64,000 nucleotides of DNA from a virus, in IMG/VR virus record IMGVR_UViG_3300045988_180880, positions 319,950 to 383,949 of that record; one strand, written 5' to 3'. The notes beneath the pieces are model-generated. The model was not told the origin of the DNA. It saw nothing but the letters and a program-made list of their open reading frames with translations, and did not search any database. Positions within the stretch are counted from its first letter, which is position 1, and each line of letters begins with the position of its first letter. Both the position numbers and the translations under genes were made by a program. This document shows positions 1-64,000 of the stretch, one piece after another.

Positions 1-3000
1 GAAGATCTAAAACTAGGAAAAGAAAAGGAATCTCTTATTGATAATCATAATCCAGAACTAGACCTAACGAGAATAGATCTTGAAGGGTTTAGAGATTTAT
101 CTTATAAAGAACAACTAGAGGTAGATTCTAAAAATGAATTAGATACTACTAGGATATCATTAAAGAAGACCACGGAAAATCCTGAATTATCTAATCACAA
201 GGAAAATCTTAAGAAAACTCCCGAAGAATTAGATAAATTAGGGAGTTATAAAGAGTCTTTGGGGAATGTAGAAGATAAACTAGAGGAGCTTAATGGTACT
301 AAGGTTAAGCTTAGAAATCCAGTAAGTGATATTGAACTCTCTAAAACCAAAGTATCTTTAGAGAGAACTGCAGAAGATAAGGAGTTAGAAACTTATAGGG
401 AAAATCTTAAGAAAACTCCCGAAGAATTAGATAAATTAGAGAATCACAAAGAATCTCTTAGGAGTGGGGAAGAATTAGAAAACCTACCTAAAGATAAAAT
501 AGCTCTTGAAGGTATTGCGGAAACATTAGAAGAACTAGGAAATACTAGAATAGACTTAGATGGTACTGAAGAATCTGAAATATTTACTTTAGAGGATTAT
601 AGAGAAAACCTAAGTGTAGAAGATAATAATTCTCTTGAAGATAAAAGGATAGACCTAGAAGATACAAAGGAGTCTGAACCTAAAGCGCTAGAGGATGAAA
701 GAATTGATCTAAATGGCACTAAAGAATCTGAGATATCTACTTTAGAGGATTATAGAGAAAACTTAAGTGTAGAAGATAATAATTCTCTTGAAGATACTAG
801 AATAGACCTAACAGGAACAAAAGAAGCTGAAGTATCCGAACTTGAAGATTATCTTGATGAATTAGATAATACAAAAGATTATGAAGCTTCTGAGTTAGAG
901 GATACTAGGATAGACTTAACTGGGACTAAAGAAGCAGAACCTGAATCTTTAGAAGACAAGAGAATAGACTTAGAGGATACTGAAGAATATGAATCGAGTT
1001 CTTTAGAGGATGAAAGGATAAATCTAGAAAGTACAGAGGAATTCGAACCTGGAAGTCTTGAAGATTTTATAGATAAACTTGAAGACTCTAGAGATACCGA
1101 ACTTGAAGATGAAATACTTGAACTTCCTGAAACTTCTGGAGATGAGTATGAAGGTTATAATCCATTAGGTCCAGATGAATTAGATAGTCTTGGTGGGAAT
1201 ATCAATAATTTCTATGATTCTCTTCTTGAAGTTCCTGAAACAGGTGATGCTCCTAGACAATCTGGGGATTATACTCCTCTTGGTCCAGAAGAATTAGATA
1301 GTCTTGGTGGAGATCTTGGAAATTTTTACGATTCTATTCTTGAAGTTCCAGAAGATACTGAACATATTATTGAAGAGCTAAATGATGATATTAAAGAAAA
1401 AATTCCTGAAGCACAAGTAGATGAAAGTCAAAAAGATTGGAAATATTTAAAGGAATTAACCGAAGATGATCTCTATAAAGAAACTATTCGTTTACTTAGT
1501 GAGAAAGAAGCTGGAGAGTGGGGTAAGAAAATGCAATCTTTAGTAAGTGCATATCTTAGTTCAGAAGCCATATCTCCTGATCGAGCAGAAGAATATATAA
1601 ATAAACTTGGAAAGGAGATCTTAATTCAACAAGAGTCTTCGAGAGTGGAAGGTCCTTCTATGAAATTACCAAAATTTGGATTAGAATCTCTTAACTTAAG
1701 TAATTATCTTAGGTGGACAGCTGAGAAAACTATTGGATGGACTGGAGTACATGGATCAGCGAGACAACTTCTTCTTAATGAAACAATAGCTGCACTTGTA
1801 GTAGCTAGAGATGAGTTAGAAAAATTATCTAAATCAAATCGATATAGATTACCTGGAAATGATAGAGGTTTATTAGGTGATTTAGTATCTGGAGGAGTTT
1901 CTGGTGCTCTTGATAACTTGGGAGATAAACTAGGTGATGCAGTTAATACAATAGTTGGGAGCAAATCTGTAGATATCTCTAATCCTATAAATAGACCAGA
2001 AAAAAATGAGCATAGAGATGGATGGGAAGAAGGAAATATACGACCATCAGGAAGTAATCCATTTCTACCAACACAAAGTCATTCAGAGTTTTCTCAAAAA
2101 GAAGGTAATCTATTATCCAAGATAACTAAAAGTAGTGGAAGTAGTGGGGATAGTAATAAATTCTGGAAAAAAGTAGGAAGTGCAGCAAAAGATATGCTTC
2201 TAGGCTCTAGCAGTGGAGAAACAACTTATAAATTTAAATCTAATTATGTATCTGGAAAAGGAATAAATATCACATTAGAGGAATTATGTGGAATTTCTGG
2301 CACAGATGATGCAAATACTGTAGAAGGATTGTATAATGTATTAAAATCTAGCCCATTTATTACTACTCCAGATAAATTTACCTCAACTGGATATTCAGAT
2401 TATAGAACTCAAACATTAGATACTAATGCATACTGGGAAGTTGTTTTAGAACCCTATGTAGGTCCTGAAAATGGAAATCTTAATTATCTTCCTGGAATTC
2501 ATGAAATCAATACTAGAAATATAGCTCAACACGGAGTAAATACTGCTTATAATAGATGGATTCCTTATGTTAGTTTTGATCTTCAAAAATCTAAATTAAC
2601 AAATAAAACACTCAATCTATATGATGGTGAAATCAGTTATCCTGTTTCAATGGAATTTACTAATGAATTTAGATTAACTATAGCTGACGATCAATATAAG
2701 TCTTGGAGACGATATTTTGAAGAATGTGCTAAAGCTGCAATTTATAATAGTGAAGGACATGATGAATCTTATTATAAAGAAGGCGGTACTGAAGGAGTTT
2801 TAGGATTAACTGCAATAGATACTAATAACGTATGTATTGCTATGTATAAAAATATATGCTTCAGATGTAGAATATACGTTATGACACCGCAATATAGTAC
2901 AATTCAAAAATTTGATTTACTTTTAGTAATGAAAGATTTTTCTGAAGAATATACAGGAGATATTGGAGATGGTGCAGGAGATCTTACAGTATCATTTAGT

Positions 3001-3141
3001 ATTGTAGGAGAGAATCCAAATGAAGGAGAAATTCCAAAAGTTAAAGTAATACAGCATAAAGCTCCTGATAATTCTTCAAAAACGGATTATGGTTCTATAG
3101 TAGAAAGTGGAGTAAATTCAGTAATGAAACTAATTAAATAA
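1..3141 (+). CDS. 5'-truncated large virion/tail-associated protein: acidic tandem-repeat N-terminal region plus C-terminal tail-tube-fold-like domain
   Basis: Frame 1 is open from base 1. The listed ORF 259..3141 merely starts at an internal TTG, so the true N-terminus lies outside the window. N-terminal part is E/D-rich repeats (LEDxRIDLxGTKExE). The C-terminal ~260 aa carries the same landmarks as the tube gene downstream (NAYWEVVLEP; EFRLTIADDQYKSWRRYF; GDLTVSFSIVGE). Lies directly upstream of the putative sheath. Confidence 0.6.
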   Translation, partial: EDLKLGKEKESLIDNHNPELDLTRIDLEGFRDLSYKEQLEVDSKNELDTTRISLKKTTENPELSNHKENLKKTPEELDKLGSYKESLGNVEDKLEELNGTKVKLRNPVSDIELSKTKVSLERTAEDKELETYRENLKKTPEELDKLENHKESLRSGEELENLPKDKIALEGIAETLEELGNTRIDLDGTEESEIFTLEDYRENLSVEDNNSLEDKRIDLEDTKESEPKALEDERIDLNGTKESEISTLEDYRENLSVEDNNSLEDTRIDLTGTKEAEVSELEDYLDELDNTKDYEASELEDTRIDLTGTKEAEPESLEDKRIDLEDTEEYESSSLEDERINLESTEEFEPGSLEDFIDKLEDSRDTELEDEILELPETSGDEYEGYNPLGPDELDSLGGNINNFYDSLLEVPETGDAPRQSGDYTPLGPEELDSLGGDLGNFYDSILEVPEDTEHIIEELNDDIKEKIPEAQVDESQKDWKYLKELTEDDLYKETIRLLSEKEAGEWGKKMQSLVSAYLSSEAISPDRAEEYINKLGKEILIQQESSRVEGPSMKLPKFGLESLNLSNYLRWTAEKTIGWTGVHGSARQLLLNETIAALVVARDELEKLSKSNRYRLPGNDRGLLGDLVSGGVSGALDNLGDKLGDAVNTIVGSKSVDISNPINRPEKNEHRDGWEEGNIRPSGSNPFLPTQSHSEFSQKEGNLLSKITKSSGSSGDSNKFWKKVGSAAKDMLLGSSSGETTYKFKSNYVSGKGINITLEELCGISGTDDANTVEGLYNVLKSSPFITTPDKFTSTGYSDYRTQTLDTNAYWEVVLEPYVGPENGNLNYLPGIHEINTRNIAQHGVNTAYNRWIPYVSFDLQKSKLTNKTLNLYDGEISYPVSMEFTNEFRLTIADDQYKSWRRYFEECAKAAIYNSEGHDESYYKEGGTEGVLGLTAIDTNNVCIAMYKNICFRCRIYVMTPQYSTIQKFDLLLVMKDFSEEYTGDIGDGAGDLTVSFSIVGENPNEGEIPKVKVIQHKAPDNSSKTDYGSIVESGVNSVMKLIK
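202..439 (+). repeat. exact 40-nt in-frame direct repeat
   Basis: gaaaatcttaagaaaactcccgaagaattagataaattag occurs at 202-241 and 400-439, encoding ENLKKTPEELDKL twice. Confidence 0.9.
541..1080 (+). repeat. in-frame degenerate tandem array of acidic 15-16 aa units
   Basis: Units of ~45-48 nt encode LED(x)RIDL(x)GT(K/E)E(S/A)E. A near-identical ~80-nt duplication lies inside the array (571-652 vs 724-804). Confidence 0.85.
1159..1353 (+). repeat. in-frame two-copy repeat
   Basis: Two ~80-nt copies encode (N/T)PLGP(D/E)ELDSLGG.(I/L).NFYDS(L/I)LEVPE. Confidence 0.85.
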
Positions 3142-3150
3142 AATAAGATT

Positions 3151-5505
3151 ATGTATTTAAGATTAGGAACAACTAATATAAAGTACTCCACTGAACAAGA
3201 TGATTTTACAGTATTTTCTGAAGTTGTAGATTCTAAGATGTCATATGAGAAACCAGTACTTGTGAGAACTCCTGATGAACTTGACATCTGGTTTGGATCA
3301 GATTTTCCAGGGAAAGATTATTACGATGAACTTTTAGAATCTGGAGTTACTTTATTTTTATATAGACCAATTAAGGTTGAACAAAATACTAATGCTCCTG
3401 ACTATATTGATCTAAAAGAATATTCTATAGATCAAAAATTATACTATAACTTAACAGAACTTCCAGAAGTCGGAGAAGATAAAGTTTTGTATAAAGTAGT
3501 AACAGGAGAAGGCGAATATAAAGAAGGAAATTTGTGGTATACTCTTTATATATATTATCTAGGAGAATATATGAAAATCCTAGAATTACCACAAAATCTT
3601 GACACTAATAATACGAGTTCTCTAGAAAATAGAGATGTATTAAATATAAATTATCCAGGTTTTATTGGACCTGAATATTGTTATCCGAAATATATAGAGG
3701 AAGGAGATGTTGATTATACTGAAAAAATTGATGAAGAAGTATTATTATCTCATCTTCCTGATCTGCTAAGAGTATCAAAAGGGTATGAAACTTTAGCTTA
3801 TTCCTTAGTATATAACCCTGAGATAGATTTTTACCCGGTAGACGAGGGATTAACTTCTAAATATATAATCCTGAAAAAACTTAAAAATGACTCTTATGAA
3901 AATATAATGATTTGGTTTAAAGAGGAAATTAATAGTATCCCTAATATTCCAAGTCAATATTATGATGAAGCAATTGAGGTTGAAATTAAAGCAAAAGAAA
4001 GTAATAAGGAAATTTTCAAGAGGTTAGTAGAAGTTATAATTCCAAGTCAATTAGGTTATACTATCGAAGGAAATATCTCGGAGGGTTACAAAATATACAC
4101 ATCATATTCTATTCAAGTTACCTATTTTACTAATATTACTGGTCTATTATTCGAACCAGATTTTAACACTACACACAATATACTATCAAAAATCTCGAGT
4201 GGAAGTACTAGAATGAGATTTATATCGAAAACAACTGGTACTGAAGGTGGAGATTCCGAATATTTAGATAGTGATATTAGTGTAAATATTGAGAAACTGA
4301 AGGGAGATGATAAATATAGAGTAACAATCGAGAGGTATAAATATCAAGAAATTTATGAAGGTGGTTTATTTACTATTGGACAGGAAAGGCTTGATACTAT
4401 AATTACTTCAGAGTCTAAGTTAGTTAGATGTATTCTTTCAACATCTTACGTAAATCGAGAGACAGATGAAGAGGTAGAGTATAAAAAAGGTTCTAAAGAA
4501 TCTGAATTACCCTCTGGAACATGGTATCTTAAACGAGCCTGGAAAGAAACGGCCGAAGATATAAATGGGGAATATTGGAAAGCGGCAGAGGCTATTTTTG
4601 GATCTGACAACGCTGGAATTATTGATTATTTCTTAGTCCCTGATATCTATAAATACTCGGCCGGAATGAAGACAGGCTCGGAGACTAGTTATTATCCAGA
4701 ATATGAGAGATTTTTAGGATATGCGAAGAGTTTAGGTTTTCAAGTATTATTCCAAAATTCTGATAATGGATGGACCTACGTAGAAACTCAAGAACTTCCA
4801 TCGGCCGAAGATATAACCTCAGGAACAATTTATATAGTATCACAACCTACTGGAGGAGTAAAATTCTATAAAGTAGAGAATGGAAACTTAATAGAAACAA
4901 CTGACCCTGAGGAAACTAATACGGCCGGAAATAACTACGTCTTTAATTATACCTCTGATGCTGATAATCGACTCTTATATTTTTATCGAGGGCAGACAAT
5001 TTTTGGGCAAGATAGACCTGGATATTACTTACATATTAGAGGGCTCTTACAAGATATTTACTCAATAACTAGCGATCAAATCTTATATCAAACACCTACA
5101 ACAGATCCTTACACCTTTGAATCACCAGAAGATAAACTTGAGGAATACAAAAGTAATTATCTAGTATTCAATAACCAGATATATTACTATAAAAAATATC
5201 AAAATGGACAAGACTTCAATACTTCAGGGTGGATGAGATTCTGTATAGGAAAAGTAGCGAGAGAATTGGAAAAGAATAAATGGAAAATTCTTAGTACTAA
5301 ATCAGCCGGAGATATAAGAGCTAGAATAGAACAGATCTTAAATAGGATATCAACTGGGTACTCATATATAGATTCATTAGTTATTACTGGATTTTACCTA
5401 GACTTACCAAATAATAGACTAGGACTTGAAGTGGAATCTAGAATGAGTGACTTAGTAGATAATGATATGACGATCGATATAACTTTAAATTACGATAAAA
5501 AATAA
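3151..5505 (+). CDS. putative contractile tail sheath protein
   Basis: 784-aa ORF immediately upstream of the tube gene, the canonical sheath-tube order. Size is in the sheath range. The C-terminal third has sheath-like blocks (NYLVFNNQIYYYKKY, WMRFCIGKVARELE). Called from synteny and weak motif recall only. Confidence 0.55.
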   Translation: MYLRLGTTNIKYSTEQDDFTVFSEVVDSKMSYEKPVLVRTPDELDIWFGSDFPGKDYYDELLESGVTLFLYRPIKVEQNTNAPDYIDLKEYSIDQKLYYNLTELPEVGEDKVLYKVVTGEGEYKEGNLWYTLYIYYLGEYMKILELPQNLDTNNTSSLENRDVLNINYPGFIGPEYCYPKYIEEGDVDYTEKIDEEVLLSHLPDLLRVSKGYETLAYSLVYNPEIDFYPVDEGLTSKYIILKKLKNDSYENIMIWFKEEINSIPNIPSQYYDEAIEVEIKAKESNKEIFKRLVEVIIPSQLGYTIEGNISEGYKIYTSYSIQVTYFTNITGLLFEPDFNTTHNILSKISSGSTRMRFISKTTGTEGGDSEYLDSDISVNIEKLKGDDKYRVTIERYKYQEIYEGGLFTIGQERLDTIITSESKLVRCILSTSYVNRETDEEVEYKKGSKESELPSGTWYLKRAWKETAEDINGEYWKAAEAIFGSDNAGIIDYFLVPDIYKYSAGMKTGSETSYYPEYERFLGYAKSLGFQVLFQNSDNGWTYVETQELPSAEDITSGTIYIVSQPTGGVKFYKVENGNLIETTDPEETNTAGNNYVFNYTSDADNRLLYFYRGQTIFGQDRPGYYLHIRGLLQDIYSITSDQILYQTPTTDPYTFESPEDKLEEYKSNYLVFNNQIYYYKKYQNGQDFNTSGWMRFCIGKVARELEKNKWKILSTKSAGDIRARIEQILNRISTGYSYIDSLVITGFYLDLPNNRLGLEVESRMSDLVDNDMTIDITLNYDKK

Positions 5506-5513
5506 TAAAAACT

Positions 5514-7016
5514 ATGGCAAGCGTAGCAAGTTTAGTCCGCGGAAGTGACGGATACATGAAATTTATTGACTATCAAAGTACATATAAAGATAATAATAAA
5601 GAATTCCTTCGTGGTGACATGTGGGAACTTCAATTCATTAATGTACCTAAGATAAATAATTGTCTTAGTAAAACTTTGTAAACTGCTGGAAGATCAAGTA
5701 AAGATAAATCAGCAAAAATAGATAAAAAATCTATTTCTCAACGACTATTAGCAAAGAAAAGAAATAGCCATAGATTTCTTTTATGATATAGTCTAAACAT
5801 AGAACAAATGTTTGAGTTTATTTCCCTGGTACTGATATTTTCAATGCTAGATTAAATGCCGTTCAGGTAGGTATTGATTATAGTGTATCAGGTTTTGAAA
5901 AGAGAATGCGTGGTAATTATACTATCATTCAGAAGACAGGTCAAAACACAGCTGGAACCCTGTCGTTGGCTTTTGTAGATAAGGAAGATCAGGCAATTAC
6001 TTACTGGTTTGATAATTTAAAAGTTGTCCATTAAGAGATTAAAAGTTCCTTAATGAATCTTTGTGAACTGCTGGAAATTTTAATCGCTCAAGAATGATAA
6101 AAACTAAGAGCGGAAAAATAATCAGCAGAAATAGATATGATTCTATTTTTCAACGACTAAGTACAAAGAAAGAGGATAAGCCATAGTTCCTCTTATGATA
6201 TAGTCTAGTATGATTTAAAACAAAAACCATAAGGACTATCGCCAGAAAATTGCAGATCGTGATACTAAATATTCTTTCAGAAAGGATGACTTAGTATGCG
6301 ACCTTAGATTAATCTTAACTAACTCAAGCCGTATCAAAGTTCGTACTCTTAATTTCTATAACTGTATTCTTCAGGATGCACCGATTGATGAAAATGGGCA
6401 GACTGAGGACGGAACCGATTAATAGCTTAGTCGCTTAAATAATAAAATTTAAGAAAATTATACTAAAATGCTGGAAAAATCTTGGTTATACCAAGTATAA
6501 ATCAGCAAAAACTATTAAAAATAGTTTCTCAACGACTAAATGTATAACTTAAGAAGTATTAATTCTTAAGATGATATAGTCTATAATATATTAATGTATA
6601 TTAACAAATGCGAGCAGATATCCAAGTCAGCTTTTTCAAATGAAGAAGCATAAAGTAATATAAACTTTATGAAAAATTCTATTAAAATGCTGGAATATCA
6701 AATAGATAATCAGCAAAAATTAGAAAAGATCTAATTTCTCAACGACTAAATATAGAACTAAGTTTGAAATATAATTTAGATGATATAGTCTATTCATTGA
6801 TAAAAATAATTAATGACTTTAAAGCAATTTGAACATTTTGGAAAATTTCATGGTGTTTTCTACAAGAATTGCTGGAAAATTTGTATCTTTGTATACAAAT
6901 AATCAGCATCCTAGATATTAACATAAATCTAGGTTCAACGACTATGTATGTAGACTGAGGAAATTCCTTAGGTGATATAGTCTGTCATGAGGTGAAATTC
7001 ATTGATTAACGTATGA
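5514..7016 (+). CDS. tail tube protein (T4 gp19-like), split by five group I introns
   Basis: join(5514..5653,5815..6016,6234..6419,6611..6634,6816..6836,~7005..7016). The spliced product is ~194 aa: ...RGDMWELQFINVPKI|VYFPGTD...AITYWFDN|DYRQKIADRD...GQTEDGTD|RADIQVSF|TLKQFEH|(INV). It is collinear with T4 gp19 landmarks as I recall them (PNLFQVEI; GFMNRKI..DDWTVTVMNDE..KFVDW; NEIQTFEVTLALDYWE). The six-frame track has no ORF at all in 5506-7086. The last exon is uncertain. Confidence 0.75.
5654..5814 (+). ncRNA. group I intron 1 (ORF-less, 161 nt, no P2)
   Basis: P1 is ctaagat/gtcttag (5647-5653/5662-5668) with a U5653-G5662 wobble at the 5' splice site. P3 ctttg/caaag (5674-5678/5752-5756). 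P4 tgctg/cagca (5684-5688/5710-5714). P7 gacta/tagtc (5743-5747/5789-5793). P9 aaacat/atgttt. Terminal G5814. The classical P/Q/R/S blocks are ctgctgg, aatcagca, tcaacgacta and gatatagtct. Confidence 0.85.
6017..6233 (+). ncRNA. group I intron 2 (ORF-less, 217 nt)
   Basis: P1 gataat/gttgtc (6011-6016/6023-6028; U6016-G6023 wobble). P2 cattaag/cttaatg (6029-6035/6049-6055). P3 ctttgt/acaaag (6059-6064/6163-6168). Core blocks: ctgctgg 6068-6074, aatcagca 6120-6127, tcaacgacta 6150-6159, gatatagtct 6197-6206. Extended P5 cgctc/gagcg. Terminal G6233 restores the frame. Confidence 0.8.
6420..6610 (+). ncRNA. group I intron 3 (ORF-less, 191 nt)
   Basis: P1 cgat|taa / ttagtcg (6416-6422/6427-6433; U6419-G6430 wobble; tetraloop tagc). 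P2 cttaaat/atttaag (6434-6440/6447-6453). P3 tatac/gtata (6459-6463/6542-6546). Core blocks: tgctgg 6469-6474, aatcagca 6500-6507, tcaacgacta 6529-6538, gatatagtct 6573-6582. Terminal G6610. Confidence 0.8.
6635..6815 (+). ncRNA. group I intron 4 (ORF-less, 181 nt)
   Basis: P1 gcttt|ttc / gaagaagc (6630-6637/6642-6649; U6634-G6645 wobble; loop aaat). P2 cataaag/ctttatg (6649-6655/6665-6671). P3 ttctat/atagaa (6677-6682/6752-6757). Core blocks: tgctgg 6688-6693, aatcagca 6708-6715, tcaacgacta 6739-6748, gatatagtct 6782-6791. Terminal G6815. Confidence 0.8.
6837..7004 (+). ncRNA. group I intron 5 (ORF-less, ~168 nt; 3' boundary uncertain)
   Basis: P1 gaacat/gtgttt (6831-6836/6853-6858; U6836-G6853 wobble). 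P3 tctaca/tgtaga (6859-6864/6949-6954). Core blocks: tgctgg 6870-6875, aatcagca 6901-6908, tcaacgacta 6935-6944, gatatagtct 6974-6983. P5 atttgtat/atacaaat and P6 cctagat/atctagg. Candidate terminal G at 6989, 6991, 6994, 7004 (used here) or 7011. Confidence 0.65.
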
Positions 7017-7170
7017 AAGAACTTTTGATAATATTTAAAAAAATAACTTAATAAACTAGAAGTATCTAATTTATTATTTCTTATGATTGCAAGGAAGGGT
7101 GGATCTGATCAATCTGCCCTTCTTCATAAGAAATATATTAGATATTTCCTTAAAAAAAATTGCAATCAAT

Positions 7171-8013
7171 ATGAAACTTAGAGCAAAAGATACTGAAAGT
7201 TTTATTCAAAAAAGTAAAGATAAATATGGTGAAGATGCTTTAGATTATTCTGAAGTAAACTATATTGATAAATTAACTCCTGTAAAACTAATATGTAAGA
7301 AATGTGGGAATATATTTTATCAATCACCAGCAGAACATTTAAGAGATAGAAAGAAAATATCTTGTCCTAAATGTGCAGTAATAGATTCCAGAGAAAGAAG
7401 GTCTATTAAACAGAAAGAAGTTTGGTTAAGGAAATGTAAAGATAAGTTTGGAGATAAATTTGATTACTCTAAAGTTAATTACATAAATAATAAATTAGAT
7501 GTATGGATTTATTGTAATAGTTGTAAAAAATGGTTTAAACAATCTCCACATCATCATATTAGAAATATTCATGGATGTCCTTTCTGTGCAATGAAAGAGA
7601 AATCTGGATATGAATTTATGGTTGAGAGTTATCTTGAATATTTAGTAAAAAATGATAAAACGTTATCATATAATTCAGAATACAGTATTTTAAATAGGAT
7701 AGCGGGAAGGAATTCTAACAAAATAATGATAGATTTTAAATTAAATATAAATAACTTAGAATATTGGATAGAAGTTAATGGTCAGCAACATTACAAATTT
7801 ATAAATTTCTTTCATAAAACAAAAGAAGATTTCCAAAAACAATTAAAAAGGGATGAAAATGTTAGAGAATACTGTAAAGAAAATAATATAATTCTCATAG
7901 AAATTCCATATACTTACAATACATATGAGAAAATATCTGAAGTTCTAAGAAGAATTTTAATTGGTGGTGAATCTCCAAATATAATAGTTCAGCCAAAAAT
8001 AATACAACCATAA
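7171..8013 (+). CDS. free-standing homing-endonuclease-like protein (two Zn-finger repeats + Vsr/DUF559-like PD-(D/E)XK C-terminal domain)
   Basis: Two tandem repeats of the pattern KYG(E/D)..DYS.VNY...V.I.C..C...F.QSP..H.....CP.C. The C-terminus IDFKLN..LEYWIEVNGQQHY...RDENVREYC..NNIILIEIPY matches the DF...IE.dG..H..Rd pattern of Vsr-like endonucleases. The listed ORF starts at TTG 7087; I prefer ATG 7171 (MKLRAKD...). Confidence 0.65.
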   Translation: MKLRAKDTESFIQKSKDKYGEDALDYSEVNYIDKLTPVKLICKKCGNIFYQSPAEHLRDRKKISCPKCAVIDSRERRSIKQKEVWLRKCKDKFGDKFDYSKVNYINNKLDVWIYCNSCKKWFKQSPHHHIRNIHGCPFCAMKEKSGYEFMVESYLEYLVKNDKTLSYNSEYSILNRIAGRNSNKIMIDFKLNINNLEYWIEVNGQQHYKFINFFHKTKEDFQKQLKRDENVREYCKENNIILIEIPYTYNTYEKISEVLRRILIGGESPNIIVQPKIIQP

Positions 8014-8069
8014 ACAATAAAGGAGAGTAACTTTGATCGGTTACTTTTCTACTAAAACAATTATTTATT
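8014..8069 (+). promoter_or_regulatory. conserved 5' block with hairpin (copy 1 of 2)
   Basis: acaataaaggagagtaactttgatcggttacttttctactaaaacaatta... is nearly identical to 9527-9578. Hairpin gagtaac/gttactt (8025-8031/8040-8046). The block directly precedes the ATG of a paralogous gene in both copies. Confidence 0.6.
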
Positions 8070-8585
8070 ATGAACCTACTAGATATATTACTCCCACTCC
8101 CTAGACGAAGAAGAGAAAAGGAAGAATTGAAAAAACTAGAGCCAGAAATAAAAAATCTTGAAGAAAAACTTGGATTAATTGGAAGAACTGGAACAGAAGT
8201 TTATTATGATCCACTCTATGAACGAAATAGAGGAAGAAAATATGATCTTAAAGGCCGAAAGGAATACCTAGAAGACCTCAGAAAACGATTAAACAATGGG
8301 TATAAGAGTTCGAATGTAATACGAGCTAGTGGATATTTTAGTCCAGGTAATTCTAATGAAAAAGATACTTTTAACCCAATCATAAAAGAATTACCTAAAC
8401 CAAGTAAGGTAGTGTATGTAGTATTAATAAGAAAAACTATTGATATCCCAAAAACGATAAAAATAGAGAACAGTACTGAATATAAAATAAAAAGTACAAA
8501 CTCTGAATGTGATAATATAGAGGATTACTATATTATAAAAGAATTGGATGAAAACGCTAAAAAATTTATTAAATCTCTAATATGA
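8070..8585 (+). CDS. hypothetical protein (MxLLxILLP family)
   Basis: 171-aa ORF. The N-terminus MNLLDILLP...EEKLGL...YYDPLYERN is paralogous to the 9579 ORF. ATGA overlap with the next gene suggests translational coupling. Confidence 0.7.
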   Translation: MNLLDILLPLPRRRREKEELKKLEPEIKNLEEKLGLIGRTGTEVYYDPLYERNRGRKYDLKGRKEYLEDLRKRLNNGYKSSNVIRASGYFSPGNSNEKDTFNPIIKELPKPSKVVYVVLIRKTIDIPKTIKIENSTEYKIKSTNSECDNIEDYYIIKELDENAKKFIKSLI

Positions 8586-9505
8586 TCATATTAAGAAAAT
8601 ACCCAGAGGAACAGAAAGAATTTAGTATACTTTCAGAAATATCTCAATTGGGTTTAAGGAAAGGAACGAAAAATTATATCAGGAAACAAAAAAGAGATGT
8701 GGTGAACAAATTAATTCAAAATAAACGAGATTTTCTTGCAAAAACGAAGAAGACAGAAAGAAAATTGACTAATCTTCGAAAAGAAACAAAAGAGAATGAA
8801 TTAATAGCCAATAATCTGAAAAAAGAAGCTAATAGAGTAAACACTGATATAATACCCGATAATAAATTTTCTAAACTAGTACATCAGCCTAAAGGAGATA
8901 AATCCTATATTCTCGATAAAGAAAAGAGAAATCTACTTAAGCAAATGTCTAATGATAAAAATTTGGATAAAGCTAGTAGAGAGTTAGCCAGATCAAGTTC
9001 GGCCAAAGATGCAATTATAAATCTTAACTCTGATGCAATAGGAAAAGACACCCCGTTTGTTGCCCATGAACTAGGTCATGTTAAAAATAGTAAAAAATCT
9101 ATTAATTCTGCAATTCAAAAACTAGCTGATAAATCTAATAATAGTAAAGGAATATTAGCTGATATTGGGAAAAGAACTATTGGAATTCAAGAAGAAAATA
9201 ATGCCTGGAAAAATGGAATAAAGGATTTAAAAAAGGCTGGTGCAACGAAAGAAGAGATTAAACATGCCAAAAGTCTAGAAAATGCTGCAGTAGATACATA
9301 TAGAAAAGGAAATAGTTTAAGAAATAACTTAAATGAAAAGCTATTAAATAAATTACATCCAAAAGAAATAGATAACTATAAAGTATTTCCTGGATCTCAT
9401 AAAGAAGAAAAAGATTTAATGGAACTTTTTGGAGATAAAGGAAGAACTGAAAGACAGAAATATAATTTAAGAAGAAAAATAATAAATAAAAGGAAATCTA
9501 AATAA
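8582..9505 (+). CDS. leader-family protein with HExxH metallopeptidase-like motif
   Basis: N-terminus MIILRKYPEEQKEFS. HELGH at 9065-9079, followed by EENNAWKNGIKDLKKAGATKEE. This block is shared with the 10430, 14828 and 20729 products. Confidence 0.75.
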   Translation: MIILRKYPEEQKEFSILSEISQLGLRKGTKNYIRKQKRDVVNKLIQNKRDFLAKTKKTERKLTNLRKETKENELIANNLKKEANRVNTDIIPDNKFSKLVHQPKGDKSYILDKEKRNLLKQMSNDKNLDKASRELARSSSAKDAIINLNSDAIGKDTPFVAHELGHVKNSKKSINSAIQKLADKSNNSKGILADIGKRTIGIQEENNAWKNGIKDLKKAGATKEEIKHAKSLENAAVDTYRKGNSLRNNLNEKLLNKLHPKEIDNYKVFPGSHKEEKDLMELFGDKGRTERQKYNLRRKIINKRKSK

Positions 9506-9526
9506 TTATATACTATTATAAAAAAA

Positions 9527-9578
9527 ACAATAAAGAAGAGTAACTTTGATCGGTTACTCTTCTACTAAAACAATTACT
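9527..9578 (+). promoter_or_regulatory. conserved 5' block with hairpin (copy 2 of 2)
   Basis: acaataaagaagagtaactttgatcggttactcttctactaaaacaattact. Perfect hairpin agagtaac/gttactct. Confidence 0.6.
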
Positions 9579-9752
9579 ATGAGCCTACTAAATATATTAC
9601 TTCCTAGACAAAGGATGATAAATCAAGAAATAAAAAGTCTTGAAGAAAAACTTGGATTAACCGAAAGAGATACAAAAACTCTTTTCTATGATCCACATTA
9701 TATTAGAAATAAATCATTTCAAACAAGAAAAGATTATCTAAACTATAACTAG
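9579..9752 (+). CDS. hypothetical protein, short paralog of the 8070 gene
   Basis: ATG 9579 (MSLLNILLPRQRMINQEIKSLEEKLGL..FYDPHYIRN), 57 aa. The listed ORF 9546 begins at a TTG inside the upstream hairpin, which I rejected. Confidence 0.55.
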   Translation: MSLLNILLPRQRMINQEIKSLEEKLGLTERDTKTLFYDPHYIRNKSFQTRKDYLNYN

Positions 9753-9815
9753 AAAAAAATGATAGGGCGCTAAAATGCTTCTCTAAAAGTAAGAAAAAAC
9801 ATTAGAAGGATAAAA

Positions 9816-9844
9816 AAGAAGATCAACTTTTCGTCAATCTTCTT
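9816..9844. terminator. hairpin terminator between convergent genes
   Basis: aagaagat/atcttctt stem. The U-run is good on the minus strand (after gene 9853..10122) and weaker on the plus strand. Confidence 0.55.
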
Positions 9845-9852
9845 TGTAGGGA

Positions 9853-10122
9853 CTATTTAAGTGATTCTTTATATTCTTTTATCTCTTTACCACATTGATA
9901 GATCAATTCAGAAATACCTTCTGCACTTTCTAATGTATCTGTATTATCTAATACATTAGATACAACTTTACACCAATGTCTATCTTTTTCAGAAAGAGAA
10001 TCTGGATTTTTCTTATATTTATACATCATTTCTGCACCTAAATTATACCCTGCACCTTTTACCAATTTAAAAGCTGCTATAATTGATATAGTAGCTAATC
10101 CAATTTTTAATAATGTTTTCAT
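9853..10122 (-). CDS. small membrane protein, hypothetical
   Basis: 89 aa with an N-terminal hydrophobic helix (LLKIGLATISIIAAFKLV). Promoter-like motif ~24 nt upstream and a terminator downstream. Confidence 0.7.
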   Translation of the reverse strand: MKTLLKIGLATISIIAAFKLVKGAGYNLGAEMMYKYKKNPDSLSEKDRHWCKVVSNVLDNTDTLESAEGISELIYQCGKEIKEYKESLK

Positions 10123-10145
10123 ATCTTTTATATATTTTATTTATT

Positions 10146-10162
10146 ACATATATAAGGCTTTT
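10146..10162 (-). promoter_or_regulatory. promoter-like motif (AAAGCCTTATATATGT family)
   Basis: Plus strand reads acatatataaggctttt, which is aaaagccttatatatgt on the gene strand. It lies ~24 nt upstream of ATG 10122. Confidence 0.6.
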
Positions 10163-10184
10163 ACTCCTTCCAAAAATTAATATC

Positions 10185-10214
10185 GGGGGGGGGTAAAAGT
10201 ATAAACAATTCCTC
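10185..10214 (+). promoter_or_regulatory. G9-tract element upstream of a leader-family gene (divergent copy)
   Basis: gggggggggtaaaagtataaacaattcctc, with the G9 run at 10185-10193. It ends ~18 nt before ATG 10232. Confidence 0.5.
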
Positions 10215-10231
10215 TTCGATACAAATATTAA

Positions 10232-10408
10232 ATGATTATAAAACGTAAACTATTTTCTAAAGATTCAAAAGTTCTCGTCCCTTATTTTGAACCTGGCATT
10301 ACTGAAACTGGTAGACGATACGTAACACTAATCACTAACGATGGAAGAAAGAAGCGGCAATATATAGATCCGTATAGAAAGAGAACTAAAAAAGAATTAG
10401 AAAACTAA
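10232..10408 (+). CDS. leader-family small protein (58 aa)
   Basis: The ORF lies between the listed ORFs 9853..10122 and 10563..11228 and is absent from the track. MIIKRKLFSKDSKVLVPYFEPGITETGRRYVTLITNDGRKKRQYIDPYRKRTKKELEN. Confidence 0.6.
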   Translation: MIIKRKLFSKDSKVLVPYFEPGITETGRRYVTLITNDGRKKRQYIDPYRKRTKKELEN

Positions 10409-10429
10409 CTTAACTTATTAATTAAAATT

Positions 10430-11228
10430 ATGATAATCAAAAGAAAACTGTTTAGTAAAAAAAGAGGAGAATAAAAACTTCAATGACACTAGTTCAAAAG
10501 CAAAAGGAACTGCTTTATATCTTGGAGGTGCGGTAGCGGGTCAAGGTATCGCTGCACCTATAATGATGAAACATATGCAAGACGAACCCTCAGAAGAATC
10601 TGCAAAAATAGCTGAAAAACTAAAAAGATTAGCTTCTAGACGAGGACATAAAGTAGATAATATTACATATACTGGAATGGGACCTGCATATCAAAATAAT
10701 AAAATTTATACAAGTGGAACAAAAGCAGCTGATGTTCTTTCACATGAAATGGGACATGCTCACTATGATAAAAGAAAAGTAAAATCAGTAAGTGATGCTA
10801 TTGGTAAAGTTGCTCATAAAGCTTATCTAAAAACTGGTGGAATGTTGAATCATACAGTTCTAGCTCCTACAGCAGGAATAATAGCAGGTGTTAGATCAGG
10901 TAAAAAAGCAGCAGAAAAAGAAGCAGCCGGAGAAAAAGAATCAAAACTCTCCAGACATAGTGGATGGGCATCTGGTTTAGCTGTTCAATCTCCAGGGCTA
11001 GTATCAGAGGCTATGGCAAGTAAACATGGTCTAGATTTAATGAAAAAAGCTGGTGCCTCTAAGAAATTAATGAAAGCTAGTCGAAAAAACCTAGGTGTAG
11101 CTTTAGGAACTTATGCTGGAGTTGCTGTAACTAATGCAGGAATGTCAGAATTAGCTAGAGGAATTGCATATAGAAAGAAAAAGAAAAAATTAGAGAAGGA
11201 AAAAGATAAAAAGAAAGATGATAAATAA
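10430..11228 (+). CDS. leader-family HExxH protein, reading frame interrupted at an A7 run
   Basis: ATG 10430 gives MIIKRKLFSKKRGE, with a stop at 10472-10474. The +1 frame is open from 10455 through the listed ORF 10563..11228 (..KKEENKNFNDTSSKAKGTALYLGGAVAGQGIAAPIMMKHMQ...). HEMGH at 10743-10757. Removing one A from the run at 10457-10463 restores a family-typical protein. Confidence 0.55.
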
Positions 11229-11242
11229 CTAATATCATCTTT
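11214..11242. terminator. bidirectional hairpin terminator
   Basis: aaagatgat/atcatcttt 9-bp stem, with an A-run upstream and a T-run downstream. Sits between convergent genes and overlaps the stop of 10563..11228. Confidence 0.55.
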
Positions 11243-11256
11243 CTTATAAATCGTAA

Positions 11257-11331
11257 CTAAAATATCTTTCCAAAATGACGAAAGTATTTAAAAAAGTTAC
11301 GATAACCAATAAATAATCCTAATCCTTTCAT
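11257..11331 (-). CDS. possible 24-aa peptide (MKGLGLFIGYRNFFKYFRHFGKIF)
   Basis: First ATG 21 nt downstream of promoter-like motif 11353-11370, the same spacing as at bona fide genes. No other support. Confidence 0.3.
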   Translation of the reverse strand: MKGLGLFIGYRNFFKYFRHFGKIF

Positions 11332-11352
11332 AATCTTATATATTTTATATAT

Positions 11353-11370
11353 CACATATATAAGGCTTTT
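11353..11370 (-). promoter_or_regulatory. promoter-like motif
   Basis: Plus strand reads cacatatataaggctttt. Confidence 0.5.
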
Positions 11371-11395
11371 AAGGAATATAGAGTGTAAAACTATA

Positions 11396-11460
11396 AATCC
11401 TGGGAAAGTTTGGGATATAACTGCCCAGGAACTAATTAAATAAAAATAAAGAGCTATATG
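11396..11460 (+). repeat. ~60-nt CCTGGG-hairpin element, copy 1
   Basis: aatcctgggaaagtttgggatataactgcccaggaactaattaaataaaaataaagagctatATG is near-identical to 20672-20731. Here only a 14-codon ORF follows (MIFQKKYKNLERNI). Confidence 0.8.
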
Positions 11461-11606
11461 ATATTCCAAAAGAAGTACAAAAATCTGGAAAGAAACATTT
11501 AAGTAATGCATTTAGAATCCATGAAATTAATGAAGTTAAGAAAATAATCTCAGATAATACTAATAGACTTCTTGGAAAAATAGAAATAAATAAAGAGATT
11601 TGGAAA

Positions 11607-11897
11607 CTAATCCAAATCTCTAATCTCAATAGCATAATAACCTTCAGGAATATTCCATACCCCTGGATCTAATGCATTTGTGGGTATTTCTGTATTTTCA
11701 TTGATAGGATACAAGTCTACTCTTTTATGATCAAGCCAATCTGAACAAGGAGTTTTTGATGTATTATGATAATCCTTTAAAAAGATTAATTCATTTCTTT
11801 TTACTCTCATACTTTTATTAGATTTATTAAGATTTTCTACTATTTTTTCAAATCTTAGCATAGGATTTTCTATAGAGCTAATATCTTTATCATCCAT
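11607..11897 (-). CDS. hypothetical protein
   Basis: Listed ORF 11607..11975 trimmed to the first ATG after the upstream gene (MDDKDISS...). The C-terminus LYPINENTEIPTNALDPGVWNIPEGYYAIE is paralogous to the 11911 product. Confidence 0.65.
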   Translation of the reverse strand: MDDKDISSIENPMLRFEKIVENLNKSNKSMRVKRNELIFLKDYHNTSKTPCSDWLDHKRVDLYPINENTEIPTNALDPGVWNIPEGYYAIEIRDLD

Positions 11898-11910
11898 AAT
11901 TTTATAATAT

Positions 11911-12114
11911 TTAAATGTTAATTTCAATAGTGTAGTAACCTTCTGGAATATTCCATATCTCAGAAGATAATGCATTTTTAGGTACTTCTGTATTTTCGTT
12001 AATAGGATATAACATTACTATTTTATAATTACATTCTAAATGAGATCTTATTATATCTTTCTCTTCATCAGTAAGTTTTTTCTCAATTACCGCTTCTTTG
12101 ACTATTCTTTTCAT
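11911..12114 (-). CDS. hypothetical protein, paralog of the 11607 gene
   Basis: 67 aa, with the promoter-like motif upstream. C-terminus LYPINENTEVPKNALSSEIWNIPEGYYTIE. Confidence 0.65.
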   Translation of the reverse strand: MKRIVKEAVIEKKLTDEEKDIIRSHLECNYKIVMLYPINENTEVPKNALSSEIWNIPEGYYTIEINI

Positions 12115-12140
12115 AATTCTACGTATTTAAAATTTATATT

Positions 12141-12157
12141 ACATATACGAGGCTTTC
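12141..12157 (-). promoter_or_regulatory. promoter-like motif (variant)
   Basis: Plus strand reads acatatacgaggctttc, ~27 nt upstream of ATG 12114. Confidence 0.5.
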
Positions 12158-12647
12158 AAATTGATAAAAAGGAGGTTTTATATAGGTTTGTCCCTTATTT
12201 ATGAGGACAAAGGAGTTTCCCTTATCCTACACCTCTAACCGCTACCGCTAGAGGTGTCTTAGAAAAGAAACATTGAATAAGATATATAGGAAATTTTAAT
12301 ATAATATCATTTTAATTAAGTTGACACCCCTTTGGCCTCTGGGGGCCAGGGGTGGTGTTTCTAGATTAAAAGCTCATAGAAATCCTAAACATAAATATTC
12401 CATGTCTCCGACATAATCTTATGTTCTTTATCTATATGAGCAAGTGTCGCAAATTCTTTAGATAATATCTTTTATAGTGGAGAGTCAAAAATAATAAATT
12501 AAATCGACAAAATGCGTATAATATCCTTTCAATCCCTTATGATTGAAAAGGGAATCCTCCTATGTCTTCAATTTAAAGAGACATAGAAATTCTTTTAACT
12601 GGATTCTCTATTAGATTATAATAAATTTAATAAAAAATTATACGTAT
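12158..12647 (+). promoter_or_regulatory. long structured ORF-poor leader upstream of the helicase-like gene
   Basis: ~490 nt with no listed ORF. Blocks cttatttatgaggacaaagga (12194-12214) and tgaataagatatatag (12274-12289) are shared with the inverted paralog's leader. GC-rich hairpin at 12324-12358 has G-U pairs valid only on the + strand. Further hairpins: acacctcta/tagaggtgt, atgtc/gacat, ctatgtct/agacatag. Confidence 0.55.
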
Positions 12648-14720
12648 ATGTCAATACTAAAATTACCTAATATCGTAGTACCAAGAGGTATTAGATATAT
12701 TTCAGAAATGGATAGTTTATTTAGATTTTATAAACTACCTGTAAAGTGTATAATTAATAAGCAACTTCCTGGATGTGGTTTTACAGAATACTGTATTAAT
12801 GGACCAGAAAATGTTATTCTGTGTAGTCCTAGAAAAATGCTCTTAAAGAATAAGAAGGATCAACATGGTAGAGATGTTTATTTGGTTGTAAATGAACTTG
12901 AGAAGGAAATAGAGGTTGATAAAGATCTCTCCAAGATAGATAAAATTAGATCTCAAGTATTTATGGATACTCTTAAAGAAGTAGTTCATGGAAAGGATAC
13001 AGTTTATAATAAATTAATGAATGAAATTAAAGATTATCTAAATGAGAGGAAGTACTTAGGGGATAAGCCCGCTAAGATCTTAGTTACATATGATTCATAT
13101 AGAATAGTAAAAGATATTCTAAAAAGTCTTGGAATATTTCAGAGTTTCTATACAGTAATAGATGAATTTCAAACTATCCTACATGATTCTAAATTTAAAT
13201 CAGATACTGAATTAGAATTCTTAGATATTCTTAAGCAATCTCATAGTGCATTATTTGTATCAGCTACTCCTATGTTAGAGGAATATCTTAATATGTTAGA
13301 TGAGTTTGATGGTTTACCTTATATTAATATGGATTGGGGTAAGGAGGATTCAACACGAATTATTAAACCAAATCTTAAGGTTTTATCTATGAAATCTACT
13401 GGATCTAAAGCAGAAGAGATCATAAAAACATATAAAGAGGGTAACTTTGAAAAATTTATCAAAATGGTTAATGGATATCCTAGGGAAATAATATCAGATG
13501 AAGCAGTGCTTTATGTAAACAGTGTGAATCATATTATATCTATCATCAAGAAATGTGATTTACAACCTGAAGAAGTAAATATCCTCTGTTCTAATACTCC
13601 TGAGAATCTAAAAAGAATACAAAAGAAATTAGGAAAGAAGTTTGTAATAGGGGAAGTTCCATTGAAAGGAGTAAAATCTAAAATGTTTACATTTTGTACA
13701 AGAACGGTTTACCTAGGCGCGGATTTCTATAGTTTATGTGCTAGATCTTTTATCTTTAGTGATAGTAATATAGATAGTCTAGCCGTAGATATCTCAGAAG
13801 ACTTGCCTCAGATATTAGGACGTCAGAGATTGTTTGATAATCCTTGGAAAAATAATGCAATATTTTATTATAGACCTACATGTGACTATAGAAAGGTTAG
13901 TCAAGAGGAATTTGATAGAGAGATTGAGAGAAAGAAAAAAGCTACTAATGATTTACTACTGTCATATAGTTCAACTCCTGATGAGGCAAAATTAACGTTG
14001 GCTGAGAGATATCAAAAAATGGCAAAGTCATTTAATTATAAAGATGACTATGTAGCAGTAAATGAACACTCCAGGTCTACTCTAATTCCTGTTATTAATA
14101 ACCTAGTTCTGGTAAATGAAATTAGAGCCTTCAGGATACAACAATATGACTATAAGGATAGATTTACAGTATTTAGTTCAGTACATAATACACTAGATAC
14201 AAATGATCTAATAAATCGAGAGGTTTCTGAATTTTTAAGTATGTATCAAGAATTAAAAACATACTATGATAAAATAAAATTACTATGTGAATATAACTTA
14301 TCTGAGCAGGGGGTTAGAATAATATTAGATCAGTTAGGAGGAGATGAGATAGCATCTCACTATATAGCATTGGGTCCTGATAGATTAAGGAAACTTTATT
14401 ATAATAAAACTAACATTAAGAAGGAACTAGGTATAGTAACCTTCAGTAGGGAACTCTTAGTTAATACAGTTCTCTCCAAGTTTTCTATTGGAGATAGAAT
14501 AGGTCAAGCAAGGATAAAAGAAATTCTTAAAAGTCTATATAATTCTATTGGATATTCTGCTATTCCAAAGGCTACTGATTTGGAAGAATTCTTTAATATA
14601 AAAAGAGCAAAAGTTAGTGAAGTTCTTTTAGATGGTACAAAAAAAAGAATAGATGCATTAGAGATAATAGGAGTTAAGCCAGAGTATCAAGGAATATATA
14701 ATAACCTGAAAAAACAATAA
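12648..14720 (+). CDS. SF2 helicase-like protein with lysine-less P-loop and family-specific C-terminal module
   Basis: Motif I-like LPGCGFTE (12768-12788). Motif II DEFQ (13161-13172). Motif III SAT (13260-13268). Motif V-like TRTVYLGADF. Motif VI QILGRQR (13809-13829). The C-terminal ~290 aa is shared with 55852, 57282 and 58309. Confidence 0.75.
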   Translation: MSILKLPNIVVPRGIRYISEMDSLFRFYKLPVKCIINKQLPGCGFTEYCINGPENVILCSPRKMLLKNKKDQHGRDVYLVVNELEKEIEVDKDLSKIDKIRSQVFMDTLKEVVHGKDTVYNKLMNEIKDYLNERKYLGDKPAKILVTYDSYRIVKDILKSLGIFQSFYTVIDEFQTILHDSKFKSDTELEFLDILKQSHSALFVSATPMLEEYLNMLDEFDGLPYINMDWGKEDSTRIIKPNLKVLSMKSTGSKAEEIIKTYKEGNFEKFIKMVNGYPREIISDEAVLYVNSVNHIISIIKKCDLQPEEVNILCSNTPENLKRIQKKLGKKFVIGEVPLKGVKSKMFTFCTRTVYLGADFYSLCARSFIFSDSNIDSLAVDISEDLPQILGRQRLFDNPWKNNAIFYYRPTCDYRKVSQEEFDREIERKKKATNDLLLSYSSTPDEAKLTLAERYQKMAKSFNYKDDYVAVNEHSRSTLIPVINNLVLVNEIRAFRIQQYDYKDRFTVFSSVHNTLDTNDLINREVSEFLSMYQELKTYYDKIKLLCEYNLSEQGVRIILDQLGGDEIASHYIALGPDRLRKLYYNKTNIKKELGIVTFSRELLVNTVLSKFSIGDRIGQARIKEILKSLYNSIGYSAIPKATDLEEFFNIKRAKVSEVLLDGTKKRIDALEIIGVKPEYQGIYNNLKKQ

Positions 14721-14734
14721 AACAATATTTTATG

Positions 14735-14807
14735 AGGTAAGTGTTCGATCTTACCTGAGACATAATAATTCTCATTCGCCAGTAAAGGTGAGTGGGAATT
14801 TTATTTT
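14735..14807 (+). terminator. double-hairpin terminator
   Basis: First hairpin aggtaag/cttacct (14735-14756). Second is a 13-bp stem attctcattcgcc/ggtgagtgggaat (14768-14799) with three G-U pairs valid only on the + strand, followed by tttatttt. Confidence 0.65.
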
Positions 14808-14827
14808 GAATAAAATTAGTACAAGAT

Positions 14828-15697
14828 ATGATAATAAAACGTAAACTAATTTTTGATAGTCCTGAACAAAGAGAGTTTGGGATTCCTTGGAAAAAGTATG
14901 CGAAATATGGAATGAGGTCTGTTAAAGACCACGGGTTAAGAAAAGGAATAAGAAAACTTCGATTTAAGATTTCTGATGATATTGATAAATCAATTAAAGC
15001 AAATGAAAAGGCTCATAAGGCTCTTGATGAATATACTAATAATACTGAATTTCCCAAACGATCAGAAGTAATGGAAGCTTTAGGTCAAGAAGCAAAGAAA
15101 AGAGGAATAGTTGTAATAAAAGGTAAAAAAGAATATAAACAGATATTGAAAGGTGGAGAAAAAATAAAACGCTCTTCTTATGATAGAAGTGAACCTTGGG
15201 CAGTTCCTAAAGAATATATAAAAAAGAAAGATATAATTAAGTATACTAAATCTAATTTTCCAGAGGATAGAGAACTTGGAAAAGCATTATCTAAAGGAAA
15301 AGCTGTAATAAATCAAAAAGGAAGTCAGGCAGTACTTGCTCATGATATTGGACATATTATGAATCGAAGTAAGACAAAAACAGGGATTGTATCTAAAGTA
15401 AATGATGTAACAAAATCGATTTATCAAGATAGTAGAAATAAAAAGGGATTAGGAAATTATTTACTAACTTCTGCAACAGGAAAGATTTTATTAAAAGAAG
15501 AAAAGAATGCTACTAAAAATGCAATGAGTCTTTTAAAATCAGCTAATGCAACTCCAAATGAAATGATTGCAGCCAGAAAAGAATTAGGAGCAGATTTTGG
15601 AACATATATGCATGGTTATAAAGCAAGTAAGGGAAGAATATTAAAGGGAGTAGTAAAACCGAATAGAATAAAGAAGAAAAATAAAAAGAGACGTTAG
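14828..15697 (+). CDS. leader-family protein with degenerate HDxxH motif
   Basis: MIIKRKLIFDSPEQREFG... HDIGH at 15341-15355, followed by EEKNATKNAMSLLKSANATPNE, which aligns to the HExxH paralogs. TAG stop. Confidence 0.75.
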   Translation: MIIKRKLIFDSPEQREFGIPWKKYAKYGMRSVKDHGLRKGIRKLRFKISDDIDKSIKANEKAHKALDEYTNNTEFPKRSEVMEALGQEAKKRGIVVIKGKKEYKQILKGGEKIKRSSYDRSEPWAVPKEYIKKKDIIKYTKSNFPEDRELGKALSKGKAVINQKGSQAVLAHDIGHIMNRSKTKTGIVSKVNDVTKSIYQDSRNKKGLGNYLLTSATGKILLKEEKNATKNAMSLLKSANATPNEMIAARKELGADFGTYMHGYKASKGRILKGVVKPNRIKKKNKKRR

Positions 15698-16017
15698 GCC
15701 TCTTTTTCTTGAATTTTAGAAATTAAACTATTAATATATTTTTCAGCTAATTCTTTTGTCTTAAATTTATTATTGAAAGATCCAATAATATAATATTTCT
15801 CTGGATCTTCTAGATTTATATTATATAATAGTTTAAAAGTTTCTAAATCTTCTTTCTTAATATTTAATATTTTCATATCTTTAGGAACATCGTATTCTTC
15901 TTTAGATACTTGAATTAATGTAATAAACGAAATCCCTTGTTCAAAAACTTTAGCTGTAGTGAACATTTTAGATATCTGTTTATTAGGTTTTACAATTTTA
16001 ATAATATCTTTTTTCAT
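15694..16017 (-). CDS. hypothetical protein
   Basis: 107-aa ORF with the promoter-like motif ~20 nt upstream. Its 3' end overlaps the convergent gene by 4 nt. Confidence 0.7.
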   Translation of the reverse strand: MKKDIIKIVKPNKQISKMFTTAKVFEQGISFITLIQVSKEEYDVPKDMKILNIKKEDLETFKLLYNINLEDPEKYYIIGSFNNKFKTKELAEKYINSLISKIQEKEA

Positions 16018-16037
16018 ATTCTTATATATTTATCATT

Positions 16038-16054
16038 ACATATATAAGGCTTTT
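16038..16054 (-). promoter_or_regulatory. promoter-like motif
   Basis: Plus strand reads acatatataaggctttt. Confidence 0.6.
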
Positions 16055-16112
16055 AGTTTATTATATTCCGTTCTTTATTTATGATCGGAAAAGTAAAAAA
16101 TCATATTCTCTA

Positions 16113-16145
16113 AAGGGGGGGGGTATGAAGTTTAATATTCCCCTT
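16113..16145 (+). promoter_or_regulatory. G9-tract element upstream of a leader-family gene
   Basis: aagggggggggtatgaagtttaatattcccctt, with G9 at 16115-16123. The aagggg/cccctt arms can pair. Ends 18 nt before ATG 16164. Confidence 0.6.
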
Positions 16146-16163
16146 AAATAGTATATAAATAGT

Positions 16164-17108
16164 ATGATAATAAAAAGAAAATTATTCTCTAAGAAATTAA
16201 CAGCCGAAGAGAGAAAACAGAGAGCTGCAGATCAGATTGATAAAACTCGTAAAGGAGTATCTACTGCGCATGGAATTTTAGCTGGTGGTACTGTAGCTGG
16301 GGTAGGTCTTTTAGGTTCTGATATTGCCAGAAATGAAGCTATGTATAAAGTAACTAAACAAACTAATAAACATGTAGATAAAATTAGCGAAAATTATGGT
16401 AATAAACTAGATAAGATAAGAAATACTGGAGATAAAGTTCGAGAATTGGCTAAGAAGAGATTGAAGAAAACTGGAAATCCTATAAAAGATCTTGCTAATG
16501 AACTTGATATTGATAGAAAGGTTGATTATGTCGAAAATGTCTATAAAACAGGAGCTGGAGAAGAATATAATGCTAAAATCGAAACTCTTAAAAAAGCTTC
16601 TAATAGATTAAAGGATAGAATTTCAAAGAAAGCTTCAAAGAGAAATAAGAAGATCTTGGTAGGAGCAGCTTTATTAGGAACAGCGGCGGGATTAGCTTCA
16701 AACCATTCAATGAAGAAACGTGCAGAAAAACTTAGAGAGAATAAATTTTCTAAGGCTGATAATGATTTAGATGAAGAAACATATCTTGGGATGTCAGAAG
16801 AATTTGATGATTCTAAATTCTCTCGAAAGTCAGATAAATGGCTTAAAGAAAGAGCTAGATATAATGAAGGTTTGACTGATAGAGAGAAAAAGAATATAAA
16901 GAAGACTGCTGCTAAAGCGATGATAGGTTTAGGTGTGACAGGAGCTTCAATTGGATTAGCTAAGAAATTATCTTTAAAAAGAGGTTTAATAGGAGCTGGA
17001 ATCGGTGCTGCTACAGGTGCCGGAATTGCTGCAGCTGCACATCTTCATCATAAATCAGAAGCAAGAAAGGCTCGTAAAGAATTAGAGCGTAGAGAAAAAG
17101 AAGATTAA
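16164..17108 (+). CDS. leader-family protein with glycine-zipper-like hydrophobic segments
   Basis: MIIKRKLFSKKLTAEE... Four Gly/Ala-rich hydrophobic stretches (GILAGGTVAGVGLLG; LVGAALLGTAAGLA; MIGLGVTGASIGLA; LIGAGIGAATGAGIAAAA) are separated by Lys-rich helices. Confidence 0.75.
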   Translation: MIIKRKLFSKKLTAEERKQRAADQIDKTRKGVSTAHGILAGGTVAGVGLLGSDIARNEAMYKVTKQTNKHVDKISENYGNKLDKIRNTGDKVRELAKKRLKKTGNPIKDLANELDIDRKVDYVENVYKTGAGEEYNAKIETLKKASNRLKDRISKKASKRNKKILVGAALLGTAAGLASNHSMKKRAEKLRENKFSKADNDLDEETYLGMSEEFDDSKFSRKSDKWLKERARYNEGLTDREKKNIKKTAAKAMIGLGVTGASIGLAKKLSLKRGLIGAGIGAATGAGIAAAAHLHHKSEARKARKELERREKED

Positions 17109-17136
17109 TTAATAAAAAAATGAGAGTTTAACGATT

Positions 17137-17898
17137 ATGAATATTTTAACATCACAATTACCATCAGGAGGATATGGATATAAATTCCCAAGTGTTAAGG
17201 TTAGTCCTATGACATTCTTAGAGATAACGAGATATCTTGAGAATCTTCCTTCTGATGATCCACTAGAAAAATACTTATATGATATCAACTTACTTATCCA
17301 GGAAGATGAAACTATCCTAGATTGTTATTTAATGGATGTAGATTTCTTGATATTTTATAAAAAGCTTTGTACGGTTTCTGGAGAATTATCTTATGAAATT
17401 GAGGTAACATGTCCAGAATGTGGAAAGAAAATGAAAAAAACTATATCCTTCGAGAAAGATATACACTTTAAACAGATCGATCAAAAGATTATGAATGGTG
17501 CTTTTATTGAACTCGGTGGACATAGATACGAGACTATAGTTCCGACAGTTAGAGAATTTATGAAGGTTTTTCAAACTTACCTTAGATATCGAACTGTAAC
17601 TGATCTTAAGATGATTAAAACTATAGCACTGATTAAAGATTTTGATTATCAGGGAACACAGATTGAAAAAGATGTCCTTGGGGCTACTCACTCTGATGTT
17701 ACACTTCTCTTAGCTTTACGTGACTTATATTATGATCGTCTTGAGCCAGTTCAATTGTTTTGTTCAGAATGTAATAAAGGTAAAAAACCGAAGGAAAGGA
17801 GGAGTGTGGCAGTAAGTGTAGAATCTCTTACTGTCGACTTCTTTCGAGACATCTGTAACAATTCCCCAATTGATGGATCTAAAATTTTATTTAAATAA
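17137..17898 (+). CDS. hypothetical Zn-ribbon protein
   Basis: 253-aa ORF with CPECG...CSECN cysteine pairs. Confidence 0.7.
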   Translation: MNILTSQLPSGGYGYKFPSVKVSPMTFLEITRYLENLPSDDPLEKYLYDINLLIQEDETILDCYLMDVDFLIFYKKLCTVSGELSYEIEVTCPECGKKMKKTISFEKDIHFKQIDQKIMNGAFIELGGHRYETIVPTVREFMKVFQTYLRYRTVTDLKMIKTIALIKDFDYQGTQIEKDVLGATHSDVTLLLALRDLYYDRLEPVQLFCSECNKGKKPKERRSVAVSVESLTVDFFRDICNNSPIDGSKILFK

Positions 17899-18154
17899 AT
17901 TTCTTAAGGCAGATGGAATAGAGAATTATACATTGAGTTCTCTTAAAGCTCTTAGGGAATGTTATGAGAATTTTCTTGATACTACTGAAGGAACTGATCC
18001 AGACTTCCCATTACTTAATTTTGGTGGTAAGAAGGGACAGAGGCTTAAGGGTATATCAGCAGCACAGCGCCAAGCCTACTATGAATCTGAAGCTGAGAGA
18101 AAAGAAATGATGGGTGAGGGAGGAATAATAAATGTAAACATTTTAGACTTATGA
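17870..18154 (+). CDS. hypothetical protein
   Basis: 94-aa ORF overlapping the previous gene by 29 nt in the +1 frame. Its stop overlaps ATG 18151 (ATGA). Confidence 0.55.
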   Translation: MMDLKFYLNKFLKADGIENYTLSSLKALRECYENFLDTTEGTDPDFPLLNFGGKKGQRLKGISAAQRQAYYESEAERKEMMGEGGIINVNILDL

Positions 18155-18938
18155 TTATAAAACGTAAATTATTTAGTCAGAAAAAAAAGAATCTGATGAC
18201 AAACTTAAGAGGGCCGCATCAATAGCCGGAGGAGCGGTAGTTACTAAAGAAGGATTGAATATACTAGATAATGTACATCAATCTGGAGAAGTATCTGGTA
18301 GGGTTAGATTATATCATGGAACTACTAAGAAAAATAAGAAGAAAATACTAGAAGAAGGTTTGAAAGGTGAAAAAGCTCTTACTAGTGATGCTATTACTAA
18401 TTAAAGAATAGGTGATGTTGGTAAAAAGTTTGGGAAGAAGATAGTATATACTGGAAAAAAGAGAGCGCCAGCGATTGACATGATAGTATCTCACGCAATG
18501 AATGCTGAAACACCTTCTATGGTTAGGATGTCAATTCCCTACAAAGAGTATCAGAACATGAGGTCTAGGAGAGTATATGAGAATCCTGAATTTACTATCG
18601 CTCACAATGCAAAAACTAAAAAAGAGTTTGCTGAGGATATGAAGAATAATATATTTCATCCAATGACTAAGAGAGAAGCTAATAAATATTATGATAAGTT
18701 TTCTGGTGCTAAAGGAACTTCTGGAACAAGAATTTTTGAAGGTGATATTGAATCTAAATATATAAAAGGAGGAAAAGGTTATCAAAAAAATTCTATCAAA
18801 GAGGTTGGAAAATATATTAAAAAGAATCCTAAACGTTTTGCTAAGGGTCTTGGAAAAGCTTCTCTTGGTGCTGGATTAATTGCAGGAGGAGCGGCATTAG
18901 CTATCAAAGGTGGAAAAAAGAAAGATAATACTGAATAA
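18151..18938 (+). pseudogene. leader-family paralog of the 19019 gene, disrupted by a frame break at A8 and an in-frame TAA
   Basis: ATG 18151 gives MIIKRKLFSQKKKN.., with a stop at 18223-18225. The -1 frame from 18189 (ESDDKLKRAASIAGGAVV..RLYHGTTKKNKKKILEEGLKGEKAL..) runs into listed ORF 18480..18938, apart from one TAA at 18402-18404. It aligns with the 19019 product along its whole length. Rescue by recoding is also possible (see findings). Confidence 0.55.
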
Positions 18939-18975
18939 ATTAATCTATAATAAAAACTTCTATCTTCCTGTAAAC

Positions 18976-19005
18976 GGGGGGGGGTATGAAGTTTAATAAT
19001 TCCCC
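18976..19005 (+). promoter_or_regulatory. G9-tract element upstream of a leader-family gene
   Basis: gggggggggtatgaagtttaataattcccc, with G9 at 18976-18984. Ends 13 nt before ATG 19019. Confidence 0.6.
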
Positions 19006-19018
19006 TATATAATATTTT

Positions 19019-19948
19019 ATGATTATTAAGAGAAAATTATTTTCTAAAAAAGAAGATAATAAGAAATTAAAAGAAGGAGTAGGATTATCTTCTATTATAG
19101 GAGGTGGATATTTAATTTCTAAATCAAATAATAAAGGAGATTTAACAGGAAGGCATAAATTCTATCATTCAACTGAAAAGAAGAATGTTAAATCTATTTT
19201 AGAAAGTGGTCTTAAAGGTTCTAAAGCATTAGAGGATGGAAACTTTACAAATTCATTTCTTCATGGTGCCGGAAAAGATGATGGAAGGGAGTTAGTATAT
19301 TTAGCAAAAAATAAAAAATCAGCTAGGAATGTTTCGGATGCTAGGATTGAAGCTGGTAGAGGAAAATCAAAGACTCTAAAAGTAGAAATACCACATGAAG
19401 ACTATAAAAAAATGAAAATAGCTAATGGAAATCCAGAACTAGAAGGAGCCAAAACATATAAAGAATTTCTAAATAATAGAAGTTATAGAGAGGATAATAA
19501 ATATAATAGATCTCTTTGGAAAGATTTAGGAGGAGATAGGAATTCTAACACTAGAATGATTGAAGGAAATATAGATTCTAAACATATCGTTGGTGGGAAA
19601 GGATATAAAAAATTAAGTACTAAAGAGTTAAGAGGTTATATCAAGAAAAATCCCAAAAAATTTTTAAGAGGGGCTGGAAAATTATCTTTAGGTGTCTCCG
19701 GAGTTTATATAGGAGGAAAATTACTTCGGAATAATGCAGAAAATTCTAAATCTAACAGTATCGATAATTCAGAAAAAATTTTAGTAAGTGCTGGAGCAAT
19801 TGGATCTGGAATTAAAACTGCTAGGACTGAATTAAAGAAAGTTAAACAAAATGATGTTATTGGTAGATCTAAAATTGACCAATTTTCTTCTGGATCTTTC
19901 AGAAAAAAAGCAAAAATCGTAAAAGATCTTGTTAAAAAGAAGGAGTAA
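19019..19948 (+). CDS. leader-family protein, possible H-Y-E type ADP-ribosyltransferase-like domain
   Basis: MIIKRKLFSKKEDNKK.. The blocks FYHSTEKKNVKSILESGL, ELVYLAKN and MIEGNIDSKHIVGG are conserved in the 18151 paralog as LYHGT, IVYTGK and IFEGDIESKYIKGG. Confidence 0.7.
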   Translation: MIIKRKLFSKKEDNKKLKEGVGLSSIIGGGYLISKSNNKGDLTGRHKFYHSTEKKNVKSILESGLKGSKALEDGNFTNSFLHGAGKDDGRELVYLAKNKKSARNVSDARIEAGRGKSKTLKVEIPHEDYKKMKIANGNPELEGAKTYKEFLNNRSYREDNKYNRSLWKDLGGDRNSNTRMIEGNIDSKHIVGGKGYKKLSTKELRGYIKKNPKKFLRGAGKLSLGVSGVYIGGKLLRNNAENSKSNSIDNSEKILVSAGAIGSGIKTARTELKKVKQNDVIGRSKIDQFSSGSFRKKAKIVKDLVKKKE

Positions 19949-20160
19949 GTAACTTTGATGATATTTATAAGAGAGCGGGAGAAGCTGTAGAAAATGATAT
20001 TAATATTGAAAGAAAAGCACAAGAGAAAGGAATGAATATATTAAAAAAAGCAAAGAAATTAGGAAAACAGAAATCTATAGCAAAAGGAGCTTTAGTAACT
20101 TCTTCCTTATTAGGTGCTTATGCTGGATATAGAAAATATAGAAAAGATAGGGAGGAATAA
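19939..20160 (+). other. stop-free -1-frame ORF filling the gap after the 19019 gene
   Basis: The -1 frame is open from 19936 to TAA 20158-20160, with no ATG before 20032. It ends in a hydrophobic GALVTSSLLGAYAGY segment like other family C-termini. It is reachable by a -1 slip at T AAA AAG (19933-19939). Confidence 0.3.
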
Positions 20161-20162
20161 TT

Positions 20163-20645
20163 ATGAGAGTATTAAGACAAAAAGTATTTTCTTTACTAAC
20201 TGAACGAATTAGAGAAGAATACTTAATAAAACCTGGAGATTTCGATAAATTTCCAAAAATCGTTCAAAATTATTACTTACAGGGAATTAATAAGGATTTT
20301 TATGATTTAATTAATCTCCAAGGATGTCATGGATTTAATCCATTTCCAACTCCAATATTAGATAAAAAACCTAATAAAGATGGATATATTCCTTTATTTG
20401 CAGAAAATCAAGATTATGCTGACTTAGATAATCCTACAGTTTACTATAAAGATGGAGTATTATTCAAGAAGACTGGGATATTTTTCAAAAAGATAGTTCC
20501 TATGAGTGACTTGAAATTTAAGAGTTTTCTTCTCAATAGTATGATTAATGAAGATGATTTAGGTCAGGAGTGGAAACAACATCCTAATGGAAATAGGATA
20601 ATAGCTCTTGAAGAAAAGATGGAGAGGAAAATTAATAGATTATAG
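20163..20645 (+). CDS. hypothetical protein (N-terminus weakly leader-like: MRVLRQKVFS)
   Basis: 160-aa ORF with an SD-like gggagg 8 nt upstream. Confidence 0.7.
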   Translation: MRVLRQKVFSLLTERIREEYLIKPGDFDKFPKIVQNYYLQGINKDFYDLINLQGCHGFNPFPTPILDKKPNKDGYIPLFAENQDYADLDNPTVYYKDGVLFKKTGIFFKKIVPMSDLKFKSFLLNSMINEDDLGQEWKQHPNGNRIIALEEKMERKINRL

Positions 20646-20671
20646 AAAATTAATCCTCCTTAAAAACATAC

Positions 20672-20731
20672 AATCCTGGGAAAGTTTGGGATATAACTGC
20701 CCAGGAACTAAATTAAAAATAAAGAGCTATG
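20672..20731 (+). repeat. ~60-nt CCTGGG-hairpin element, copy 2
   Basis: aatcctgggaaagtttgggatataactgcccaggaactaaattaaaaataaagagctATG. Hairpin cctggg/cccagg. Leads into gene 20729. Confidence 0.8.
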
Positions 20732-21667
20732 ATTATACTATTGAAAAATAAATCATTAACAGGGAGAGAAAAATCTATAGTAGAACAGAAAGAATTTAGC
20801 TTGCCAAGTAGTATAATGAAATCTATAAGAAATTTTATTGCTCCTATTAATAAAAGAGATGGATCTAATAAAATAAAGAATCCATTAGTATTGTACGCTA
20901 GAGATCAGAAAGCTAGAAGAATTAGAGCAAATAGAAAACTAGGAATTGATTTAAAAACAAATGTTCCCAAGAATCCTAAGTTAAATCAGAGTCTAACAAA
21001 AGAGATAACAAAGGATGGAGAAAATTGGGTATTGGATAATAATGGCTGGTATAAATTTCAAAATAACGTTGCGAGAGAATCAGCTGCTCCAGTAAATAGA
21101 GTTACATTAGGGATAAATAATCTTAAATATACAAAAATTTCTCCAAAAGACTGTATAGATCTTTCAGAATCAAAAGCACTACTAGCTGCTAAAACAAAGA
21201 AAAATATAATAAACCTTGAAGGAAGTTTGTTAGATTCTACAACTCCTATGTCTCATGAATATGGACATATATTAAATTCTAAAAATCCAAGAACTAGAAA
21301 GGTAGGGATGAGAATTAGAAGATTACAGAATCAAGAAAACAAAACGACCTCTAATAGATTCTTTGGAAAAGCAAAATCTACATGGAATATTGCTAGATTA
21401 AATAACTCTATTGTTTCTGAAGAGAAGAATGCTTGGAAGAACGGAATAAATGCATTGAAAAGAAATGGTGCTACTTCAGAAGATCTAAAGTATACTAATA
21501 AATATAAAAATGCAGCTTTAGATACATATAAGAGTAGTAGAAATTTAAAAATTGTATCGAAAGTATATGACATGTTTAAATCAAAAAATTCGGTTAATCC
21601 AATAGAATCATTAATGAAAGATAGAAAATATAAATGGAATGCAGTAGATCTAGGGTCTAATTTGTAA
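20729..21667 (+). CDS. leader-family protein with HExxH metallopeptidase-like motif
   Basis: MIILLKNKSLTGREKSIVEQKEFS.. HEYGH at 21254-21268, followed by EEKNAWKNGINALKRNGATSED. Confidence 0.75.
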   Translation: MIILLKNKSLTGREKSIVEQKEFSLPSSIMKSIRNFIAPINKRDGSNKIKNPLVLYARDQKARRIRANRKLGIDLKTNVPKNPKLNQSLTKEITKDGENWVLDNNGWYKFQNNVARESAAPVNRVTLGINNLKYTKISPKDCIDLSESKALLAAKTKKNIINLEGSLLDSTTPMSHEYGHILNSKNPRTRKVGMRIRRLQNQENKTTSNRFFGKAKSTWNIARLNNSIVSEEKNAWKNGINALKRNGATSEDLKYTNKYKNAALDTYKSSRNLKIVSKVYDMFKSKNSVNPIESLMKDRKYKWNAVDLGSNL

Positions 21668-21676
21668 AAAAAAATA

Positions 21677-21708
21677 AAAAGTAGAAATCTTTGTTAATCT
21701 CTACTTTT
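21677..21708. terminator. bidirectional hairpin terminator
   Basis: aaaagtaga/tctactttt stem flanked by an A-run and a T-run, between convergent genes. Confidence 0.65.
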
Positions 21709-22070
21709 TACAAATCATACTTACTTAAATAATCCTTTATTATTTTTAGATCCCCATTATCAAATTCAATTATATTATTAGGTATATCGAATTGCCATTC
21801 TCCTGGCGCAGTATAAACGTAATTACACTCTTTACCATCATCTTCTATAATTTGAATATCTGAGGTATTACCTTTATACTCTACCATTGGTCTAAGTCTA
21901 ATTATTCTTTTATCACTACTAATAGGATTTTTAGTAAATATGAATAGTTCTACTGATTTAGGTTTATCTTCTTCATCCCTAAATGTTAATTCAGCGTCTT
22001 CGGTAAATTCAAATTGACATGAAGACACATCTAATTCACTTTTTTTAATAAATCTTATTCCTATTTTCAT
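21708..22070 (-). CDS. hypothetical protein
   Basis: 120-aa ORF with the promoter-like motif ~20 nt upstream. Confidence 0.7.
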   Translation of the reverse strand: MKIGIRFIKKSELDVSSCQFEFTEDAELTFRDEEDKPKSVELFIFTKNPISSDKRIIRLRPMVEYKGNTSDIQIIEDDGKECNYVYTAPGEWQFDIPNNIIEFDNGDLKIIKDYLSKYDL

Positions 22071-22089
22071 ATTTCTTTGGTTTTATATT

Positions 22090-22106
22090 ACATATATAAG
22101 GCTTTG
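22090..22106 (-). promoter_or_regulatory. promoter-like motif
   Basis: Plus strand reads acatatataaggctttg. Confidence 0.6.
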
Positions 22107-22154
22107 AAGTTATATGAAGATTAAAGAGAGATAAAAAAATAAGGAGGCTATATT

Positions 22155-22970
22155 ATGTTTGGATTTATCAGAAGATATGTAAAGAGAAAGAAGTTTAGGT
22201 CTAAGGTAGAAGTAGAACTACATGATATATTAAGAAACTTTTTTGATTTTAACGGAAATATATATATTTATTTAGATGAGTATAGTACGGAGAGATTATT
22301 GGATTGTGTAGAAGGTCTAAAAAGTCTTCATAACAAGTATTTAGGGAAAGATATCCAATTTTTTCATAATTGCGAAGATATTCAATATATCTTATATTCT
22401 AATATTGATCAATTAAGTAATATTATAGAAACCGATTTGGAGTCTCGAGAGTATTTATATAATTTTCTGAAAGATTATATATCTAAAAGAGTTTCTCTTA
22501 ATGAATTAGATCTAAGTAGGGAATATAATAAAGAATTTTTTAATATTTTCTCAACTATCGTAAATATAATAGATGATGGCGGTATAGGTATTAATTATAA
22601 AAATTTTATTAATTCTTATCTATATTCATCTAGTATATTATTTAATGAAATGAATGATATATTGAATGAGTATATAAAATTATATCCACTAAGTAATAAG
22701 GATATAGTTCGGGAAAAAGTGACTGTACATGAACCAAAAATGATAAAAGTTTCGGGTGATTATATACCAACAAGTGAATTCGTAGATTATTCAGTATTAT
22801 ATGTAAAAACTCCAAAAGATAGATATGAATTATTATCTCCTTATTCTTTAGAGGATGAAAAATATTATATCAATGAGTTTCGCAAAGAAGATGATACTAA
22901 GAAAGATTTTAACTTGGATAATATACTTTCTATAGAACACTTTATAAGAAACTATATAAAACAAAAATAA
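22155..22970 (+). CDS. hypothetical protein, first gene of the rightward late operon
   Basis: 271-aa ORF with a strong SD (aaggagg) upstream. It lies immediately before the tape measure gene, so a chaperone role is possible but unsupported. Confidence 0.7.
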   Translation: MFGFIRRYVKRKKFRSKVEVELHDILRNFFDFNGNIYIYLDEYSTERLLDCVEGLKSLHNKYLGKDIQFFHNCEDIQYILYSNIDQLSNIIETDLESREYLYNFLKDYISKRVSLNELDLSREYNKEFFNIFSTIVNIIDDGGIGINYKNFINSYLYSSSILFNEMNDILNEYIKLYPLSNKDIVREKVTVHEPKMIKVSGDYIPTSEFVDYSVLYVKTPKDRYELLSPYSLEDEKYYINEFRKEDDTKKDFNLDNILSIEHFIRNYIKQK

Positions 22971-22973
22971 ACA

Positions 22974-25900
22974 ATGGCTGCAGAAGATATAGAAAATAAA
23001 GTAAGAAAAATGTCTTCCCAGAAACCAGAGGATGGGAAAGACTTACAACAACTCCAAGAAGCACAAAACCAGATTGTTCAGATAAATGCAGAACGTCAGG
23101 GAAACTTACAAACAGCTAGACTCGAAAATAATGCTGATGCGGCTAATAATGAAACTATGAGTCAAGCTGTAGAGATGGCTGCACTTGGAGGATTAGGTGG
23201 AGCAGCAGTACAACAACAAGTACAGGCAATGAATCCACAAACTCAGGCTGTCTTAGGAAAATATGGACTTGGACAACCTAAAGTACAGCGAACATCTTCA
23301 AGGAGTGTACAAGTAACTCCACAGAAGATAACAATAAATAATAACACTACGAACACAACGACTAATAACGTTGCTGTTCCCGCTGCTAATATTGGTGGTC
23401 CTGTCCAAGGGAGAACATTAGCAGTAAAACAAAATCCAGATGAAGGACAGGCTCGATTTAAAACTTGGATATCTAATGCCTTTGCTAAACAGAATCAACA
23501 AGCAGCGGCCAGAGAAAAAGAATATCAACGTCGTGAGTGGTCCTTGACAAGAAGTACTAATAAATTAATGAAACACTTATCTGACTTAGGAAAGAGTGTT
23601 TCAGAGAGATTAGACCCTAGGAAATTAGCATCTTCGGTAGGTGGACAATTTAAAACTATTCTCTTCCTCTTTGGTACTATGTTCTTAGCAAAAAATTGGA
23701 AAAGAATTATTAAATTTGCTGCTAATGTAGAGACTTTCTTTTTTGGAGAACCTGATCCAAATGATCCCAAAGCTCCAAGAGGCAGATCTGGATTTTCTAA
23801 AATGTTAATTAGTTTATTTGGAGGAGATCCTAATAGCAATAAATCTACTATACTAGGTTCATTAAAAGACTTGCTTTATACAGGTGATGAAAAGCGTCCT
23901 GGAGCATTCGACTACTTATTTTTAAAGATAAAGAATTATTTTTCAGAAGGTGCAGAGGCGATAAAAAATTTAGAGTTGCCAAAAATAGATACAGATGATC
24001 TTTTAGGTTCTTTAAAAAATATAGTTGGATATTTTGGAAACGTTATATCTACGCTATTTACTGGAGCAGATGGATTAAAAAAAGGAATTGATAATCAGAT
24101 AAAAGAGGTTTCTAAAAATTCTAAATATGGATTAACTAGTGATGGTAAGAAAGATTTATCGTGGATAGATGATCGTGCGGATGTTAATGAAAAATTATCA
24201 AATTTTTATACACAACATTTTAGAGAATCTTATGGAAATTTAAAAGGTTATGAAGACTTAATAGATTCTAAAGGTAGGTTAACTGATATTGCTAGAGGAG
24301 ATATAATTCATACAAGGGATAAAGATGCTAATAATTATGTAAGATATTCAGATGTTACTGAATCAGGAGAATTGACTGGTACTGTAGGTTCTACATTTAG
24401 AGCTTCTAATGCTGTATCAAGTATGTTAGGTGATAAAAAAACTGTCAATACTGTTGGAGTTACTAGTTTACTCGGAGATATTGAAAAGGCAGTAGATAAA
24501 AATGAAGAATCAGGAGATAAGAAGGGTATAGCTATCGAATCTTCAGAATTTTTAACAAGAACAGGACTAACTTTAGATGATATTGATGAATTGAAAAAAC
24601 GTGGAGATATCACTGAAGGTAGTTTTAAATATGTTTTAGAACCAAAAACTTTAGAGGAATTAGCTTTTGAGTATAAAAATCAACCCCCAGGACCAGAAGA
24701 GGCTGCATTAAAAGCTGGATTACAAACTCATTTAGAAAATGTTACTGGTATAGGGGATTTAAAGAAATGGGGTTTTAGATTGGCAGGGTTAGCTGGAGGT
24801 ATTGCACTTTGTTTTGTTCCAGGAGGACAAGCATTAGCAATTCCTTTGATAGCTGGTGGATTAACTGCTGGTGAGTTAACTGCGCAGGCATCTCAATCAC
24901 CATGGGTTAGAGGTGGATTAGCTGCTTTAAATACAAAAAAAGCAAGAGTACTTCCTAGATATACTATGAGATTAGTTGATGTAAATGACCCTAGACCAGG
25001 AGTAGATTTAGGTCGTATGGGAGATATGTCAACAATTACTGTACCTAAAAATCAGAAAGATGCTACTATAGTTAATGGTTATAGAATTAAAAAAGGGGTA
25101 ATAAATAGGATTAAAGACAGAATTGGTGGTTTTAAAACGAAAGATAAAGATGGAAATGTATCTTATAAATCATTTGATATAACTGATTCTGAAATAAGAA
25201 CTAATATGGATAAGCATGTTAGAGGCATACAAACAGCTCTTCATGGAAAAGTGGCTGAAAATGTAGATTATGATTTGAATAATTACAAAGGCATCCAAAA
25301 TGTACTGGATCTTAAAGCCAAAAATCGTGCTTATGAACAAGAAGTATGGAATAATTCTCCTATGAAAAAAAGTGGCGAATATATAGGTGATGCAGTAGAT
25401 GGTGTGAAAGGGTATATTACAGGAAATAGACCACCTGAAAAGATAACTGATGAGGTGAGAAAGGCTAGAATACTAAAAGCCATGGATTTTGCTATGAAGG
25501 AACTTGGGATGACTAAAGAACAAGCTGCCGGGTTAGTTGGTAATTTTTTAAGAGAGTCTCAATTAGTTACTACTGCTAAGAATCCAGACTCTCCAGCAAC
25601 TGGAATAGCTCAGTGGTTAGGAGTTAGAAGAAGAGCTTTTGAACATGGTAAACTTAGTGAGAAAGAAAAAAAAGCTGGATGGAAACATTATGATGGACCA
25701 GGTTCAGGTAAATCTTTGGGAGATGCATCCTTTGAAGAACAACTTCAATTTGTTAAGTGGGAAATGGAAAATATTCCGGCTTATAGAGAAGGTTTGAAGA
25801 AAATAAAAGCTTCAAAAGATCATCTTGAAGCAGCTCGAAATGTTTTTGGATATTATGAATTTTCAGCAGGTCCAGAAAAATCAGCTCAACATATGGAAGA

Positions 25901-26498
25901 TAAAGGGCAAGATGGTTGGGGATCCTTGAAAAAAGGAGAAAATTTTGCAGGAGATGCTTTATTAACTTACAACTCTTTTAAAGGTGATACTCTAGAAAAT
26001 ACCAATACTAATTCCACAAATTCTGAAGAGTCTATTTATATGGCTGATGCTTCATCTACAACTCCAGATAATTATGTAGAACAGAGAACAGATAAAGGAT
26101 CTAGTATATCTACTTATGATTGGAGTACTGCAGGTGTTAATTCTTTTGGAAGTGATTCTGGATTGATAATGGCTCAGAGTAGTATTTTAGCTCCAGAAAA
26201 AGTTACACCAACTACACCAACTTCAGAAAAATCTATTCCAGGTAATACTTCAGAATCTGCTGGACGAGAATTAATAGCTGATGCAGAAAAAGATAAGACG
26301 GAAGATCTTTATACAAAAGTTTCTGATATTAATGAAAATATAAAACTTCTTTCAAAAACATCTATAGCACAAGCAGAAGCAATTAATAATGTTTCTACAG
26401 CCATAGCATCTCTTAAGTTTGGAGGAAATATAAATATGGGTGGTGGAGATGGAAGAACTAAAGTACAGAGTATTACTACTCCCCCTTATAGAGGATAA
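22974..26498 (+). CDS. tail tape measure protein with internal tail-lysozyme (peptidoglycan hydrolase) domain
   Basis: 1174 aa, the longest ORF in the tail module. It has Gln/Ala-rich and coiled regions and a hydrophobic Gly-rich stretch (LAGLAGGIALCFVPGGQALAIPLIAGGLTAGE). The motif EQAAGLVGNFLRESQL...ATGIAQWLGVRRRAF fits the phage tail lysozyme family pattern (xAGIxGNxxxES...GIxQW). Confidence 0.8.
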   Translation: MAAEDIENKVRKMSSQKPEDGKDLQQLQEAQNQIVQINAERQGNLQTARLENNADAANNETMSQAVEMAALGGLGGAAVQQQVQAMNPQTQAVLGKYGLGQPKVQRTSSRSVQVTPQKITINNNTTNTTTNNVAVPAANIGGPVQGRTLAVKQNPDEGQARFKTWISNAFAKQNQQAAAREKEYQRREWSLTRSTNKLMKHLSDLGKSVSERLDPRKLASSVGGQFKTILFLFGTMFLAKNWKRIIKFAANVETFFFGEPDPNDPKAPRGRSGFSKMLISLFGGDPNSNKSTILGSLKDLLYTGDEKRPGAFDYLFLKIKNYFSEGAEAIKNLELPKIDTDDLLGSLKNIVGYFGNVISTLFTGADGLKKGIDNQIKEVSKNSKYGLTSDGKKDLSWIDDRADVNEKLSNFYTQHFRESYGNLKGYEDLIDSKGRLTDIARGDIIHTRDKDANNYVRYSDVTESGELTGTVGSTFRASNAVSSMLGDKKTVNTVGVTSLLGDIEKAVDKNEESGDKKGIAIESSEFLTRTGLTLDDIDELKKRGDITEGSFKYVLEPKTLEELAFEYKNQPPGPEEAALKAGLQTHLENVTGIGDLKKWGFRLAGLAGGIALCFVPGGQALAIPLIAGGLTAGELTAQASQSPWVRGGLAALNTKKARVLPRYTMRLVDVNDPRPGVDLGRMGDMSTITVPKNQKDATIVNGYRIKKGVINRIKDRIGGFKTKDKDGNVSYKSFDITDSEIRTNMDKHVRGIQTALHGKVAENVDYDLNNYKGIQNVLDLKAKNRAYEQEVWNNSPMKKSGEYIGDAVDGVKGYITGNRPPEKITDEVRKARILKAMDFAMKELGMTKEQAAGLVGNFLRESQLVTTAKNPDSPATGIAQWLGVRRRAFEHGKLSEKEKKAGWKHYDGPGSGKSLGDASFEEQLQFVKWEMENIPAYREGLKKIKASKDHLEAARNVFGYYEFSAGPEKSAQHMEDKGQDGWGSLKKGENFAGDALLTYNSFKGDTLENTNTNSTNSEESIYMADASSTTPDNYVEQRTDKGSSISTYDWSTAGVNSFGSDSGLIMAQSSILAPEKVTPTTPTSEKSIPGNTSESAGRELIADAEKDKTEDLYTKVSDINENIKLLSKTSIAQAEAINNVSTAIASLKFGGNINMGGGDGRTKVQSITTPPYRG

Positions 26499-26519
26499 AT
26501 TATTTAAACAATCATAATT

Positions 26520-27659
26520 ATGGCTGGTATTACTGATGAAGAACTAGATAGGGAACTAGCAAGATGTGGATTTAACCCTAAGGATGATAATAGTGGGGCA
26601 GTTGTTTCTAGACATCATGCATTTTATTATGATAGACAAATAGATAAAGTTCTTACTCATATAACTCTTCATGCTAATTCTTATTTAGATGGAAAAGGGG
26701 AATGGCAAAAAATGGGTTCATCCTATTCTTTAGATGAAGAAGGTTATAATACAGTACCTCTTTATAAAGGAATTCTAAATGAAGATTTTATTGTTCAAGC
26801 TGGTAATTCCTGGACTGATTTTGGAGATGATCCTATAGGTGGTATGTGGAATAATCTAAAACCTTATGCTCCATATGCGAAAGAACTTACGAAAACAGCT
26901 GAATCAATGTTGAGAGATACAACTGGAGACAGTACTGTTGAAAAACTAGCAAAAAAAGTATTATCTGGTATAGCTACTGCAACTGGTACAGCATCTAAAC
27001 TCCTTAATAGATCTCTTGTAACTCAGGGGTGTAGATTTTCTTACTATTCTGGAACTAGTACTAGTTTTGGAAATTTAGCTATGAAATTTACAGTACTTCC
27101 TGATTATTCTGGTGGAGTATTTAAAACGGTTTCAGAACAGCTTCAAGAGTTATATCCATATATAATGGGTAAATATACTCAAGGAGTTGTTGATGAAAAT
27201 GGAACAGTACTAGGATCAAAAATTGAATCTAATAAAGAAGGCGTTAATACTGGAATTACTGGAGAAGATGGAAAATTGCTTAATACATTTTTTAGTTGGC
27301 AAATGCCTCCTGCTGGATATGAGCCGGATCTTTTAAATATGGATACTATCTTAACTGGTACACTCAAGCTAAAATTTGGGGCTTTTTATGCACTAAATTC
27401 TCTTGTATGTACTAATGCTCAATTTAGTTTTTCAAAGCAAGTAGTAAAATATTGGGATGCATCAAAGAAAATGAATACTTTAAGTCCATTATACTGTGAT
27501 GTTATTCTTAATTTCCAACCATCTACTAAATACTCTGATATATCACTTCAGAAATTTATTAGTGGACAGTCTACAAAAGATTTTATTACTGCTGCGAAAA
27601 ATAATATGAGAGATGGTCTGAAAAGAGAAAAAGATAAAATAGATAACTTATTAAAATAA
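26520..27659 (+). CDS. tail-tube-fold family paralog (baseplate/tube junction candidate)
   Basis: 379 aa, paralogous to the next ORF. Shared blocks include RFSYYSGT..FGNL..KFT, WQ.PP.G, GTLKLKFG..YA...LVC and the C-terminal PL.CD(V/I)...F(Q/K)P(S/A)(T/S)K(Y/F)(S/T)D. RFSYYSGTSTSFGNLAMKFTVLPD parallels gp19 NRKINVAGDRTFDDWTVTVMND. Confidence 0.45.
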   Translation: MAGITDEELDRELARCGFNPKDDNSGAVVSRHHAFYYDRQIDKVLTHITLHANSYLDGKGEWQKMGSSYSLDEEGYNTVPLYKGILNEDFIVQAGNSWTDFGDDPIGGMWNNLKPYAPYAKELTKTAESMLRDTTGDSTVEKLAKKVLSGIATATGTASKLLNRSLVTQGCRFSYYSGTSTSFGNLAMKFTVLPDYSGGVFKTVSEQLQELYPYIMGKYTQGVVDENGTVLGSKIESNKEGVNTGITGEDGKLLNTFFSWQMPPAGYEPDLLNMDTILTGTLKLKFGAFYALNSLVCTNAQFSFSKQVVKYWDASKKMNTLSPLYCDVILNFQPSTKYSDISLQKFISGQSTKDFITAAKNNMRDGLKREKDKIDNLLK

Positions 27660-27663
27660 TAAT

Positions 27664-28863
27664 ATGCCATTAAATACAGCAGAAAAACCGGGAAAAATAA
27701 AAACTCCTAATCCTCCATCATTAGGAAGTATGGTTAAATCATCTCCTTCTGCCCCAAGAATTGAAGTTCCACAACAAAAACATTATGGAGAAGGAATGAG
27801 TAGTGGAACCAAAGTTAGTGGATTTTACTATGATACTAATCGTGGTAATGATTTAATGTCAGTTTCTCTTCATTATAACTCCGTTCTTTATGATGATGGA
27901 TCTTGGGGTGAATATCACGGTGCAAAAGACGATGATGGGTATTCTTATGAACCATTATGTAGAGCTATTATGTCTGAAGATTATCAAGCTGCTATTTCTA
28001 ATTCTTGGTCTGAATTTGGAGATGAAAAGATTAATGATGTATTTAATCAATTTAAACCTTATGCACCATATCTATCATTTTTCTCTAAAGAACTTGAAAA
28101 AATGAATAGTGCAGAAGAGGAAATGAAGACTGGATCAGAAGAGGATAGGATGGCTATATTTAGTACTATTGGACAAATATTTGATAAAACAACTGATGTT
28201 CTAGAAAAATTAGCAAAAGCAGGAACTGATTATTTAAATAGAGCTTTAGTAACTAAGACTGGAAGATTTTCTTACTATTCTGGTACTGGAGTTGGATTTG
28301 GTAATCTAACGATAAAATTTACTATATTTTCTGATTATGTAGATGGGAAATTCAAATCTGTATATGATCAGATTATGGAATTATATCCATATTGTTTTGG
28401 AAAATTAGTTAAGTTTTTAAATGATAGTGGAGAGCCAGCAAGTAAAGATGATACTGAAGTAGCGTTGATAAAAGAATTAGTTGATAGATATTTTGGTTGG
28501 CAGATCCCTCCTGGTGGATTTAAAGCTGAGTTGGATAATATAGATAAAATACAATTTGGAACTCTTAAACTTAAATTCGGCTCACTTTATGCTATTGATA
28601 ATCTTGTTTGTGAGAGTGCTACTTTCCAAATGTCTAAACAAATGATGAAGAGATGGGATACTGGATCTAAAGAAAATGATCTATGTCCTTTATCTTGTGA
28701 TATTACAATGACTTTCAAACCAGCATCTAAATTTACTGATGTTAGACTTAAGAGATTAATAGGAGGAGATGCTACACAAAAAGAAAGACAAGCGATGGAG
28801 TTAATATTACAAGATAATATAAATAAAAAAATAGAAGAAAATAAAAAATTATTAGGAGGATAA
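27664..28863 (+). CDS. tail-tube-fold family paralog (baseplate/tube junction candidate)
   Basis: 399 aa, a tandem paralog of 26520..27659 (see that entry). Confidence 0.45.
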   Translation: MPLNTAEKPGKIKTPNPPSLGSMVKSSPSAPRIEVPQQKHYGEGMSSGTKVSGFYYDTNRGNDLMSVSLHYNSVLYDDGSWGEYHGAKDDDGYSYEPLCRAIMSEDYQAAISNSWSEFGDEKINDVFNQFKPYAPYLSFFSKELEKMNSAEEEMKTGSEEDRMAIFSTIGQIFDKTTDVLEKLAKAGTDYLNRALVTKTGRFSYYSGTGVGFGNLTIKFTIFSDYVDGKFKSVYDQIMELYPYCFGKLVKFLNDSGEPASKDDTEVALIKELVDRYFGWQIPPGGFKAELDNIDKIQFGTLKLKFGSLYAIDNLVCESATFQMSKQMMKRWDTGSKENDLCPLSCDITMTFKPASKFTDVRLKRLIGGDATQKERQAMELILQDNINKKIEENKKLLGG

Positions 28864-28864
28864 A

Positions 28865-29170
28865 ATGTATACTAAAAAAGATGAGATAATTAGCAATAAG
28901 GAAAATCTTTCAAACTATATAGATGGAATAGATGTATATAACTCTAGTATATTAGTATACTTAAATAATCCAATTATAGAAAGAGAATCTTATGAAATAA
29001 CAGCATATGAATATAGACCAGATCTTATTGCAGAGGATTATTATGGTTCTACTTCATATGCTGGCCTCCTAATGTTACAGGCTGCTAGAGGGCTTGAAAC
29101 TTATAAAAGAGGCGCAATTTTAAAATTAATTCCAAAAAGAGTATTAGATAACATATTAGGAAGTTTATGA
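28865..29170 (+). CDS. tail protein X-like (LysM-like) protein
   Basis: 101 aa. YEITAYEYRPDLIAEDYYGSTSYAGLLMLQAARGLETYKRGAILKLIP fits the P2 gpX/LysM-like pattern. Its position before the hub-like gene is as in P2-type tails. Confidence 0.45.
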   Translation: MYTKKDEIISNKENLSNYIDGIDVYNSSILVYLNNPIIERESYEITAYEYRPDLIAEDYYGSTSYAGLLMLQAARGLETYKRGAILKLIPKRVLDNILGSL

Positions 29171-30258
29171 AATATATTAATTCTTATAAGGTTTCTATTA
29201 ATTTCACTCCATGGTTTGACTCTGGGTATAAATTTGATAATATCCATATGTACGAAGAACTTGGCGGAAAAATAGCTAGTGGGGAAATTAGTATGTCACA
29301 TGACGGTTCTGGGGAAGCTCTTAAATTAATTACAGATCAATATACTGGACAGATAACTTTGGAGAAGGAAGGTGGAAATATTTATATTATTGATGTTTTC
29401 ATAATTAATAAAAAATATTTTAAAAACTTTTTAACTCTAAACTTTATCTGTATAAAAGATAAGAAATTTTATACAGAACTTATACAAGCTGAGTGGGATG
29501 ATATCACTTCAGCTATTGAATCTTTATATCCAGGAAAAAAGGATATAAGATGTAAATGTGATATTAATAATAAACTTACAATTTTTCAAAACTCAGAAAC
29601 AAATCAATCATTATGTTCTAAATTATCATATGGATTTAAGAAAAAGTCTATATTTGCTTATGGATGGGAAGGGTATTTAATGAAGGAGATTATAGGTATT
29701 GATCATGGAGGAAATCAAGAACCATATTATAGTATAGAGGGTTCTTCTGAATTCTTACAATTAGATTCTTATAACCTAAATTATAATCCTTTAATTTATT
29801 ATACTCCAACTAATCCATGGGAACCGGTTAAAGGAGATGAGAATAATGGGGAGCAAGCAAATAATAGTACAGATGATTATACAGATCTTCAACCTAAAAA
29901 TTCTAGAACTCTCCAATTTTATGAAGATTATACAATTGTTGGAAAAGATTTTGAACAACTTATGCATAACTATTGGAGAAACTTAGGATATATGAATTCT
30001 GATTTCTTCACTGCATTTAGAATAAAAGATTTTGATATGCCTAAATATAAACTTGGTGATATCTTGAAGTATAAACGTGGTGAGCAAAAAACAGAATTAC
30101 CATTTAAATTATTCTTAGTTCGATCTAATGAATTATTTATGGCTATTGAAGATTCCAGTTCTGTAGGCCCTGATGGAGAGAGTTTTTCTTGGACTTCATT
30201 GTTATCAGGTGTAGAGGAAAAAGAAGAAATATTACCAATTGTAGATCCAACAAATTAA
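29167..30258 (+). CDS. baseplate hub candidate (P2 gpD / Mu gp44 position)
   Basis: 363-aa ORF between the X-like and spike-like genes. Called by synteny only. Confidence 0.35.
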   Translation: MKYINSYKVSINFTPWFDSGYKFDNIHMYEELGGKIASGEISMSHDGSGEALKLITDQYTGQITLEKEGGNIYIIDVFIINKKYFKNFLTLNFICIKDKKFYTELIQAEWDDITSAIESLYPGKKDIRCKCDINNKLTIFQNSETNQSLCSKLSYGFKKKSIFAYGWEGYLMKEIIGIDHGGNQEPYYSIEGSSEFLQLDSYNLNYNPLIYYTPTNPWEPVKGDENNGEQANNSTDDYTDLQPKNSRTLQFYEDYTIVGKDFEQLMHNYWRNLGYMNSDFFTAFRIKDFDMPKYKLGDILKYKRGEQKTELPFKLFLVRSNELFMAIEDSSSVGPDGESFSWTSLLSGVEEKEEILPIVDPTN

Positions 30259-30268
30259 ATAGAAAAAT

Positions 30269-30910
30269 ATGAAAGAAGCAGATTTATACTATACTGGAAC
30301 AATTGTAGAAGTTTTAGATAAAGTATTGTATGAAATAAAGGTGGATATCCCAGGAATAAAATCGGGAGTTAAGGCATTTCCATTTAGAGGAGAAGTAGAT
30401 GAGCCAAGAGTAGGTGATTTCGTATTTCTTAAGTGTCTTGATCCAGTATTTCAGAGTTATTACTTATATCAAAAAATAAAAGAAAATGATTATATAGGTT
30501 TTAGAAGTAATGGAAAAATGGTAGATATTACACCTGATTATATAAGGGTTGCTATTTTTGATCCAGGAACTGAGTATAATGATCCAAATAATAATCCTAG
30601 ACCTGAACCAACCGATTGGGTGACTATAGATAAAGATGGAAACATGGATATTAATATGAGATCTAATGTAACTATCAATATAGGAAAAAATTGTGATGTT
30701 ACTATAAATGGGAAAACAAATGTAGAATTAGTTGGATCTGCAGTAGTTAAAGGATCTGATATTACACTTAAAGGTCCTGGAACATTAACAGTAAAGGGTA
30801 AAGTAGTAGCGGGAGGACATACAGCTCTCGGACCTTTTGTATTATCACCTACTTTCTTAACTCCAGGATCTCCTATACCTACATCAGATACTATATTATT
30901 AGAGAGTTGA
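30269..30910 (+). CDS. baseplate central spike (gpV / Mu gp45-like)
   Basis: N-terminal OB-like segment (YTGTIVEVLDKVLYEIKVDIPG..PRVGDFVFLKC). C-terminal short beta-helix-like repeats (NVTINIGKNCDVTINGKTNVELVGSAVVKGSDITLKGPGTLTVKG). Confidence 0.5.
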   Translation: MKEADLYYTGTIVEVLDKVLYEIKVDIPGIKSGVKAFPFRGEVDEPRVGDFVFLKCLDPVFQSYYLYQKIKENDYIGFRSNGKMVDITPDYIRVAIFDPGTEYNDPNNNPRPEPTDWVTIDKDGNMDINMRSNVTINIGKNCDVTINGKTNVELVGSAVVKGSDITLKGPGTLTVKGKVVAGGHTALGPFVLSPTFLTPGSPIPTSDTILLES

Positions 30911-30916
30911 TATATT

Positions 30917-31693
30917 ATGAAAAATTTATTAAGTGCATTGTCTGCTAAAGCAGCTCAATCAATATCATTAAAGAAATATCAAGATTCTCTTCCTGAGTTT
31001 AAGGATGAATCTAATGAAATAAAAGATCCTGAAGCAAAAAAGAAATATAAAGAAACTCTAGATAATGCTAAGGAGGATATGAAGAAAAGAGGAGAGGAAA
31101 TGTTGGATAAAGCTAATGAAAAACTTGGTCAGATGTATAATCAAATGATAGAAGATTTCAATGAGCTTGGACAAGATTTAGGTCATCTTTCAGTAGGAAC
31201 AGCTCAATTTGCTGCGAGAATTGCAATGGTTCCTCCAGCATTGATTTCTGTAACTCCTATGGGTCCTGGCGTTTCTGCTCAATTAGCTCCTCCATTACTT
31301 CAACAACTTAAAGCTGAAGGAGATAATCTTAGTGCAGTTTATGATAGAGTTGATGCTAAGGTAAGTAAACTAGGATTAAAATCTCTTATGGGAACTATAC
31401 CGGTCGTTGGATCTGTAATGAGTATTGTAGAAACTACACAGGCAGTTGCTAAACCATTAATTGCACTAGTTGGAGCTAATGTTGGTGATATCATTGATGA
31501 TCTTCCTATTCCTGAAATAGAAATACCAATACCTATTCCTGACTTAAGTGCAGCAAATTGTTCTGCTTTTTCTCCAAAAGATTTAGATCTTACGAATATA
31601 TCAGCATCTAACTGTAGTAAATTTGTAGCTCTCAATGATGATGATCCTACAGTTAAATGTAATAATTGTAAAAATTATAAATCAAGATTATGA
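30917..31693 (+). CDS. hypothetical baseplate-module protein
   Basis: 258 aa with an N-terminal charged coiled region and a Cys-containing C-terminus (CSAF..CSKF..CNNCKNY). Confidence 0.6.
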   Translation: MKNLLSALSAKAAQSISLKKYQDSLPEFKDESNEIKDPEAKKKYKETLDNAKEDMKKRGEEMLDKANEKLGQMYNQMIEDFNELGQDLGHLSVGTAQFAARIAMVPPALISVTPMGPGVSAQLAPPLLQQLKAEGDNLSAVYDRVDAKVSKLGLKSLMGTIPVVGSVMSIVETTQAVAKPLIALVGANVGDIIDDLPIPEIEIPIPIPDLSAANCSAFSPKDLDLTNISASNCSKFVALNDDDPTVKCNNCKNYKSRL

Positions 31694-32034
31694 ATTACCT
31701 ACTTTCAACAGGTCAAATAACAAATCAAGTGGAGTATTATATTATAGATCTTTTCAAACTCTACTTAAATATCTGGCCAAAGGATATTCCAGGAGCATCT
31801 AAAATTGGATTTAACTTTATTTTTACTAATACCAAGAAAAAAGATTTAGCATCTGAAATTACTGGTAGGGTAGAACAGTTAATAACAAAAATAAAAGAGA
31901 AATTTACAAAAACACTTGATATAAAAATTGTTTCACTCGACTTAATAGATGAAACAAAAGTAAAACTAGTAATAAGTGTTAATCAGGTAGAGTCTGATGA
32001 TATACTAGTTGATATAAATGAAACAACAGGATAA
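31690..32034 (+). CDS. baseplate wedge protein (gpW / gp25-like)
   Basis: 114 aa, the typical size, and located directly before the J-like gene. IWPKDIPGASKIGFNFIF resembles the gp25-family segment. Confidence 0.5.
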   Translation: MNYLLSTGQITNQVEYYIIDLFKLYLNIWPKDIPGASKIGFNFIFTNTKKKDLASEITGRVEQLITKIKEKFTKTLDIKIVSLDLIDETKVKLVISVNQVESDDILVDINETTG

Positions 32035-32039
32035 TTATT

Positions 32040-33530
32040 ATGAAATCATTACAAGATTATATAGATATTTATAGAGGAATAGCTAATAAACTTAATATTA
32101 CCGGAGATTCTGTAGAGATTTTATCTCAGATGTTAGCTAATGCATCTTTTATTAGTGAAGTAGAAAACATAGCCTATGCACAAGAAGCATCTCTTGAGAA
32201 ATCTACACTTATCAATTCAAAGATTCAACATTGTGTAGATGATATGTATTCGGTGTTTCGTGGTAGTTGTCCTCGCGTAATTCTTAATATAAAACCCACT
32301 AAGTATTTAAGTTTTAATATCTATGATGAAATTATAAGTTCTAATAGTTTTAAGGCTTATTACTTAGGGTATTATGATAAAAATTATACACGGCCGGGAG
32401 GTTATGGAAATGATAAAGATATAGCTGGAGACGAAGGTTTTGTATATTCTCCAATTACAATGTCTCCGGCCGTGAATGATACTGATACTTATACTATTAT
32501 ATGTCTAATTGCAAAAGAAACTGTTTCTAGAAAGTGGGTCTTAAATCAAAACAATACTTATTATGTTAATTGTCTAGAAAATGATCTCTCTGATGATTTT
32601 TGGGTTAAAGTTAATGATAATTTCTTCTCAACAACTAGATTATTTTCAGGACATATATTAGATGGTAGTATTTTTGATCTTACTCTCCCTGGATTTGGTT
32701 CTAGACTTTATGTAGCAGATATCTTTAGAACAGTGATGGAAAGAGAAGAAACACAGACTCCAGCAAATACAGTAGTAGAAGCTCTTTATTATAAATTTTC
32801 AACACTCTTGGGGTATAATACTTCAGAATTAAAAAAGCTTAATATTCGTGGAGCTGAGATGGTAGAATTTGATCCTTCTTGGTTGAGTGGACGAAATTAT
32901 GAAATCTTAGGAACTGGTCTTGCTAGTATGTCTGAAGTTGATAGAGATAACTTAATTACTATCCATTACAAAGCTAATCGTGATAGATATGTGAATTCAA
33001 TTTTACGTAGTAATTCTGATATTGGTACTGTACTTGAAGAGACTTATCCAAATAAAATCATTTCAGGTGGAACAACTTATAGATTTAGTAGTTCAGCACA
33101 AAGTAATTCTATCACTATCTACTATGTTCCATACTCTAATTCTACAATTTTAACAGAAGATGAAAAAACTAATTTTATTGAAACTAAAGGAGCTTACTAT
33201 ATAACTGATAAAATTACTATAGAAAGAGGATCTCAATATACAGCTATTTTTAACTTAGATGTAGAGATATATCAAAATAGTAGTATAGATTCAGAAGTTG
33301 GTGATATCTTGGATAATTATAGTAATAAGTTCAATATTAAATTTCCAGAGTTAACAGAAGAAATAAAATCTCTTATAAGTAAAATATCTAACGTAAAGAG
33401 AATAATTGACATGGAAATAACTTATACTAATGAAGATGGTTCTGTAGTTTCTCCTGAGATTGTATATGGAGAAGGGAATGTTGTATATTTCTCAATTAAC
33501 TACATTATTAATTCAGTTATAGAATCATGA
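32040..33530 (+). CDS. baseplate wedge protein (gpJ / gp6-like)
   Basis: 496-aa ORF following the W-like gene. Called by synteny and size. Confidence 0.5.
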   Translation: MKSLQDYIDIYRGIANKLNITGDSVEILSQMLANASFISEVENIAYAQEASLEKSTLINSKIQHCVDDMYSVFRGSCPRVILNIKPTKYLSFNIYDEIISSNSFKAYYLGYYDKNYTRPGGYGNDKDIAGDEGFVYSPITMSPAVNDTDTYTIICLIAKETVSRKWVLNQNNTYYVNCLENDLSDDFWVKVNDNFFSTTRLFSGHILDGSIFDLTLPGFGSRLYVADIFRTVMEREETQTPANTVVEALYYKFSTLLGYNTSELKKLNIRGAEMVEFDPSWLSGRNYEILGTGLASMSEVDRDNLITIHYKANRDRYVNSILRSNSDIGTVLEETYPNKIISGGTTYRFSSSAQSNSITIYYVPYSNSTILTEDEKTNFIETKGAYYITDKITIERGSQYTAIFNLDVEIYQNSSIDSEVGDILDNYSNKFNIKFPELTEEIKSLISKISNVKRIIDMEITYTNEDGSVVSPEIVYGEGNVVYFSINYIINSVIES

Positions 33531-34090
33531 AAATATATATACCTAAACACTTAAGAAATATAGAAATCATAGATCAGCTTTATAGAATGATTGAAGATTA
33601 CGAGGAACAATATTCTTCAGTAGTTTCAACTCAACAAGGTTCATTTGATGATTATTATATTTATTCTGGAAGTGATCCGGTGAAAAATTTCTTGAGATTA
33701 TGTATTCCAAAATCAAGTCTCCCAGATAATCAAGATTACGAAGAGGTTATAAACTATCTTAGTAAATTATTTTATAGTGTAAAAGGAACTATTCAAGTAT
33801 TTAATTATATGATACAGTATCTTCCTTTAGATTTCGATGGAGAGATTATATATGACTCAGGAGAAATAACAGTAAACTTTGAGAACTTAAGTGTAGAAAA
33901 TGAAAGCTTATTTTACGAACTTCTTAAGAAATTTTTAGATGCACTTATATATTATACCAGACTTAATACTAATATAGGTTCTGGAAGTATAGATCTAACT
34001 ATTCAAAGTAAGTTTCAGAATTATATTGGAGCAAACTTAAGAAGCTATAACAAAATGACAGTAACGCCCTATGAAATTGATTATCAATAA
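33527..34090 (+). CDS. baseplate wedge protein (gpI / Mu gp48 position)
   Basis: 187 aa, overlaps the J-like gene by 4 nt. Synteny only. Confidence 0.35.
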   Translation: MKIYIPKHLRNIEIIDQLYRMIEDYEEQYSSVVSTQQGSFDDYYIYSGSDPVKNFLRLCIPKSSLPDNQDYEEVINYLSKLFYSVKGTIQVFNYMIQYLPLDFDGEIIYDSGEITVNFENLSVENESLFYELLKKFLDALIYYTRLNTNIGSGSIDLTIQSKFQNYIGANLRSYNKMTVTPYEIDYQ

Positions 34091-36086
34091 TAACAATTTT
34101 ACGGATATCGGAACAGTAGTGTTTTACAGTCAAGATGACCTAGATAACCGTGAATACAGTAAAGTTCAGTACAGATCTAACAGTTCTTTACTTTACAATA
34201 GAGACTTTAGTGAGTATGACTTTTCGTATAACATCACTAAAGATAAGTTTAATGATAAATTTTTAGTAAATTATCTAGGAGAAAAAACCCTGAAAGAAAT
34301 CGGAGAAACATCAAATTCCCTAGAAAAAATAGAATCAATAATATTCCCAACATCCTCTAGAGAAAATTTAACAGAGGAAAATGATAGATATTTCGGAACT
34401 ACTATAATATCCAATCAGGTATTCGCTCTTTTTAAAGCCGCCGCTGGAATTAAACGTCTGGAGTTATATGAGGGAATAATCGATAAAAATAATAACAACT
34501 CTAGAGGTAGTGACTTTATAGATACTGATTCAATGGCCGCCGCTGGAATTAAACCTACTTCTATTCCTAACTTTATATTAATTTTAGGACAACCAGACGA
34601 GACTACAAGCGGCGAGGATTTAGTAAGCGAGAAAGAACTCCTTGATGAAGTTACTGGAGAGAAGATGATTTGGATGCTAATTTCTAATAACTCTGAGGTG
34701 GAGAGTGTAAATCTATCTTATAAATCATGGGTAGATAGTACAAATCCTAACAGAAATATGAATAAGTATCTTCTTAGAAATGATGAATACTGGTCTACAA
34801 TAGATTCAGTTGGGATAATAGAGACTGTTGAAGATGTTCCAGAGATTCTAATTGATGCGAATTCTAGTACTCTCTTAGGAAATGAGAAAATAGAAGATAA
34901 TAGATTATTAATTCTAGGAAATAAACGAGGATTAATTGAGATGTATAAAGGAGCCGGAGATTATCCTAAGTACTTTCCTTTTACTACGTATAAAATTGGA
35001 GATAAAGTAATTCTAGGTGGAAAAGTTTGGGAATCAGTATCAGATAATAACTTTAATAATAATCCGGCGCTCTCATCTAAGTGGATTCTTTCAGAGTTTC
35101 TAAATATAAATAAACCAATTAGAATAGTTGTATCAGTAACCCCAGAAATCGGAGGAACTTGCAACCCTATTGGAATAATATCTATCCCTTCTGTCAAAAC
35201 TCCTATTGATTTTAAAATATATCCTAATCCTGGATATGTTTTGAATGAAGATATACCATGTCTACTTGATGTGAAAGATTTAATTCCATTTCCGCCAAGT
35301 AATAATTTTAATTATAATATTCCAAATAACCTAATAACAGTAACTAATTGGGAAGAGGTTCTAAAAACGAATCATCTAATCTTCAACCTAAAATATACAG
35401 GATCTTATATAATCTTGAAAGCTATGATATCTGGAGAAAGTGATGTATATGATTATGGTGAATGGAAAAGAAAATTTGGAGAAAATAACTTTATAGTATC
35501 TGAATTAATTATAGGTGATGAAACTAAATATGATCCTTATATACAAGAAGATGGTAAAGTAGATGTCCTAATTAATCAGAGAGCAGAAATTAGAATACCA
35601 GAACTTTCAGGGTATATTATTTCAAGAGTCTTAGCAAAATATGAAAATGGAGATCCAGATGCACCAGAAATATATTATCCGGAACAAATCAATACCGTTA
35701 ATAGTATTGTGATTCCTGAAGTTAATTTCTCGGCTGCTACTCTTACATTAGAACTTAGTAGTAAACGAGTAACTATTAGTATTATAGAGTTCTCTGGGTT
35801 TGAAGTATCTAATAATTCATTAAAGATAAATTCTGGAGGTAATGCTGTATTTAAGTTTATTTCTGAAGATTATCCAAATAGTAACTTGGAAAAAGTTATT
35901 ATAGAAGACTCTCAAGGAAATTCATTAACTATTAATAAATTTACAGCAAATGGAAGTATTCAGAGTTTCGGTCCATCTCAGGTATCACTCAGGTCTGCAA
36001 ATATAAATACTCCAGAAGAAGGAGAATATACCTTGAAGTTAATGAATATATATTATAATACAACCATAAAACTTATAAAGAGATAA
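34071..36086 (+). CDS. tail fibre / receptor-binding protein candidate
   Basis: 671 aa in the first post-baseplate position. Carbohydrate-binding-like motif YKIGDKVILGGKVWESVSDNNFNNNPALSSKW. Contains an in-frame 19-nt exact repeat (AAAGIK). Confidence 0.5.
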   Translation: MKLIINNNNFTDIGTVVFYSQDDLDNREYSKVQYRSNSSLLYNRDFSEYDFSYNITKDKFNDKFLVNYLGEKTLKEIGETSNSLEKIESIIFPTSSRENLTEENDRYFGTTIISNQVFALFKAAAGIKRLELYEGIIDKNNNNSRGSDFIDTDSMAAAGIKPTSIPNFILILGQPDETTSGEDLVSEKELLDEVTGEKMIWMLISNNSEVESVNLSYKSWVDSTNPNRNMNKYLLRNDEYWSTIDSVGIIETVEDVPEILIDANSSTLLGNEKIEDNRLLILGNKRGLIEMYKGAGDYPKYFPFTTYKIGDKVILGGKVWESVSDNNFNNNPALSSKWILSEFLNINKPIRIVVSVTPEIGGTCNPIGIISIPSVKTPIDFKIYPNPGYVLNEDIPCLLDVKDLIPFPPSNNFNYNIPNNLITVTNWEEVLKTNHLIFNLKYTGSYIILKAMISGESDVYDYGEWKRKFGENNFIVSELIIGDETKYDPYIQEDGKVDVLINQRAEIRIPELSGYIISRVLAKYENGDPDAPEIYYPEQINTVNSIVIPEVNFSAATLTLELSSKRVTISIIEFSGFEVSNNSLKINSGGNAVFKFISEDYPNSNLEKVIIEDSQGNSLTINKFTANGSIQSFGPSQVSLRSANINTPEEGEYTLKLMNIYYNTTIKLIKR

Positions 36087-36087
36087 T

Positions 36088-37266
36088 ATGATACTAAATA
36101 ATACACACGTTCAAGGACTGTTTTTGTATTCAGAAGAAACTGAATATGAGAAAGGGGATTTTGTTGTCTATGGAAATACTATCTATATCTGTACAGCTAA
36201 AAATCCAACTAATAAAACAAATAATACTGTTTCTGGTGTTATTCCTGAAGAGAGTTCTGATAATTATTCACCATATTTAGGAGATAAATTAAATAACATA
36301 GAAGAGTATTTTAATTATATAAATCATTCAGAAGAAGAACAAGGCAAAGAAGATAAATTAATTACTGCACATCTTCTATCTCAAATTTTATCCACATACA
36401 TGATAGGATTTGATGAAAAAGGTATAATTTCTGAATATGTTTATCTTAATTCTGGAGATGATTCATTATCTATTTCTTCTGAGTTATCTGATTTTCTGAA
36501 CGGAACTGGAATTGACTCTAAAAATATCTTATCAATGATCTTAATCTCTCCAGAAATTAATAATGCTGTATTTAAGATATCGAGAAATCTTCCAGAAATA
36601 AGTGAGGTTATATTTAATGATGCTTCTGATATTTATCCAGAAGACGCTAATTATGTAATTCTACGACAATACACTTATACTAATGAACCTAACTCAGATT
36701 CTATTTATAGACTTCAAGAATTAATAGATCCTATGGGTTCAGTTGTTAGATATAGATACGGAAAAGGTTATAATAATGGAGATCAGAATACTTTTGATAG
36801 CGTTACTTCTTGGTTACCTAGTAGTATTGATAAAGATTGGATGGAAAATATAAAAAAACTTGAAAAACTTTACCTAGATAAAATCGAAGAATTAAATAAC
36901 TTAGAAAAATCATTAGTAAATAATTTCCGTTTTAAAGAATATCCAATTCCAGAAACAGCTAATGTAATAGAATTTCAATGTACTGATAATACAAAAGATA
37001 ACTACCTTCCTGTATCTGGATTTGATAAGGAGTCATTTATTCTTACAGTAATTACACAGGAAAATAATACAAATACAACAATTTCTGTAGATCTTCTTGA
37101 CGCCTATATGAGTCATGATGCAATTTCTAGTTATTACTTAACAGATAGTAGCGCTCTTGTTATAGTTCCTGGAAAAACAGAGGGAAATAAAGGAGAAATT
37201 GTCAGACTTTATGTGACTAGTGGAAACATAGTGAATATATTTTATAGAGATAAGTACAAGAAATGA
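36088..37266 (+). CDS. tail fibre-associated protein candidate
   Basis: 392 aa. The N-terminal YEKGDFVVYGNTIYICTAKNPTN motif resembles the one in the preceding ORF. Confidence 0.45.
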   Translation: MILNNTHVQGLFLYSEETEYEKGDFVVYGNTIYICTAKNPTNKTNNTVSGVIPEESSDNYSPYLGDKLNNIEEYFNYINHSEEEQGKEDKLITAHLLSQILSTYMIGFDEKGIISEYVYLNSGDDSLSISSELSDFLNGTGIDSKNILSMILISPEINNAVFKISRNLPEISEVIFNDASDIYPEDANYVILRQYTYTNEPNSDSIYRLQELIDPMGSVVRYRYGKGYNNGDQNTFDSVTSWLPSSIDKDWMENIKKLEKLYLDKIEELNNLEKSLVNNFRFKEYPIPETANVIEFQCTDNTKDNYLPVSGFDKESFILTVITQENNTNTTISVDLLDAYMSHDAISSYYLTDSSALVIVPGKTEGNKGEIVRLYVTSGNIVNIFYRDKYKK

Positions 37267-38150
37267 AAAAGATAGAATTAATAACCACTACTTCCGATAA
37301 TATTTCTATATCACAAGTAACAGGACAAGAAAATGAGAAAGAATTTTACTTAACTGGAAATAATCGAGCATTAGTATGTAATGATTCAAATTATAGAATG
37401 ACCAGAATATCTGAGTTAAGTAATAAATTAAAACTCAGAGATTGGAATGTAACTAATCGGAGGTTTGTTATCCCAGGTGAAGATGGCTCAGAAGGGAATC
37501 TACGAGTATGTATTGATGATTATTCTAAAGGTTCTGGAATAATAAATGAGGTTGATGAAGATACAAGAAGTATTGAAATTGATAAATATGAATTAACTGA
37601 AGAAGAAAAAACTCAATTTAATTCATATCTAGATTACCTCAAGAATAATAAAAATAATTACTTAAAAGAAATATATAACTTATATAATAGTATGAATAAT
37701 AACGAAATTTATTTGTATAGTACTTCAAAAAATGTGGTTGATATTCTAAACAATTCTATTACTATCGATGTTATACCATTCAATTCTGATATCTATACCA
37801 ATACAGTAGATTTAACAGAACTAATAAATTATTCCGTTAGTCCTGGAGTTTCTACCAAAATTGATCTTGGAATTCAATATTCTAAGTATGAAACTAAGTA
37901 TGTCGAGGATCCTGAAGATAAAGAAAAATTAATTTTAGTAGGTAACGAAAAGTTATATTCCAAAGAAACAACATTCTCAGGACCTAGATATAATAAACAA
38001 GGAGAATTAGTTTCTAAAGACTACATAGAAGAAATTGGATCTGATATTGTAATTGAATGTATTAATAATATTATTAGAGTTGTATCTAAATCAACTGACA
38101 TAGATGAATGTATTATTAGTAATTGTACAATAACTTATGGAAAATTATAA
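37263..38150 (+). CDS. hypothetical structural protein
   Basis: 295-aa ORF with 4-nt overlap coupling inside the fibre block. Confidence 0.6.
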   Translation: MKKIELITTTSDNISISQVTGQENEKEFYLTGNNRALVCNDSNYRMTRISELSNKLKLRDWNVTNRRFVIPGEDGSEGNLRVCIDDYSKGSGIINEVDEDTRSIEIDKYELTEEEKTQFNSYLDYLKNNKNNYLKEIYNLYNSMNNNEIYLYSTSKNVVDILNNSITIDVIPFNSDIYTNTVDLTELINYSVSPGVSTKIDLGIQYSKYETKYVEDPEDKEKLILVGNEKLYSKETTFSGPRYNKQGELVSKDYIEEIGSDIVIECINNIIRVVSKSTDIDECIISNCTITYGKL

Positions 38151-39732
38151 CACAGGATATAGTACTTATGTTATTGGAAATTCTAGTAATATATCCAATA
38201 GCTTAGAAGTAATACTATATAATAAAAATGATGATTGGGATCCTAAGTTACCAAAAATATCTCTCTATAATATTAAACAAGTTTACTCTAGCCTGCTTAC
38301 TTCCTCTGGTGGTAATTATATTAGATTAAGTCGAACTACTTCTAAAGAACCGTTTAAATACAAAAATAATCTTCCTTCTGGATTTACTGTAATAATTTAT
38401 ATGAGTGTAATAGATAATACTCCTATTGGTTATACAGAATTTTTAAATCCTCAAGGAAAGGGTAGTAATATAAATATTTATGTATCTTTAGATTCTAGTA
38501 TATCTAGTCAAATCCAGATAAATCTTAGTAATTCTTTGGATCAACTAAAGAATAATTCAACAACTGGAAAAAACTTCTTAGATGATATAAATTTATATAA
38601 CTACCCTGGAGCGAAAACTATAAAGCAGGACCTAGGAACTGATAATTACCCTAGATATACTTCTCATGTATACCATATTCAAGATAATGAACAAATGAAT
38701 CTTCTCTTGGATTATGGTATTGGAAATAGTACTGGTTTTCATAAAATCAATTTGAATCATGATGTTAATATAGATCCTTACTCACATAATTATGAAAATC
38801 ATCAAATTGGATTTTATGGAAAAGATATTGTATTATATTCTTGGACAGGTAATAAATATTCTATTAAATCTTTGGTAAAAAAGACAAGATTTGGTAATCC
38901 TGAAGTATATACGACTTCATCAGGAGCAGACTATTCTATTTTCGAGGATATGAAAAGTAATCAAGAAATATTCTATTTTTCTGGGAGATTTATAATTACT
39001 ATTGGAACTAATTATCCTAGTATTCTTGAATTATATGATACAGAGAAAAGTCAATGGATCTCAACAGATTATCAAAATTTCTTTTTAGATACTCTTGATC
39101 CTAGAAGTAGAATTATATCTATTCCTGGAAATATTTCTAATAAAAGTATTACTAACTACATTCCTAGCATTAATAGCACTTTTTTAAATTTAACTGATTA
39201 TACTAAATACACAAATATCAATATTATCAAAAAAGTTGGAGATTGGTATGTTTTTAAAAATAAACAATCCTCACAAAAAGATTTTCATATCTATAGTTGT
39301 ATTGATAGATTAGTATATACAGTAAATACAGATGAAAGTCCGATACTAATTAATAATAGTCTTTTAATGATTCATACAGTAGATGAAGATCTGGGGTTAG
39401 ATTATTATACTATCTACTATGAACCAGGAATTAGTTATTATACAGAAAGAGCTAGAGCAACATCAAGAAATTCAGAATTAGAGTACTCAGAGGAACTTGG
39501 AATATTAGTTAGTAAGGATGAAGAGTTTGAAAAATATAAGGGATATTATAATGAGGGAAAAATATTAGTAATTCATCGAAATAACCCAACAGGTATATTT
39601 GGAACTATTCTTACAGGATTTAGAAGAAGCTATTTTAAAGCATCTCTCAAAACAGAAGTACCAAAAATTATAGCATCTATCTCTGGACTACTATATTACA
39701 TTGATGAAGATGGATACTTAAATTATATATAA
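38137..39732 (+). CDS. hypothetical structural protein
   Basis: 531-aa ORF, N/S/Y-rich, inside the fibre block. Confidence 0.6.
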   Translation: MENYNTGYSTYVIGNSSNISNSLEVILYNKNDDWDPKLPKISLYNIKQVYSSLLTSSGGNYIRLSRTTSKEPFKYKNNLPSGFTVIIYMSVIDNTPIGYTEFLNPQGKGSNINIYVSLDSSISSQIQINLSNSLDQLKNNSTTGKNFLDDINLYNYPGAKTIKQDLGTDNYPRYTSHVYHIQDNEQMNLLLDYGIGNSTGFHKINLNHDVNIDPYSHNYENHQIGFYGKDIVLYSWTGNKYSIKSLVKKTRFGNPEVYTTSSGADYSIFEDMKSNQEIFYFSGRFIITIGTNYPSILELYDTEKSQWISTDYQNFFLDTLDPRSRIISIPGNISNKSITNYIPSINSTFLNLTDYTKYTNINIIKKVGDWYVFKNKQSSQKDFHIYSCIDRLVYTVNTDESPILINNSLLMIHTVDEDLGLDYYTIYYEPGISYYTERARATSRNSELEYSEELGILVSKDEEFEKYKGYYNEGKILVIHRNNPTGIFGTILTGFRRSYFKASLKTEVPKIIASISGLLYYIDEDGYLNYI

Positions 39733-39736
39733 AATT

Positions 39737-40774
39737 ATGAGAGTTATTTTTGAAAAGGAATTCTTAGAGAGTATAAGAAGGATAGATAACACATTAAAGA
39801 TAACCAAATATGTAATAGGAACAATTTATAATTCATATACAGTTGGAGAAGAATTCATGGAGAAATTATTTTCAGGTTCTTATCTGTATAATGATGTTAG
39901 AAAAACCTCAGAATATCCTCTAAATTCAATCTGGGATAGCAATAAAAAACTCTTAAAAATTAACATTGATATCCCAGAAGAAGAAAAAGCAGCTTTAGTT
40001 GAACCTAGTTCAGAATATTGTTTTATTTATTGCTATGGTATATATCCAGATCGAACAGAAAGAATAGCATTTATAATAACAGAACTAGAGGCTGCTGAAA
40101 GAAAAATAATTAAGTTCAATAAATTAGATTTAAATATATCGTCTAATCTTTTTGAATTATCTTTTCCAGAATATACAGAAGCAAACATTGAAACAATAGC
40201 TGATAGTGATACTGTATTCTTGGAAGGTATAGGTATTGATTATGGAGTTAATATTTTTACCTCTCCTGAAGAAAAAATAGTAACAAAAAAATCTTACTAT
40301 AAATATATAAGAAATAAGAAAACGAGTGGACATAGTAGCTCATTCTTATATAATAATGTATCCGGTGAGAAGATATACAATAACTCTGTGATTAGGCAAA
40401 TTACATCTATTCTATCGTTTTCAGCATTAGAAGATACTAGTAGTCTTAAGAAATCTGGAGGGTATATAAATCTATTAGGAACATTAGAATGTGATATGTA
40501 TAGATTGATAAATGATTATAATATTTCAAAAATAAAAGAAAAAGTTAAAATAGATATAACATCTCTGCCTGTAATTGAAATTTTGGTAAAAGAAAGTAAT
40601 GGACTAGAATTTAGGGTAGATCAACTAAATAAAAGATTAATATATTCTGCTAATACTACTGGAAAAGAGTTAAGTTCGGTAATAGTCTTAAAAATTACTA
40701 ATCTAAATCCAATAACAAAAAAGACAAGTATTATAGAATCAGGAGAGATTAGGTTAACTCAATTTGCAATATAA
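39737..40774 (+). CDS. hypothetical structural protein
   Basis: 345-aa ORF in the fibre block. Confidence 0.6.
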   Translation: MRVIFEKEFLESIRRIDNTLKITKYVIGTIYNSYTVGEEFMEKLFSGSYLYNDVRKTSEYPLNSIWDSNKKLLKINIDIPEEEKAALVEPSSEYCFIYCYGIYPDRTERIAFIITELEAAERKIIKFNKLDLNISSNLFELSFPEYTEANIETIADSDTVFLEGIGIDYGVNIFTSPEEKIVTKKSYYKYIRNKKTSGHSSSFLYNNVSGEKIYNNSVIRQITSILSFSALEDTSSLKKSGGYINLLGTLECDMYRLINDYNISKIKEKVKIDITSLPVIEILVKESNGLEFRVDQLNKRLIYSANTTGKELSSVIVLKITNLNPITKKTSIIESGEIRLTQFAI

Positions 40775-40780
40775 TAAATC

Positions 40781-41497
40781 ATGAAACTATCTTTAAAAGA
40801 ATTTGTTGAGGCTATAACAGAGATAGATAAAAATATAGGATTTTCAAAGTTCGTGAAGTATATTTTTATCTTCTGTTTGGTCTTAGCTATATTTAATTAT
40901 AAAACTATAATAAAGGATACTATAGAAATATATTCTGAGATTTCTGATAAGATACATTCTGAGAAGATGGAACTTAGAGATCAGTTATTAGTAGAATTAA
41001 AACCTCTCCTTACAGAGTTCAGAAGCAATTCTAGAGCTGATAGAATACTATACTTCGAATATCATAATTCTAAAGAAAATCTAATATCTATTCCCTTCAA
41101 ATACGTAGAACTTCTCCAACAAGATAACGGTTTTGCTGTACCTTCCATAGATCCAGAACAGTATAAAAGTATAAATACTGGATTGATTACTAGTATCTAT
41201 GAAGATATTAAGTTTGGAGAAATTGTATACTGTGATGGTCCAAGGGATAGCGTATTTATGGAAAAATACCCTGGGATATACGAATTAGTAAATAGTAGAG
41301 ATAGTTCTAAAAGACAAATATTTATTAGTATTCCTGGAATAAATCAACCTATTGGATTAATCATTCTGGAGTGGATAAATGAATCTAATATAGAGTTGAA
41401 TGTAGAAGAAATTAAGAAAACTGCTACTTATAATTATATACCACGAATAAATGCCTTAATTCTATCAAAGTCGCCCGATAGAAACAAGTGGTTATAA
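40781..41497 (+). CDS. hypothetical membrane-anchored protein
   Basis: 238 aa with an N-terminal hydrophobic helix (FVKYIFIFCLVLAIFNY). Confidence 0.6.
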   Translation: MKLSLKEFVEAITEIDKNIGFSKFVKYIFIFCLVLAIFNYKTIIKDTIEIYSEISDKIHSEKMELRDQLLVELKPLLTEFRSNSRADRILYFEYHNSKENLISIPFKYVELLQQDNGFAVPSIDPEQYKSINTGLITSIYEDIKFGEIVYCDGPRDSVFMEKYPGIYELVNSRDSSKRQIFISIPGINQPIGLIILEWINESNIELNVEEIKKTATYNYIPRINALILSKSPDRNKWL

Positions 41498-41534
41498 TTA
41501 TGAATAAAATAAATAACAATAAAAACAAAAATTT

Positions 41535-41960
41535 ATGAACGAAGAAGTTAAAATTTATGAAGATGCTACTTGGGGTAAGTATGGAAAAGATATTATTCCT
41601 AGTAGATTTTATCAGGTCTATAAAATTGAAGGTCCTTGGTTAGGAGATGATGAAAGTACTTGGTATGAATTCGATAGCGAAAATAAGAGTGCTGCAGTTT
41701 TAGAACCTGTATATCCTAATTACGAAGTCAATAAATATGGTTTGACTGGTGATAAAGAAGTGGTTAAAGTTACTATTACTCCTAGTGAAGAACTTAAATC
41801 ACAATATCCAGATGCTTTAGTAAGTATTGATGGTAAATTCTATGATCTAGGTATTCTTAATAATCCTATTGAATTTTATATGGATAAAGATCATAAAGTT
41901 TCTATTATTTGGTCTACTGCAGAATTAGTTGAATCTTTCCGAATTATCAAAATTAAATAA
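41535..41960 (+). CDS. hypothetical protein
   Basis: 141-aa ORF followed by a strong terminator. Confidence 0.6.
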   Translation: MNEEVKIYEDATWGKYGKDIIPSRFYQVYKIEGPWLGDDESTWYEFDSENKSAAVLEPVYPNYEVNKYGLTGDKEVVKVTITPSEELKSQYPDALVSIDGKFYDLGILNNPIEFYMDKDHKVSIIWSTAELVESFRIIKIK

Positions 41961-42000
41961 CAGAAATTCTCTTCTGAAAGCTTCAAAACCTAAATTATGA

Positions 42001-42041
42001 GAATAGACTTAGAAAAATTATAAAACTAAGTCTATTCTTTT
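42001..42041 (+). terminator. rho-independent terminator
   Basis: 12-bp stem gaatagacttag/ctaagtctattc followed by tttt. Confidence 0.7.
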
Positions 42042-42071
42042 ATTATTTTATTCAATTATAAATAAATAATT

Positions 42072-43589
42072 ATGAGTAGTTTAAATTCTTTTCAAATACA
42101 AATTTCCAGAAGCAAATACATAGAACGAGATAGAAGTATAGCAAGATTAAGGTTAAATCAACATGAATTCTTAGTCGGAGAGCCTGTTATGGTTAGATAT
42201 TATTCTAACTCCGAACAAACAGAAACAGATACTATATTCGCTCTAGGTATTAAAAATGGAATAGGAGAAGACTGTTATCAAGTTGTTACACTTGGCGGAT
42301 TAGATTTAGTTCGAGATGTAGTAACTGAGCTCCCAGACGTATCTCTTCTTGTACATGGAGAACTATATCTTTACAAGGATGAAGATGGGATTTGGAATTA
42401 TGTATACGAAACTGGTGGGGTTAGACAAATAGAACCTATAACTGGTGGTCCTTTCATTTTTAGTAATATAGAAGATAAATACAGATGGTTTTATCGTGAT
42501 GGAGTATTAAAACGGGAAGACGATTTCTATACTAAGTCAGAAATTAATGAAATGATCTCTGGTTGGGATGTTAATATTCAAGATGCTCTTAAAAGTCTAG
42601 AAGAAATTAAGAAGTTAACTTATAAAAACCATTCAGCTACATTTCCATTAAGAGTTAGTTTTTATGACTCTAACAGACAAGATGATGGTACTACTCCTCT
42701 TTATCAAACAGGAATTAGAACCGCTGTTAACTTCTTAATCAGAGTAACTATTCCTGATATAGATACAAAAACTGGAGAAACAAATACATACGAAGTTACT
42801 AATGATTGTATCTTAGAGCTAAATGGCACACAAATAACTCTCCCTGAAAGTAATAGATATACAGTTTTAGGTCTTACAGATACAACAGAGTATAGATTAT
42901 CTGTTAGGTATACAGATCCAGATACAGGAATCATAAGAACTGCAACTTCATACTACACAGTTAAGTTTGGTTATAATTTCTACTATGGACAAATTCCTGA
43001 AAGTGGATGGAATATAACAGAGGCTGCTTTAAATTCTCTTGAAAATACTGTAGTCGGAAATGAAAATTCAATTGTTACTTTCCAAGGAGATCTTAATTCA
43101 CAAAAAATAGCATTTGCATATCCAAAACTATATGGAAATCTTATGAGTATTTATGATACAACTTCTGGGATGAATCATATAACTGATTATTCGATAGAAT
43201 CTTGTAAAGTAAATGATATTGATTATAATGTTTATATAAAAGATGTTGCATTGAATTATAATAATTTTCAGCAAGTTTTCTCATTCTCATTACCAACAGT
43301 CTTCGAAGGAACATCTACAGAAGATTCTAGCGTAACCGTAACTGACCTAGAAAATTTAAGACAAGAGATTTTAGGTGGAGCTAGTATAAATTACAATACT
43401 CTTGGAAAACTTGAACAAATTATTAAAGGATTGTCAATACGTGAAGGCTTTGTTGGTGGTCCTGGAATTAATTTAGTACAGCTTGAAGATGGTAGTACAG
43501 AAATTAGAGTCAATGTTGATAATTCTAGTATTGTAACTGATTCTAATATGTCTATAGCTGCTAAGAATATAAGCGGTGGAAAATATTAA
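42072..43589 (+). CDS. tail fibre / structural protein candidate
   Basis: 505-aa ORF in the late block. Confidence 0.55.
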   Translation: MSSLNSFQIQISRSKYIERDRSIARLRLNQHEFLVGEPVMVRYYSNSEQTETDTIFALGIKNGIGEDCYQVVTLGGLDLVRDVVTELPDVSLLVHGELYLYKDEDGIWNYVYETGGVRQIEPITGGPFIFSNIEDKYRWFYRDGVLKREDDFYTKSEINEMISGWDVNIQDALKSLEEIKKLTYKNHSATFPLRVSFYDSNRQDDGTTPLYQTGIRTAVNFLIRVTIPDIDTKTGETNTYEVTNDCILELNGTQITLPESNRYTVLGLTDTTEYRLSVRYTDPDTGIIRTATSYYTVKFGYNFYYGQIPESGWNITEAALNSLENTVVGNENSIVTFQGDLNSQKIAFAYPKLYGNLMSIYDTTSGMNHITDYSIESCKVNDIDYNVYIKDVALNYNNFQQVFSFSLPTVFEGTSTEDSSVTVTDLENLRQEILGGASINYNTLGKLEQIIKGLSIREGFVGGPGINLVQLEDGSTEIRVNVDNSSIVTDSNMSIAAKNISGGKY

Positions 43590-43604
43590 TAAATAAAATA
43601 AATT

Positions 43605-44639
43605 ATGGCAAATAAAATAGGTTCAAATTTTTTATTACCCGCTAAAGTATTCCTAGATAAAAGACAAGGTATAGTTAGTGGAATAGGAGAATTAGGAACA
43701 TGGGATTATGATAAATACCCTATTCCTGATGGATTTGAGGTATTTGTAGATGGAAAATGGTATACCTATTACAAGGATATAGAAAAAGATTCAATTACAG
43801 GTTTTTTTCGAATTCGAGGTGGTATTAATGTACTTCAAACCACAGGTTCATCTGAGGACGATGTTATGTCTCAAAATGCTGTAACTAATGCATTAAATGG
43901 ATTAAATGAAAGAATTCAAGATATTATACATAGCCTTGGAACAGTTCTAGAGATACGATTACTTCCAGATTATACAATTTCAGGTAACCCAACAATAAGT
44001 GGCGGTCTTTATGAAAATGGAACTAGAATACAACCTTCTTTTGCTTGGGAAGTTTGGTATAATGGGATGAAATTAAAAAGAGAAGACGTTAGTGTAAGCA
44101 TATATATAAATGGAAGTCTTTTTTCCGGAGGAATGAATAATCCTAGTGAAGATGAATACACTTGGGTATGGGTTTATAATCAAAATATTTCAAGAGATAC
44201 TGTAATTACTTTATCTGTCTTGTATGGTAATGATAGTTCATCAGATTCTATTGGATCTGTTAGTATCTCTAAAGATATTACTTATGAATTTATTAATTCT
44301 AGAATTTGGGGTAAATCTAAGACAAATGATATTAGTAAAATAGTAATTAATGGAAAAACTTACGGAAATAGAAGTTTATCCAAAGAACGTTCAATTGTTT
44401 TAGATAATGTAGATTGTAGTATAGATGATGAAGGTAATAATTATACTTCAGGATTATATGTATATTACATGATCCCTACCGAAATTTATGGAGAAGTTAA
44501 TGAAAATGAAAATCCTATAAGACTTTTAACTGGAAGTATGGAAAATAACGCTTTCTCTTGTAAATTCGGTGAAGAAGATTATTCTGTAATAGTATTTGAT
44601 TATCCTCAAACAGGAGTTTTAAATATAGAATTTAAATAA
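43605..44639 (+). CDS. hypothetical structural protein
   Basis: 344-aa ORF in the late block. Confidence 0.55.
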   Translation: MANKIGSNFLLPAKVFLDKRQGIVSGIGELGTWDYDKYPIPDGFEVFVDGKWYTYYKDIEKDSITGFFRIRGGINVLQTTGSSEDDVMSQNAVTNALNGLNERIQDIIHSLGTVLEIRLLPDYTISGNPTISGGLYENGTRIQPSFAWEVWYNGMKLKREDVSVSIYINGSLFSGGMNNPSEDEYTWVWVYNQNISRDTVITLSVLYGNDSSSDSIGSVSISKDITYEFINSRIWGKSKTNDISKIVINGKTYGNRSLSKERSIVLDNVDCSIDDEGNNYTSGLYVYYMIPTEIYGEVNENENPIRLLTGSMENNAFSCKFGEEDYSVIVFDYPQTGVLNIEFK

Positions 44640-44640
44640 T

Positions 44641-46581
44641 ATGGAAAAAAATAAAAAAGGTATAAATGTTTCAGCTCCTATAGTTCCTTATACTGATCAA
44701 GATACATATCCTACCCACGAAGCAATTTATGGAAAAGGTGGTTGGAAAAGTGTTAGAACAATAGAAGATCTTAAAGCTATTCCAAAAGGAAGACTTGAAG
44801 ATGGCTGTATAGTAAGAGTTGTGGAATCAAGTAGCTCTTCAGGATCTGCAGTTGAATTTTATTATGATAGTAGCATAAAAGATGGAGCTTCGATACCTAG
44901 TTCTATTACTGATCCAATTGAAAGGGAAGTTTATCCTTATAAGTTTAGAAAATGGGCTCCTGGATATCTTCCTACAAAATTAAGTGATCTCGAAAATGAT
45001 ATGGCTTTTATTGCAGAAGTTCATGATACTGAAGAAAATGGAGATTACACATACTTAGATCCGAATAATGCAGATGATAAAAATGCTATTGAAAAAATTC
45101 TTGTAGGTAGAGCTAGAGGTATCTATCAAGAATTAGCATTAGCATTCTTAAATAAGAACTCATCTACTACAGTTAAAGTAGATACTAATGAAGATGGTGT
45201 AGTAGATGGAAATGATAATAGTATTCCAATCCATGGTTTAGTTACTGTAGATGATACTGGGAAAATACCAAATGATCTTCTAGAATATCCTGGAAAATAT
45301 GTAGAATCTCTTGTAGCCATGTTTCCTGATGACTTCTGTGAAGATCCTTTAGACCCAGCAGCATACTTTGTATATTTAAATGGAAAACCTAGTAAAATCG
45401 ATAGTGAAGGTAAACCAGTAACTGCTGACACTCCAAACTCATTTCAATCTGAAGCTTTAAAATGGGATCATCCACAGGTAACTGAAAAGGATCAAAAGTA
45501 TTATATATCTGAATATTATAAATATAAAGAAAATAATACAGTATACAATGCTTATCGAAACAAAGTAGCTGTTGTAACTTCTAGTGATCCTAATGATTTT
45601 TCTTGGACAGCATCAGATCCAATTTGGAATGATATTATTTATGTAGATGAATTTAGAAGAACTGCATTTATTGTTAAGAATGATGGTATTATTGTAGAGA
45701 AAAGTATTGGACGTGATTTGATTCGAACTATAGAAGAATTAATGAGACCAGCTACAATCTTAGAAGTACCTACTGAATGGGATAACTGGGGAATATCTGC
45801 AAAAGTAGCTTATCAAATTCTTCTTGAAATCGATAAAATAGTTGCTTGGGGTGAAGATATATCCGAAGAGAGAAATAAAAGAAAAGAAGCAGATGAAGCA
45901 ATAAATAAGAGAATTGACGATCTTTGGGATAAACTTAATGCTCATATCCAAGACAAAAATAATCCTCATAATGTAACTCGTGAACAGCTTGGTGTTGGAG
46001 AAAGTGATGAAGTTACATTCTCTAAAGTTACAGCTAATGGATTCTTTATGTCTGTTGGATCTGCAGGAAGAATGGCCTCGGAAGGAATAATGATGAGTGA
46101 TATTTCTGCTGATGAAGAAACTCACGAGGAAGAAGTTATTAGTGCCGTTAGCGAAAAAACATCTTCGGCACAACTATTAACTTCTCGTGTAAGAATTTCC
46201 AGCAGTAGTAACCCATCACTTAGAGTAGGCCCGAGTGATGGAACATACGATTGGCAGGAAGAGCTTGAAAATGAAAGAGAAGAACGTGAAGCCGCTGATG
46301 CTGAATTAAATAAGAGAATTGATGAAGTAGAGGCAGCTATGAACGCTCACATTGCTAGAAGAGATAATCCTCACGAAACTAATCGAGGACATCTTAAGAT
46401 TGATACTACTGATGCTGTTGTATTTAGTAAAGTTAATGCTCCTAACGGTTTCTTCCAAGCTAATGGAACTCCAGCAGTATTTAAAGTAGCAACTCTCGAT
46501 CCAAAAGAAGAAAAACTTAATGAACTTGAGTCTAAGATAAAAGAACTTGAGGCTGAAATTGCAAAACTTAGAAAGGTATGA
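44641..46581 (+). CDS. tail fibre protein with duplicated NPH-motif module
   Basis: 646 aa. An internal duplication: E..NKRID(D/E)....NAHI....NPH(N/E)(V/T).R..L......D.V.FSKV.A.NGFF occurs twice. The H..NPH..T motif is common in phage tail fibres. C-terminal coiled coil. Confidence 0.6.
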   Translation: MEKNKKGINVSAPIVPYTDQDTYPTHEAIYGKGGWKSVRTIEDLKAIPKGRLEDGCIVRVVESSSSSGSAVEFYYDSSIKDGASIPSSITDPIEREVYPYKFRKWAPGYLPTKLSDLENDMAFIAEVHDTEENGDYTYLDPNNADDKNAIEKILVGRARGIYQELALAFLNKNSSTTVKVDTNEDGVVDGNDNSIPIHGLVTVDDTGKIPNDLLEYPGKYVESLVAMFPDDFCEDPLDPAAYFVYLNGKPSKIDSEGKPVTADTPNSFQSEALKWDHPQVTEKDQKYYISEYYKYKENNTVYNAYRNKVAVVTSSDPNDFSWTASDPIWNDIIYVDEFRRTAFIVKNDGIIVEKSIGRDLIRTIEELMRPATILEVPTEWDNWGISAKVAYQILLEIDKIVAWGEDISEERNKRKEADEAINKRIDDLWDKLNAHIQDKNNPHNVTREQLGVGESDEVTFSKVTANGFFMSVGSAGRMASEGIMMSDISADEETHEEEVISAVSEKTSSAQLLTSRVRISSSSNPSLRVGPSDGTYDWQEELENEREEREAADAELNKRIDEVEAAMNAHIARRDNPHETNRGHLKIDTTDAVVFSKVNAPNGFFQANGTPAVFKVATLDPKEEKLNELESKIKELEAEIAKLRKV

Positions 46582-47009
46582 TTTCAAAATTAATAAAAAA
46601 CGGAGAAGATATATTTCTGCAAACAACAACTAATGCAGTAATTGATTCTAGTAATAAAACTCTAACTACTATCATTCAAGACCTAGAGAATAATATTTCA
46701 GCACTTGAAGCAGAAAATGAAAAACTCAAGGAGACGATAGAGACATTAGAGAAAACACTTACTGATAAAATAACTGAACTAGGAACTAATCTAACTACAA
46801 AAATAGAAGAGGTAAATACTAACCTAACTACTGAAATAGGTAAGATTAATACTAGTATCACACAGATTAATGGTAAGATTACAACTCTTGAAAATAATGG
46901 AACTGACTACGAAGAAAGATTACAGATGCTTGAAAAGAAAACTCAGAGATTGGGTGAATCTGGAAACTTTAATCAACAAGTTAGCGCTCCAGGATTTTTC
47001 GAAAGATAA
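46578..47009 (+). CDS. coiled-coil fibre-associated protein
   Basis: 143 aa with heptad-like T/L/N/E repeats. Ends QQVSAPGFFER, echoing the (A/P)NGFF end of the modules in the previous protein. Confidence 0.55.
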   Translation: MISKLIKNGEDIFLQTTTNAVIDSSNKTLTTIIQDLENNISALEAENEKLKETIETLEKTLTDKITELGTNLTTKIEEVNTNLTTEIGKINTSITQINGKITTLENNGTDYEERLQMLEKKTQRLGESGNFNQQVSAPGFFER

Positions 47010-47016
47010 TATAATG

Positions 47017-47050
47017 GGGAAGAACGATTATAAGTTCTTCCCTTTATTTT
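47017..47050 (+). terminator. rho-independent terminator at the end of the late operon
   Basis: gggaagaac/gttcttccc stem followed by tttatttt. Confidence 0.7.
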
Positions 47051-47062
47051 CCTTATATATGT
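47047..47062 (+). promoter_or_regulatory. promoter-like motif (variant) abutting the start codon
   Basis: ttttccttatatatgt ends 1 nt before ATG 47064. Confidence 0.45.
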
Positions 47063-47063
47063 T

Positions 47064-47546
47064 ATGAAAGAAATTTATATAAACTCGCCATATTCGATTT
47101 GGAACGAACAAGAAATAATAATTCCCATAAAATTTCCATTCAGATCTAAAAAACATATGATGGATACTATAGGATCTCATTGGGAGGATCCAGAAAAAGT
47201 ACTTAATATTCTAGATAACAGAATTAAAAAGGGAATACTCTTCGATATGGTCTTAAAAGTTAGTAATCGAGGAGGACAATATAAGAGATTTGGAATTAAA
47301 CAATTTAGGTACTGGATATCTTTTCGACCATATATATTAAAACTTGAGGAACTTAGACTTCATGAGAAAAAGATTAAGAAAGGTAAGTATATCAAGTACC
47401 TAATTCCTAATCCTAAACAAATTTCACCATATAAGATGGATCGAAAGACTTTCTTGGAAGATTACAAATATATGAATAAATATTATGATTCTGTTTTATT
47501 TAAGTATTCTCTTCACTATGTCTTATATAACTTAAAAGCCTTATAA
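47064..47546 (+). CDS. hypothetical protein
   Basis: 160-aa ORF. Confidence 0.65.
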   Translation: MKEIYINSPYSIWNEQEIIIPIKFPFRSKKHMMDTIGSHWEDPEKVLNILDNRIKKGILFDMVLKVSNRGGQYKRFGIKQFRYWISFRPYILKLEELRLHEKKIKKGKYIKYLIPNPKQISPYKMDRKTFLEDYKYMNKYYDSVLFKYSLHYVLYNLKAL

Positions 47547-47550
47547 GTGT
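47534..47550 (+). promoter_or_regulatory. promoter-like motif (variant)
   Basis: aaaagccttataagtgt, 25 nt before ATG 47576. It overlaps the 3' end of the previous gene. Confidence 0.5.
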
Positions 47551-47575
47551 ATTATAAACTTAAAAGAAAACAGAT

Positions 47576-48037
47576 ATGGAAAAAGAAGAAATTTGTTTAC
47601 GTCTCATGGAATTAATGAGGGTAGAGACAATAAATCACAACTTGTTTTTAGCTAAGCAAGGAGATTATGAAGAAAAATCGGGGAAAATTAAAAGAGAATA
47701 TTTCTTCGAGAAATACAAAGAGTACAAAAATGGAACTTTCAATTCATTAGAGAAAACGAGGAATGACTTCAAAAAGGAGTATTTTGATAGGATAGAGGAA
47801 GTAAGAAAAAAGTACAGTGAAGATTGCATAAATTTTCAAAGAAATCACGAGATGCTTATTTGGAAAATTAAAGATCTGTTACACACTGCAAGATTTAAAT
47901 GTCCTGATGAAAATGTTATAAAGGATGTTGAAAATTTCTTAAAAACCTGTGAATTACTTAGAAAAGTAGCAGAAGAAATCAGCCTTGATCAAATTGATAG
48001 TGAAATGAAAATGGAAAAACTTAGGGAGCTTTTATAA
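47576..48037 (+). CDS. hypothetical protein
   Basis: 153-aa ORF. Confidence 0.65.
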   Translation: MEKEEICLRLMELMRVETINHNLFLAKQGDYEEKSGKIKREYFFEKYKEYKNGTFNSLEKTRNDFKKEYFDRIEEVRKKYSEDCINFQRNHEMLIWKIKDLLHTARFKCPDENVIKDVENFLKTCELLRKVAEEISLDQIDSEMKMEKLRELL

Positions 48038-48049
48038 GCTTCCTTTTTT
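48024..48049 (+). terminator. rho-independent terminator
   Basis: gggagctt/aagcttcc stem (one G-U pair) followed by tttttt. It overlaps the stop codon. Confidence 0.6.
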
Positions 48050-48057
48050 ATTCTCCT

Positions 48058-48075
48058 CAAAGCCTTATTAATGAT
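48058..48075 (+). promoter_or_regulatory. promoter-like motif with no gene before the next terminator
   Basis: caaagccttattaatgat. The next terminator hairpin starts only 24 nt downstream. Confidence 0.5.
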
Positions 48076-48098
48076 AGTTTTGTTTAAATCAAAAAATT

Positions 48099-48125
48099 CC
48101 CTGGTCTGTGAAGATCGGGGTTTTT
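48099..48125 (+). terminator. rho-independent terminator
   Basis: ccctggtc/gatcgggg stem with loop tgtgaa, followed by ttttt. The segment gtctgtgaagat is shared with the 50197 hairpin. Confidence 0.6.
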
Positions 48126-48137
48126 GTTTCATTCCTT

Positions 48138-48154
48138 GAAAGCCTTATATATGT
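48138..48154 (+). promoter_or_regulatory. promoter-like motif (consensus copy)
   Basis: gaaagccttatatatgt, 19 nt before ATG 48174. Confidence 0.6.
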
Positions 48155-48173
48155 AAAAAGAATTTAAAAGAAT

Positions 48174-48401
48174 ATGGAAAAAGAAAACAAAAAGAAAGAG
48201 AAAAATTATTGGAAATTAGCATTTATAGGAATAGGTCTAACATGTGCGGTTGTCAGTATAATTAATTCACATAGAACCCAAAAAAAGTTAGACATTGTCC
48301 GTGGAGAAAATCAAAATCTCCAAACAACAAATAAATCCCTTCTGAGACAAATTCAAAATTTAGCCTATCAGAATGGGAAATTGACACAAAAAAGAACTTA
48401 A
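48174..48401 (+). CDS. small membrane protein, hypothetical
   Basis: 75 aa with one hydrophobic helix (WKLAFIGIGLTCAVVSIINS) followed by a coiled segment. Confidence 0.65.
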   Translation: MEKENKKKEKNYWKLAFIGIGLTCAVVSIINSHRTQKKLDIVRGENQNLQTTNKSLLRQIQNLAYQNGKLTQKRT

Positions 48402-48411
48402 AAATAAGAAT

Positions 48412-48783
48412 ATGGAAGAAAGTGTTAAAAAAGAACAACGTCAGTATTGGGCGGTTAATAGAACTTTTCACAGTTCTATGTTCGAAGAAGTATTTAAAGT
48501 AGGAGGGAAAGTAATATTTTATACTATCTCTCTTGAAGAACTAAAAGAAATTAGTGAAAATACTCCAATTAACATGAGATTTTTAGGGAATGGAGTCCCT
48601 TATAAGAACGCATTAGATAAAGTTGGAGTTAAGTACAAAACAATAACAGATGATGTAGTGTTATCTCCTAGTCGTAAGGATGTACTTTACACTATTATTG
48701 GTAACACAACTGTTAAAGAAGATCAAACGGAATTTCCTGACTATACGATCATAGAAGTATATGTTTGTGAAATATGCCGTTAA
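48412..48783 (+). CDS. hypothetical protein
   Basis: 123-aa ORF. Confidence 0.65.
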   Translation: MEESVKKEQRQYWAVNRTFHSSMFEEVFKVGGKVIFYTISLEELKEISENTPINMRFLGNGVPYKNALDKVGVKYKTITDDVVLSPSRKDVLYTIIGNTTVKEDQTEFPDYTIIEVYVCEICR

Positions 48784-48810
48784 TTAAAGTAAAACAATAA
48801 AAATAAAAAA

Positions 48811-50178
48811 ATGGAAAGACTAGAAAAAAATGCTTACCAGGAAAAATTGGTAAGAGGTCTGTTAAATTCACTTAGAGAAAATAAAACTATCTCAGACGTA
48901 CATGTAAAAAACTTAATTAGCGAAGTTCATAGTGAAATTGGAAGAAGCTTGGATAAAGCTTTAATCAAGAGAAAAGCTGATGAGTTGTTATTCACATGGA
49001 TGAACAGTGAATTAAATATAGTGAAGAAAGAAATGAAAGGAAAAAGAACTCCACTTGTTATTAAGCTGAAAAATGAAGAAGCTATGAATGACGAGGAGTT
49101 TGAAATCTTCACTGAAAAAATACTTGAAAAGGTATTAGTAAAAGAATCGGGAAGAGTAAGAAAAGAGCCGGAAATAAAAGAAGAACCGGAAGAAATAACT
49201 ACTCCCTCGAAGAAAAGGAATAAAGAAGAAAAAATTAGAATAAACACCTTAGACAATATCATGGAAGCGCTAAGTTATTCTATTACATATAACAGAGGTG
49301 ACGGAGTAACTGGAAATAATGTTGCCAAGGTATTAGGTGTGAAAAGAATAAATCAAATCCAAATAAAAACTTGGGTAAATGGTTTATCAAAACATTCAAT
49401 AACGCTAAATGTATATTATGACGGAAGAAATGATAAGTTGGTATTCAGAGAAGCGGAAAAAGACTTATCTATCTGTTGTGAATTATACAGAAAGATTACA
49501 GGAAAAGAACCAAAAAGAGAATATTTAAAACTCTTAAGTGGTAAAGAAAAACCGAAAGTATTAGTAAGTAAGACTAGTTCTGCAATAGTAATGAAGGAAT
49601 CAGTCATTGATAAGAAAATGATTAAAGAAGATTCCTATGAAGATTTATATTATTACGCTGCAGGAATAATTGTTGAACATAGCTATAAAGCGGTAGATAT
49701 TGATTCATTGTGTACTAATTTGAGAAAATTAGGATATGATGTATCAAAAACTGAACTTCAAGGAATCCTAAGAAAAAGAGCTGAATTTTCTGTAGTAAGA
49801 TATGGAGCAGCAGTAGGATTAAATGAAGGAGGATGGAAAACTTGGGATGAAATCAAAGAAAAATTCAATCCCAAGAATAACATAAAATGGGTAGATTGTA
49901 GACTATCACTAACTCTGGAAGAAATAAAAAATATCTTTCCAGAAACTGAAACATTGTCTATGATAACCGAAAGAGATGGATTTTATAGAGTATATTATAA
50001 TGGATCGCTCACTGAATTAACGAAGTGGATCCAATTAGCGACAATATCCATCGGAGCAGAAAACTTAAGCAGTTATATATTTGATCAAGATTTAGTTAAG
50101 AGAATCAAGACAAGAATAAATCTGCTTAATGAATTTATGCTGAAAGAGGAATTAGGATGTAAATTAGAAACATTATAA
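48811..50178 (+). CDS. hypothetical protein
   Basis: 455-aa ORF. Confidence 0.7.
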   Translation: MERLEKNAYQEKLVRGLLNSLRENKTISDVHVKNLISEVHSEIGRSLDKALIKRKADELLFTWMNSELNIVKKEMKGKRTPLVIKLKNEEAMNDEEFEIFTEKILEKVLVKESGRVRKEPEIKEEPEEITTPSKKRNKEEKIRINTLDNIMEALSYSITYNRGDGVTGNNVAKVLGVKRINQIQIKTWVNGLSKHSITLNVYYDGRNDKLVFREAEKDLSICCELYRKITGKEPKREYLKLLSGKEKPKVLVSKTSSAIVMKESVIDKKMIKEDSYEDLYYYAAGIIVEHSYKAVDIDSLCTNLRKLGYDVSKTELQGILRKRAEFSVVRYGAAVGLNEGGWKTWDEIKEKFNPKNNIKWVDCRLSLTLEEIKNIFPETETLSMITERDGFYRVYYNGSLTELTKWIQLATISIGAENLSSYIFDQDLVKRIKTRINLLNEFMLKEELGCKLETL

Positions 50179-50196
50179 TCCCACTAATAATTGATG

Positions 50197-50235
50197 AAAA
50201 CCGAAAGTCTGTGAAGATGAGTAGGTTTTTATTTT
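50197..50235 (+). terminator. imperfect hairpin terminator
   Basis: aaaacc...ggtttt outer stem with inner gtc/gat pairs around loop tgtgaa, followed by tttttatttttt. Confidence 0.45.
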
Positions 50236-50244
50236 TTGTCCCTT

Positions 50245-50261
50245 CAAAGCCTTATTAATGT
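50245..50261 (+). promoter_or_regulatory. promoter-like motif
   Basis: caaagccttattaatgt, 92 nt before ATG 50354. Confidence 0.55.
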
Positions 50262-50353
50262 ATGGAATAATCTATAGAACTTGATATATAGTAGAGTTTT
50301 ATAGATTTTCTTTTTACAACCCTAGAAACAATAACTTAAAAAATTAAAATATT

Positions 50354-50599
50354 ATGGATTTATTTGGAAGAAATAAAAAGAAAGAAGAAACTGCCGAACT
50401 AAAAAGACAGTGTGAAAAAATCGAAGATAATATCATAAGATTATCAATGGCAATATCAGATAATCGACAAGATATTTGGGAGATTTCAGAATTGGTTAAA
50501 CAAGGAGACGCGTTAACCGAGAAAATAATTGAAAAAATTAATGAACAAGAAAAGAAAGGAGGAAAGTGGTATGAAAGAATTTTTAGAAAATTCTGGTAA
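50354..50599 (+). CDS. hypothetical coiled-coil protein
   Basis: 81-aa ORF. Confidence 0.6.
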   Translation: MDLFGRNKKKEETAELKRQCEKIEDNIIRLSMAISDNRQDIWEISELVKQGDALTEKIIEKINEQEKKGGKWYERIFRKFW

Positions 50600-51965
50600 G
50601 GTTATAAATAAACTTACAAGAGATCAGTCCTTTAATAATCAACAACTAATAAATCTAAGGAAATCTGCAGAACAAAGAGTAGCATTTCTAGAAAATGTTT
50701 TGATTTCTAAAGGTTATCATGAAGACGTTATGGAGATAAGAGAAAAATTTGCTCTCGAAGAATTAAACAATAAGATGATGGTTCGAGAGGAAAAATTACT
50801 AATTCTCCCTAAGTTTGAGCACTTAGTATTAGCAGCACAACAAGAAATAAACCCAGAACCGAATTTTAGTGGTATATATCCCTGGGCAGAATCTTATAAA
50901 ACATTAGATCAGAGGTTCAAGGATACAGTAGACTTAGACCAAACTGAACATTTAATTTGTATAGGTTCAGCAATGGTAGGTTTTGCGGTAGATATGGTAT
51001 TTAGAGGTGGTCCGGAAAAAGTTTCAGGAATTTCGGGAATGATTCAGAGTTTCTTCGATAATAAACTTTCAGAAGAGACAGTGAAAGAACTTGAAAAACA
51101 GGCTAAAGTAACATTTGATCAATCAGTTAACTCTCAGAAATTTGTAGAGAGGGCTGGACATAAGATTAAAGGACTATCACCTAGTCTTCATCATATTACT
51201 GGAGTAGGTCATGATCCTAGTCCCGCCGGTATAGTAACAGGAATAAAAGACACGATGAAAAATACGGCGACTTTTATGGACTCTGGAGAAATTCGAACAA
51301 TAGATATGGAAGGATTTTTTAAAGACGGAAATAAGAGAGTTGCTGAAAAATTAGTAGATGCATTTAATCTAGTAATAAAACATCAACTTTCAGATGTAAA
51401 TGGAACCAGAGGATTACCAGCGCCGTTTACTTTCGTGATTGGATACCTGGAAAATTTCGGCGACTATGGACAATTAATTTTTGGAATAGTTGAGAAAATG
51501 TACCTGGAAGGATATGATTTTAGATATCACCTTTCAACATATCCAGCTGCATTAATAACAGATATCCTAGTAAGAGTATGTTGGGCAATAAAGCTAATAA
51601 ATGAATCTGAAGGTAAATTAACAATAAAGAAAGTAATCCCTATGGTAAATTTAAATACTATAGAAGGATCAAAACTCGGAAGAATGTTATTTTATACTCA
51701 CTTAGAAGCTGTAGCACTTAATACTGGATTTATAGCTGTTACTTTTAAATGTACGGCTGGAAAAAGTTTACTCAAATTTAATTATGGAGAATGGGTTATG
51801 TTAGCAAGATATGGCATAACACAATCTAGATGGTTAATCACAAAGAAATCAAAACTGAGAGATAAATTTAGAGAAGGAAAATTCGAAGAAGCAATGAAGG
51901 ATTTTGAAGAAACTTATAAAGATTTATTTGGAGGTTATATTATTAAAGTAGAAGAGGAGGGTTAA
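50571..51965 (+). CDS. hypothetical protein with hydrophobic segments
   Basis: Listed ORF 50529 starts at a TTG. I prefer ATG 50571, which has SD aggagg 8 nt upstream (MKEFLENSG...). It overlaps the previous gene by 29 nt. Confidence 0.7.
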   Translation: MKEFLENSGKVINKLTRDQSFNNQQLINLRKSAEQRVAFLENVLISKGYHEDVMEIREKFALEELNNKMMVREEKLLILPKFEHLVLAAQQEINPEPNFSGIYPWAESYKTLDQRFKDTVDLDQTEHLICIGSAMVGFAVDMVFRGGPEKVSGISGMIQSFFDNKLSEETVKELEKQAKVTFDQSVNSQKFVERAGHKIKGLSPSLHHITGVGHDPSPAGIVTGIKDTMKNTATFMDSGEIRTIDMEGFFKDGNKRVAEKLVDAFNLVIKHQLSDVNGTRGLPAPFTFVIGYLENFGDYGQLIFGIVEKMYLEGYDFRYHLSTYPAALITDILVRVCWAIKLINESEGKLTIKKVIPMVNLNTIEGSKLGRMLFYTHLEAVALNTGFIAVTFKCTAGKSLLKFNYGEWVMLARYGITQSRWLITKKSKLRDKFREGKFEEAMKDFEETYKDLFGGYIIKVEEEG

Positions 51966-51982
51966 AATTTCCCTCCTTTTTA
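51956..51982 (+). terminator. rho-independent terminator
   Basis: ggaggg/ccctcc stem followed by ttttt. It overlaps the stop codon. Confidence 0.6.
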
Positions 51983-51991
51983 TTCTCCCCT

Positions 51992-52008
51992 CAAAGCCTT
52001 ATTAATGT
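51992..52008 (+). promoter_or_regulatory. promoter-like motif
   Basis: caaagccttattaatgt, 29 nt before ATG 52038. Confidence 0.6.
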
Positions 52009-52037
52009 ATAAATAATTAAATAAAAATTAAAAGATT

Positions 52038-52493
52038 ATGAAAGAAGAACAAGACGAAAAAAAGAAGAAAGGATTAAGTAAGAAAACAGTTAAATTACTG
52101 ATCTTTGGCGGAATTGCAGTATTGGTGATCGGAGGAATTGTGTATAGGTTAAAGACTTCGAAAGGAAAGACGAAGTTGATCAATGAAGGAAAACCGCTAG
52201 ATTACTATTACAGACAATCAGGAAAATATAAACTGGCTCCTCTTACAATGGATACAGGAGTCGGAACATTAAATCTTTCAAACCTAGAGAATACAAACGG
52301 AGACTGTTTTTCTTTAGGTTATATAAAAGATGTAAAACCTCTTGGAGATGCAACAATTGAAGGAGGTGATGTAATTAACGTAGAATCTGGAAAAACTACA
52401 AAAGTGAATCTAACAACAAAAGTAGTATCACTTGCCAGATTATTATGTGGAGCAGAGTTCGTTAAAACAAGTTTTGAAGTAAGAGGACTCTAA
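52038..52493 (+). CDS. membrane-anchored hypothetical protein
   Basis: 151 aa with a Lys-rich N-terminus and then a helix (LLIFGGIAVLVIGGIVY). Confidence 0.65.
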   Translation: MKEEQDEKKKKGLSKKTVKLLIFGGIAVLVIGGIVYRLKTSKGKTKLINEGKPLDYYYRQSGKYKLAPLTMDTGVGTLNLSNLENTNGDCFSLGYIKDVKPLGDATIEGGDVINVESGKTTKVNLTTKVVSLARLLCGAEFVKTSFEVRGL

Positions 52494-52501
52494 TAAAATA
52501 T

Positions 52502-52538
52502 AGAAGATAGGACATTCAAAAATCCTGTCTTCTTTTTT
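52502..52538 (+). terminator. rho-independent terminator
   Basis: 11-bp stem agaagatagga/tcctgtcttct (one G-U pair) followed by ttttt. Confidence 0.65.
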
Positions 52539-52548
52539 CTCCTCCCCG

Positions 52549-52592
52549 AACAAACAAAAAAGAAGAAGATATTTTGATTTATCTTCTTCTTA
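52549..52592 (-). terminator. rho-independent terminator of the leftward operon
   Basis: 12-bp stem aagaagaagata/tatcttcttctt. On the minus strand it is followed by ctttttttgtttg. Confidence 0.65.
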
Positions 52593-52605
52593 ATTTTATT
52601 CTATA

Positions 52606-53418
52606 TTACAGTTCCTTAAGAGCAGCTTTTATTGAACCTTTAATCATCTCTTGAATTCCTTCTTCAGTTGTCATTGCTCCTGATAACGAGAATTTCCAAG
52701 AGTTTCCTTCTCCAGTTCTAACAAAAGTACCAAGAACTAATGCTTTCTTACCAATAAAGTCTGGATTATTGTCGATCTGGAAGTCGGCGAAAGTCTTAAG
52801 TTGATTAATCTTATTACTATCTGTTACTTTCATATCCGAACTATAGATCTTCATAGTCGCCGAAGGAATATGATCGAATACAAGCGCTTTAGGATCTCTT
52901 CCCATGTGCTGATAAATATTCAAAATCACAGCCATATATTTTACTTCCGGCGCAACTTTTCCAAGCTCCATTCGAATTAACTCATTATCACCTTTTGAGT
53001 TATTCTTTCCAGTTAAGTCATCACCAAGTAAACTAGCAACTGAACCATCTTTAGAAATTTGATGTCCGTAATAAACAATATCATACTGTTTCTTAGACTT
53101 ATCAAACATTACAACGCTAGCATCAAGATCAATATCAAGTTGTTTATCAGGTCGGAGTGTTCCAGGATTATCTACTACTTCAGTTTCGATTATCTCTGAT
53201 GGACCTGTACCAAATAGTTTTTGAAAGAAGTTACCTGTCTTAACTGTCTTTCTTTCAACATGAGTCTTTCTTCCAGTTACTCCACCTTTGATTACTGCCG
53301 GAGCCCATCTAAGCCCTACATAAACATAATCAAAGTTTTCACCTTCTGTTTCTTGATTTTTTCTTAGGCTAATTGTTCTTGTACCATTTTTTCTTAAGCT
53401 AATTACTCTTTCTTCCAT
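52606..53418 (-). CDS. TerD-domain protein
   Basis: ISLRKN..ISLRKN start. DIDLDASVVMFDKSKK..VYYGHQISKDGSVASLLGDDLTGKNNSKGDNELIRMELGKV..VKYMAVILNIY matches the classical TerD pattern (DLD...GD.LTG..G.DE.I...L). Confidence 0.7.
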   Translation of the reverse strand: MEERVISLRKNGTRTISLRKNQETEGENFDYVYVGLRWAPAVIKGGVTGRKTHVERKTVKTGNFFQKLFGTGPSEIIETEVVDNPGTLRPDKQLDIDLDASVVMFDKSKKQYDIVYYGHQISKDGSVASLLGDDLTGKNNSKGDNELIRMELGKVAPEVKYMAVILNIYQHMGRDPKALVFDHIPSATMKIYSSDMKVTDSNKINQLKTFADFQIDNNPDFIGKKALVLGTFVRTGEGNSWKFSLSGAMTTEEGIQEMIKGSIKAALKEL

Positions 53419-53424
53419 AATTGT

Positions 53425-53982
53425 TTATATTAAATTAAACTGTTTTAATAATTTCATTTCTAAGTATATCCCGAAATTAGGAGTTGTTTCTGGGTTTATT
53501 AAGATTTCTAGAAGTGTTTCCGGAGTTTCTTTTAAAAAATCTACTTCATCTTTTGAAATAAGACCTTTAAAGAAATCATCCCTAAGAAAATCAGATGTTA
53601 TATATCTTGCATAAGAATTTCTAGATAAAACAACTAGATTATTTCCTAAAGCTTTGTGTGAGTGAAATTCAAACATGAGCATTCTTGAATAATCATTATT
53701 ACAGCATAATGGACCTGCTGCTTTATAAACATTCACAACACTATCACTATATATTCCAGGATGTTTTAAAGATTCTATCGGAAATTGTAAAGAAATCTTA
53801 TCTAGGTTGATATCTTTCAAAAAATCATTATATCTAGCTTCAAACAAATCTCGACGGTCTTTAATTCCCGAGTGATCAGTATTATAATCCATACTCCACT
53901 CAACCTTAAATTCCGGAAAGATTAGATATTGATATATACCTCTAATATTCCCTAAAAAGCATGTATAATGAATCGCCCTCAT
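53425..53982 (-). CDS. hypothetical protein between the TerD genes
   Basis: 185-aa ORF. Its start is coupled to the upstream stop (TAATG). Confidence 0.65.
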   Translation of the reverse strand: MRAIHYTCFLGNIRGIYQYLIFPEFKVEWSMDYNTDHSGIKDRRDLFEARYNDFLKDINLDKISLQFPIESLKHPGIYSDSVVNVYKAAGPLCCNNDYSRMLMFEFHSHKALGNNLVVLSRNSYARYITSDFLRDDFFKGLISKDEVDFLKETPETLLEILINPETTPNFGIYLEMKLLKQFNLI

Positions 53983-54632
53983 TAAATATCTGACTCTTTG
54001 AACTTAAGGCCATATTTTACCAAACTCTTAAATAAAGTTTGGTTAGATCCTTCTCCGAGTGCTTGGAATTCCCATCTGTTTCCTTCAACCCTAGAAAGTT
54101 TCCCGAAGACTAGAGTAGTATCATTCTTATAGTCATCATCTAATTTATACACAAGTTTAGCAATATCTTTTCCATCTTCGTAAGCTCTAACTTCTGCACC
54201 ATCAATCATTTTAAAAGTCTGTTCTCTAGTTCCAGAATCATAGATATTAACCAAAAATAGAATATCAGTTATATTTGGATCAACTTTCTTTGGGTAAATT
54301 AGAACTTCCTCATTACAATAACCATCATCTCCAGATTCATCTTCAGATCCTGTATTATCTCCTCCATACTGTACAGCTTCGAATGGATCTGTTAACATTC
54401 CTTCCGAAGTTTGTAAGATACTAGAATAAAATACTAAATGATCTGGACTAGGACATTTACCCATTTTATTGAGCTCAACAGTAATTAAATCTACGTCGAA
54501 ATCATAATTACTACTTCTAAGAGCTCTAGAATTAGGTTTCCAAACAATTTCTACTTTTAATTTACTCAGACCTTTCTTTAAACTTACTGATCTTTGTTTT
54601 GTTAATGTAATTTCTCTTTCAATTGTTTCCAT
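53982..54632 (-). CDS. TerD-domain protein
   Basis: ITLTKQRSVSLKKG..KVEIVW..DFDVDLITVEL..LVFYSS..GGDNTGSEDESGDDGYCNEEVLIYP..ILFLVNIY follows the TerD pattern. Confidence 0.65.
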   Translation of the reverse strand: METIEREITLTKQRSVSLKKGLSKLKVEIVWKPNSRALRSSNYDFDVDLITVELNKMGKCPSPDHLVFYSSILQTSEGMLTDPFEAVQYGGDNTGSEDESGDDGYCNEEVLIYPKKVDPNITDILFLVNIYDSGTREQTFKMIDGAEVRAYEDGKDIAKLVYKLDDDYKNDTTLVFGKLSRVEGNRWEFQALGEGSNQTLFKSLVKYGLKFKESDI

Positions 54633-54651
54633 TATTGTTTTATTTTTAATT

Positions 54652-54668
54652 ACATTTATAAGAATTTC
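54652..54668 (-). promoter_or_regulatory. promoter-like motif (degenerate)
   Basis: Plus strand reads acatttataagaatttc, ~20 nt upstream of ATG 54632. Confidence 0.35.
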
Positions 54669-54682
54669 AAGGATTTACTATT

Positions 54683-55339
54683 TTAAGCCAAATATTTAAC
54701 TAACTTACCTGCTGGATCTGAATAACCTTTAAGTTGATATAAACAATTTGAGATTATTTTAAATAAATAATCAGTGTTCATATTTATTATCCTCTTCGAA
54801 AAGTCTATTGTGGTTCTAGATATAAGATATAAACCATCCCAGAAATTAATAGATAAGTAATTTAATTGTCCTGTTAAACAAAGAGCAATATACTTAAAAA
54901 ATGATCTATAAGTCTCTGAATCATAAGTAAATCCTCCATTTGATCTTATAGCATTTACATATTTTAATTCTCCGGACTTTTTCATTTTAAGTATATCATT
55001 CTTTAGACTATTTATATAATCTATTGCAGAATCTTCAACATATTTTTCTACAAAATCTGACCCTAATTTATTTTCTATTATATTCCTATCCTCAATTTTT
55101 ATAAATCCATATTGAGGTGAGCCAGGTGGAACAGCTAGTTTTCCTTGAGTTTTAATCTTGTCAAAGAACCCATCTATTTGTGTCATCCAATGTTCTAGGT
55201 CACTGTTTTTATCATCATAGAATTCAATCATTTTGATTATCTCATATCCTATTTCATCATTGTACTTAGATACATAATGTAATGAATCTGCTCTAGTTTC
55301 TGCAAATTCTTTTTGAATTAATTTTCTTTTTATTAACAT
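54683..55339 (-). CDS. leader-family-like protein (MLIKRKLIQKEFAE...)
   Basis: 218-aa ORF. Its N-terminus matches the MIIKRKL..(Q)KEF pattern of the 8-22 kb family. Confidence 0.65.
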   Translation of the reverse strand: MLIKRKLIQKEFAETRADSLHYVSKYNDEIGYEIIKMIEFYDDKNSDLEHWMTQIDGFFDKIKTQGKLAVPPGSPQYGFIKIEDRNIIENKLGSDFVEKYVEDSAIDYINSLKNDILKMKKSGELKYVNAIRSNGGFTYDSETYRSFFKYIALCLTGQLNYLSINFWDGLYLISRTTIDFSKRIINMNTDYLFKIISNCLYQLKGYSDPAGKLVKYLA

Positions 55340-55377
55340 ATATAAAATTAAAAAATAATAAATTGAAGAGAGTAAAC

Positions 55378-55812
55378 TTAATTACTCTCTCTCTTTCTCC
55401 AAATTTCTTCTTGATCTTTCTCAGCTTTTTCTATATCTAAAAATCCTGTTTTCCGATTTATGTATTCTCCCACCTTATGCCCTGTATCTCCAAAAGGATA
55501 ATCTGATAATGTCTTCAATAACCATCTCTTAGCTCTTTTATTCTTAGATATTAATAATAACTTAAGAATTACATTAATATCCTCGGAACAATCCAAAATA
55601 GCACTATCTAATACACGAACACTATAAGCATACATGTCATCCGTCTTTCTTTTAATTTTTAAGAAAATAATGTTAATATAGAATGTTGGAGATTTATCTA
55701 ATTCAGAAATTTCTCTTTCTACTATTTCAATTAGTATCCTTCGATCTTTATAATAATCTTTTGTTTCATATTTCTCAAGATCGCCAAATGTCATTCGTTT
55801 CTTTTTTCTCAT
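55378..55812 (-). CDS. hypothetical protein
   Basis: 144-aa ORF with the promoter-like motif ~19 nt upstream. Confidence 0.65.
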   Translation of the reverse strand: MRKKKRMTFGDLEKYETKDYYKDRRILIEIVEREISELDKSPTFYINIIFLKIKRKTDDMYAYSVRVLDSAILDCSEDINVILKLLLISKNKRAKRWLLKTLSDYPFGDTGHKVGEYINRKTGFLDIEKAEKDQEEIWRKRESN

Positions 55813-55830
55813 AATTTTTTCTATTTTTAT

Positions 55831-55847
55831 TCATCTATAAGGCTTTT
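55831..55847 (-). promoter_or_regulatory. promoter-like motif (variant)
   Basis: Plus strand reads tcatctataaggctttt. Confidence 0.5.
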
Positions 55848-55851
55848 AATG

Positions 55852-57279
55852 TTATTTTCTTTTTAATAATTCATAACCTCTAATCTGCTTTCTAGTTCCA
55901 TCCTCTTTCTTTTCATACATAACTACTGATTTAACGTCAAAATAGTTTTCAATATCACTAGCTTTCGGTGTAGCATCATAATTAATAGAATTATAAAGAT
56001 TTCCAAGTTTTACCTTGAGATCTGATAAACTATACTTCTCTCCAGGATTAAAATTTAAAGTAATAGTATTAATTAATAACTCTTTACTAAACGTTACTAT
56101 TCCAAGTTCTTTTTTAATATAAGTCTTACTATAAGTTAAAGCTTTAAGTTTCTTAGGCCCTAGAGCGAGATAGTAAGATTTAACTTCATCAGAATCAGCT
56201 ATTTGTCCAAGAACTATATTTAATTCAATATCAGATATAAAATTGTATTCACATAACATTTTAAGTTTATCATGCATAGTAGTTAATGTATCATAGATAC
56301 AGAAAAATCTTGTTACATCTCTATTTACTATATCATCAGGAGTAAGTTTGGAATGAACTGAACTAAATACACTAAATCTATCCTTATAATCCACCTGCTG
56401 TATCTGAAAAGCTCTAATCTCATTAACAAGAACTAATTGATTAATAACCGGTTTAAGAATAACATCTCCAGTCTGAGAATTAATAACTTTATTTACAGCT
56501 ATATAATTATCTCTATAATTTGCTGACTTGGCTACATATTGATAAGTTTTTGCTAAATCATATTTATCTTTATCTAAAACAGTGTTATATGCAGATAATA
56601 AACTTTCAGTAGATTTATTTTTGCTATCTATTATATTTTGGAAATCTTCTTTCTTCATTTCTCTATAATCTGCTGTAGTTCGATAATAGAAAGTAGCACT
56701 GTTTTTCCATGGATTTTTCTGAATATCTATCTTATCAGAATAATCCCTAAATAATTCTTCAAAATCATAAGAATCTATATAAGATATCTCAGAATTATAC
56801 TCTTTCTCCCATATCCCTACAGTAAGAGATCTATGAAATTCAGGATTATATAATTCTTCCAATCCCTCTGAAACAGATAACTCCTCTATCTCTTTTAATA
56901 TACTATCTAAGTATTTACTCTTTAATTCCTGTATCCCTGGAACTTCTGATTTTAAATACTCCCTAAATCCTACTATATAATCTTCCTTACTAATTAAATA
57001 CTTATCCTCTAGTGATATCTTCTGAAAATTATCTACTATCTCTTGAGAATAATAAAACCATTCTTTCCTTTTAGGATAACTATATTTATTATATAAAGAG
57101 TGAAAGTAAGATTCTAATTCTGTATTCCCTTCTCTAGTATCTAATAATCTACACTCAGGATTGTGTAAGTAATAAGAGTCTATTCTAGAATTTATATCTT
57201 TTGTATATCCGATCTTCAAGAGATCTAATACCTCCTTCGTATCTTTATTATAGTATGTTGTTTCTATTAAGTATATCAT
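55852..57279 (-). CDS. T5orf172 (GIY-YIG-like) head fused to the helicase-family C-terminal module
   Basis: The N-terminus IYLIETT..LLKIGYTKDINSRIDSYYLHNP..ELESYFH..KEWFYYS matches the T5orf172 pattern (YvI..KIGiT..R...L..p..E..lH..EWF). From NPWKNSATFYYRTTADYREMK onward it is collinear with the C-termini of the 12648 and 58309 products. Confidence 0.7.
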   Translation of the reverse strand: MIYLIETTYYNKDTKEVLDLLKIGYTKDINSRIDSYYLHNPECRLLDTREGNTELESYFHSLYNKYSYPKRKEWFYYSQEIVDNFQKISLEDKYLISKEDYIVGFREYLKSEVPGIQELKSKYLDSILKEIEELSVSEGLEELYNPEFHRSLTVGIWEKEYNSEISYIDSYDFEELFRDYSDKIDIQKNPWKNSATFYYRTTADYREMKKEDFQNIIDSKNKSTESLLSAYNTVLDKDKYDLAKTYQYVAKSANYRDNYIAVNKVINSQTGDVILKPVINQLVLVNEIRAFQIQQVDYKDRFSVFSSVHSKLTPDDIVNRDVTRFFCIYDTLTTMHDKLKMLCEYNFISDIELNIVLGQIADSDEVKSYYLALGPKKLKALTYSKTYIKKELGIVTFSKELLINTITLNFNPGEKYSLSDLKVKLGNLYNSINYDATPKASDIENYFDVKSVVMYEKKEDGTRKQIRGYELLKRK

Positions 57280-57281
57280 AT

Positions 57282-58304
57282 TTATCTTTTTTTAATAATC
57301 TCAAAATAATTTTCTCTTAATTTAGTTATTTTATCTGTTACTTTGCATCTTTTAACCTCAAAATAATTCTCTAAATCTGTTGCCTTAGGAGTAGCGTCAT
57401 AGTTAATACTGGAATATATTTTTCCTAACATGTTTTTTATTTCAGACATTTTTAACTTATCTCCTATCTTAAATTCTGAATATATACTAGATTCTAAAAG
57501 TTCTTGACTAAATGTAACTATTCCTAATTCTTTTTTTATTTTTGTTAAATTATACCCTAATGATTTTAATCTTTTGGGAGTAATAGATAAATAATAAGAC
57601 TTAATTTCATCACTATCATTTATTTGGCCTAATACTATATTAATAGCATTTTGAGATAATTCATACTCACAGAGAAGTTTTAATTTATCATATATAGTAG
57701 TCAATCCCGTATATATTCCTAAAAACTCAGATACTTCCTGATTTACTATATCATCCTTACAATATATTCCAGTCTCCCTAGATTTAACTATTTCTAAGTA
57801 CTTAGAATATAAATCTCTATCTACTAAAGGATCTGTTTTTATATAATCTAATACACTGGATACACAAAACTTATCTCCTAAGGTAGTAATAAGATTTTCT
57901 AGGTAATCTAAGTATTCCGTTTTCGTTAAGAATAAGTATTTTATTATCTCTATTACTTCATTCTTTAGATTAGTAAATTCTATCTCTCTTCTTCTAGGAG
58001 ATTTAGGAAGAGATTCTAAGTCTATATTATCTATATCCTTAAAGAAATTTATTATATCTTCCGAATAATAAAACCATTCATTCCCATATTCATTATATTT
58101 CAGACCTCTAAATTTATACTGTATTCTTTTCTCTATATCTTCTGGGAGATTAGGTATTTCATAGAGAACCTTACATGTAGGATTATGAAGTTTATATAGT
58201 TGAAATCTTTTATCTTTATTATTATCTTCTGTATACCCTATTTTTAGGAGATGAATTAAATTCTCACTCTCGTCATATCCTGCTGACTTAATTAAATATA
58301 TCAT
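57282..58304 (-). CDS. T5orf172 (GIY-YIG-like) head fused to the distal part of the family C-terminal module
   Basis: The N-terminus IYLIKSAGY..LLKIGYTEDNNKDKRFQLYKLHNP..IEKRIQYKF..NEWFYYS. The C-terminal ~150 aa (VNQEVSEFLGIYTGLTTIYDKLKLLCEY...LGIVTF..YDATPKATDLENYF) is near-identical to the 58309 product. Confidence 0.7.
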   Translation of the reverse strand: MIYLIKSAGYDESENLIHLLKIGYTEDNNKDKRFQLYKLHNPTCKVLYEIPNLPEDIEKRIQYKFRGLKYNEYGNEWFYYSEDIINFFKDIDNIDLESLPKSPRRREIEFTNLKNEVIEIIKYLFLTKTEYLDYLENLITTLGDKFCVSSVLDYIKTDPLVDRDLYSKYLEIVKSRETGIYCKDDIVNQEVSEFLGIYTGLTTIYDKLKLLCEYELSQNAINIVLGQINDSDEIKSYYLSITPKRLKSLGYNLTKIKKELGIVTFSQELLESSIYSEFKIGDKLKMSEIKNMLGKIYSSINYDATPKATDLENYFEVKRCKVTDKITKLRENYFEIIKKR

Positions 58305-58308
58305 AATC

Positions 58309-60336
58309 TTATTTTTTACTTATTATATTGTATACTTTTACTATTTTCTTTATCCCATCTATTTCCACCCTAGCAGAAGACTCCTTTACATTGAAATAAT
58401 TTTCTAGGTCCTTTGCTTTAGGAGTCTTATTGTAGCCTATAGAATTATATAAATATTCTAATCTATCCTTTATAATAGATAGTGCTAGTTTATCTCCTAT
58501 TTTAAATTCTGAGTAAATACTAGATTCTAGGAGCTCTTGATTAAAAGTAGCAATTCCCAACTCTTTTTTTATTTTTGTACTATTATAAGATAGTGATCTT
58601 AATCTATCTGGAGATAAAGAAGTATAATAAGACTTAATCTCATCACTATCATTAATTTGTCCTAGTACAACCTGAATAGCATCCTCGGATAAACCATATT
58701 CACATAATAATTTTAATTTATCATATATAGTAGTTAATCCGGTATATACCTTCAGAAACTCAGATACCTCTTGATTTACTATGTCATCTGGTGTAAGTGT
58801 ATTATGAACTGTACTAAATACTGTAAATCTATCTTTATAATCAATTTGTTGTATCTTAAAAGCCCTAATTTCGTTTACTAATACTAAATTATTAGGAACA
58901 GGTTTAAGAATAATATTATCGTCAGGAGTATGAATTTTATTTACTGCTACATAATTTTCTTTATAGTTTGCAGATTTAGCTACATACTGATAATTTTTTG
59001 CTAATGTATATTTAGTATCATTTGGGGCTGAATCAAAAGCTTTTAATAAATTCTCTGTATCTTTCTTCTTAGATTCTATTATTCTCTTAAAATCTTCTGC
59101 TTTCATTTCTCTATAGTTGGCCGTAGATCTATAATAAAAAGTAGCTGAATTCTTCCACGGATTATCAAATAATCTCTGTCTCCCTAGAATCTGTGGTAAG
59201 TCCTCTGAGATATCTACTGCAAGGCTATCTATATTACTATCGCTAAATATAAAACTTCTAGCACATAGACTATAAAAATCTGCCCCTAGATATACAGTCC
59301 TAGTACAGAATGTAAACATCTTAGGCTTTTCTCCTTTCAATGGAACTTCACCTATTTTAAACTTCTTTCCGAGCCTTCTTTGAATTTTCTTAAGGTTATC
59401 TGGAGTATCTGAACATAATATATTACATTGTTCTGGGGTAAGATTATTCTTTTTTACGATAGATGTAATATGATTGACAGAGTTTACATAGAATACAGCC
59501 TCATCTGATACTACTCTAGTAGGAATTCCATTTCTAAGAACTACTATACTTTCAAAATCTCCTGAAAGATATTTTTGAATAACCTCAGAAGCCTTTTCTC
59601 CTACTGCTCTCATTACAAATACATCTAGTTCCGGTTTAATAACTCTCGATGAATCTGCAGATCCCCAATCCAATTCATAGTATGGAAGATCTCTAAATTC
59701 ATCTAACATTTCCAAGTACTCATCCATCATTGGGGTAGCTGATACAAAATATGCAGTAGGAGATTGTTTAAGGTATTCTAAGAATTTAAGTTCTGTATCC
59801 GATTTAAATCTCGAATCGTGAAGTATTGACTGGAACTCATCTACTATAGTATAGAATGTATAAAATCTATCTAGTTTCTCCAGTATATCTTTTACAATTC
59901 GATAGGAATCATAGGTTACTAATATTTTACAGGGTAATCCATTAATACTTCTAGAAGTACAATACTCTTCAATCTCTCGGTATAATCTTTTATAGATTTC
60001 TGAATTATTATCCATAAATTTCTCATCTAGTTCAGCATCTAAATTAGTATTTTTATCAACCTTGGATAGGTCTTTATCTATATTAGATTCTTTATCCATT
60101 TCATTTACTACTAAGTAGACATCAAATTCATGTTGATCCTTTTTATTCTTAAGTAACATCTTTCTAGGACTACATAAGATAACATTCTCTGGTCCACCTA
60201 TACAATACTCTGTAAAACCACATCCAGGAAGTTGTTTATTTATTATACATTTACTAGAGAAATTTGAAAAACAAAAATCCCTCCATTCACCAATATACCT
60301 AATTCCTCTAGGTACTATAATATTAAATTTTTCCAT
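58309..60336 (-). CDS. SF2 helicase-like protein with lysine-less P-loop, inverted paralog of 12648..14720
   Basis: It has the same motifs as the 12648 product: LPGCGFTE at 60208-60228, DEFQ, SATP, TRTVYLGADF and QILGRQR. Long identical peptide runs with 12648. Confidence 0.75.
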   Translation of the reverse strand: MEKFNIIVPRGIRYIGEWRDFCFSNFSSKCIINKQLPGCGFTEYCIGGPENVILCSPRKMLLKNKKDQHEFDVYLVVNEMDKESNIDKDLSKVDKNTNLDAELDEKFMDNNSEIYKRLYREIEEYCTSRSINGLPCKILVTYDSYRIVKDILEKLDRFYTFYTIVDEFQSILHDSRFKSDTELKFLEYLKQSPTAYFVSATPMMDEYLEMLDEFRDLPYYELDWGSADSSRVIKPELDVFVMRAVGEKASEVIQKYLSGDFESIVVLRNGIPTRVVSDEAVFYVNSVNHITSIVKKNNLTPEQCNILCSDTPDNLKKIQRRLGKKFKIGEVPLKGEKPKMFTFCTRTVYLGADFYSLCARSFIFSDSNIDSLAVDISEDLPQILGRQRLFDNPWKNSATFYYRSTANYREMKAEDFKRIIESKKKDTENLLKAFDSAPNDTKYTLAKNYQYVAKSANYKENYVAVNKIHTPDDNIILKPVPNNLVLVNEIRAFKIQQIDYKDRFTVFSTVHNTLTPDDIVNQEVSEFLKVYTGLTTIYDKLKLLCEYGLSEDAIQVVLGQINDSDEIKSYYTSLSPDRLRSLSYNSTKIKKELGIATFNQELLESSIYSEFKIGDKLALSIIKDRLEYLYNSIGYNKTPKAKDLENYFNVKESSARVEIDGIKKIVKVYNIISKK

Positions 60337-60922
60337 ATATTTAAATTATTAAATTTATTAATATCTTTTAGAACTCAATACAGAGTTCAGTTTAATTGTT
60401 AAGTATCCTAATTCTGAAGACTAGGGATACCTTTATTTCATTAATTAGAATTTAAAGGTATCAGAAAGGCAAAATGTATACTTTAACTGGGAATAGAAGA
60501 TACTATCGCAATATAATATTTAATCTATTGAAAAAGTATACATCCTATAGTGGTTCTTCTAAATAAGCGAATATAATGAGAGACCCGCCTCCCCTTCAGG
60601 GAGAGCGTGGTCGTCTTATTTAGAAGGTTCACGATACATAAATATTAATATTATCTTTATTATTTATACTAATGAACCTTAAAAAGAAACGGCCGTTCGC
60701 CCTTTGAGAGGGCGAGGCCTTTCAGTTCCTTCATTCTTTTTAAGAACCATTAAAGAAATAATTTTTTTTATTCAGTTTTTATTAATATTTATCTTTCTCT
60801 TTTATTCTCTATATATCTTATTCAGTCTTGTGAGCGTAAGCGACCCGTAATGAGCTATGTAAATAGCGAATGGAGGGATACACATGGGTTCCTTTGTCCT
60901 CATAAATAAGTTACAATAGAAT
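60337..60922 (-). promoter_or_regulatory. long structured ORF-poor leader upstream of the helicase-like gene
   Basis: ~590 nt with no listed ORF. It shares the conserved blocks (60890-60910 and 60809-60824 on the plus strand) with 12158-12647. GC-rich hairpins at 60581-60616 (the wobble fits the minus strand) and 60691-60719. A 10-bp hairpin gataccttta/taaaggtatc. Confidence 0.55.
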
Positions 60923-60939
60923 AAAAACCTTATAAGTGC
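60923..60939 (+). promoter_or_regulatory. promoter-like motif (variant) abutting the start codon
   Basis: aaaaaccttataagtgc ends 1 nt before ATG 60941. Confidence 0.45.
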
Positions 60940-60940
60940 T

Positions 60941-61288
60941 ATGAAGTTACCAATAAAATTTTACAAGTTTATCTCTAACATAGATTATTTTTCAGAGATA
61001 CACAAATATCATAAACATGAGAATAATGAAGATATGATTATTGATTATATGATAAGTAATCTAGCTTTTCTTCTAACTCCTTCCAATTTTAACCAAAGAG
61101 CGTCTTATTGTTTTAATAATTGGTTTTCTATTCTCTTAGAAATAGATCCGATTAAGTATGGTTGGGTAAAGAAAGTTGACCTACAATTCTTAAATAATAC
61201 ATCTGTAACTAAACAACAGATTATAGATTGGGAAGTACTCAATTTTACAGGGAAGAATAGGATTTTCACAGTAAAGAGAGAAAAATGA
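60941..61288 (+). CDS. hypothetical protein
   Basis: 115-aa ORF. Confidence 0.6.
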   Translation: MKLPIKFYKFISNIDYFSEIHKYHKHENNEDMIIDYMISNLAFLLTPSNFNQRASYCFNNWFSILLEIDPIKYGWVKKVDLQFLNNTSVTKQQIIDWEVLNFTGKNRIFTVKREK

Positions 61289-61405
61289 AGTTTTGCTACT
61301 TTAAACTTCTAATTTCCTTATATGTGGAAAAAAGAACCCCAGACTTAATTGTCCAGGGCATATTTGATTATTTACATAACCAAATTGAAATTGCTTTCAA
61401 AGTCT

Positions 61406-61504
61406 TTAATAATTTAAAGCTATGAGAGATATCACTAAGATTCTCCCAAGAGTCATGAACACTGTAATGAGCATGACTGATGAATAAAACTCAGGTGTTT
61501 GCAT
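61406..61504 (-). CDS. possible 32-aa hydrophobic peptide (MQTPEFYSSVMLITVFMTLGRILVISLIALNY)
   Basis: Located by hand about 100 nt downstream of minus-oriented promoter-like motif 61603-61619. It has a single predicted helix and no other support. Confidence 0.25.
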   Translation of the reverse strand: MQTPEFYSSVMLITVFMTLGRILVISLIALNY

Positions 61505-61602
61505 TTTAATTGAGTTTTTTAAATTAAAAATATAAAAGATAGATCGTCATTATATCCAATTTCTTTCAATACTTTAGGATTTTATGACCTCATGATCTAT
61601 CT

Positions 61603-61619
61603 TCATATATAAGGCTTTG
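61603..61619 (-). promoter_or_regulatory. promoter-like motif
   Basis: Plus strand reads tcatatataaggctttg. It points into the ORF-poor 61290-61600 region. Confidence 0.5.
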
Positions 61620-61664
61620 AAGCATTTCTAGAAGGAAGGGTAGTTTTAATACTATTCTTCCTTT

Positions 61665-61680
61665 GATTTCCTTATAAGTA
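61665..61680 (+). promoter_or_regulatory. promoter-like motif (variant)
   Basis: gatttccttataagta, 18 nt before ATG 61699. Confidence 0.4.
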
Positions 61681-61698
61681 ATTAAAAAATATAAGACT

Positions 61699-62010
61699 AT
61701 GGAAGAAAAGATCGATTTACCAGAGAAAGGAATAGTAGTTGGCTTTGAACTTGAGAACTTAGAGGATTACTTGAATTGTACGGAGCATTTAGTACAGGTT
61801 CATGGAAAGTTTGAGGTCCTAGCAGAGATCGAGAAAAAAGTAAAGTACGAAAAGATTAGACACCTCGCCAAATTTCTCATGACGGAATATAATCCAGAGT
61901 TAAAAAGGAATGTGGTTTTTAGGTTGTCTAAGTTTAAAGAACGTCATGAACACAACGGCGAGACGGTTTATATAGCTTATTATAGGTTTGATGGATTTGT
62001 ATCACTTTAG
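61699..62010 (+). CDS. hypothetical protein
   Basis: 103-aa ORF with a TAG stop and a terminator downstream. Confidence 0.65.
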   Translation: MEEKIDLPEKGIVVGFELENLEDYLNCTEHLVQVHGKFEVLAEIEKKVKYEKIRHLAKFLMTEYNPELKRNVVFRLSKFKERHEHNGETVYIAYYRFDGFVSL

Positions 62011-62018
62011 GAAATATA

Positions 62019-62050
62019 GGGAGAGACTTTTAAGGTTTCTCTCTTTTTTC
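62019..62050 (+). terminator. rho-independent terminator
   Basis: gggagaga/tctctctt stem followed by a T-run. Confidence 0.6.
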
Positions 62051-62057
62051 TTTCAGG

Positions 62058-62104
62058 TACAACAAAAAGAAACTACACTTATCCATCTCGGACCAGTGTA
62101 GTTT
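62058..62104 (-). terminator. rho-independent terminator
   Basis: aaactacac/gtgtagttt stem. On the minus strand it is followed by ctttttgttgt, just downstream of gene 62113..62919. Confidence 0.6.
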
Positions 62105-62112
62105 GATTAGAA

Positions 62113-62919
62113 TTATAGTATTTTAAGAAGTTTATCTGAGACATTATCGATCTTTATAGTTTCGTATGTTCCATCTCCTTTAAGCCAAATTAATCTTCTC
62201 CCCAGGATCTTTAAGCCAATTGATTCTAACATTAATTGATACATGCTAAATTGTAGGGTATAATGTCCTAGGGGTTCATCTATTAAATTATCAAAAGGAG
62301 GATACATTGTGATTCCCTTCGACCTCTGATAATCTTTCGTAAGTTCTTCATTTGTTTTCCAGTCTCCTATAATAAATCCAGGGTTATCAGGGGAATCATA
62401 GTAGAATAGAAGGTCGGTAGTTCCACAAAATTTAGTATTAATTTCTGGGATATACTTTGATGACATCCTGAATTCTGCACCGACCGGAATTATCGAAGGC
62501 GGTAACTCAGAATAAAATTTGAGGATACTTTCTTCTTTAGGTGCGAAGGGAATTAACCAACCCTCCTCTGGAATATATTGCCTTCGGATATTGGTCGGAA
62601 TTAATTCAGGGTAACCACATTTTATCCATGTCATTGCTTCTCCAAATTCATGATACTTCGTTCCTTGTGTTACTGATTTTACATTTTTATATTTCCATTC
62701 TCTGAGGACATCTTCTTGAGTTCTTCCATTCTTTTTTGCATATCGTTCTGAGATTGTATGTTTATCGAAGGGTCTAACAAAGTTTTCGATTATATTAGAA
62801 ACTGGTGTATATTCTTCAGTTCCTATAAAATACTTATGTCCTTCTTCTATAAATGTTATATCGGAAAAATGTTCAGATATTAAGTTTCTTGTTGTTTGTA
62901 TAATTTCTTCTGTAGTCAT
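62113..62919 (-). CDS. PD-(D/E)XK (RecB/Cas4-like) nuclease
   Basis: EGHKYF..YTPVSNII N-terminal block. Catalytic-type residues in CGTTDLLFYY...FIIGDWKT (D..D.K). QFSMYQLML fits the QxxxY motif typical of RecB-family nucleases. Confidence 0.6.
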   Translation of the reverse strand: MTTEEIIQTTRNLISEHFSDITFIEEGHKYFIGTEEYTPVSNIIENFVRPFDKHTISERYAKKNGRTQEDVLREWKYKNVKSVTQGTKYHEFGEAMTWIKCGYPELIPTNIRRQYIPEEGWLIPFAPKEESILKFYSELPPSIIPVGAEFRMSSKYIPEINTKFCGTTDLLFYYDSPDNPGFIIGDWKTNEELTKDYQRSKGITMYPPFDNLIDEPLGHYTLQFSMYQLMLESIGLKILGRRLIWLKGDGTYETIKIDNVSDKLLKIL

Positions 62920-62936
62920 ATTCTTTTATTTTATTA

Positions 62937-62953
62937 TCATATATAAGATTCAC
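62937..62953 (-). promoter_or_regulatory. promoter-like motif (degenerate)
   Basis: Plus strand reads tcatatataagattcac, ~18 nt upstream of ATG 62919. Confidence 0.4.
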
Positions 62954-62987
62954 TAGTGCAGAGAAGAGCAAAATCCTTACTTATGAT

Positions 62988-63359
62988 ATGAAAATAATGA
63001 TAAGTTTTGCAGATTTTGAGTATATACTAGAAAATCGAGTAGAGTTTAATCTGCTAAGTAAATTTAATCGTACTAAAGATCCAGAATTAAAAGCTATAAT
63101 TTCTTTAATTCTTCTTGCTGAATCAATATCTAATGGAGCAATAATAACTTTAAAGAAATTAACGTTTGCCACTGCTTTAGAGGGTATAGATTTATGGAGA
63201 GGGAAAGTTAATACTAGAAGTTATGCGAAGATTAAAACAATAGGGGATTTGAAAGAATGGTTAAGATGTAATTTAGTTGGAAAATTGATAACAATAAAAA
63301 GACATGGAAAAAACGAGGTTAGAGTTATTGATTTATTGTTATCAAGAGAAGAAAATTAA
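62988..63359 (+). CDS. hypothetical protein
   Basis: 123 aa. The C-terminus IGDLKEWLRCNLVGKLITIKRHGKN is paralogous to the 63452 product. Confidence 0.6.
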   Translation: MKIMISFADFEYILENRVEFNLLSKFNRTKDPELKAIISLILLAESISNGAIITLKKLTFATALEGIDLWRGKVNTRSYAKIKTIGDLKEWLRCNLVGKLITIKRHGKNEVRVIDLLLSREEN

Positions 63360-63451
63360 GATCCGACTTTCACAAGCCAGATCTTATCAGAATGATTTAT
63401 ATAATTATTTTTTATTTTTTATGCATATATAAGAGTTTGGAGGATTGAGAG

Positions 63452-63781
63452 ATGATATCAATAATAGATGTTTTAAATAATGGAGAAGAAATTGCAAAGT
63501 ATTTAGAAGTAAGATTTCATACAATTAAATATGCTGATGACTATTACCATAAGTTTATCTTAATTCATTCTTTGTGTAAATATGCGAATAGTTTAGATCC
63601 AGTTTATCACACTCTTATAGTATATCATACAGAGTTGATTGGGTGGTCTAGTGAAATCGATCTTAATAGTATAGGAAGTATAAAAACTAAGGAAGATTTA
63701 GCAATATGGCTTAAAGATAATTTAGTGGGAAAAATAATAACACTTAAGAAATATGGAAAGAATAATGATTTCGTATCCTGA
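63452..63781 (+). CDS. hypothetical protein, paralog of the 62988 gene
   Basis: 109 aa. C-terminus KEDLAIWLKDNLVGKIITLKKYGKN. Confidence 0.6.
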   Translation: MISIIDVLNNGEEIAKYLEVRFHTIKYADDYYHKFILIHSLCKYANSLDPVYHTLIVYHTELIGWSSEIDLNSIGSIKTKEDLAIWLKDNLVGKIITLKKYGKNNDFVS

Positions 63782-64000
63782 ATTTTATAAACATCTGGAT
63801 CTTTTATATGAGAAAAGATTAGATTATAAAAATTATAATAATTATATAAAGTCTTTTAAGGAAAGAATGACAGAAGATGAACTAGTATATTATTTACTGT
63901 CAAGTATATCTTGCTTTATTAAATCTTATAATAATCAAGGATTTCTTTATATATTGGGTGTAGTTATGATTTTTATAATTAAAGCACTTGAAGAAATAAA
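63765..64000 (+). CDS. hypothetical protein, 3'-truncated by the window end
   Basis: ATG 63765 (MISYPEFYKHLDLLYEKRLDYKNY...). The frame is open to base 64000. It overlaps the previous gene by 17 nt. It is absent from the track, and no stop codon lies within the window. Confidence 0.45.
   Translation, partial: MISYPEFYKHLDLLYEKRLDYKNYNNYIKSFKERMTEDELVYYLLSSISCFIKSYNNQGFLYILGVVMIFIIKALEEI

What the first reader, a model, noticed from the sequence alone, without database searches (positions are those of the whole stretch)
5514..7016. Tail tube gene split by five ORF-less mini group I introns within 1.5 kb
The 5506-7086 gap has no ORF in any frame. It contains five spaced copies of the classical group I P/Q/R/S blocks:
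- (c)tgctgg(a) pairs with aatcagca (P4).
- tcaacgacta pairs with gatatagtct (P7, gacta/tagtc).

Between these blocks the sequences differ, yet every copy keeps complementary P3, P5, P6, P8 and P9 arms with different sequences. For P3 these are ctttg/caaag, ctttgt/acaaag, tatac/gtata, ttctat/atagaa and tctaca/tgtaga. That is hand-checked covariation.

Each copy has a P1 hairpin that places a U-G wobble at the proposed 5' splice site. For introns 1-4 a terminal G restores one continuous frame.

The joined exons give a ~194-aa protein collinear with T4 gp19 tail tube landmarks, including IQVSF|TLKQFEH against IQTFEVTLALDYWE across two junctions.

The introns are only 161, 217, 191, 181 and ~168 nt, and two lack P2. 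That is at the small end of natural group I introns. Five in one short structural gene is an unusually high density for a phage.
Basis: partly seen in the sequence, partly recalled or inferred. Interest (0 to 1): 0.9.

Follow-up and report, generated by a model that had tools for sequence, protein, structure and literature searches.

The report
Phage tail-tube gene with five introns
A 588-base tail-tube gene of a large human-gut phage is split by five very small (161-220 nt) group I introns with no protein-coding content, leaving exons as short as 12 and 24 bases. It is an extreme case of an intron infestation that was recently described for gut jumbo phages.

Summary
Window 5514-7038 (+) holds six exons and five paralogous group I introns that encode no protein. 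All five match Rfam Intron_gpI below its threshold (20-36 bits; gathering score 50). [quoted passage not shown] Base-pair covariation is strong, both among the five copies and across 36 distinct relatives.

The corrected introns are 5654-5814, 6014-6233, 6420-6610, 6635-6824 and 6837-7011. The spliced CDS is 588 nt (195 aa). It aligns without gaps to uninterrupted homologues (90% aa identity).

Near-identical phages naturally lack intron 1 or intron 2, and their sequence is joined at exactly the predicted junctions. The product has the tail-tube fold and follows the sheath gene.

Relatives carry 5-7 introns at 8 sites in this gene. A free-standing HNH homing-endonuclease gene lies just downstream; some relatives have it and some lack it.

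The window matches human-gut huge phages of about 378 kb. These are probably the "Jug" phages, for which about 18 small group I introns per genome were published in 2025/26. I rate it a striking new member of a known kind. Splicing itself was not tested.

The parts
3151..5505 (+). Tail sheath gene (784 aa), immediately upstream of the split gene
   Evidence: AF2 model with pLDDT 84. Top Foldseek PDB hits are T4 gp18 sheath (9mkb, 3j2m, 3foa), DSY3957, Lin1278 and the KP1 sheath, E 1e-6 to 1e-4. No sequence-family hit.
5514..5653 (+). Exon 1 (140 nt; aa 1-46 plus 2 nt), ends in U
   Evidence: Alignment to uninterrupted homologues. Relatives L175/176/177, which lack this intron, read ...CCTAAGAT|AGTTTATT....
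5654..5814 (+). Intron 1, 161 nt, no P2, ends in G
   Evidence: RF00028 29.3 bits; model R1 44.7-47.3 bits. P1 is CUAAGAU/GUCUUAG with U.G; 4-bp P10. Absent, with exact boundaries, in L175-177.
5815..6013 (+). Exon 2 (199 nt)
6014..6233 (+). Intron 2, 220 nt, with P2 and a P5 extension, ends in G
Evidence: RF00028 36.1 bits, E 4e-7. Relative L172 lacks it and reads ...GGTTTGAT|GACTATCG..., which puts the insertion at 6014-6233. P10 AGUU/GACU forms only with a 5' splice site at 6013.
6234..6419 (+). Exon 3 (186 nt)
6420..6610 (+). Intron 3, 191 nt, with P2, ends in G
   Evidence: RF00028 29.9 bits. P1 CGAU/GUCG extended by UAA/UUA; P10 GCUU/GAGC. Orthologues of 167-196 nt in relatives.
6611..6634 (+). 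Exon 4, micro-exon of 24 nt (RADIQVSF)
6635..6824 (+). Intron 4, 190 nt, with P2, ends in G6824
   Evidence: RF00028 20.3 bits, E 0.003 in a local scan; model R1 39.8 bits. P1 GCUUU/GAAGC. P10 is favourable (-4.2 kcal/mol) only with the 3' splice site at 6824. Homologues read ...F-QFEH..., without TLK.
6825..6836 (+). Exon 5, micro-exon of 12 nt (CAATTTGAACAT = QFEH)
   Evidence: Nt 3-7 form P10 of intron 4 and nt 7-12 form P1 of intron 5.
6837..7011 (+). Intron 5, 175 nt, no P2, long P1 hairpin, ends in G7011
   Evidence: RF00028 27.1 bits; model R1 60-65 bits. P1 GAACAU/GUGUUU. A 7-bp P10 (UUUCAUG/UAUGAAA) forms only with the 3' splice site at 7011.
7012..7038 (+). Exon 6 (YERTFDNI + TAA)
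   Evidence: Matches the conserved C-terminus FEHYxRxFxN(I/L/V) of homologues.
7087..8013 (+). Free-standing HNH/VSR-type homing-endonuclease gene (likely start ATG 7172), 50-130 nt downstream of the tube gene
   Evidence: phrog_559 'HNH endonuclease' 3e-35 and other homing or intron-encoded nuclease PHROGs. Pfam DUF4379 treble-clef zinc finger. Present in some near-identical relatives and absent in others (L175-177, L188, L195).

Best explanation
The tail-tube gene (the T4 gp19 equivalent) of a roughly 378-kb human-gut myophage is interrupted by five small group I introns that encode no protein. They belong to a family found throughout this genome and in other phages.

**Proposed mechanism**
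- The gene is transcribed as one pre-mRNA.
- Each intron folds into the group I core: P3-P9 with the P3/P7 pseudoknot, a guanosine pocket at the G-C pair next to the bulged C in P7, and J4/5 and J8/7.
- An internal guide sequence pairs with the last 3-7 nt of the upstream exon (P1). This puts a U.G wobble at the 5' splice site.
- An external guanosine attacks there.
- P10 then aligns the downstream exon, and the terminal G directs ligation.
- Five such reactions join six exons (140, 199, 186, 24, 12 and 27 nt) into a 588-nt mRNA for a 195-aa tube protein.

**Shown here:** the sequence anatomy, the covariation, the exact collinearity of the spliced CDS, natural alleles that lack an intron, and the folds of the tube and sheath proteins.

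**Inferred:** that splicing actually happens, whether it is autonomous or needs protein help, and its order.

**Spread (also inferred):** the introns lack their own endonuclease. They probably spread at the DNA level with the help of free-standing homing endonucleases, such as the HNH gene directly downstream, and/or by reverse splicing. The tube gene is a favoured target because it is by far the most conserved gene of the module.
For: **Group I identity**
- All five give RF00028 hits.
- The minimum-free-energy folds recover most of P1-P9.
- Among the five copies, 255 of 256 pair cells are canonical and 43 of 62 pairs change on both sides. P4 and P7 never vary.
- Across 36 distinct family members aligned with model R1, 93.8% of cells pair. 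Slid controls give 35-49% and shuffles 64%, with 0 of 500 shuffles reaching the observed value. The covariation score is 0.651, against 0.06-0.15 for slid controls. Every pair of P3, P6 and P8 covaries.

**Boundaries**
- Every intron is preceded by U and ends in G.
- P1 and P10 duplexes fit the corrected sites.
- The spliced CDS is 588 nt, the same length as the uninterrupted gene L111:4250-4837, and aligns to it without gaps. It is 90% identical in protein to P0001.
- 382 uninterrupted homologues of about 195 aa exist.
- Alleles with identical exons lack intron 1 (L175-177) or intron 2 (L172) and are joined at exactly 5653|5815 and 6013|6234.

**Gene identity**
- The product (modelled from P0001) has the tube fold: T4 neck-tail and baseplate-tube complexes, T4 gp19 (5w5f), phiKZ, AFP/PVC tubes, and many proteins named 'tail tube protein' in BFVD.
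- The upstream gene is the sheath.
- A tape-measure-like gene and fibre-like genes lie downstream.

**Population evidence**
- The same split gene occurs in at least 17 independent IMG/VR contigs. Exons are 95-100% identical and intron content varies.

**Published context**
- Small group I introns (mean about 206 nt, 18.5 per genome) are reported in gut Jug phages. Metatranscriptome reads supported 37 of 76 (PMC12880540).
Against: - There is no RNA evidence for this gene.
- All five score below Rfam's gathering threshold (20-36 bits against 50), and whole-window scans miss them.
- The introns are very AT-rich (21-31% GC), and some helices are tiny: P5 has 3 bp in introns 1 and 4, and P1 has 3 exon-side pairs in intron 2. 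Autonomous folding in vitro is therefore uncertain.
- P1 of intron 2 offers two U.G pairs (U6013 and U6016), so its 5' splice site is set by comparison with relatives, not by structure alone.
- The hand alignment and the model-derived alignment were both fitted to the structure, which inflates the paired percentages. The slid and shuffled controls only partly offset this.
Confidence: 0.9

Rival explanations
1. The reader's original splice boundaries are the ones used: 5' splice site of intron 2 at 6016, 3' splice site of intron 4 at 6815, 3' splice site of intron 5 near 7004. The product would then carry an extra Asn and TLK and end in ...FEHINV.
For: For intron 2 only: U6016 lies in a U.G pair at the top of a 6-bp P1 (GAUAAU/GUUGUC), which is more stable than the 3-bp exon-side P1 of the 6013 model.
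Against: - All aligned homologues lack the extra N and TLK, and all end in FEHYxRxFxN(I/L/V).
- Allele L172, which lacks intron 2, is joined at 6013|6234.
- G6815 is base-paired inside P9.
Confidence: 0.05
2. The elements are decaying, splicing-dead intron relics or a non-intron repeat family, and this tube gene copy is a pseudogene. [quoted passage not shown]
For: - Rfam scores are below threshold.
- The introns are very small with minimal peripheral elements.
- No RNA data exist for this gene.
Against: - All exons keep an open frame, and they are 95-100% identical across at least 17 contigs.
- Each copy keeps an intact core, with compensatory changes rather than random decay.
- Each has its own guide sequence matched to its own flanking exons (P1 and P10) and a terminal G. 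A cleaving-only ribozyme or a dead relic would not need these.
- No second tube homologue was found in the window. The rest of the genome was not searched.
Confidence: 0.04
3. The introns are genuine but do not self-splice. They depend on a phage or host protein (a maturase, chaperone or the neighbouring nuclease) to fold, so splicing works as a regulated, late-expression checkpoint for tail assembly.
For: - GC content is 21-31%, P5 is only 3 bp, and no clear tetraloop-receptor pairs were seen.
- In Bastillevirinae, four of the eight validated intron-containing genes spliced only in infected cells (PMC11878797 abstract).
Against: Nothing here argues directly against it. It refines the best explanation rather than contradicting it. 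No candidate cofactor was identified.
Confidence: 0.3

Closest known systems
Group I introns of 'Jug' jumbo gut phages (Sci Adv 2026, PMC12880540; preprint PMC12363816)
   Same: - The hosts are human-gut huge phages of 360-402 kb, about 30% GC, T4-like, using the standard genetic code.
[quoted passage not shown]
- Free-standing HNH genes are numerous.
- The window is 99-100% identical in neighbouring proteins to IMG/VR contig 3300045988_180488 (377,817 bp, human gut, GC 29.7%). That contig is listed in the paper's huge-phage collection as huge_phage_1602.
   Different: - The main text names terL, nrdD and DNA polymerase. It does not mention the tube gene, five to seven introns in one gene, or micro-exons.
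[quoted passage not shown]
- I could not confirm that the window belongs to the Jug clade, because the supplementary tables are truncated in the held copy.
Staphylococcus phage Twort orf142: three group I introns in one 142-codon gene (Landthaler & Shub 1999, doi 10.1073/pnas.96.12.7005, cited in PMC4853749)
   Same: Several self-splicing group I introns without ORFs sit in one short phage gene. The introns are paralogous. Exon skipping between neighbouring introns was documented there.
   Different: - Here there are five introns (up to seven in relatives) in 195 codons, against three.
- Exons go down to 12 nt.
- From my own knowledge, the Twort introns are about 250 nt with IA2 peripheral elements (P7.1/P7.2). 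The introns here are shorter and lack those elements.
crAss-like Zeta-group MCP gene split into five fragments (Nat Commun 2021, PMC7886860)
   Same: A structural gene of a gut Bacteroidota phage is heavily fragmented by group I introns, with up to 14 introns per genome.
   Different: Those introns were recognised by the endonuclease domains they encode, so they are large. The introns here carry no ORF and are 161-220 nt.
ORF-less psbA intron of cyanophage S-PM2 with an adjacent free-standing homing endonuclease (Zeng, Bonocora & Shub 2009; cited from my own knowledge, not checked here)
   Same: A group I intron without its own endonuclease lies in a conserved phage gene, and a free-standing homing-endonuclease gene lies immediately downstream. 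This is the 'collaborative homing' model.
   Different: No cleavage specificity is known for the HNH gene here. Whether relatives carry it does not track their intron content in any simple way.
Azoarcus pre-tRNA-Ile intron, about 205 nt, the textbook 'small' self-splicing group I intron (my own knowledge)
   Same: A compact core with short or no peripheral domains.
   Different: Azoarcus is GC-rich, has P2 and is held together by tetraloop-receptor contacts. The introns here are 21-31% GC. Two lack P2, and four of the five are shorter than 205 nt (161-191 nt).

Membership tests
Group I intron (Rfam RF00028) | P1 helix between an internal guide sequence and the 5' exon, with a U.G wobble at the 5' splice site | tested here: met
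   All five have U at -1 paired to a G that starts a complementary guide sequence. There are 3-7 exon-side pairs, and the sequences differ between introns to match their different exons.
Group I intron (Rfam RF00028) | Terminal guanosine (omega-G) at the 3' end and P10 pairing with the 3' exon | tested here: met
   All five end in G at the boundary required by collinearity. P10 duplexes score -0.9 to -4.5 kcal/mol at those sites and are unfavourable at the alternative sites.
Group I intron (Rfam RF00028) | Conserved core P3-P9 with the P3/P7 pseudoknot, supported by covariation | tested here: met
   Five copies: 255 of 256 cells paired, and 43 of 62 pairs with compensatory change. 36 distinct relatives: 93.8% paired against 35-49% for slid controls, covariation score 0.651 with 0 of 500 shuffles reaching it. 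P7 was not in the CM because it forms a pseudoknot; it is invariant (GACUA/UAGUC) in all five.
Group I intron (Rfam RF00028) | Guanosine-binding site: a G-C pair in P7 next to a bulged nucleotide | tested here: inconclusive
   The sequence A-C(bulge)-GACUA / UAGUCU fits the canonical arrangement. This is read from the sequence only; no 3D or biochemical test was done.
Group I intron (Rfam RF00028) | Score at or above the curated Rfam gathering threshold (50 bits) | tested here: not met
   20.3-36.1 bits and nothing at gathering level. This is a curation cut-off, not a biological feature. Small AT-rich introns lack many of the model's positions.
Group I intron (Rfam RF00028) | GTP-dependent splicing with exon ligation | not testable with these tools
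   Support is indirect only: natural alleles lacking an intron and uninterrupted homologues are joined at exactly the predicted junctions.
Contractile-tail tube protein (T4 gp19-like fold) | Tube-family beta-sandwich fold | tested here: met
   AF2 model of the 90%-identical homologue P0001 (pLDDT 73). Foldseek probability 1.00 to T4 neck-tail and baseplate-tube proteins, T4 gp19 (5w5f, E 1e-4), phiKZ, P1 and AFP/PVC tubes, and to many BFVD 'tail tube protein' entries. The fold is shared with the tube-terminator and tube-initiator paralogues.
Contractile-tail tube protein (T4 gp19-like fold) | Gene located directly downstream of the tail sheath gene | tested here: met
   The upstream 784-aa protein has the sheath fold. 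The order sheath-tube is kept in more than 70 related loci.
Contractile-tail tube protein (T4 gp19-like fold) | Membership of a curated tube sequence family (Pfam / PHROG / NCBIfam) | tested here: not met
   No hit for the spliced product or for 64 homologues. A PDB profile search found nothing either.
Jug (jumbo gut) phages | Genome of 360-402 kb, about 30% GC, from the human gut, rich in small group I introns and free-standing HNH genes | tested here: inconclusive
   Window GC is 27-33%. The nearest contig is 377,817 bp, human digestive system, GC 29.7%, and is in the paper's collection. TerL/MCP identity to Jug genomes and the clade list (table S3) could not be checked.
Mobile (homing) group I intron | Intron-encoded homing endonuclease | tested here: not met
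   The introns are 161-220 nt, and no ORF longer than 55 aa overlaps them. An HNH gene stands free downstream.
Mobile (homing) group I intron | Presence/absence polymorphism at a fixed site among otherwise near-identical genomes | tested here: met
   Intron 1 is absent in L175-177 and intron 2 is absent in L172. Further sites (aa ~166, 168, 173) are occupied only in relatives.

The most novel reading that the evidence does not exclude
These AT-rich introns of 161-190 nt, partly without P2, may be among the smallest natural group I introns that still carry out complete splicing. They would do so in tandem across exons of only 12 and 24 nt, where a single exon serves as P10 for one intron and P1 for the next.

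The last 21 codons of the tube gene hold six of the eight insertion sites seen in the population. This could be a hot spot created by an arms race. Free-standing homing endonucleases, such as the adjacent HNH gene, would cut alleles that lack introns. Endonuclease-less introns would spread as 'immunity' insertions that destroy the cut sites.
Probability: 0.25. Interest if true: 0.7.

Novelty: new member of a known kind. Interest (0 to 1): 0.5.

Why it matters
**Annotation.** Gene callers split this essential structural gene into fragments or miss it. Rfam at default thresholds finds none of the five introns, so tube genes of a very prevalent gut phage lineage are probably mis-annotated. The sheath protein cluster of this lineage has 739 member sequences.

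**RNA biology.** This natural series of compact ribozymes comes with a built-in comparative data set: paralogues, orthologues and alleles lacking an intron. It can be used to ask how small a splicing-competent group I intron can be, and how tandem introns cope with exons of 12-24 nt. That question bears on minimal ribozyme design, for example permuted intron-exon systems for making circular RNA.

**Phage evolution.** Variable occupancy of eight sites in a 588-nt gene, next to a mobile HNH gene, is a tractable system for studying how introns without their own endonuclease spread.

Tried and rejected
- **Rfam over the whole window:** no hits at gathering level or by E-value. Only local scans detect the introns.
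- **Sequence-family searches of the spliced product and the sheath:** Pfam, PHROGs, NCBIfam and PDB sequence or profile searches found nothing usable.
- **GenBank phages:** tblastn found no match. blastn found only a 140-nt, 72% match of intron 3 to an unannotated stretch of Staphylococcus phage PB50.
- **Getting a hand alignment into the alignment tool:** MAFFT re-gapped the N-padded version. I therefore counted pairs in Python (the first parse mishandled the P3/P7 pseudoknot). I built the CM from sequences trimmed to equal length.
- **Did the five introns arise by expansion inside the gene?** Rejected. Intron 4 is 87% identical in the core to an intron at another locus of the related genome (L064). 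It is only 57-72% identical to its neighbours in the tube gene.
- **A 37%-identity 'second copy' of aa 131-183 in L176/177/188:** a spurious tblastn hit. It lies inside introns of a second type and has stops in every frame.
- **More introns elsewhere in the window:** none of either type by nhmmer or CM. None in the ORF-poor stretch 9400-12700 by a local Rfam scan. No tRNAs.
- **Literature on the smallest known group I intron:** nothing usable.
- **Confirming Jug clade membership from the preprint's tables:** failed, because the held file is truncated.
Full report
**1. What is there**

Window 5506-7086 has no ORF longer than 55 aa. It contains five spaced copies of the blocks TGCTGG ... (A)ATCAGCA ... 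TCAACGACTA ... GATATAGTCT.

At its gathering threshold, Rfam reports nothing in the window. A whole-window scan by E-value is also empty. Local scans tell a different story:
- A scan of 5400-7200 gives four RF00028 (Intron_gpI) matches: 36.1, 29.9, 29.3 and 27.1 bits, with E from 4e-7 to 2e-4.
- A scan of 6615-6845 gives the fifth: 20.3 bits, E 0.003.

I built a sequence profile and a covariance model (R1) from the five copies. Each finds exactly these five in the 64 kb and nothing else, even with filters off.

**2. Exact anatomy**

The best is 88% identical.

Aligning them shows that junctions 1 and 3 are right.

The corrected model:

| Part | Coordinates | Length |
|---|---|---|
| Exon 1 | 5514-5653 | 140 nt |
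| Intron 1 | 5654-5814 | 161 nt |
| Exon 2 | 5815-6013 | 199 nt |
| Intron 2 | 6014-6233 | 220 nt |
| Exon 3 | 6234-6419 | 186 nt |
| Intron 3 | 6420-6610 | 191 nt |
| Exon 4 | 6611-6634 | 24 nt |
| Intron 4 | 6635-6824 | 190 nt |
| Exon 5 | 6825-6836 | 12 nt |
| Intron 5 | 6837-7011 | 175 nt |
| Exon 6 | 7012-7038 | 27 nt, including TAA |

The joined CDS is 588 nt. It aligns base for base, without a gap, to the uninterrupted 588-nt gene L111:4250-4837. The protein is 90% identical to P0001.

Every intron follows a U and ends in a G. Intron 1 is in phase 2 and the others are in phase 0.

**3. Independent proof of two boundaries**

IMG/VR holds at least 17 contigs whose exons are 95-100% identical to the window but whose intron content differs.
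- L175, L176 and L177 lack intron 1. They read ...CCTAAGAT|AGTTTATT..., which is 5653|5815 exactly.
- L172 lacks intron 2. It reads ...GGTTTGAT|GACTATCG..., which is 6013|6234 exactly.

For introns 3-5 only more distant relatives lack the intron. There the boundary rests on three things: collinearity, the U/G rule and P10.

**4. RNA structure**

Minimum-free-energy folds of each intron already recover most of P1-P9.

I fixed a structure by hand for each copy: P1, P2 (absent in introns 1 and 5), and P3-P9, with P3 and P7 crossing as a pseudoknot. The counts on that alignment:
- 255 of 256 pair cells are canonical.
- With the 3' partner slid by 1-3 columns, 34-44% pair.
- Column shuffles give a mean of 71% and a maximum of 79%.
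- 43 of 62 pairs change on both sides (shuffle mean 20, maximum 30).
- P4 and P7 never vary. P1, P2, P3, P5, P6, P8 and P9 covary.

The structure was fitted copy by copy, so I also made a family-wide test. Model R1 aligned 59 matches (36 distinct) from the window and from IMG/VR loci. On that alignment:
- 93.8% of 991 cells pair. Slid controls give 35-49% and shuffles 64%, with 0 of 500 shuffles reaching the observed value.
- The covariation score is 0.651, against 0.06-0.15 for slid controls.
- 25 of 30 pairs show changes on both sides. That includes every pair of P3, P6 and P8.

That alignment is fitted to the model, which inflates the absolute percentage. The gap to the slid controls is still large.

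The 5' strand of P7 reads A-C-GACUA against UAGUCU. This is the classical bulge next to a G-C pair, which is where the guanosine site lies in known introns. That last point is read from the sequence and from textbook knowledge; it was not tested.

**5. Guide sequences**

Each intron has its own P1, matched to its own upstream exon:

| Intron | P1 (exon / guide) |
|---|---|
| 1 | CUAAGAU / GUCUUAG |
| 2 | GAU / GUC |
| 3 | CGAU / GUCG |
| 4 | GCUUU / GAAGC |
| 5 | GAACAU / GUGUUU |

In every case the splice-site U faces a G.

The nucleotides just 5' of each guide G can pair with the start of the downstream exon (P10). Energies are -0.9 to -4.5 kcal/mol. The best case is a 7-bp P10 for intron 5 (UUUCAUG/UAUGAAA).

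Intron 2 keeps some ambiguity. U6013 and U6016 both lie in U.G pairs of one helix. The allele lacking the intron, the homologues and P10 all favour 6013.

The 12-nt exon 5 is almost fully used by its two neighbours. Nt 3-7 form P10 of intron 4 and nt 7-12 form P1 of intron 5.

**6. What the gene is**

No sequence family recognises the product. The evidence comes from fold and position:
- An AF2 model of the 90%-identical homologue P0001 (pLDDT 73) matches tail-tube-fold proteins with Foldseek probability 1.00. The hits include T4 neck-tail and baseplate-tube complexes, T4 gp19 (5w5f, E 1e-4), phiKZ, P1 and AFP/PVC tubes.
- It also matches many BFVD entries named 'tail tube protein'.
- The upstream 784-aa protein (AF2 pLDDT 84) matches T4 gp18 and other sheaths.
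- The gene order is therefore sheath then tube, as in T4 genes 18-19. The order is kept in more than 70 related loci.
- A tape-measure-like gene and fibre-like genes follow.

The fold is shared with the tube-terminator and tube-initiator paralogues. 'Major tube protein' is therefore the most likely assignment, not a proven one.

The tube protein is far more conserved than the sheath. In L116, for example, the tube is 90% identical and the sheath 55%; across the other loci the sheath is 24-41%. High conservation is typical of genes colonised by homing elements. That is my inference.

**7. The wider family and mobility**

The five tube-gene introns are only 57-72% identical to each other in the core. 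Intron 4 is 87% identical to an intron at a different locus of the related genome (L064). The gene was therefore colonised repeatedly from a family spread across the genome. The introns did not multiply inside the gene.

Close relatives carry further introns in this same gene:
- One of the same type lies near aa 166.
- One or two of a second type lie after aa 168 and aa 173. Their RF00028 scores are 21.7-25.8 bits.
- Alleles have 5, 6 or 7 introns, at eight sites in total: aa 47, 113, ~166, 168, 173, 175, 183 and 187.

Directly downstream of the tube gene lies a free-standing endonuclease gene of the HNH/VSR type. It matches phrog_559 at 3e-35 and carries a treble-clef zinc finger. Among near-identical relatives some have it and some lack it, so it is itself mobile. 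Whether it mobilises the introns is not shown.

**8. Which phage, and what is already known**

The neighbouring proteins are 99-100% identical to those of IMG/VR contig 3300045988_180488. That contig is 377,817 bp, from the human digestive system, with GC 29.7%. It is listed as huge_phage_1602 in the huge-phage collection of the Jug-phage paper. The window's GC is 27-33%.

That paper (PMC12880540) reports the following for Jug phages (360-402 kb, about 30% GC, T4-like, Bacteroides/Phocaeicola hosts):
- 2513 group I introns in 136 of 139 genomes, or 18.5 per genome;
- a mean length of about 206 nt;
- many stand-alone HNH genes;
- metatranscriptome support for 37 of 76 introns.

Its main text names terL, nrdD and DNA polymerase. 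It does not mention the tube gene. I could not check whether the window's lineage is formally a Jug group, or whether these five introns are in its table S8.

Two other precedents for multi-intron phage genes:
- Twort orf142, with three introns (Landthaler & Shub 1999, cited in PMC4853749);
- the crAss-like Zeta MCP gene, split into five fragments (PMC7886860).

In Bastillevirinae the non-coding part of phage group I introns averages 350 +/- 108 nt (PMC11878797). The introns here are at the small end.

**9. Verdict**

It is an extreme example of a kind of element, in a kind of phage, that has recently been described: five introns and exons of 12 and 24 nt in a 588-nt gene, with the smallest intron at 161 nt. 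I rate it a new member of a known kind.

What is not shown: that the RNA is spliced, whether splicing is autonomous, and how the introns move.

Noticed in passing
window 7087-8013 (likely start 7172): A free-standing HNH/VSR-type homing-endonuclease gene lies directly after the tube gene (phrog_559 3e-35; DUF4379 zinc finger). Among relatives with near-identical flanks, L172, L180, L186, L187, L189, L192 and L193 have it. L175-177, L188 and L195 lack it. It is therefore a mobile element in its own right.
   Followed up: partly
L185:4616-4815; L188:4814-5225 (also L172, L175-177, L186, L190-195): Close relatives carry one or two extra introns of a second sequence type in the same tube gene. These have the core ...GTAAGTAAATTCGGTGAAAGG...AACGAATAAAGACTTAC... 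and score 21.7-23.7 bits against RF00028. They lie after aa 168 and aa 173 and create micro-exons of 15-30 nt. L188 has seven introns in the gene. The window has none of this type.
   Followed up: partly
L064:~1467 (contig IMGVR_UViG_3300045988_180488): An intron at another locus of the related genome is 87% identical in the core to the window's intron 4. That is closer than any intron within the tube gene. I did not identify the gene it interrupts.
   Followed up: no
window 3151-5505: The sheath protein has no Pfam, PHROG, NCBIfam or PDB-sequence hit and was recognised only by fold. Its 97%-identical cluster (P0122) has 739 member sequences and sits on a 382,648-bp contig. This suggests a very prevalent lineage that is poorly annotated.
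   Followed up: partly
window 1-64000: Rfam whole-window scans, both at gathering level and by E-value, return nothing. Yet five real group I introns are present. Standard pipelines would miss them and would call the tube gene as fragments. P0002, which ends ...DRSDPKTC...HII, appears to be one such case, with the call running on past the last exon residue.
   Followed up: partly
window 9505-12650, 17898-18480, 60336-60941: These stretches are ORF-poor. 9400-12700 contains only small ORFs and has no Rfam hit at E <= 0.1. The other gaps were not examined individually. The whole window has no tRNA genes.
   Followed up: partly
window 6455-6594 vs OR770614.1:42733-42851: The only GenBank phage DNA match to the region is 72% identity over about 140 nt. 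It joins intron 3 to an unannotated stretch of the 274-kb Staphylococcus phage vB_StaM_PB50, which may be an unannotated related intron there.
   Followed up: no

What the first reader, a model, noticed from the sequence alone, without database searches (positions are those of the whole stretch)
6611..6836. Two micro-exons (24 nt and 21 nt) sandwiched between group I introns
Exon 4 (6611-6634, RADIQVSF) and exon 5 (6816-6836, TLKQFEH) are each flanked on both sides by introns. P1 of introns 4 and 5 uses 5-6 of those few exon nucleotides. Each micro-exon must therefore serve as the 3' exon of one ribozyme and the 5' exon/P1 substrate of the next. This implies either an ordered splicing pathway or strong constraints on these codons. 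Such short internal exons are not something I know from phage group I intron genes.
Basis: inference. Interest (0 to 1): 0.65.

Follow-up and report, generated by a model that had tools for sequence, protein, structure and literature searches.

The report
Tiny exons between phage self-splicing introns
A tail-tube-type gene of a gut jumbo-phage-like genome is cut by five very small self-splicing (group I) introns, leaving internal exons of only 24 and 12 bases; this is real but an extreme case of something already known.

Summary
The core observation holds, with two boundary corrections. The gene at 5514-7038 (+) is split by five ORF-less group I introns of one family (161, 220, 191, 190 and 175 nt). 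Splicing gives a 195-aa protein that matches more than 370 uninterrupted ~195-aa homologues (best 90% identity).

Exon 5 is 6825-6836 (12 nt, QFEH), not 6816-6836. The last exon starts at 7012 (YERTFDNI*), not 7005. Four lines of evidence support these junctions:
- a profile-guided spliced alignment;
- an intron-less allele in a relative;
- P1 helices with a U·G pair at each 5' splice site;
- P10 helices that exist only for the corrected 3' splice sites.

The same 24-nt and 12-nt exons occur in 25 related IMG/VR contigs. Sixteen of those carry a sixth intron and a further 21-nt exon, and one probably has seven introns with a 9-nt exon.

In the 12-nt exon, the P10 partner of intron 4 and the P1 partner of intron 5 overlap by 3 nt. 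Some coupling is therefore plausible, but an obligatory order is not required.

Abundant ~206-nt group I introns are already published for Jug gut phages. Short exons between group I introns are also known (Twort 23 nt; mitochondria down to 1 nt). No RNA data could be consulted.

The parts
5514..5653 (+). Exon 1 (140 nt) of the tube-family gene, from the ATG to ...PKI (ends in phase 2)
   Evidence: Spliced aligner. Homologue alignment gives PKIVY(F/Y)PG. Relative L043 lacks this intron and is contiguous here.
5654..5814 (+). Intron 1, group I, 161 nt. The guide GUCUUAG (5662-5668) pairs with cuaagaU. The terminal G is at 5814.
5815..6013 (+). Exon 2 (199 nt).
6014..6233 (+). Intron 2, group I, 220 nt. 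It has a weak P1 (gaU/GUC plus AAUU/AGUU) and a P10 of GACU/AGUU.
   Evidence: Relative L040 lacks this intron.
6234..6419 (+). Exon 3 (186 nt), ending ...EDGTD.
6420..6610 (+). Intron 3, group I, 191 nt. The guide GUCG (6430-6433) pairs with cgaU (6416-6419). The P10 guide GCUU (6425-6428) pairs with exon 4 GAGC (6612-6615). An in-frame TAA lies at 6420-6422.
6611..6634 (+). Micro-exon 4, 24 nt (cga gca gat atc caa gtc agc ttt = RADIQVSF).
   Evidence: Present in 24 loci, counting the window. Relatives L044 and L053 lack intron 3 and read through this junction.
6635..6824 (+). Intron 4, group I, 190 nt. The guide GAAGC (6645-6649) pairs with gcuuU (6630-6634). Its first 7 nt, UUCAAAU (6635-6641), can pair with exon 5 AUUUGAA (6827-6833) as a P10. 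The terminal G is at 6824, not 6815.
   Evidence: P10 is as good in only 0.2% of random 10-mers. Rfam did not list this copy.
6825..6836 (+). Micro-exon 5, 12 nt (caa ttt gaa cat = QFEH). It encodes the invariant F185-E186 and the nearly invariant H187.
   Evidence: The sequence is identical in all 26 loci that carry introns 4 and 5.
6837..7011 (+). Intron 5, group I, 175 nt. The guide GUGUUU (6853-6858) pairs with gaacaU (6831-6836). The directly adjacent P10 guide UUUCAUG (6846-6852) pairs with exon 6 UAUGAAA (7012-7018). The terminal G is at 7011, not 7004.
7012..7038 (+). Exon 6, 27 nt including the stop (YERTFDNI*).
   Evidence: The intron-less allele in L067 confirms it.
7171..8013 (+). 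Free-standing HNH-type homing-endonuclease-like ORF (280 aa) just downstream. It is a candidate trans-acting mobility factor for the ORF-less introns; that role is inferred.
   Evidence: phrog_559 at 3.5e-35 and Pfam DUF4379 zinc finger. Its presence varies among relatives and is mostly seen next to intron-rich tube genes.

Best explanation
**What it is.** A contractile-tail tube-family gene (5514-7038, + strand) lies in the tail module of a roughly 30% GC genome that is probably Jug-like (a jumbo gut phage). Five small, ORF-less group I introns of one paralogous family have colonised it. Three of them sit within 36 coding nucleotides near the 3' end. This leaves internal exons of 24 nt (6611-6634) and 12 nt (6825-6836).

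**How it most likely works.**
- Each intron folds into a minimal P1-P9 core (P2 is seen in introns 2-4 only).
- Each intron picks its own 5' splice site with its own guide sequence, through a U·G pair at the end of P1.
- Each intron aligns its 3' exon through a short P10 and ends in a terminal G.
- Removing all five restores a 195-aa reading frame.
- The guides differ (GUCG, GAAGC, GUGUUU), and so do P3, P6 and P8. The introns can therefore splice independently, most simply 5' to 3' as they are transcribed.
- The 12-nt exon is just long enough to hold the P10 of intron 4 (nt 3-9) and the P1 of intron 5 (nt 7-12), which overlap by 3 nt. Some kinetic interplay is expected there.

**How it arose.** The micro-exons are by-products of repeated intron insertion at closely spaced, highly conserved sites. 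They are not functional modules. Relatives show that each site is independently occupied or empty.

**Shown:** the intron family, the junctions, the restored ORF, structural covariation, and presence/absence polymorphism.

**Inferred:** that splicing actually occurs for this gene, that the introns are autonomous, the order of splicing, and the role of the neighbouring HNH gene.
For: **Junctions and product.**
- The spliced product is 195 aa and colinear with more than 370 uninterrupted homologues, the best 90% identical.
- My spliced aligner used only three constraints: the exon ends in U, the intron ends in G, and fit to a homologue profile. It returns the same six exons.
- The HMM score is best for this product (379.8 bits).
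- The intron-less allele in L067 is contiguous across both downstream junctions.

**The introns are group I.**
- Rfam RF00028 hits four of the five.
- My covariance model (its training set included the five window introns) hits exactly these five in 64 kb, at E <= 4e-17.
- P4, P6, P7 and P8 are 92% paired across 31 introns, against 34-50% when the partners are slid. Sixteen of 25 pairs carry compensatory changes.
- P5, P6 and P8 hairpins are predicted in all five introns and a P9 hairpin in four (none for intron 2); each has a P1 with U·G.

**Protein identity.** The AlphaFold model of the 90%-identical homologue matches contractile tail tube proteins in the PDB, with E down to 5e-8.

**Relatives.** 25 IMG/VR loci carry the same 24-nt and 12-nt exons, and every insertion site is empty in at least one relative.

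**Literature.** Jug phages carry about 18.5 group I introns per genome, about 206 nt each. Junction reads support splicing for 37 of 76 predicted introns (PMC12880540).
Against: - There is no RNA evidence for this gene.
- No protein identical to the spliced product is in the protein database.
- All Rfam scores are below the gathering cut-off (27-36 bits against 50), and intron 4 was not listed.
- The introns are very AT-rich (21-31% GC) and lack stabilising peripheral domains, so they may need protein help.
- P1 of intron 2 has only 3 exon base pairs.
- The P10 of intron 4 is offset by 2 nt from the splice junction rather than starting at +1.
- The alternative 3' site G6815 would also stay in frame, in the window and in all variants seen.
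- Assignment to Jug phages rests on GC content, intron style and the contig sizes of relatives, not on sequence comparison.
Confidence: 0.82

Rival explanations
1. One reading: exon 5 is 6816-6836 (TLKQFEH) and the last exon starts at 7005 (INV*). Alternatively, G6815 is used as an alternative 3' splice site alongside G6824.
For: G6815 and G7004 are both G residues downstream of the P7 core. The 6816 variant stays in frame, and it also stays in frame in relatives whose segment reads ATTTTAAAG, ATTTTGAAG or ACTTTATTAAAG.
Against: - None of the 79 ungapped homologues, or the 65 aligned ones, has a 3-residue insertion here or ends in INV. They all continue Y-x-R-x-F-x-N-x.
- The HMM score is 18 bits lower.
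- G7004 lies inside the predicted P9 stem of intron 5.
- The 9-12 nt before G6824 vary among relatives, while exons 5 and 6 are invariant.
Confidence: 0.05
2. Splicing is obligatorily ordered or cooperative. Neighbouring introns must be removed in a fixed sequence, or they form hybrid ribozymes, because the micro-exons are too short to serve two ribozymes at once.
For: - In the 12-nt exon, the P10 partner of intron 4 (6827-6833) and the P1 partner of intron 5 (6831-6836) share 3 nt.
- All five introns share the same P4 and P7 sequences.
- Hybrid-ribozyme exon skipping is proposed for the two similar Twort introns that flank a 23-nt exon (PMC10136302).
Against: - P1 of each intron needs only its own upstream exon.
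- Four P10 base pairs of intron 4 (6827-6830) remain free even when P1 of intron 5 is formed.
- Guides, P3, P6 and P8 differ between neighbours. In engineered tandem introns, such differences suppress exon skipping (PMC10136302).
- P10 is often dispensable; that study found that disrupting it reduced splicing but did not abolish it.
- Co-transcriptional 5'-to-3' splicing would avoid the conflict without any dedicated mechanism (inference).
Confidence: 0.15
3. Exon skipping is a significant outcome and yields tube-protein isoforms without exon 4 and/or exon 5, as regulation or as a cost of the introns.
For: - Skipping of a 23-nt exon in Twort orf142 and of a 34-nt exon in Coxiella 23S rRNA has been observed (PMC10136302).
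- The skipped products here would stay in frame, because exons 4 and 5 are 24 and 12 nt and introns 3-5 are all in phase 0.
Against: - The skipped residues include the invariant R176, F185 and E186 and the nearly invariant H187. They form the last two beta-strands of the tube fold, so such isoforms are unlikely to be functional.
- Guide sequences do not pair with a U at the end of the wrong exons.
Confidence: 0.1
4. The gene is a decaying pseudogene, or the inserts are not spliced. The fragments are dead, or tube function is supplied from elsewhere.
For: No RNA data exist for this gene. Rfam scores are below the gathering cut-off. In-frame stops follow every 5' splice site.
Against: - The exons are intact, in frame and 90% identical to uninterrupted homologues.
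- The same architecture is kept in 25 independent contigs.
- Intron helices are maintained by compensatory changes.
- Every intron has a matching P1 and a terminal G.
- Introns of this type are shown to splice in Jug phages (PMC12880540).
Confidence: 0.03

Closest known systems
Group I introns of Jug (jumbo gut) phages (PMC12880540; preprint PMC12363816)
   Same: - GC is about 30%, and the phage is described as T4-like.
- The genomes carry many small ORF-less group I introns (reported mean about 206 nt; 161-220 nt here) and many free-standing HNH genes.
- Essential genes are fragmented.
- Relatives of the window lie on contigs of up to 400 kb.
   Different: - The paper illustrates terL and nrdD. 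Its text never mentions exon sizes or the tail tube (0 hits for 'exon' and 'tail tube').
[quoted passage not shown] The copies here are ordinary splicing introns with P1, a terminal G and a restored ORF.
- Whether the window is a Jug genome could not be tested by sequence.
Staphylococcus phage Twort orf142: three group I introns, with a 23-nt exon between introns 2 and 3 and exon skipping (Landthaler & Shub 1999, as reported in PMC10136302)
   Same: A phage protein-coding gene carries several related group I introns and a very short internal exon that is both the 3' exon and the P1 substrate of neighbouring ribozymes.
   Different: - Here there are five introns (six or seven in relatives) in a 588-nt coding sequence.
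- There are two to four consecutive micro-exons, down to 12 nt (probably 9 nt in L053).
- The introns are much smaller and lack the peripheral helices of IA2 introns.
- Exon skipping has not been tested.
Mitochondrial mini- and micro-exons flanked by group I introns (fungal cox1 etc., PMC10352661; placozoan 1-nt cox1 exon between two group IB introns, PMC5436844)
   Same: Exons shorter than 4 codons arise by insertion of group I introns at neighbouring sites of a highly conserved gene. They are found only by profile-guided gene modelling.
   Different: Those are organellar genes with large introns that often carry ORFs and depend on maturases. Here the host is a bacteriophage structural gene and the introns are minimal and ORF-less.
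Free-standing homing endonucleases that mobilise ORF-less introns in trans (T4 mobE/I-TevIII, PMC2790892; the cyanophage psbA case is cited from memory)
   Same: An HNH-type endonuclease gene lies next to, not inside, an intron-bearing gene, and its presence among relatives is variable.
   Different: No cleavage site or activity is known here. The link is only positional and statistical.

Membership tests
Group I intron (Rfam RF00028) | P1 helix in which the last exon nucleotide is a U paired with a G of an internal guide sequence | tested here: met
   All five introns have it: cuaagaU/GUCUUAG, gaU/GUC, cgaU/GUCG, gcuuU/GAAGC and gaacaU/GUGUUU.
Group I intron (Rfam RF00028) | Terminal G at the 3' end of the intron, with removal restoring the reading frame | tested here: met
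   G is at 5814, 6233, 6610, 6824 and 7011. The product is 195 aa and colinear with homologues.
Group I intron (Rfam RF00028) | Conserved core helices P3-P8 with the P4-P6 and P3-P7-P8 arrangement, supported by covariation | tested here: met
   P4, P6, P7 and P8 are 92% paired, and 16 of 25 pairs carry compensatory changes. P3 was read by eye and co-varies between sites: CUUUG/CAAAG, UUAUAC/GUAUAA, UUCUAU/AUAGAA, UCUAC/GUAGA (sequences).
Group I intron (Rfam RF00028) | Score at or above the family's gathering threshold (50 bits) | tested here: not met
   Scores are 27.1-36.1 bits for four copies, and intron 4 is not listed. The model is long (253 positions) and these introns lack several of its elements.
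Group I intron (Rfam RF00028) | Guanosine-dependent self-splicing | not testable with these tools
   This needs in-vitro transcription and splicing or RNA reads.
GIR1-like 'small internal group I-like ribozyme' (the label used for Jug phage introns in PMC12880540) | A branching or capping ribozyme nested inside a larger twin-ribozyme intron that is not itself a splicing intron (from memory of the GIR1 literature) | tested here: not met
   These elements lie directly in the coding sequence, have P1 with U·G and a terminal G, and their removal restores the ORF. There is no enclosing intron.
Tandem group I introns flanking a short exon (Twort orf142 type) | Two or more group I introns in one gene, separated by an exon of a few tens of nucleotides or fewer | tested here: met
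   Exons of 24 nt and 12 nt lie between introns 3/4 and 4/5.
Tandem group I introns flanking a short exon (Twort orf142 type) | Exon-skipping products | not testable with these tools
   No RNA data are available.
Contractile-tail tube protein family (T4 gp19-like fold) | Tube-protein beta-barrel fold | tested here: met
   The AF2 model of P0001 (90% identical to the spliced product; pLDDT 75) matches T4, P1, KP1, phiKZ, AFP and PVC tube or tube-like chains, with E down to 4.7e-8 and TM about 0.5-0.6. Whether it is the main tube or a tube-like baseplate or terminator protein was not resolved.
Contractile-tail tube protein family (T4 gp19-like fold) | Sequence-profile match (Pfam, PHROG, PDB) | tested here: not met
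   There are no hits in Pfam, PHROGs or PDB sequences, or by tblastn against GenBank phages.
Jug (jumbo gut) phages | GC of about 27-30%, with many ~200-nt group I introns and free-standing HNH genes | tested here: met
   GC is 0.28-0.32. There are five introns of 161-220 nt and an adjacent HNH gene.
Jug (jumbo gut) phages | A genome of 360-402 kb and high nucleotide identity to curated Jug genomes | not testable with these tools
   Only a 64-kb window is available. Relatives lie on contigs of up to 400,901 bp. The curated genomes are not in the searchable collections.

The most novel reading that the evidence does not exclude
The 12-nt exon acts as a shared substrate for two ribozymes. It cannot hold the full P10 of intron 4 and the P1 of intron 5 at the same time, because they overlap by 3 nt. 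The 3' end of this gene would then be processed by an obligatorily ordered, mutually dependent cascade of three to five minimal ribozymes. In that case the tube gene of these phages would be a natural multi-ribozyme timing or quality-control device for tail assembly. Its 156-220-nt introns would also be among the smallest natural splicing group I ribozymes.
Probability: 0.15. Interest if true: 0.7.

Novelty: new member of a known kind. Interest (0 to 1): 0.5.

Why it matters
- **Annotation.** Gene callers see only a 55-aa stub (5514-5681) and fragments. An essential structural gene of a very abundant group of gut phages is therefore invisible unless exons of 12-24 nt are modelled. The same holds for at least 25 IMG/VR contigs.
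- **RNA biology.** This is a compact natural system of five to seven related minimal group I introns in under 1.6 kb. Exons of 9-30 nt separate neighbours with the same P4/P7 core but different guides. The system could show how tandem ribozymes avoid cross-talk and exon skipping, a question so far addressed mainly with engineered Tetrahymena constructs.
- **Intron evolution.** The presence/absence pattern among relatives gives a clean record of repeated intron gain at a conserved hotspot.
- **Limits.** It is a quantitative extreme of known phenomena, not a new mechanism.

Tried and rejected
- **Rfam at gathering threshold** over the whole window gave 0 hits. Rfam in E-value mode over the whole window also gave 0 hits. 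Only the 1.8-kb sub-search exposed the four sub-threshold matches.
- **First hand-made exon model.** The homologue alignment corrected it.
- **Structure prediction.** I used the 90%-identical homologue P0001 instead.
- **Sequence searches of the protein** gave nothing informative in Pfam, PHROGs, PDB sequences or GenBank phages.
- **Exon-exon junction strings** returned nothing in IMG/VR and JGI contigs. A control string known to be in an IMG/VR locus was also missed, so these negatives carry no weight.
- **Limits of my gap-free spliced aligner.**
  - It produced spurious N-terminal 'introns' in divergent homologues that carry indels. I ignored these because they have no intron core.
  - It produced an implausible 5-nt exon or a 411-nt intron in L067, L044 and L053. 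I re-read this as a type-A intron, a 9-nt exon (GAAAATGGT) and a type-B intron.
- **MAFFT alignment.** The register is inconsistent in P3, so I left P3 out of the pair counts.
- **Papers.** The Twort paper (PMC22036) is not held, so I cite its facts through PMC10136302. The literature search for the smallest known group I intron was uninformative.
Full report
**What is at the site.**
Between 5514 and 7038 on the + strand, four short motifs recur five times in the same order: TGCTGGAA, AATCAGCA, TCAACGACTA and GATATAGTCT.
- Rfam's group I intron model (RF00028) matches four of the five copies when the 1.8-kb region is searched alone. The E-values are 4e-7 to 2e-4 and the scores 27-36 bits, below the 50-bit gathering score. 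It finds nothing at gathering threshold.
- I built a covariance model from 31 introns of this family, taken from the window and related contigs. It hits the 64-kb window exactly five times, all in this gene, at E = 4e-21 to 4e-17. The five window introns were in its training set, so their scores follow partly from construction; what the search adds is that nothing else in the 64 kb matches.

**Exon structure.**
I joined the coding pieces by hand and searched the protein database. This returned 377 proteins, nearly all about 195 aa and uninterrupted, with the best 87-90% identical. Their alignment fixed every junction.

I then wrote a spliced aligner with only three constraints: an exon ends in T, an intron ends in G and is 90-1800 nt long, and the product fits a gap-free profile of 79 homologues. 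It returns:

| Feature | Coordinates | Length |
|---|---|---|
| Exon 1 | 5514-5653 | 140 nt |
| Exon 2 | 5815-6013 | 199 nt |
| Exon 3 | 6234-6419 | 186 nt |
| Exon 4 | 6611-6634 | 24 nt |
| Exon 5 | 6825-6836 | 12 nt |
| Exon 6 | 7012-7038 | 27 nt, including the stop |

The introns are 161, 220, 191, 190 and 175 nt, and the product is 195 aa.

Exon 5 is QFEH (12 nt), not TLKQFEH (21 nt). The last exon is YERTFDNI*, starting at 7012, not INV* from 7005.

An HMM of the homologues scores the candidate products as follows:

| Product | Score (bits) |
|---|---|
| Corrected model | 379.8 |
| Exon 5 from 6816, exon 6 from 7012 | 372.5 |
| Products that skip exon 4 and/or 5 | 344-360 |

Relative L067 lacks introns 4 and 5. 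It reads ...caagtaagttttcaatttgaacactacgaaagaacttttgataatatttaa without interruption, so it is the empty-site allele for both junctions.

**RNA structure.**
- Each intron has a P1 helix whose last exon base is a U paired with a G of an internal guide. Each has predicted P5, P6 and P8 hairpins (a P9 hairpin is predicted for four; RNAfold gives none for intron 2) and a terminal G.
- Across 31 introns from the different insertion sites, P4, P6, P7 and P8 are 92% paired. This falls to 34-50% when the 3' partners are slid by 1-3 columns. Sixteen of 25 pairs show changes on both sides.
- P3 also co-varies between sites (CUUUG/CAAAG, UUAUAC/GUAUAA, UUCUAU/AUAGAA, UCUAC/GUAGA). I read this by eye, because the MAFFT register is inconsistent there.
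- P10 supports the corrected 3' splice sites:
  - Intron 5 carries UUUCAUG directly 5' of its P1 guide, complementary to the first 7 nt of exon 6.
  - The first 7 nt of intron 4 (UUCAAAU) are complementary to nt 3-9 of exon 5. Only 0.2% of random 10-mers from the window pair this well.
  - Intron 3 pairs GCUU with nt 2-5 of exon 4.
- These are therefore ordinary but minimal and very AT-rich (21-31% GC) splicing group I introns. They are not nested 'group I-like' ribozymes.

**The micro-exons as substrates.**
- Exon 4 (24 nt) gives nt 2-5 to the P10 of intron 3 and nt 20-24 to the P1 of intron 4.
- Exon 5 (12 nt) gives nt 3-9 to the P10 of intron 4 and nt 7-12 to the P1 of intron 5. These two helices compete for 3 nt (6831-6833).
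- The three guides are different (GUCG, GAAGC, GUGUUU). They do not place a U·G pair at the end of the wrong exon. P3, P6 and P8 also differ between neighbours.
- I infer that each intron can splice on its own. Co-transcriptional 5'-to-3' removal would avoid the one overlap, so a fixed order is possible but not required.
- In engineered tandem Tetrahymena introns, making the P1/P10 elements of the two introns different was what suppressed exon skipping (PMC10136302). The same logic fits here.
- In-frame stop codons follow every 5' splice site. Intron 3 begins with TAA, and intron 4 has TGA at nt 7-9. Unspliced RNA would therefore give only truncated peptides.

**The gene.**
- Pfam, PHROGs, PDB sequences and GenBank phages gave no sequence match.
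- The AlphaFold model of homologue P0001 (pLDDT 75) matches contractile tail tube and tube-like proteins of T4, P1, KP1, phiKZ, AFP and PVC, with Foldseek E down to 4.7e-8.
- The gene follows a 784-aa ORF that may be the sheath, judged by position only. It precedes a tape-measure-like ORF at 22974-26498.
- The 12-nt exon encodes the invariant F185-E186 and the nearly invariant H187, which lie in the last beta-strands. This fits homing elements that settle in the most conserved sequence.

**Relatives.**
IMG/VR holds 66 loci with this gene.
- About 30 more distant homologues are uninterrupted.
- 26 close relatives carry four to seven introns.
- Five share the window's architecture.
- Sixteen have a sixth intron of a second structural class at codon 168, giving exons of 140, 199, 165, 21, 24, 12 and 27 nt.
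- L053 most likely has seven introns and exons of 156, 9, 12, 30, 12 and 27 nt at the 3' end.
- A Logan/ENA relative (L005) has a 14-nt exon between two introns, at sites 9 nt and 1 nt away from those in the window.
- Every site is empty in at least one relative.
- Introns 4 and 5 always occur together, in 25 relatives plus the window. This would be expected if they move as a block by co-conversion (inference).
- Flanking exon sequence is invariant in intron-bearing alleles and varies at synonymous positions in empty ones. The intron-bearing genomes are closely related, so this is weak evidence of constraint.

**Context and novelty.**
- The window has 28-32% GC, and relatives lie on contigs of up to 400 kb.
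- A 2025 preprint, published in 2026, describes Jug gut phages: 360-402 kb, 27-30% GC, T4-like, infecting Bacteroides/Phocaeicola. They average 18.5 group I introns of about 206 nt per genome and carry many free-standing HNH genes. Metatranscriptome junction reads support 37 of 76 predicted introns (PMC12880540).
- The window fits that description, but I could not compare sequences.
- The paper does not mention the tail tube or exon sizes.
- Short exons between group I introns are already known:
  - 23 nt in Twort orf142, with exon skipping, and 34 nt in Coxiella 23S rRNA (PMC10136302);
  - mini-exons shorter than 4 codons occur 'regularly' in mitochondrial genes (PMC10352661);
  - a 1-nt exon lies between two group IB introns in placozoan cox1 (PMC5436844).
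- Phage surveys I could read report at most three introns per gene (PMC11878797).
- The finding is therefore real and, for a phage, extreme in intron density and exon size. It belongs to a known kind.

**Limits.**
- Self-splicing, splicing order and exon skipping are untested.
- The alternative acceptor G6815 is disfavoured but not excluded as a minor site.
- The role of the downstream HNH gene (7171-8013) in moving these ORF-less introns is inferred only from its position and its distribution among relatives.

Noticed in passing
window 7171-8013 (+): A free-standing HNH-type homing-endonuclease-like ORF (phrog_559 at 3.5e-35; treble-clef zinc finger DUF4379) lies about 130 nt downstream of the tube gene. 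Homologues follow the tube gene in about 20 of 26 intron-rich relatives, in two divergent versions (about 98% and about 42% identity). They follow it in only 4 of about 30 intron-less relatives.
   Followed up: partly
L050:3616-3812, L040:3666-3874, L044:4150-4342 (relatives, not the window): A second structural class of small group I-like intron has the core ...GTAAGTAAATTCGGTGAAAG...GTAACGAATAAAGACTTAC...TATATTCTG. It occupies codons 168 and 173 of the same gene in relatives, giving a 21-nt exon (16 loci) or a 12-nt exon next to the micro-exons discussed here.
   Followed up: partly
L053:3451-4670 (also L044, L067): This relative probably has seven introns in the tube gene, with exons of 156, 9, 12, 30, 12 and 27 nt. 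The 9-nt exon GAAAATGGT (ENG) lies between a type-A and a type-B intron, and the type-B guide GCCGUU pairs with aauggU. The product would be 194 aa (one residue shorter).
   Followed up: partly
L035:3499-3654 and L038:3496-3653: Introns of 156-158 nt at codon 165 keep P4, P6 and P7 but seem to have almost no P8 hairpin between P3' and the GATATAGTC element. If active, they would be unusually reduced group I introns.
   Followed up: no
L073 (Staphylococcus phage vB_StaM_PB50, OR770614.1:42733-42851): The only GenBank phage DNA match to the region is 72% identity over about 120 nt of the intron 3 core. It lies between a 75-aa 'terminase large subunit' fragment and a 'homing endonuclease' gene. 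This suggests a related small intron in terL of a cultured 274-kb Staphylococcus phage.
   Followed up: partly
window 6420-6422, 6641-6643, 6032-6034, 5679-5681, 6900-6902: The exon reading frame meets a stop codon 1, 7, 19, 26 and 64 nt into introns 3, 4, 2, 1 and 5 respectively. Gene callers therefore see only a 55-aa ORF (5514-5681) for this gene.
   Followed up: yes
window 569-903 and 1057-1110 (inside ORF 259-3141): The 960-aa ORF upstream of the putative sheath gene has a very acidic N-terminal half. It is built of 153-nt tandem repeats (2.2 copies, 76% match) and LED-x-RIDL-x-GTKE-like units. It has no family match.
   Followed up: partly
window 8070-8585 and 9579-9752; 8582-9505 and 10563-11228: Two small ORFs share a 43%-identical N-terminus (MNLLDILLP...EEKLGL...YDP). 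Each is followed by an ORF with an HE(L/M)GH metalloprotease-like motif. This looks like a duplicated two-gene cassette downstream of the HNH gene.
   Followed up: partly
tool behaviour: Exact-pattern scans of viral contigs missed a 23-mer that is present in L067, a locus fetched from that same collection.
   Followed up: yes

Follow-up and report, generated by a model that had tools for sequence, protein, structure and literature searches.

Ten genes in the 64,000-nt window of phage DNA analysed here begin with the same short peptide, or with a weaker version of it, and carry it in front of bodies that are otherwise largely unrelated (Table 1). The leader is conserved as a peptide and not as an RNA element, and its last residues form a motif that is repeated in acidic, scaffold-like proteins of related phages. 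By analogy with the capsid-targeting sequence (CTS) of phage T4, we hold with moderate confidence that the leader may be a capsid-targeting propeptide, with a cleavage site that has an aromatic residue at P1. The window comes from an uncultured jumbo phage (~289 kb, 30% GC) known only from metagenomes, and the gut is the habitat given for the leader-bearing clade of large-genome phages. No homologues of the tagged proteins were found among 50,697 GenBank phage records.

Table 1. Tagged genes and associated elements of the window. An apostrophe within a sequence, here and in the text, marks an established or putative cleavage point.
Feature	Position	Strand	Description
Member A (weaker leader)	8582..9505	+	307 aa, pI 10; MIILRK
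G9 tract	10185..10193	+	5' hairpin arm, 38 nt upstream of B
Member B	10232..10408	+	58 aa, small basic protein; MIIKRKLFSKD
Member C	10430..11228	+	MIIKRKLFSKK; Gly-rich segment; HEMGH zincin body
Probable member remnant	11458..11502	+	14-codon ORF, MIFQKKYKNLERNI then stop
Member D	14828..15697	+	289 aa; MIIKRKLIF
G9 tract	16115..16123	+	G-run...TTCCCCT hairpin, 40 nt upstream of E
Member E	16164..17108	+	314 aa; MIIKRKLFSKK
Member F	18151..18938	+	MIIKRKLFSQKKK leader; ADP-ribosyltransferase-fold paralogue of G
G9 tract	18976..18984	+	G-run hairpin element, 34 nt upstream of G
Member G	19019..19948	+	309 aa; MIIKRKLFSKK
Gly-zipper ORF	20032..20160	+	42 aa; detached C-terminus of G, fused to G in homologue P0001
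Member H (weaker leader)	20163..20645	+	160 aa; MRVLRQKVFS
Member I (weaker leader)	20729..21667	+	312 aa; MIILLK
Member J	54683..55339 (start 55339)	-	218 aa; MLIKRKLIQKEF'AE

M(I/L)IKRKL opened seven window ORFs, and weaker versions opened another three (A, H and I), in agreement with a preliminary description that had reported the leader on at least ten ORFs and regarded the peptide, not the RNA, as the conserved object. A degenerate back-translation of MIIKRKLF(S) matched the window five times, against 0.00 expected from 100 shuffles, and in all copies the leader Met was the first Met past a stop codon. Pairwise identity between leaders averaged 90% at the amino-acid level, 82% at the nucleotide level and 64% over third positions of codons, and that of the 30 nt 5' of them only 34%. 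Synonymous codons alternated between copies: CGT and AGA for Arg, TCT and AGT for Ser, and CTA, CTG and TTA for Leu. The wider consensus, M-I-I-[KL]-R-[KQ]-x-[FY]-[ST], was present in dozens of genes of related phage contigs of 135-430 kb; among 72 distinct N-termini, R5 was found in 71, I2 in 68 and I3 in 69. Two more distant phages contained arrays of 12-20 consecutive leader-type genes (L062, 135 kb and 37% GC; L063, 192 kb), and the variant leader of member H, MRVLRQKVFSLL, belongs to a subtype represented by MYIRRKVFSLL proteins of related contigs. AlphaFold predicted the leader region to be disordered, with pLDDT below 50 at residues 1-36 of G and 1-25 of A.

With residues 1-25 removed, the window members fell into six unrelated body classes ({A, C, D, I}, {F, G}, B, E, H and J), and at least 15 body classes carried the leader in related contigs. 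The unlike bodies described previously were thus confirmed, but the single paralogous family to which they had been assigned was not: these are unrelated bodies with a common tag. Even at 25-40% body identity, homologues of G and the zincins began with MII[KL]R..[FY]S. The bodies of A, C, D and I are M48-like HExxH...ExxA zincins, that is, zinc peptidases. The HExxH motif attributed to them holds for A (HELGH at aa 162-166, with E205xxA208), C and I (HEYGH), but D reads HDIGH, where its orthologues have HEIAH or HEIGH. The body of G and F has a toxin-like ADP-ribosyltransferase (ART) fold; in G the domain (aa ~40-220) follows a Gly-rich stretch and contains YHST, LVY and an invariant NPE. Together with a GNAT body behind the leader in a relative, these identities bear out the effector-like character proposed for the set, and all three domain types, ART, GNAT and zincin, occur in polyvalent proteins that are injected (PMC7824862). 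The Gly-rich hydrophobic stretch said to follow the leader in several members was present in C, E, F and G. Member E, with Gly-zipper segments near both termini, was the most conserved member in related contigs, where orthologues of B measured 42-63 aa. The pI of the cargo was ~10; H and J were not basic.

The set had also been thought to be diversifying, which proved correct, and it is decaying as well, through frameshifts, nonsense polymorphisms and internal deletions. Two members previously taken for intact ORFs are interrupted. The leader ORF of C comprises 14 codons, with the HExxH body in the +1 frame past an A7 tract (10457-10463); two other assemblies (L001 and L013) have A6 and an intact gene of 263 aa. 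The leader ORF of F comprises 24 codons, and its body follows in the -1 frame past an A8 tract (18181-18188, CAG AAA AAA AAG). An in-frame TAA of F (18402-18404) was CAA in three of six assemblies, and a further A7/A8 polymorphism lies close to its 3' end; F is probably a decaying pseudogene. Compared with its 379-aa homologue, G is shortened by a 1-nt indel in an A5 run (19934-19938), and E occurred in some contigs as a 67-aa form with an internal deletion. One copy of a 60-nt hairpin repeat precedes the probable remnant of a further leader gene, and another precedes I. The poly-G tracts varied likewise in length. The tract before B, which pairs with a pyrimidine run downstream (z-score -3.65), was G10 in assembly L001, the tract before E ranged from G7 to G9 in other assemblies, and the tract before G was G6, G8 or G9 in six assemblies with identical aligned flanks.

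Four members had been credited with a second shared motif, (E)Q(K/R)EF(S/G/A). It is present in A, D and I and, as IQKEFA, in J, but it is not an independent tag: EQ(K/R)EF(S/G/A) is a further copy of the site at the leader end, [KR]-x-[FY]'[SGA]. Among window ORFs of at least 50 aa, E[EQ][KR]x[FY][SGA] occurred only in A, D and I, within residues 10-25. In A, the degenerate leader MIILRKYPE is followed by EQKEF'S (aa 10-15); in D, the leader is followed by EQREF'G (aa 13-18), and in I, MIILLKNKSLTGREKSIV is followed by EQKEF'S (aa 19-24). The motif was confined to exactly those members that lack LF-S in the leader.

The same site is reiterated in other proteins of the related contigs. MYIRRKVFS proteins have it three or four times within their first 55 aa, and a 297-aa protein has a tandem pair at its N-terminus, MKVERRKLFSSSISPRRKLFSGG, with Ser after Phe in 7 of 16 cases. 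A 785-aa acidic protein contains ~17 copies; Ser followed Phe in 17 of 34 cases against 2.2 expected, a count reached by none of 2000 shuffles. Two acidic scaffold-like proteins were thus strongly enriched in the leader-end motif, as would be expected of a site for cleavage or docking in head maturation. The contigs behind the motif statistics were retrieved for containing the leader, so that its positional enrichment is biased. The acidic protein is followed by the gene of a 482-aa protein with at least 80% identity over more than 100 clusters; FS occurs in it just twice, at aa 39/40 and 62/63, and both dipeptides are invariant, which matches the expectation for a propeptide. Searches of Pfam, PHROGs and PDB recognised no prohead protease, portal or capsid protein of the clade, and the head context of the acidic FS-rich proteins is therefore one that we infer. 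In a distant phage, an ART homologue lies three genes past the capsid gene, and that module also includes a head-protease gene.

In favour of the capsid reading, the window array is placed on the late-gene strand with tail and baseplate genes around it; that the adjoining genes are not head genes speaks against it. Between its members lies a baseplate-hub-like gene (17137-17898, weak PF12322 match), and the array ends directly before a tape-measure/lysozyme gene. This arrangement would suit a tag for another destination, either the tail lumen or baseplate hub, whose contents would be first out through the tube, or an intracellular phage compartment or vesicle. In related contigs, moreover, the gene of a 137-aa member is located two genes ahead of one for a 670-aa protein with an apparently sheath-like N-terminus, and several members have Gly-zipper hydrophobic segments. 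We nevertheless consider such a destination unlikely: other members are grouped together with acidic FS-rich proteins and the conserved 482-aa protein, the reiterated sites fit scaffold degradation better, and dozens of cargo species are too many for a tail lumen. A membrane-targeting or secretion signal, in which the leader would be the charged N-region of a signal anchor on proteins active in the envelope of the infected host, would account for the basic N-terminus. C, E, F and G each have two hydrophobic stretches, 20-35 residues in and close to the C-terminus, and then Lys-rich tails, a positive-inside-like layout, and neighbouring genes gave Gly-zipper_YMGG matches. This explanation is improbable, as no hydrophobic h-region follows the leader, and A, B, D, H, I and J are without a hydrophobic segment (maximum 19-residue Kyte-Doolittle hydropathy below 1; 1.6 was reached by none of the ten members). 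Nor does charge alone explain nine identical residues, or a site reiterated within highly acidic soluble proteins.

The leader has the same layout as the N-terminal extension of ribosomal protein L27. Capsid and scaffold proteins of Staphylococcus phage 80alpha carry that extension as well, and the host cysteine protease Prp cuts it at F'A; the motif is found on non-homologous virion proteins of staphylococcal phages (PMC5744158), including the phi13 major tail protein. Extensions there have 8-14 residues and end in Phe before a small residue; the leader has 8-9, then Ser or Ala, often with KK, so that MIIKRKLF'SKK and MLKLNLQFF'ASKK are alike in layout (PMC5744158, PMC9405229). A Prp/L27-type signal for the folding or assembly of complexes, and not for cargo loading, is still doubtful at best. 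The motif MLxx(D/N)LQ(F/L)F'A(S/H)KK differs at P3-P5 (K-R-K against (D/N)-L-Q), a search of ~0.6 Mb of retrieved DNA turned up no Prp-like ORF, and the substrates differ in nature and number, with dozens per genome, unlike 80alpha. Long L27 and Prp are found in Firmicutes and Fusobacteria (PMC9405229), and the scarcity of Shine-Dalgarno-like motifs (4 of 50 window genes, below background) argues against such a host; the actual host is probably a lineage without Prp. Translation without Shine-Dalgarno sites, together with the extremely A/U-rich leader codons, could point to the conserved 5' end as an initiation enhancer, a regulatory nascent peptide or a functionless relic of cassette duplication; a conserved poly-G hairpin also precedes several members, and E and G are 77% identical over 64 nt across the start. 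We regard these explanations as very unlikely. Third positions are far less conserved than the peptide, Arg and Ser alternate between codon families with no single synonymous step to link them, and most members have unrelated upstream sequences. The motif is also present as an internal repeat, highly expressed structural genes lack the leader, and Rfam gave no match. The tag also persists on bodies that have diverged to 25% identity.

A capsid-targeting propeptide, the reading we prefer, has its nearest counterpart in the T4 CTS (IPI-III and Alt; removed by gp21), likewise a peptide of ~10 residues at the N-terminus of unrelated basic proteins. The resemblance to T4 internal proteins and Alt suggested earlier stands for the cargo, as an ART is among it as in Alt, but not for the cleavage motif, (L/I)-x-E, which is absent. 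There is no sequence similarity to the T4 CTS; the T4 site has Glu at P1, whereas here an aromatic is followed by a small residue and P3 is basic, and dozens of genes per genome are tagged here against four or five in T4. T4 scaffold and core proteins contain many copies of the same cleavage site (PMC5694885), and the FS-rich acidic proteins would be their counterpart. Inner-body and ejection proteins of phiKZ, 201phi2-1 and SPN3US also belong to jumbo phages and offer further parallels (PMC5694885): head paralogues that have diverged save at the N-terminus (SPN3US gp53 and gp54 have identical 15-residue N-termini), propeptides with several cleavage sites each, and, in the SPN3US ejection protein gp47, a hydrophobic segment directly past the propeptide. 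However, most of those propeptides exceed 100 residues, and their cleavage follows (A/S/G)-x-E; the motif here is unlike the Glu-P1 sites of the T4, phiKZ and SPN3US proteases. A common N-terminus joins paralogues in that group but unrelated folds here, and no homology to phiKZ, 201phi2-1 or SPN3US was detected. Encapsulin cargo-loading peptides and polymorphic-toxin leaders are also short conserved terminal peptides that route interchangeable cargo to a common shell or export path; they are analogies only, differing in sequence, terminus (most encapsulins) and machinery. The repertoire of ART, zincin-like metallopeptidase and GNAT recalls the polyvalent proteins found in phages and conjugative elements, proposed to be delivered with DNA against host defences (Iyer et al. 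2017, via PMC7824862). These are single giant multidomain proteins, whereas here the proteins are separate and small, each with its own copy of the tag.

The role in packaging and injection hypothesised for the tag is partly supported by these results; capsid location, cleavage and injection are the steps that we infer. MIIxR, the invariant N-terminal part of the leader, would dock a new protein on the assembling prohead core or scaffold. The leader end RKLF'S, a basic residue, any residue and an aromatic one before a small residue, would be cut by the head-maturation protease and the tag removed, although MIIxR is better conserved than the F-S junction, which makes cleavage at F'S a guess. 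Members without this site would use the replacement copy, EQ(K/R)EF'(S/G/A), 10-25 residues in, and the acidic scaffold-like proteins, with the site scattered throughout, would be cut into small pieces. The tag would in this way deliver small and highly basic proteins whose repertoire turns over fast, among them an ADP-ribosyltransferase, M48-like zinc peptidases and Gly-zipper proteins, and a GNAT in relatives, that may ride in the particle and enter the host together with the DNA.

Open reading frame (ORF) listing and six-frame regular-expression scans of the window identified seven strict copies of the leader MIIKRKLF-S and three weaker versions (positions are in the table below). The degenerate DNA pattern for MIIKRKLF(S) matched five times, compared with 0.00 matches expected from shuffled sequence. 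Among the strict copies, pairwise identity was 90% for the peptide, 82% for the DNA and 64% at third codon positions, and the 30 nt upstream were 34% identical. Codon choice within the leader varied (Arg CGT or AGA; Ser TCT or AGT; Leu CTA, CTG or TTA). The shared leader noticed in the preliminary description is therefore real and, given its amino-acid over third-position identity and its codon switching, the peptide is indeed the conserved object. When the first 25 residues were removed, six classes of body emerged ({A, C, D, I}, {F, G}, B, E, H and J), and no similarity was detectable from one class to another, which bears out the view that the leader heads otherwise diverse proteins. The leader strings had no match in the literature searched, and Rfam gave no match in the region.

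Positions of tagged genes and accompanying features (in the window unless a contig is named)
Feature	Position	Strand	Remarks
B, strict leader start	10232	+	ORF listing, six-frame scan
C, strict leader start	10430	+	ORF listing, six-frame scan
D, strict leader start	14828	+	ORF listing, six-frame scan
E, strict leader start	16164	+	ORF listing, six-frame scan
F, strict leader start	18151	+	ORF listing, six-frame scan
G, strict leader start	19019	+	ORF listing, six-frame scan
J, strict leader start	55339	-	ORF 54683-55339; ORF listing, six-frame scan
A, weaker leader	8582	+	MIILRK; same scans
H, weaker leader	20163	+	MRVLRQKVFS; same scans
I, weaker leader	20729	+	MIILLK; same scans
A7 tract in C	10457-10463
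A8 tract in F	18181-18188
TAA/CAA polymorphism in F	18402-18404
ORF of former G C-terminus	20032-20160		42 aa
Poly-G element	10185-10193, 16115-16123, 18976-18984		also in L001-L006, L008, L025, L055, L062
36-nt element	10128-10163, 11336-11371, 12123-12158, 16020-16055, 22072-22107		AAAGCCTTATATATGTAAT on the coding strand
Genes preceded by sequence similar to 36-nt element	47576, 52038	+
Genes preceded by sequence similar to 36-nt element	53982, 62113	-
60-nt direct repeat	11387-11446, 20663-20722		87% identity
Leader-like remnant	11458		14 codons
MNLLDILLP.../MSLLNILLP... genes	8070-8585, 9579-9752
52-nt element	8012-8063, 9525-9576		96% identical
Tape-measure-like protein	22974-26498		lysozyme domain; tail-fibre-like genes downstream
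Baseplate-hub match	17137-17898		weak
Helicase-related protein	12648-14720
Helicase-related protein	L063:4987-7119	-
T5orf172/MUG113 genes	55852-57279, 57282-58304	-
Overlapping tandem paralogues	11607-11975, 11911-12114	-
297-aa zinc-ribbon protein	L061:53-946		IMG/VR contig 3300035283_000015
785-802-aa acidic protein	L061:966-3323		IMG/VR contig 3300035283_000015
482-aa protein	L061:3406-4854		IMG/VR contig 3300035283_000015
596-aa acidic protein	L064:2998-4788		beside head protease

Eight of the ten members have a pI of about 10, and glycine-zipper segments are found in E and at the ends of C, F and G. An AlphaFold model of G had a confident core at residues ~40-220 (pLDDT 70-95), with residues 1-36 disordered. 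When this model was compared with the PDB by Foldseek, all top matches were ADP-ribosyltransferases (ARTs; pertussis toxin S1, Tpt1/KptA, DarT and ParT), with probabilities of 0.99-1.0 and E-values of about 3e-3. The bodies of G and F are predicted to share this fold. Their family motifs are YH(S/G/V)T with Y49, which is nearly invariant, LVY, and the invariant NPE (N138-P139-E140); a candidate H-Y-E triad can be read from them, and in one homologue YHxT is replaced by YYSV. The bodies of A, C, D and I, the zincin family, appear from their motifs to fit an M48-like HExxH with a downstream Glu ligand in an ExxA context. Residues H162, H166, E205 and A208 were invariant in 35 sequences; D of this phage carries HDIGH, and its orthologues have HEIAH or HEIGH. 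The zincin model (pLDDT 77) contains three strands, an HExxH helix and a Glu helix. Foldseek matched it to nothing in the PDB and weakly to entries that included viral Peptidase M48 proteins in BFVD. Pfam M48 and Zn_peptidase_2 matches fell below cut-offs, and PF04298 matched one homologue.

IMG/VR was scanned with the degenerate leader pattern, which gave at least 55 loci, mostly on viral contigs of 230-378 kb; in the ORFs at these loci, MIIKRKLF heads at least 15 unrelated bodies. Homologues of G (24-41% body identity) begin with MIIKRKLFSK, MIIKRLKYFS, MIISRKLFSK, MIILRQGEYS or MIILRKLFSS, and nearly all of 78 zincin-family homologues, on contigs of up to 430 kb, start with MII[LK]R. The 72 distinct N-termini retain I2 in 68 cases, I3 in 69 and R5 in 71, with K or Q at position 6 and, at position 8 or 9, an aromatic residue followed by Ser or Thr. 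Two more distant contigs, L062 (135 kb, 37% GC) and L063 (192 kb), bear arrays of 12-20 consecutive leader-bearing genes, one of which in L062 encodes a GNAT acetyltransferase. In L064, a still more distant contig (41.5% GC), an ART homologue is present and leaders are absent; its gene lies three genes past the capsid gene, in a module that also includes a head-protease gene.

The exact G protein was found on 15 public contigs, the longest a 289,368-bp ENA metagenome contig. Among 50,697 GenBank phage records the window had no megablast match and a tblastn search with four proteins returned distant helicase matches only, and a scan of GTDB genomes found no relatives of member E. Pfam and PHROGs gave almost nothing significant for the ten members and ~50 neighbouring proteins. 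The tagged phages form a clade of jumbo phages that is widespread in human and animal guts and has no cultured member, and almost none of the clade's genes match a known family. The window has a GC content of ~30% and no tRNA genes. Shine-Dalgarno-like motifs are depleted (4 of 50 window genes versus a 10.6% background), which suggests a host that initiates translation independently of Shine-Dalgarno sites, most likely one of the Bacteroidota. The sequence upstream of the start codons is A-rich. A 690-aa DEAD-like helicase-related protein lies in or beside the array in two distant clades, and its only GenBank relatives (23-31% identity) are in ~90-kb phages of Acinetobacter, Psychrobacter and Edwardsiella and in human faecal contigs. 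Two adjacent T5orf172/MUG113 (GIY-YIG-related) genes just upstream of J may be homing-endonuclease-like insertions. The array also contains, on its opposite strand, a tandem pair of overlapping paralogues that share YPINENTE(I/V)P(T/K)NAL...WNIPEGYY.

The preliminary description set apart a second shared motif, EQ(K/R)EF(S/G/A). Among window ORFs the pattern E[EQ][KR]x[FY][SGA] is confined to residues 10-25 of A, D and I, while J carries IQKEFA; L-F-S is missing from the leader in just these four members. The leader end R-K-L-F|S and Q-K-E-F|S follow a common pattern, basic-x-aromatic and then a small residue. The motif is thus present, but it is the same site as the leader end and not a separate one. 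Relatives of H on related contigs (MYIRRKVFSLL proteins) carry this site three to four times in their first 55 residues. A 297-aa zinc-ribbon protein has it twice in tandem at its start (MKVERRKLFSSSISPRRKLFSGG), and 7 of its 16 Phe residues are followed by Ser. The next gene encodes a highly acidic 785-aa protein with ~17 sites, in which Ser follows 17 of 34 Phe residues, compared with 2.2 ± 1.4 expected, a number reached in none of 2000 shuffles. The gene after it specifies a strongly conserved protein of 482 aa, with identity of at least 80% in more than 100 database clusters and in hundreds of metagenomes; the only two FS dipeptides of this protein (residues 39/40 and 62/63) are invariant. 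The same three-gene group was found in L061, L014, L020 and L022.

We suspect that the acidic protein and the 482-aa protein are, respectively, candidates for the scaffold and major capsid protein; as Pfam, PHROGs and PDB searches recognised neither, we infer this from gene order and conservation. A comparison of the 482-aa protein by BLASTP with a recognisable capsid protein gave no useful match, sequence and profile searches of the PDB with the candidate capsid, sheath and other structural proteins found nothing, and neither did jackhmmer searches of all fetched ORFs with the L064 head protease and capsid protein. The acidic protein (785-802 aa) is built with ~110-aa repeats rich in xRLFSE, TKFFSE and EEKEFS. 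In L064, an acidic 596-aa protein has (R/D/F)LFEK repeats and the ART homologue starts ...ALLFIKEAKL, which may be a lineage-specific counterpart of the tag and scaffold motif pair.

The best-supported reading, to which we assign about an even chance, is that the leader is a prohead-targeting propeptide; we infer everything in it beyond the conserved peptide signal. MIIxR would be the docking element and the aromatic/small junction a head-maturation cleavage site, with the same junction used to break up the acidic scaffold-like proteins. The comparison with the T4 capsid targeting sequence (CTS) made in the preliminary description holds in part. Like the CTS, the leader is a short N-terminal peptide common to otherwise unrelated proteins of one phage, and the CTS is borne by internal proteins and by the ADP-ribosyltransferase Alt, much as an ART-fold protein is tagged here. 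However, the T4 site is (L/I)-x-E with Glu at P1, whereas the conserved junction here is [KR]-x-[FY]|[STGA], with no conserved Glu past the leader, and the sequence and scale also differ (dozens of cargo genes per genome here). No gp21-like prohead protease was recognised in the window and fetched loci, which cover part of the genome; the distant L064 has a head-protease match. Head proteins of SPN3US and phiKZ have conserved N-termini and multi-site propeptides (PMC5694885), the same logic as proposed for the leader, although cleavage motif, sequence and scale differ.

Cleavage by a host Prp protease was considered, as the Prp/L27 signal of Staphylococcus phage 80alpha is of the same format and is cut at F|A (PMC5744158); the leader likewise has F then a small residue, and KK in some members. 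However, it has K-R-K at P5-P3 and does not match the L27 extension motif MLxx(D/N)LQ(F/L)F'A(S/H)KK (PMC9405229). The genes lacking Shine-Dalgarno sites also argue against a Prp-bearing host, and searches of the fetched DNA with approximate query sequences found no Prp-like (C108) ORF or catalytic motif. Host Prp cleavage was rejected on the motif mismatch and the phage's lack of Shine-Dalgarno sites. A general role as a Sec signal, lipoprotein signal or signal anchor was rejected: six members lack any hydrophobic segment, and in the leader proteins no hydrophobic h-region directly follows the charged N-region. A role at the RNA or translation level is contradicted by the variation in leader codons and by the recurrence of the motif as an internal repeat. 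That the leader targets the tail or an intracellular compartment seems unlikely.

Inactivation is frequent among the tagged genes: C has a frameshift, F three disruptions and G a truncation, D is in two pieces in L004, and several contigs carry E cut down to 67 aa. C and F, previously listed as ordinary members, are thus broken genes in the window. The C leader ORF stops after 14 codons, with the body in the +1 frame past an A7 tract; in assembly L001 the tract is A6 and the 263-aa gene is intact. As the frameshifted C product has no record in public assemblies, a rare variant or an error of assembly may account for the A7 tract. In F the leader ORF runs for 24 codons before a stop, and past an A8 tract the body continues in the -1 frame. 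This tract, CAG AAA AAA AAG, contains the dnaX-type slippery heptamer A_AAA_AAG in the zero frame, from which the product goes on in -1. Programmed frameshifting was nevertheless rejected for F, and for C along with it. In F, no stimulatory RNA structure was found downstream of the A8 tract (fold z-score 0.44), the body is disrupted, and the F orthologues P0004 and P0005 in other phages are in frame. Alignment of six assemblies revealed a TAA/CAA polymorphism and a second A7/A8 indel, so that most have a disrupted body. Sequencing error and stop-codon recoding were also rejected as the cause of the break, since the A8 tract is identical in all six independent Illumina-based assemblies, which otherwise differ. 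We read F as a decaying gene rather than a recoded one. G is shorter than a 379-aa homologue because of a 1-nt indel at an A5 run (19934-19938), and its former C-terminus persists as a separate ORF.

Many tagged genes are preceded, 32-51 nt upstream, by a conserved element made up of a G6-G10 run, ~15 nt and a CCCC(T) run able to pair with it as a hairpin. Such G tracts are striking against a 30% GC genome. Their length differs between assemblies with identical flanks where aligned (G6, G8 or G9 before G), and the hairpin could be a phase-variable regulatory element. Other repeats accompany the array. A 36-nt element precedes small genes, mostly on the strand opposite the tagged genes, and is probably a phage promoter of another temporal class. 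A 60-nt direct repeat with the inverted repeat CCTGGG...CCCAGG lies before I and before a leader-like remnant. A second paralogue pair (MNLLDILLP.../MSLLNILLP...) has upstream a 52-nt element with the inverted repeat GAGTAAC...GTTACTC, and both members of the pair have a tagged gene a little downstream of their copy.

A more speculative proposal, which we hold to be quite improbable, is that the tag, the hypervariable poly-G hairpins and the slippage-prone poly-A after the tag form a contingency system. The poly-A tracts are the S-K-K codons directly past the tag. Within a population, single phages would randomly switch which tagged effectors are made and loaded, so that the particles of one lineage would differ in the arsenal they inject and the lineage would hedge its bets against diverse host defences. 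An aromatic-P1 site would be read by the machinery for loading and processing, unlike any characterised prohead protease.

If the leader is a prohead-targeting propeptide, it would provide a sequence-only listing of the probable packaged or injected proteins of an uncultured gut jumbo phage clade. It would also carry the T4 CTS principle over to an unrelated lineage, one in which the cleavage chemistry is different and cargo genes number in the dozens per genome. Like the T4 CTS, the tag could possibly serve as a tool for loading foreign proteins into particles. The tagged set, comprising an ADP-ribosyltransferase, zinc peptidases, an acetyltransferase and pore-like glycine-zipper proteins, would then be candidate anti-defence or host-takeover effectors.
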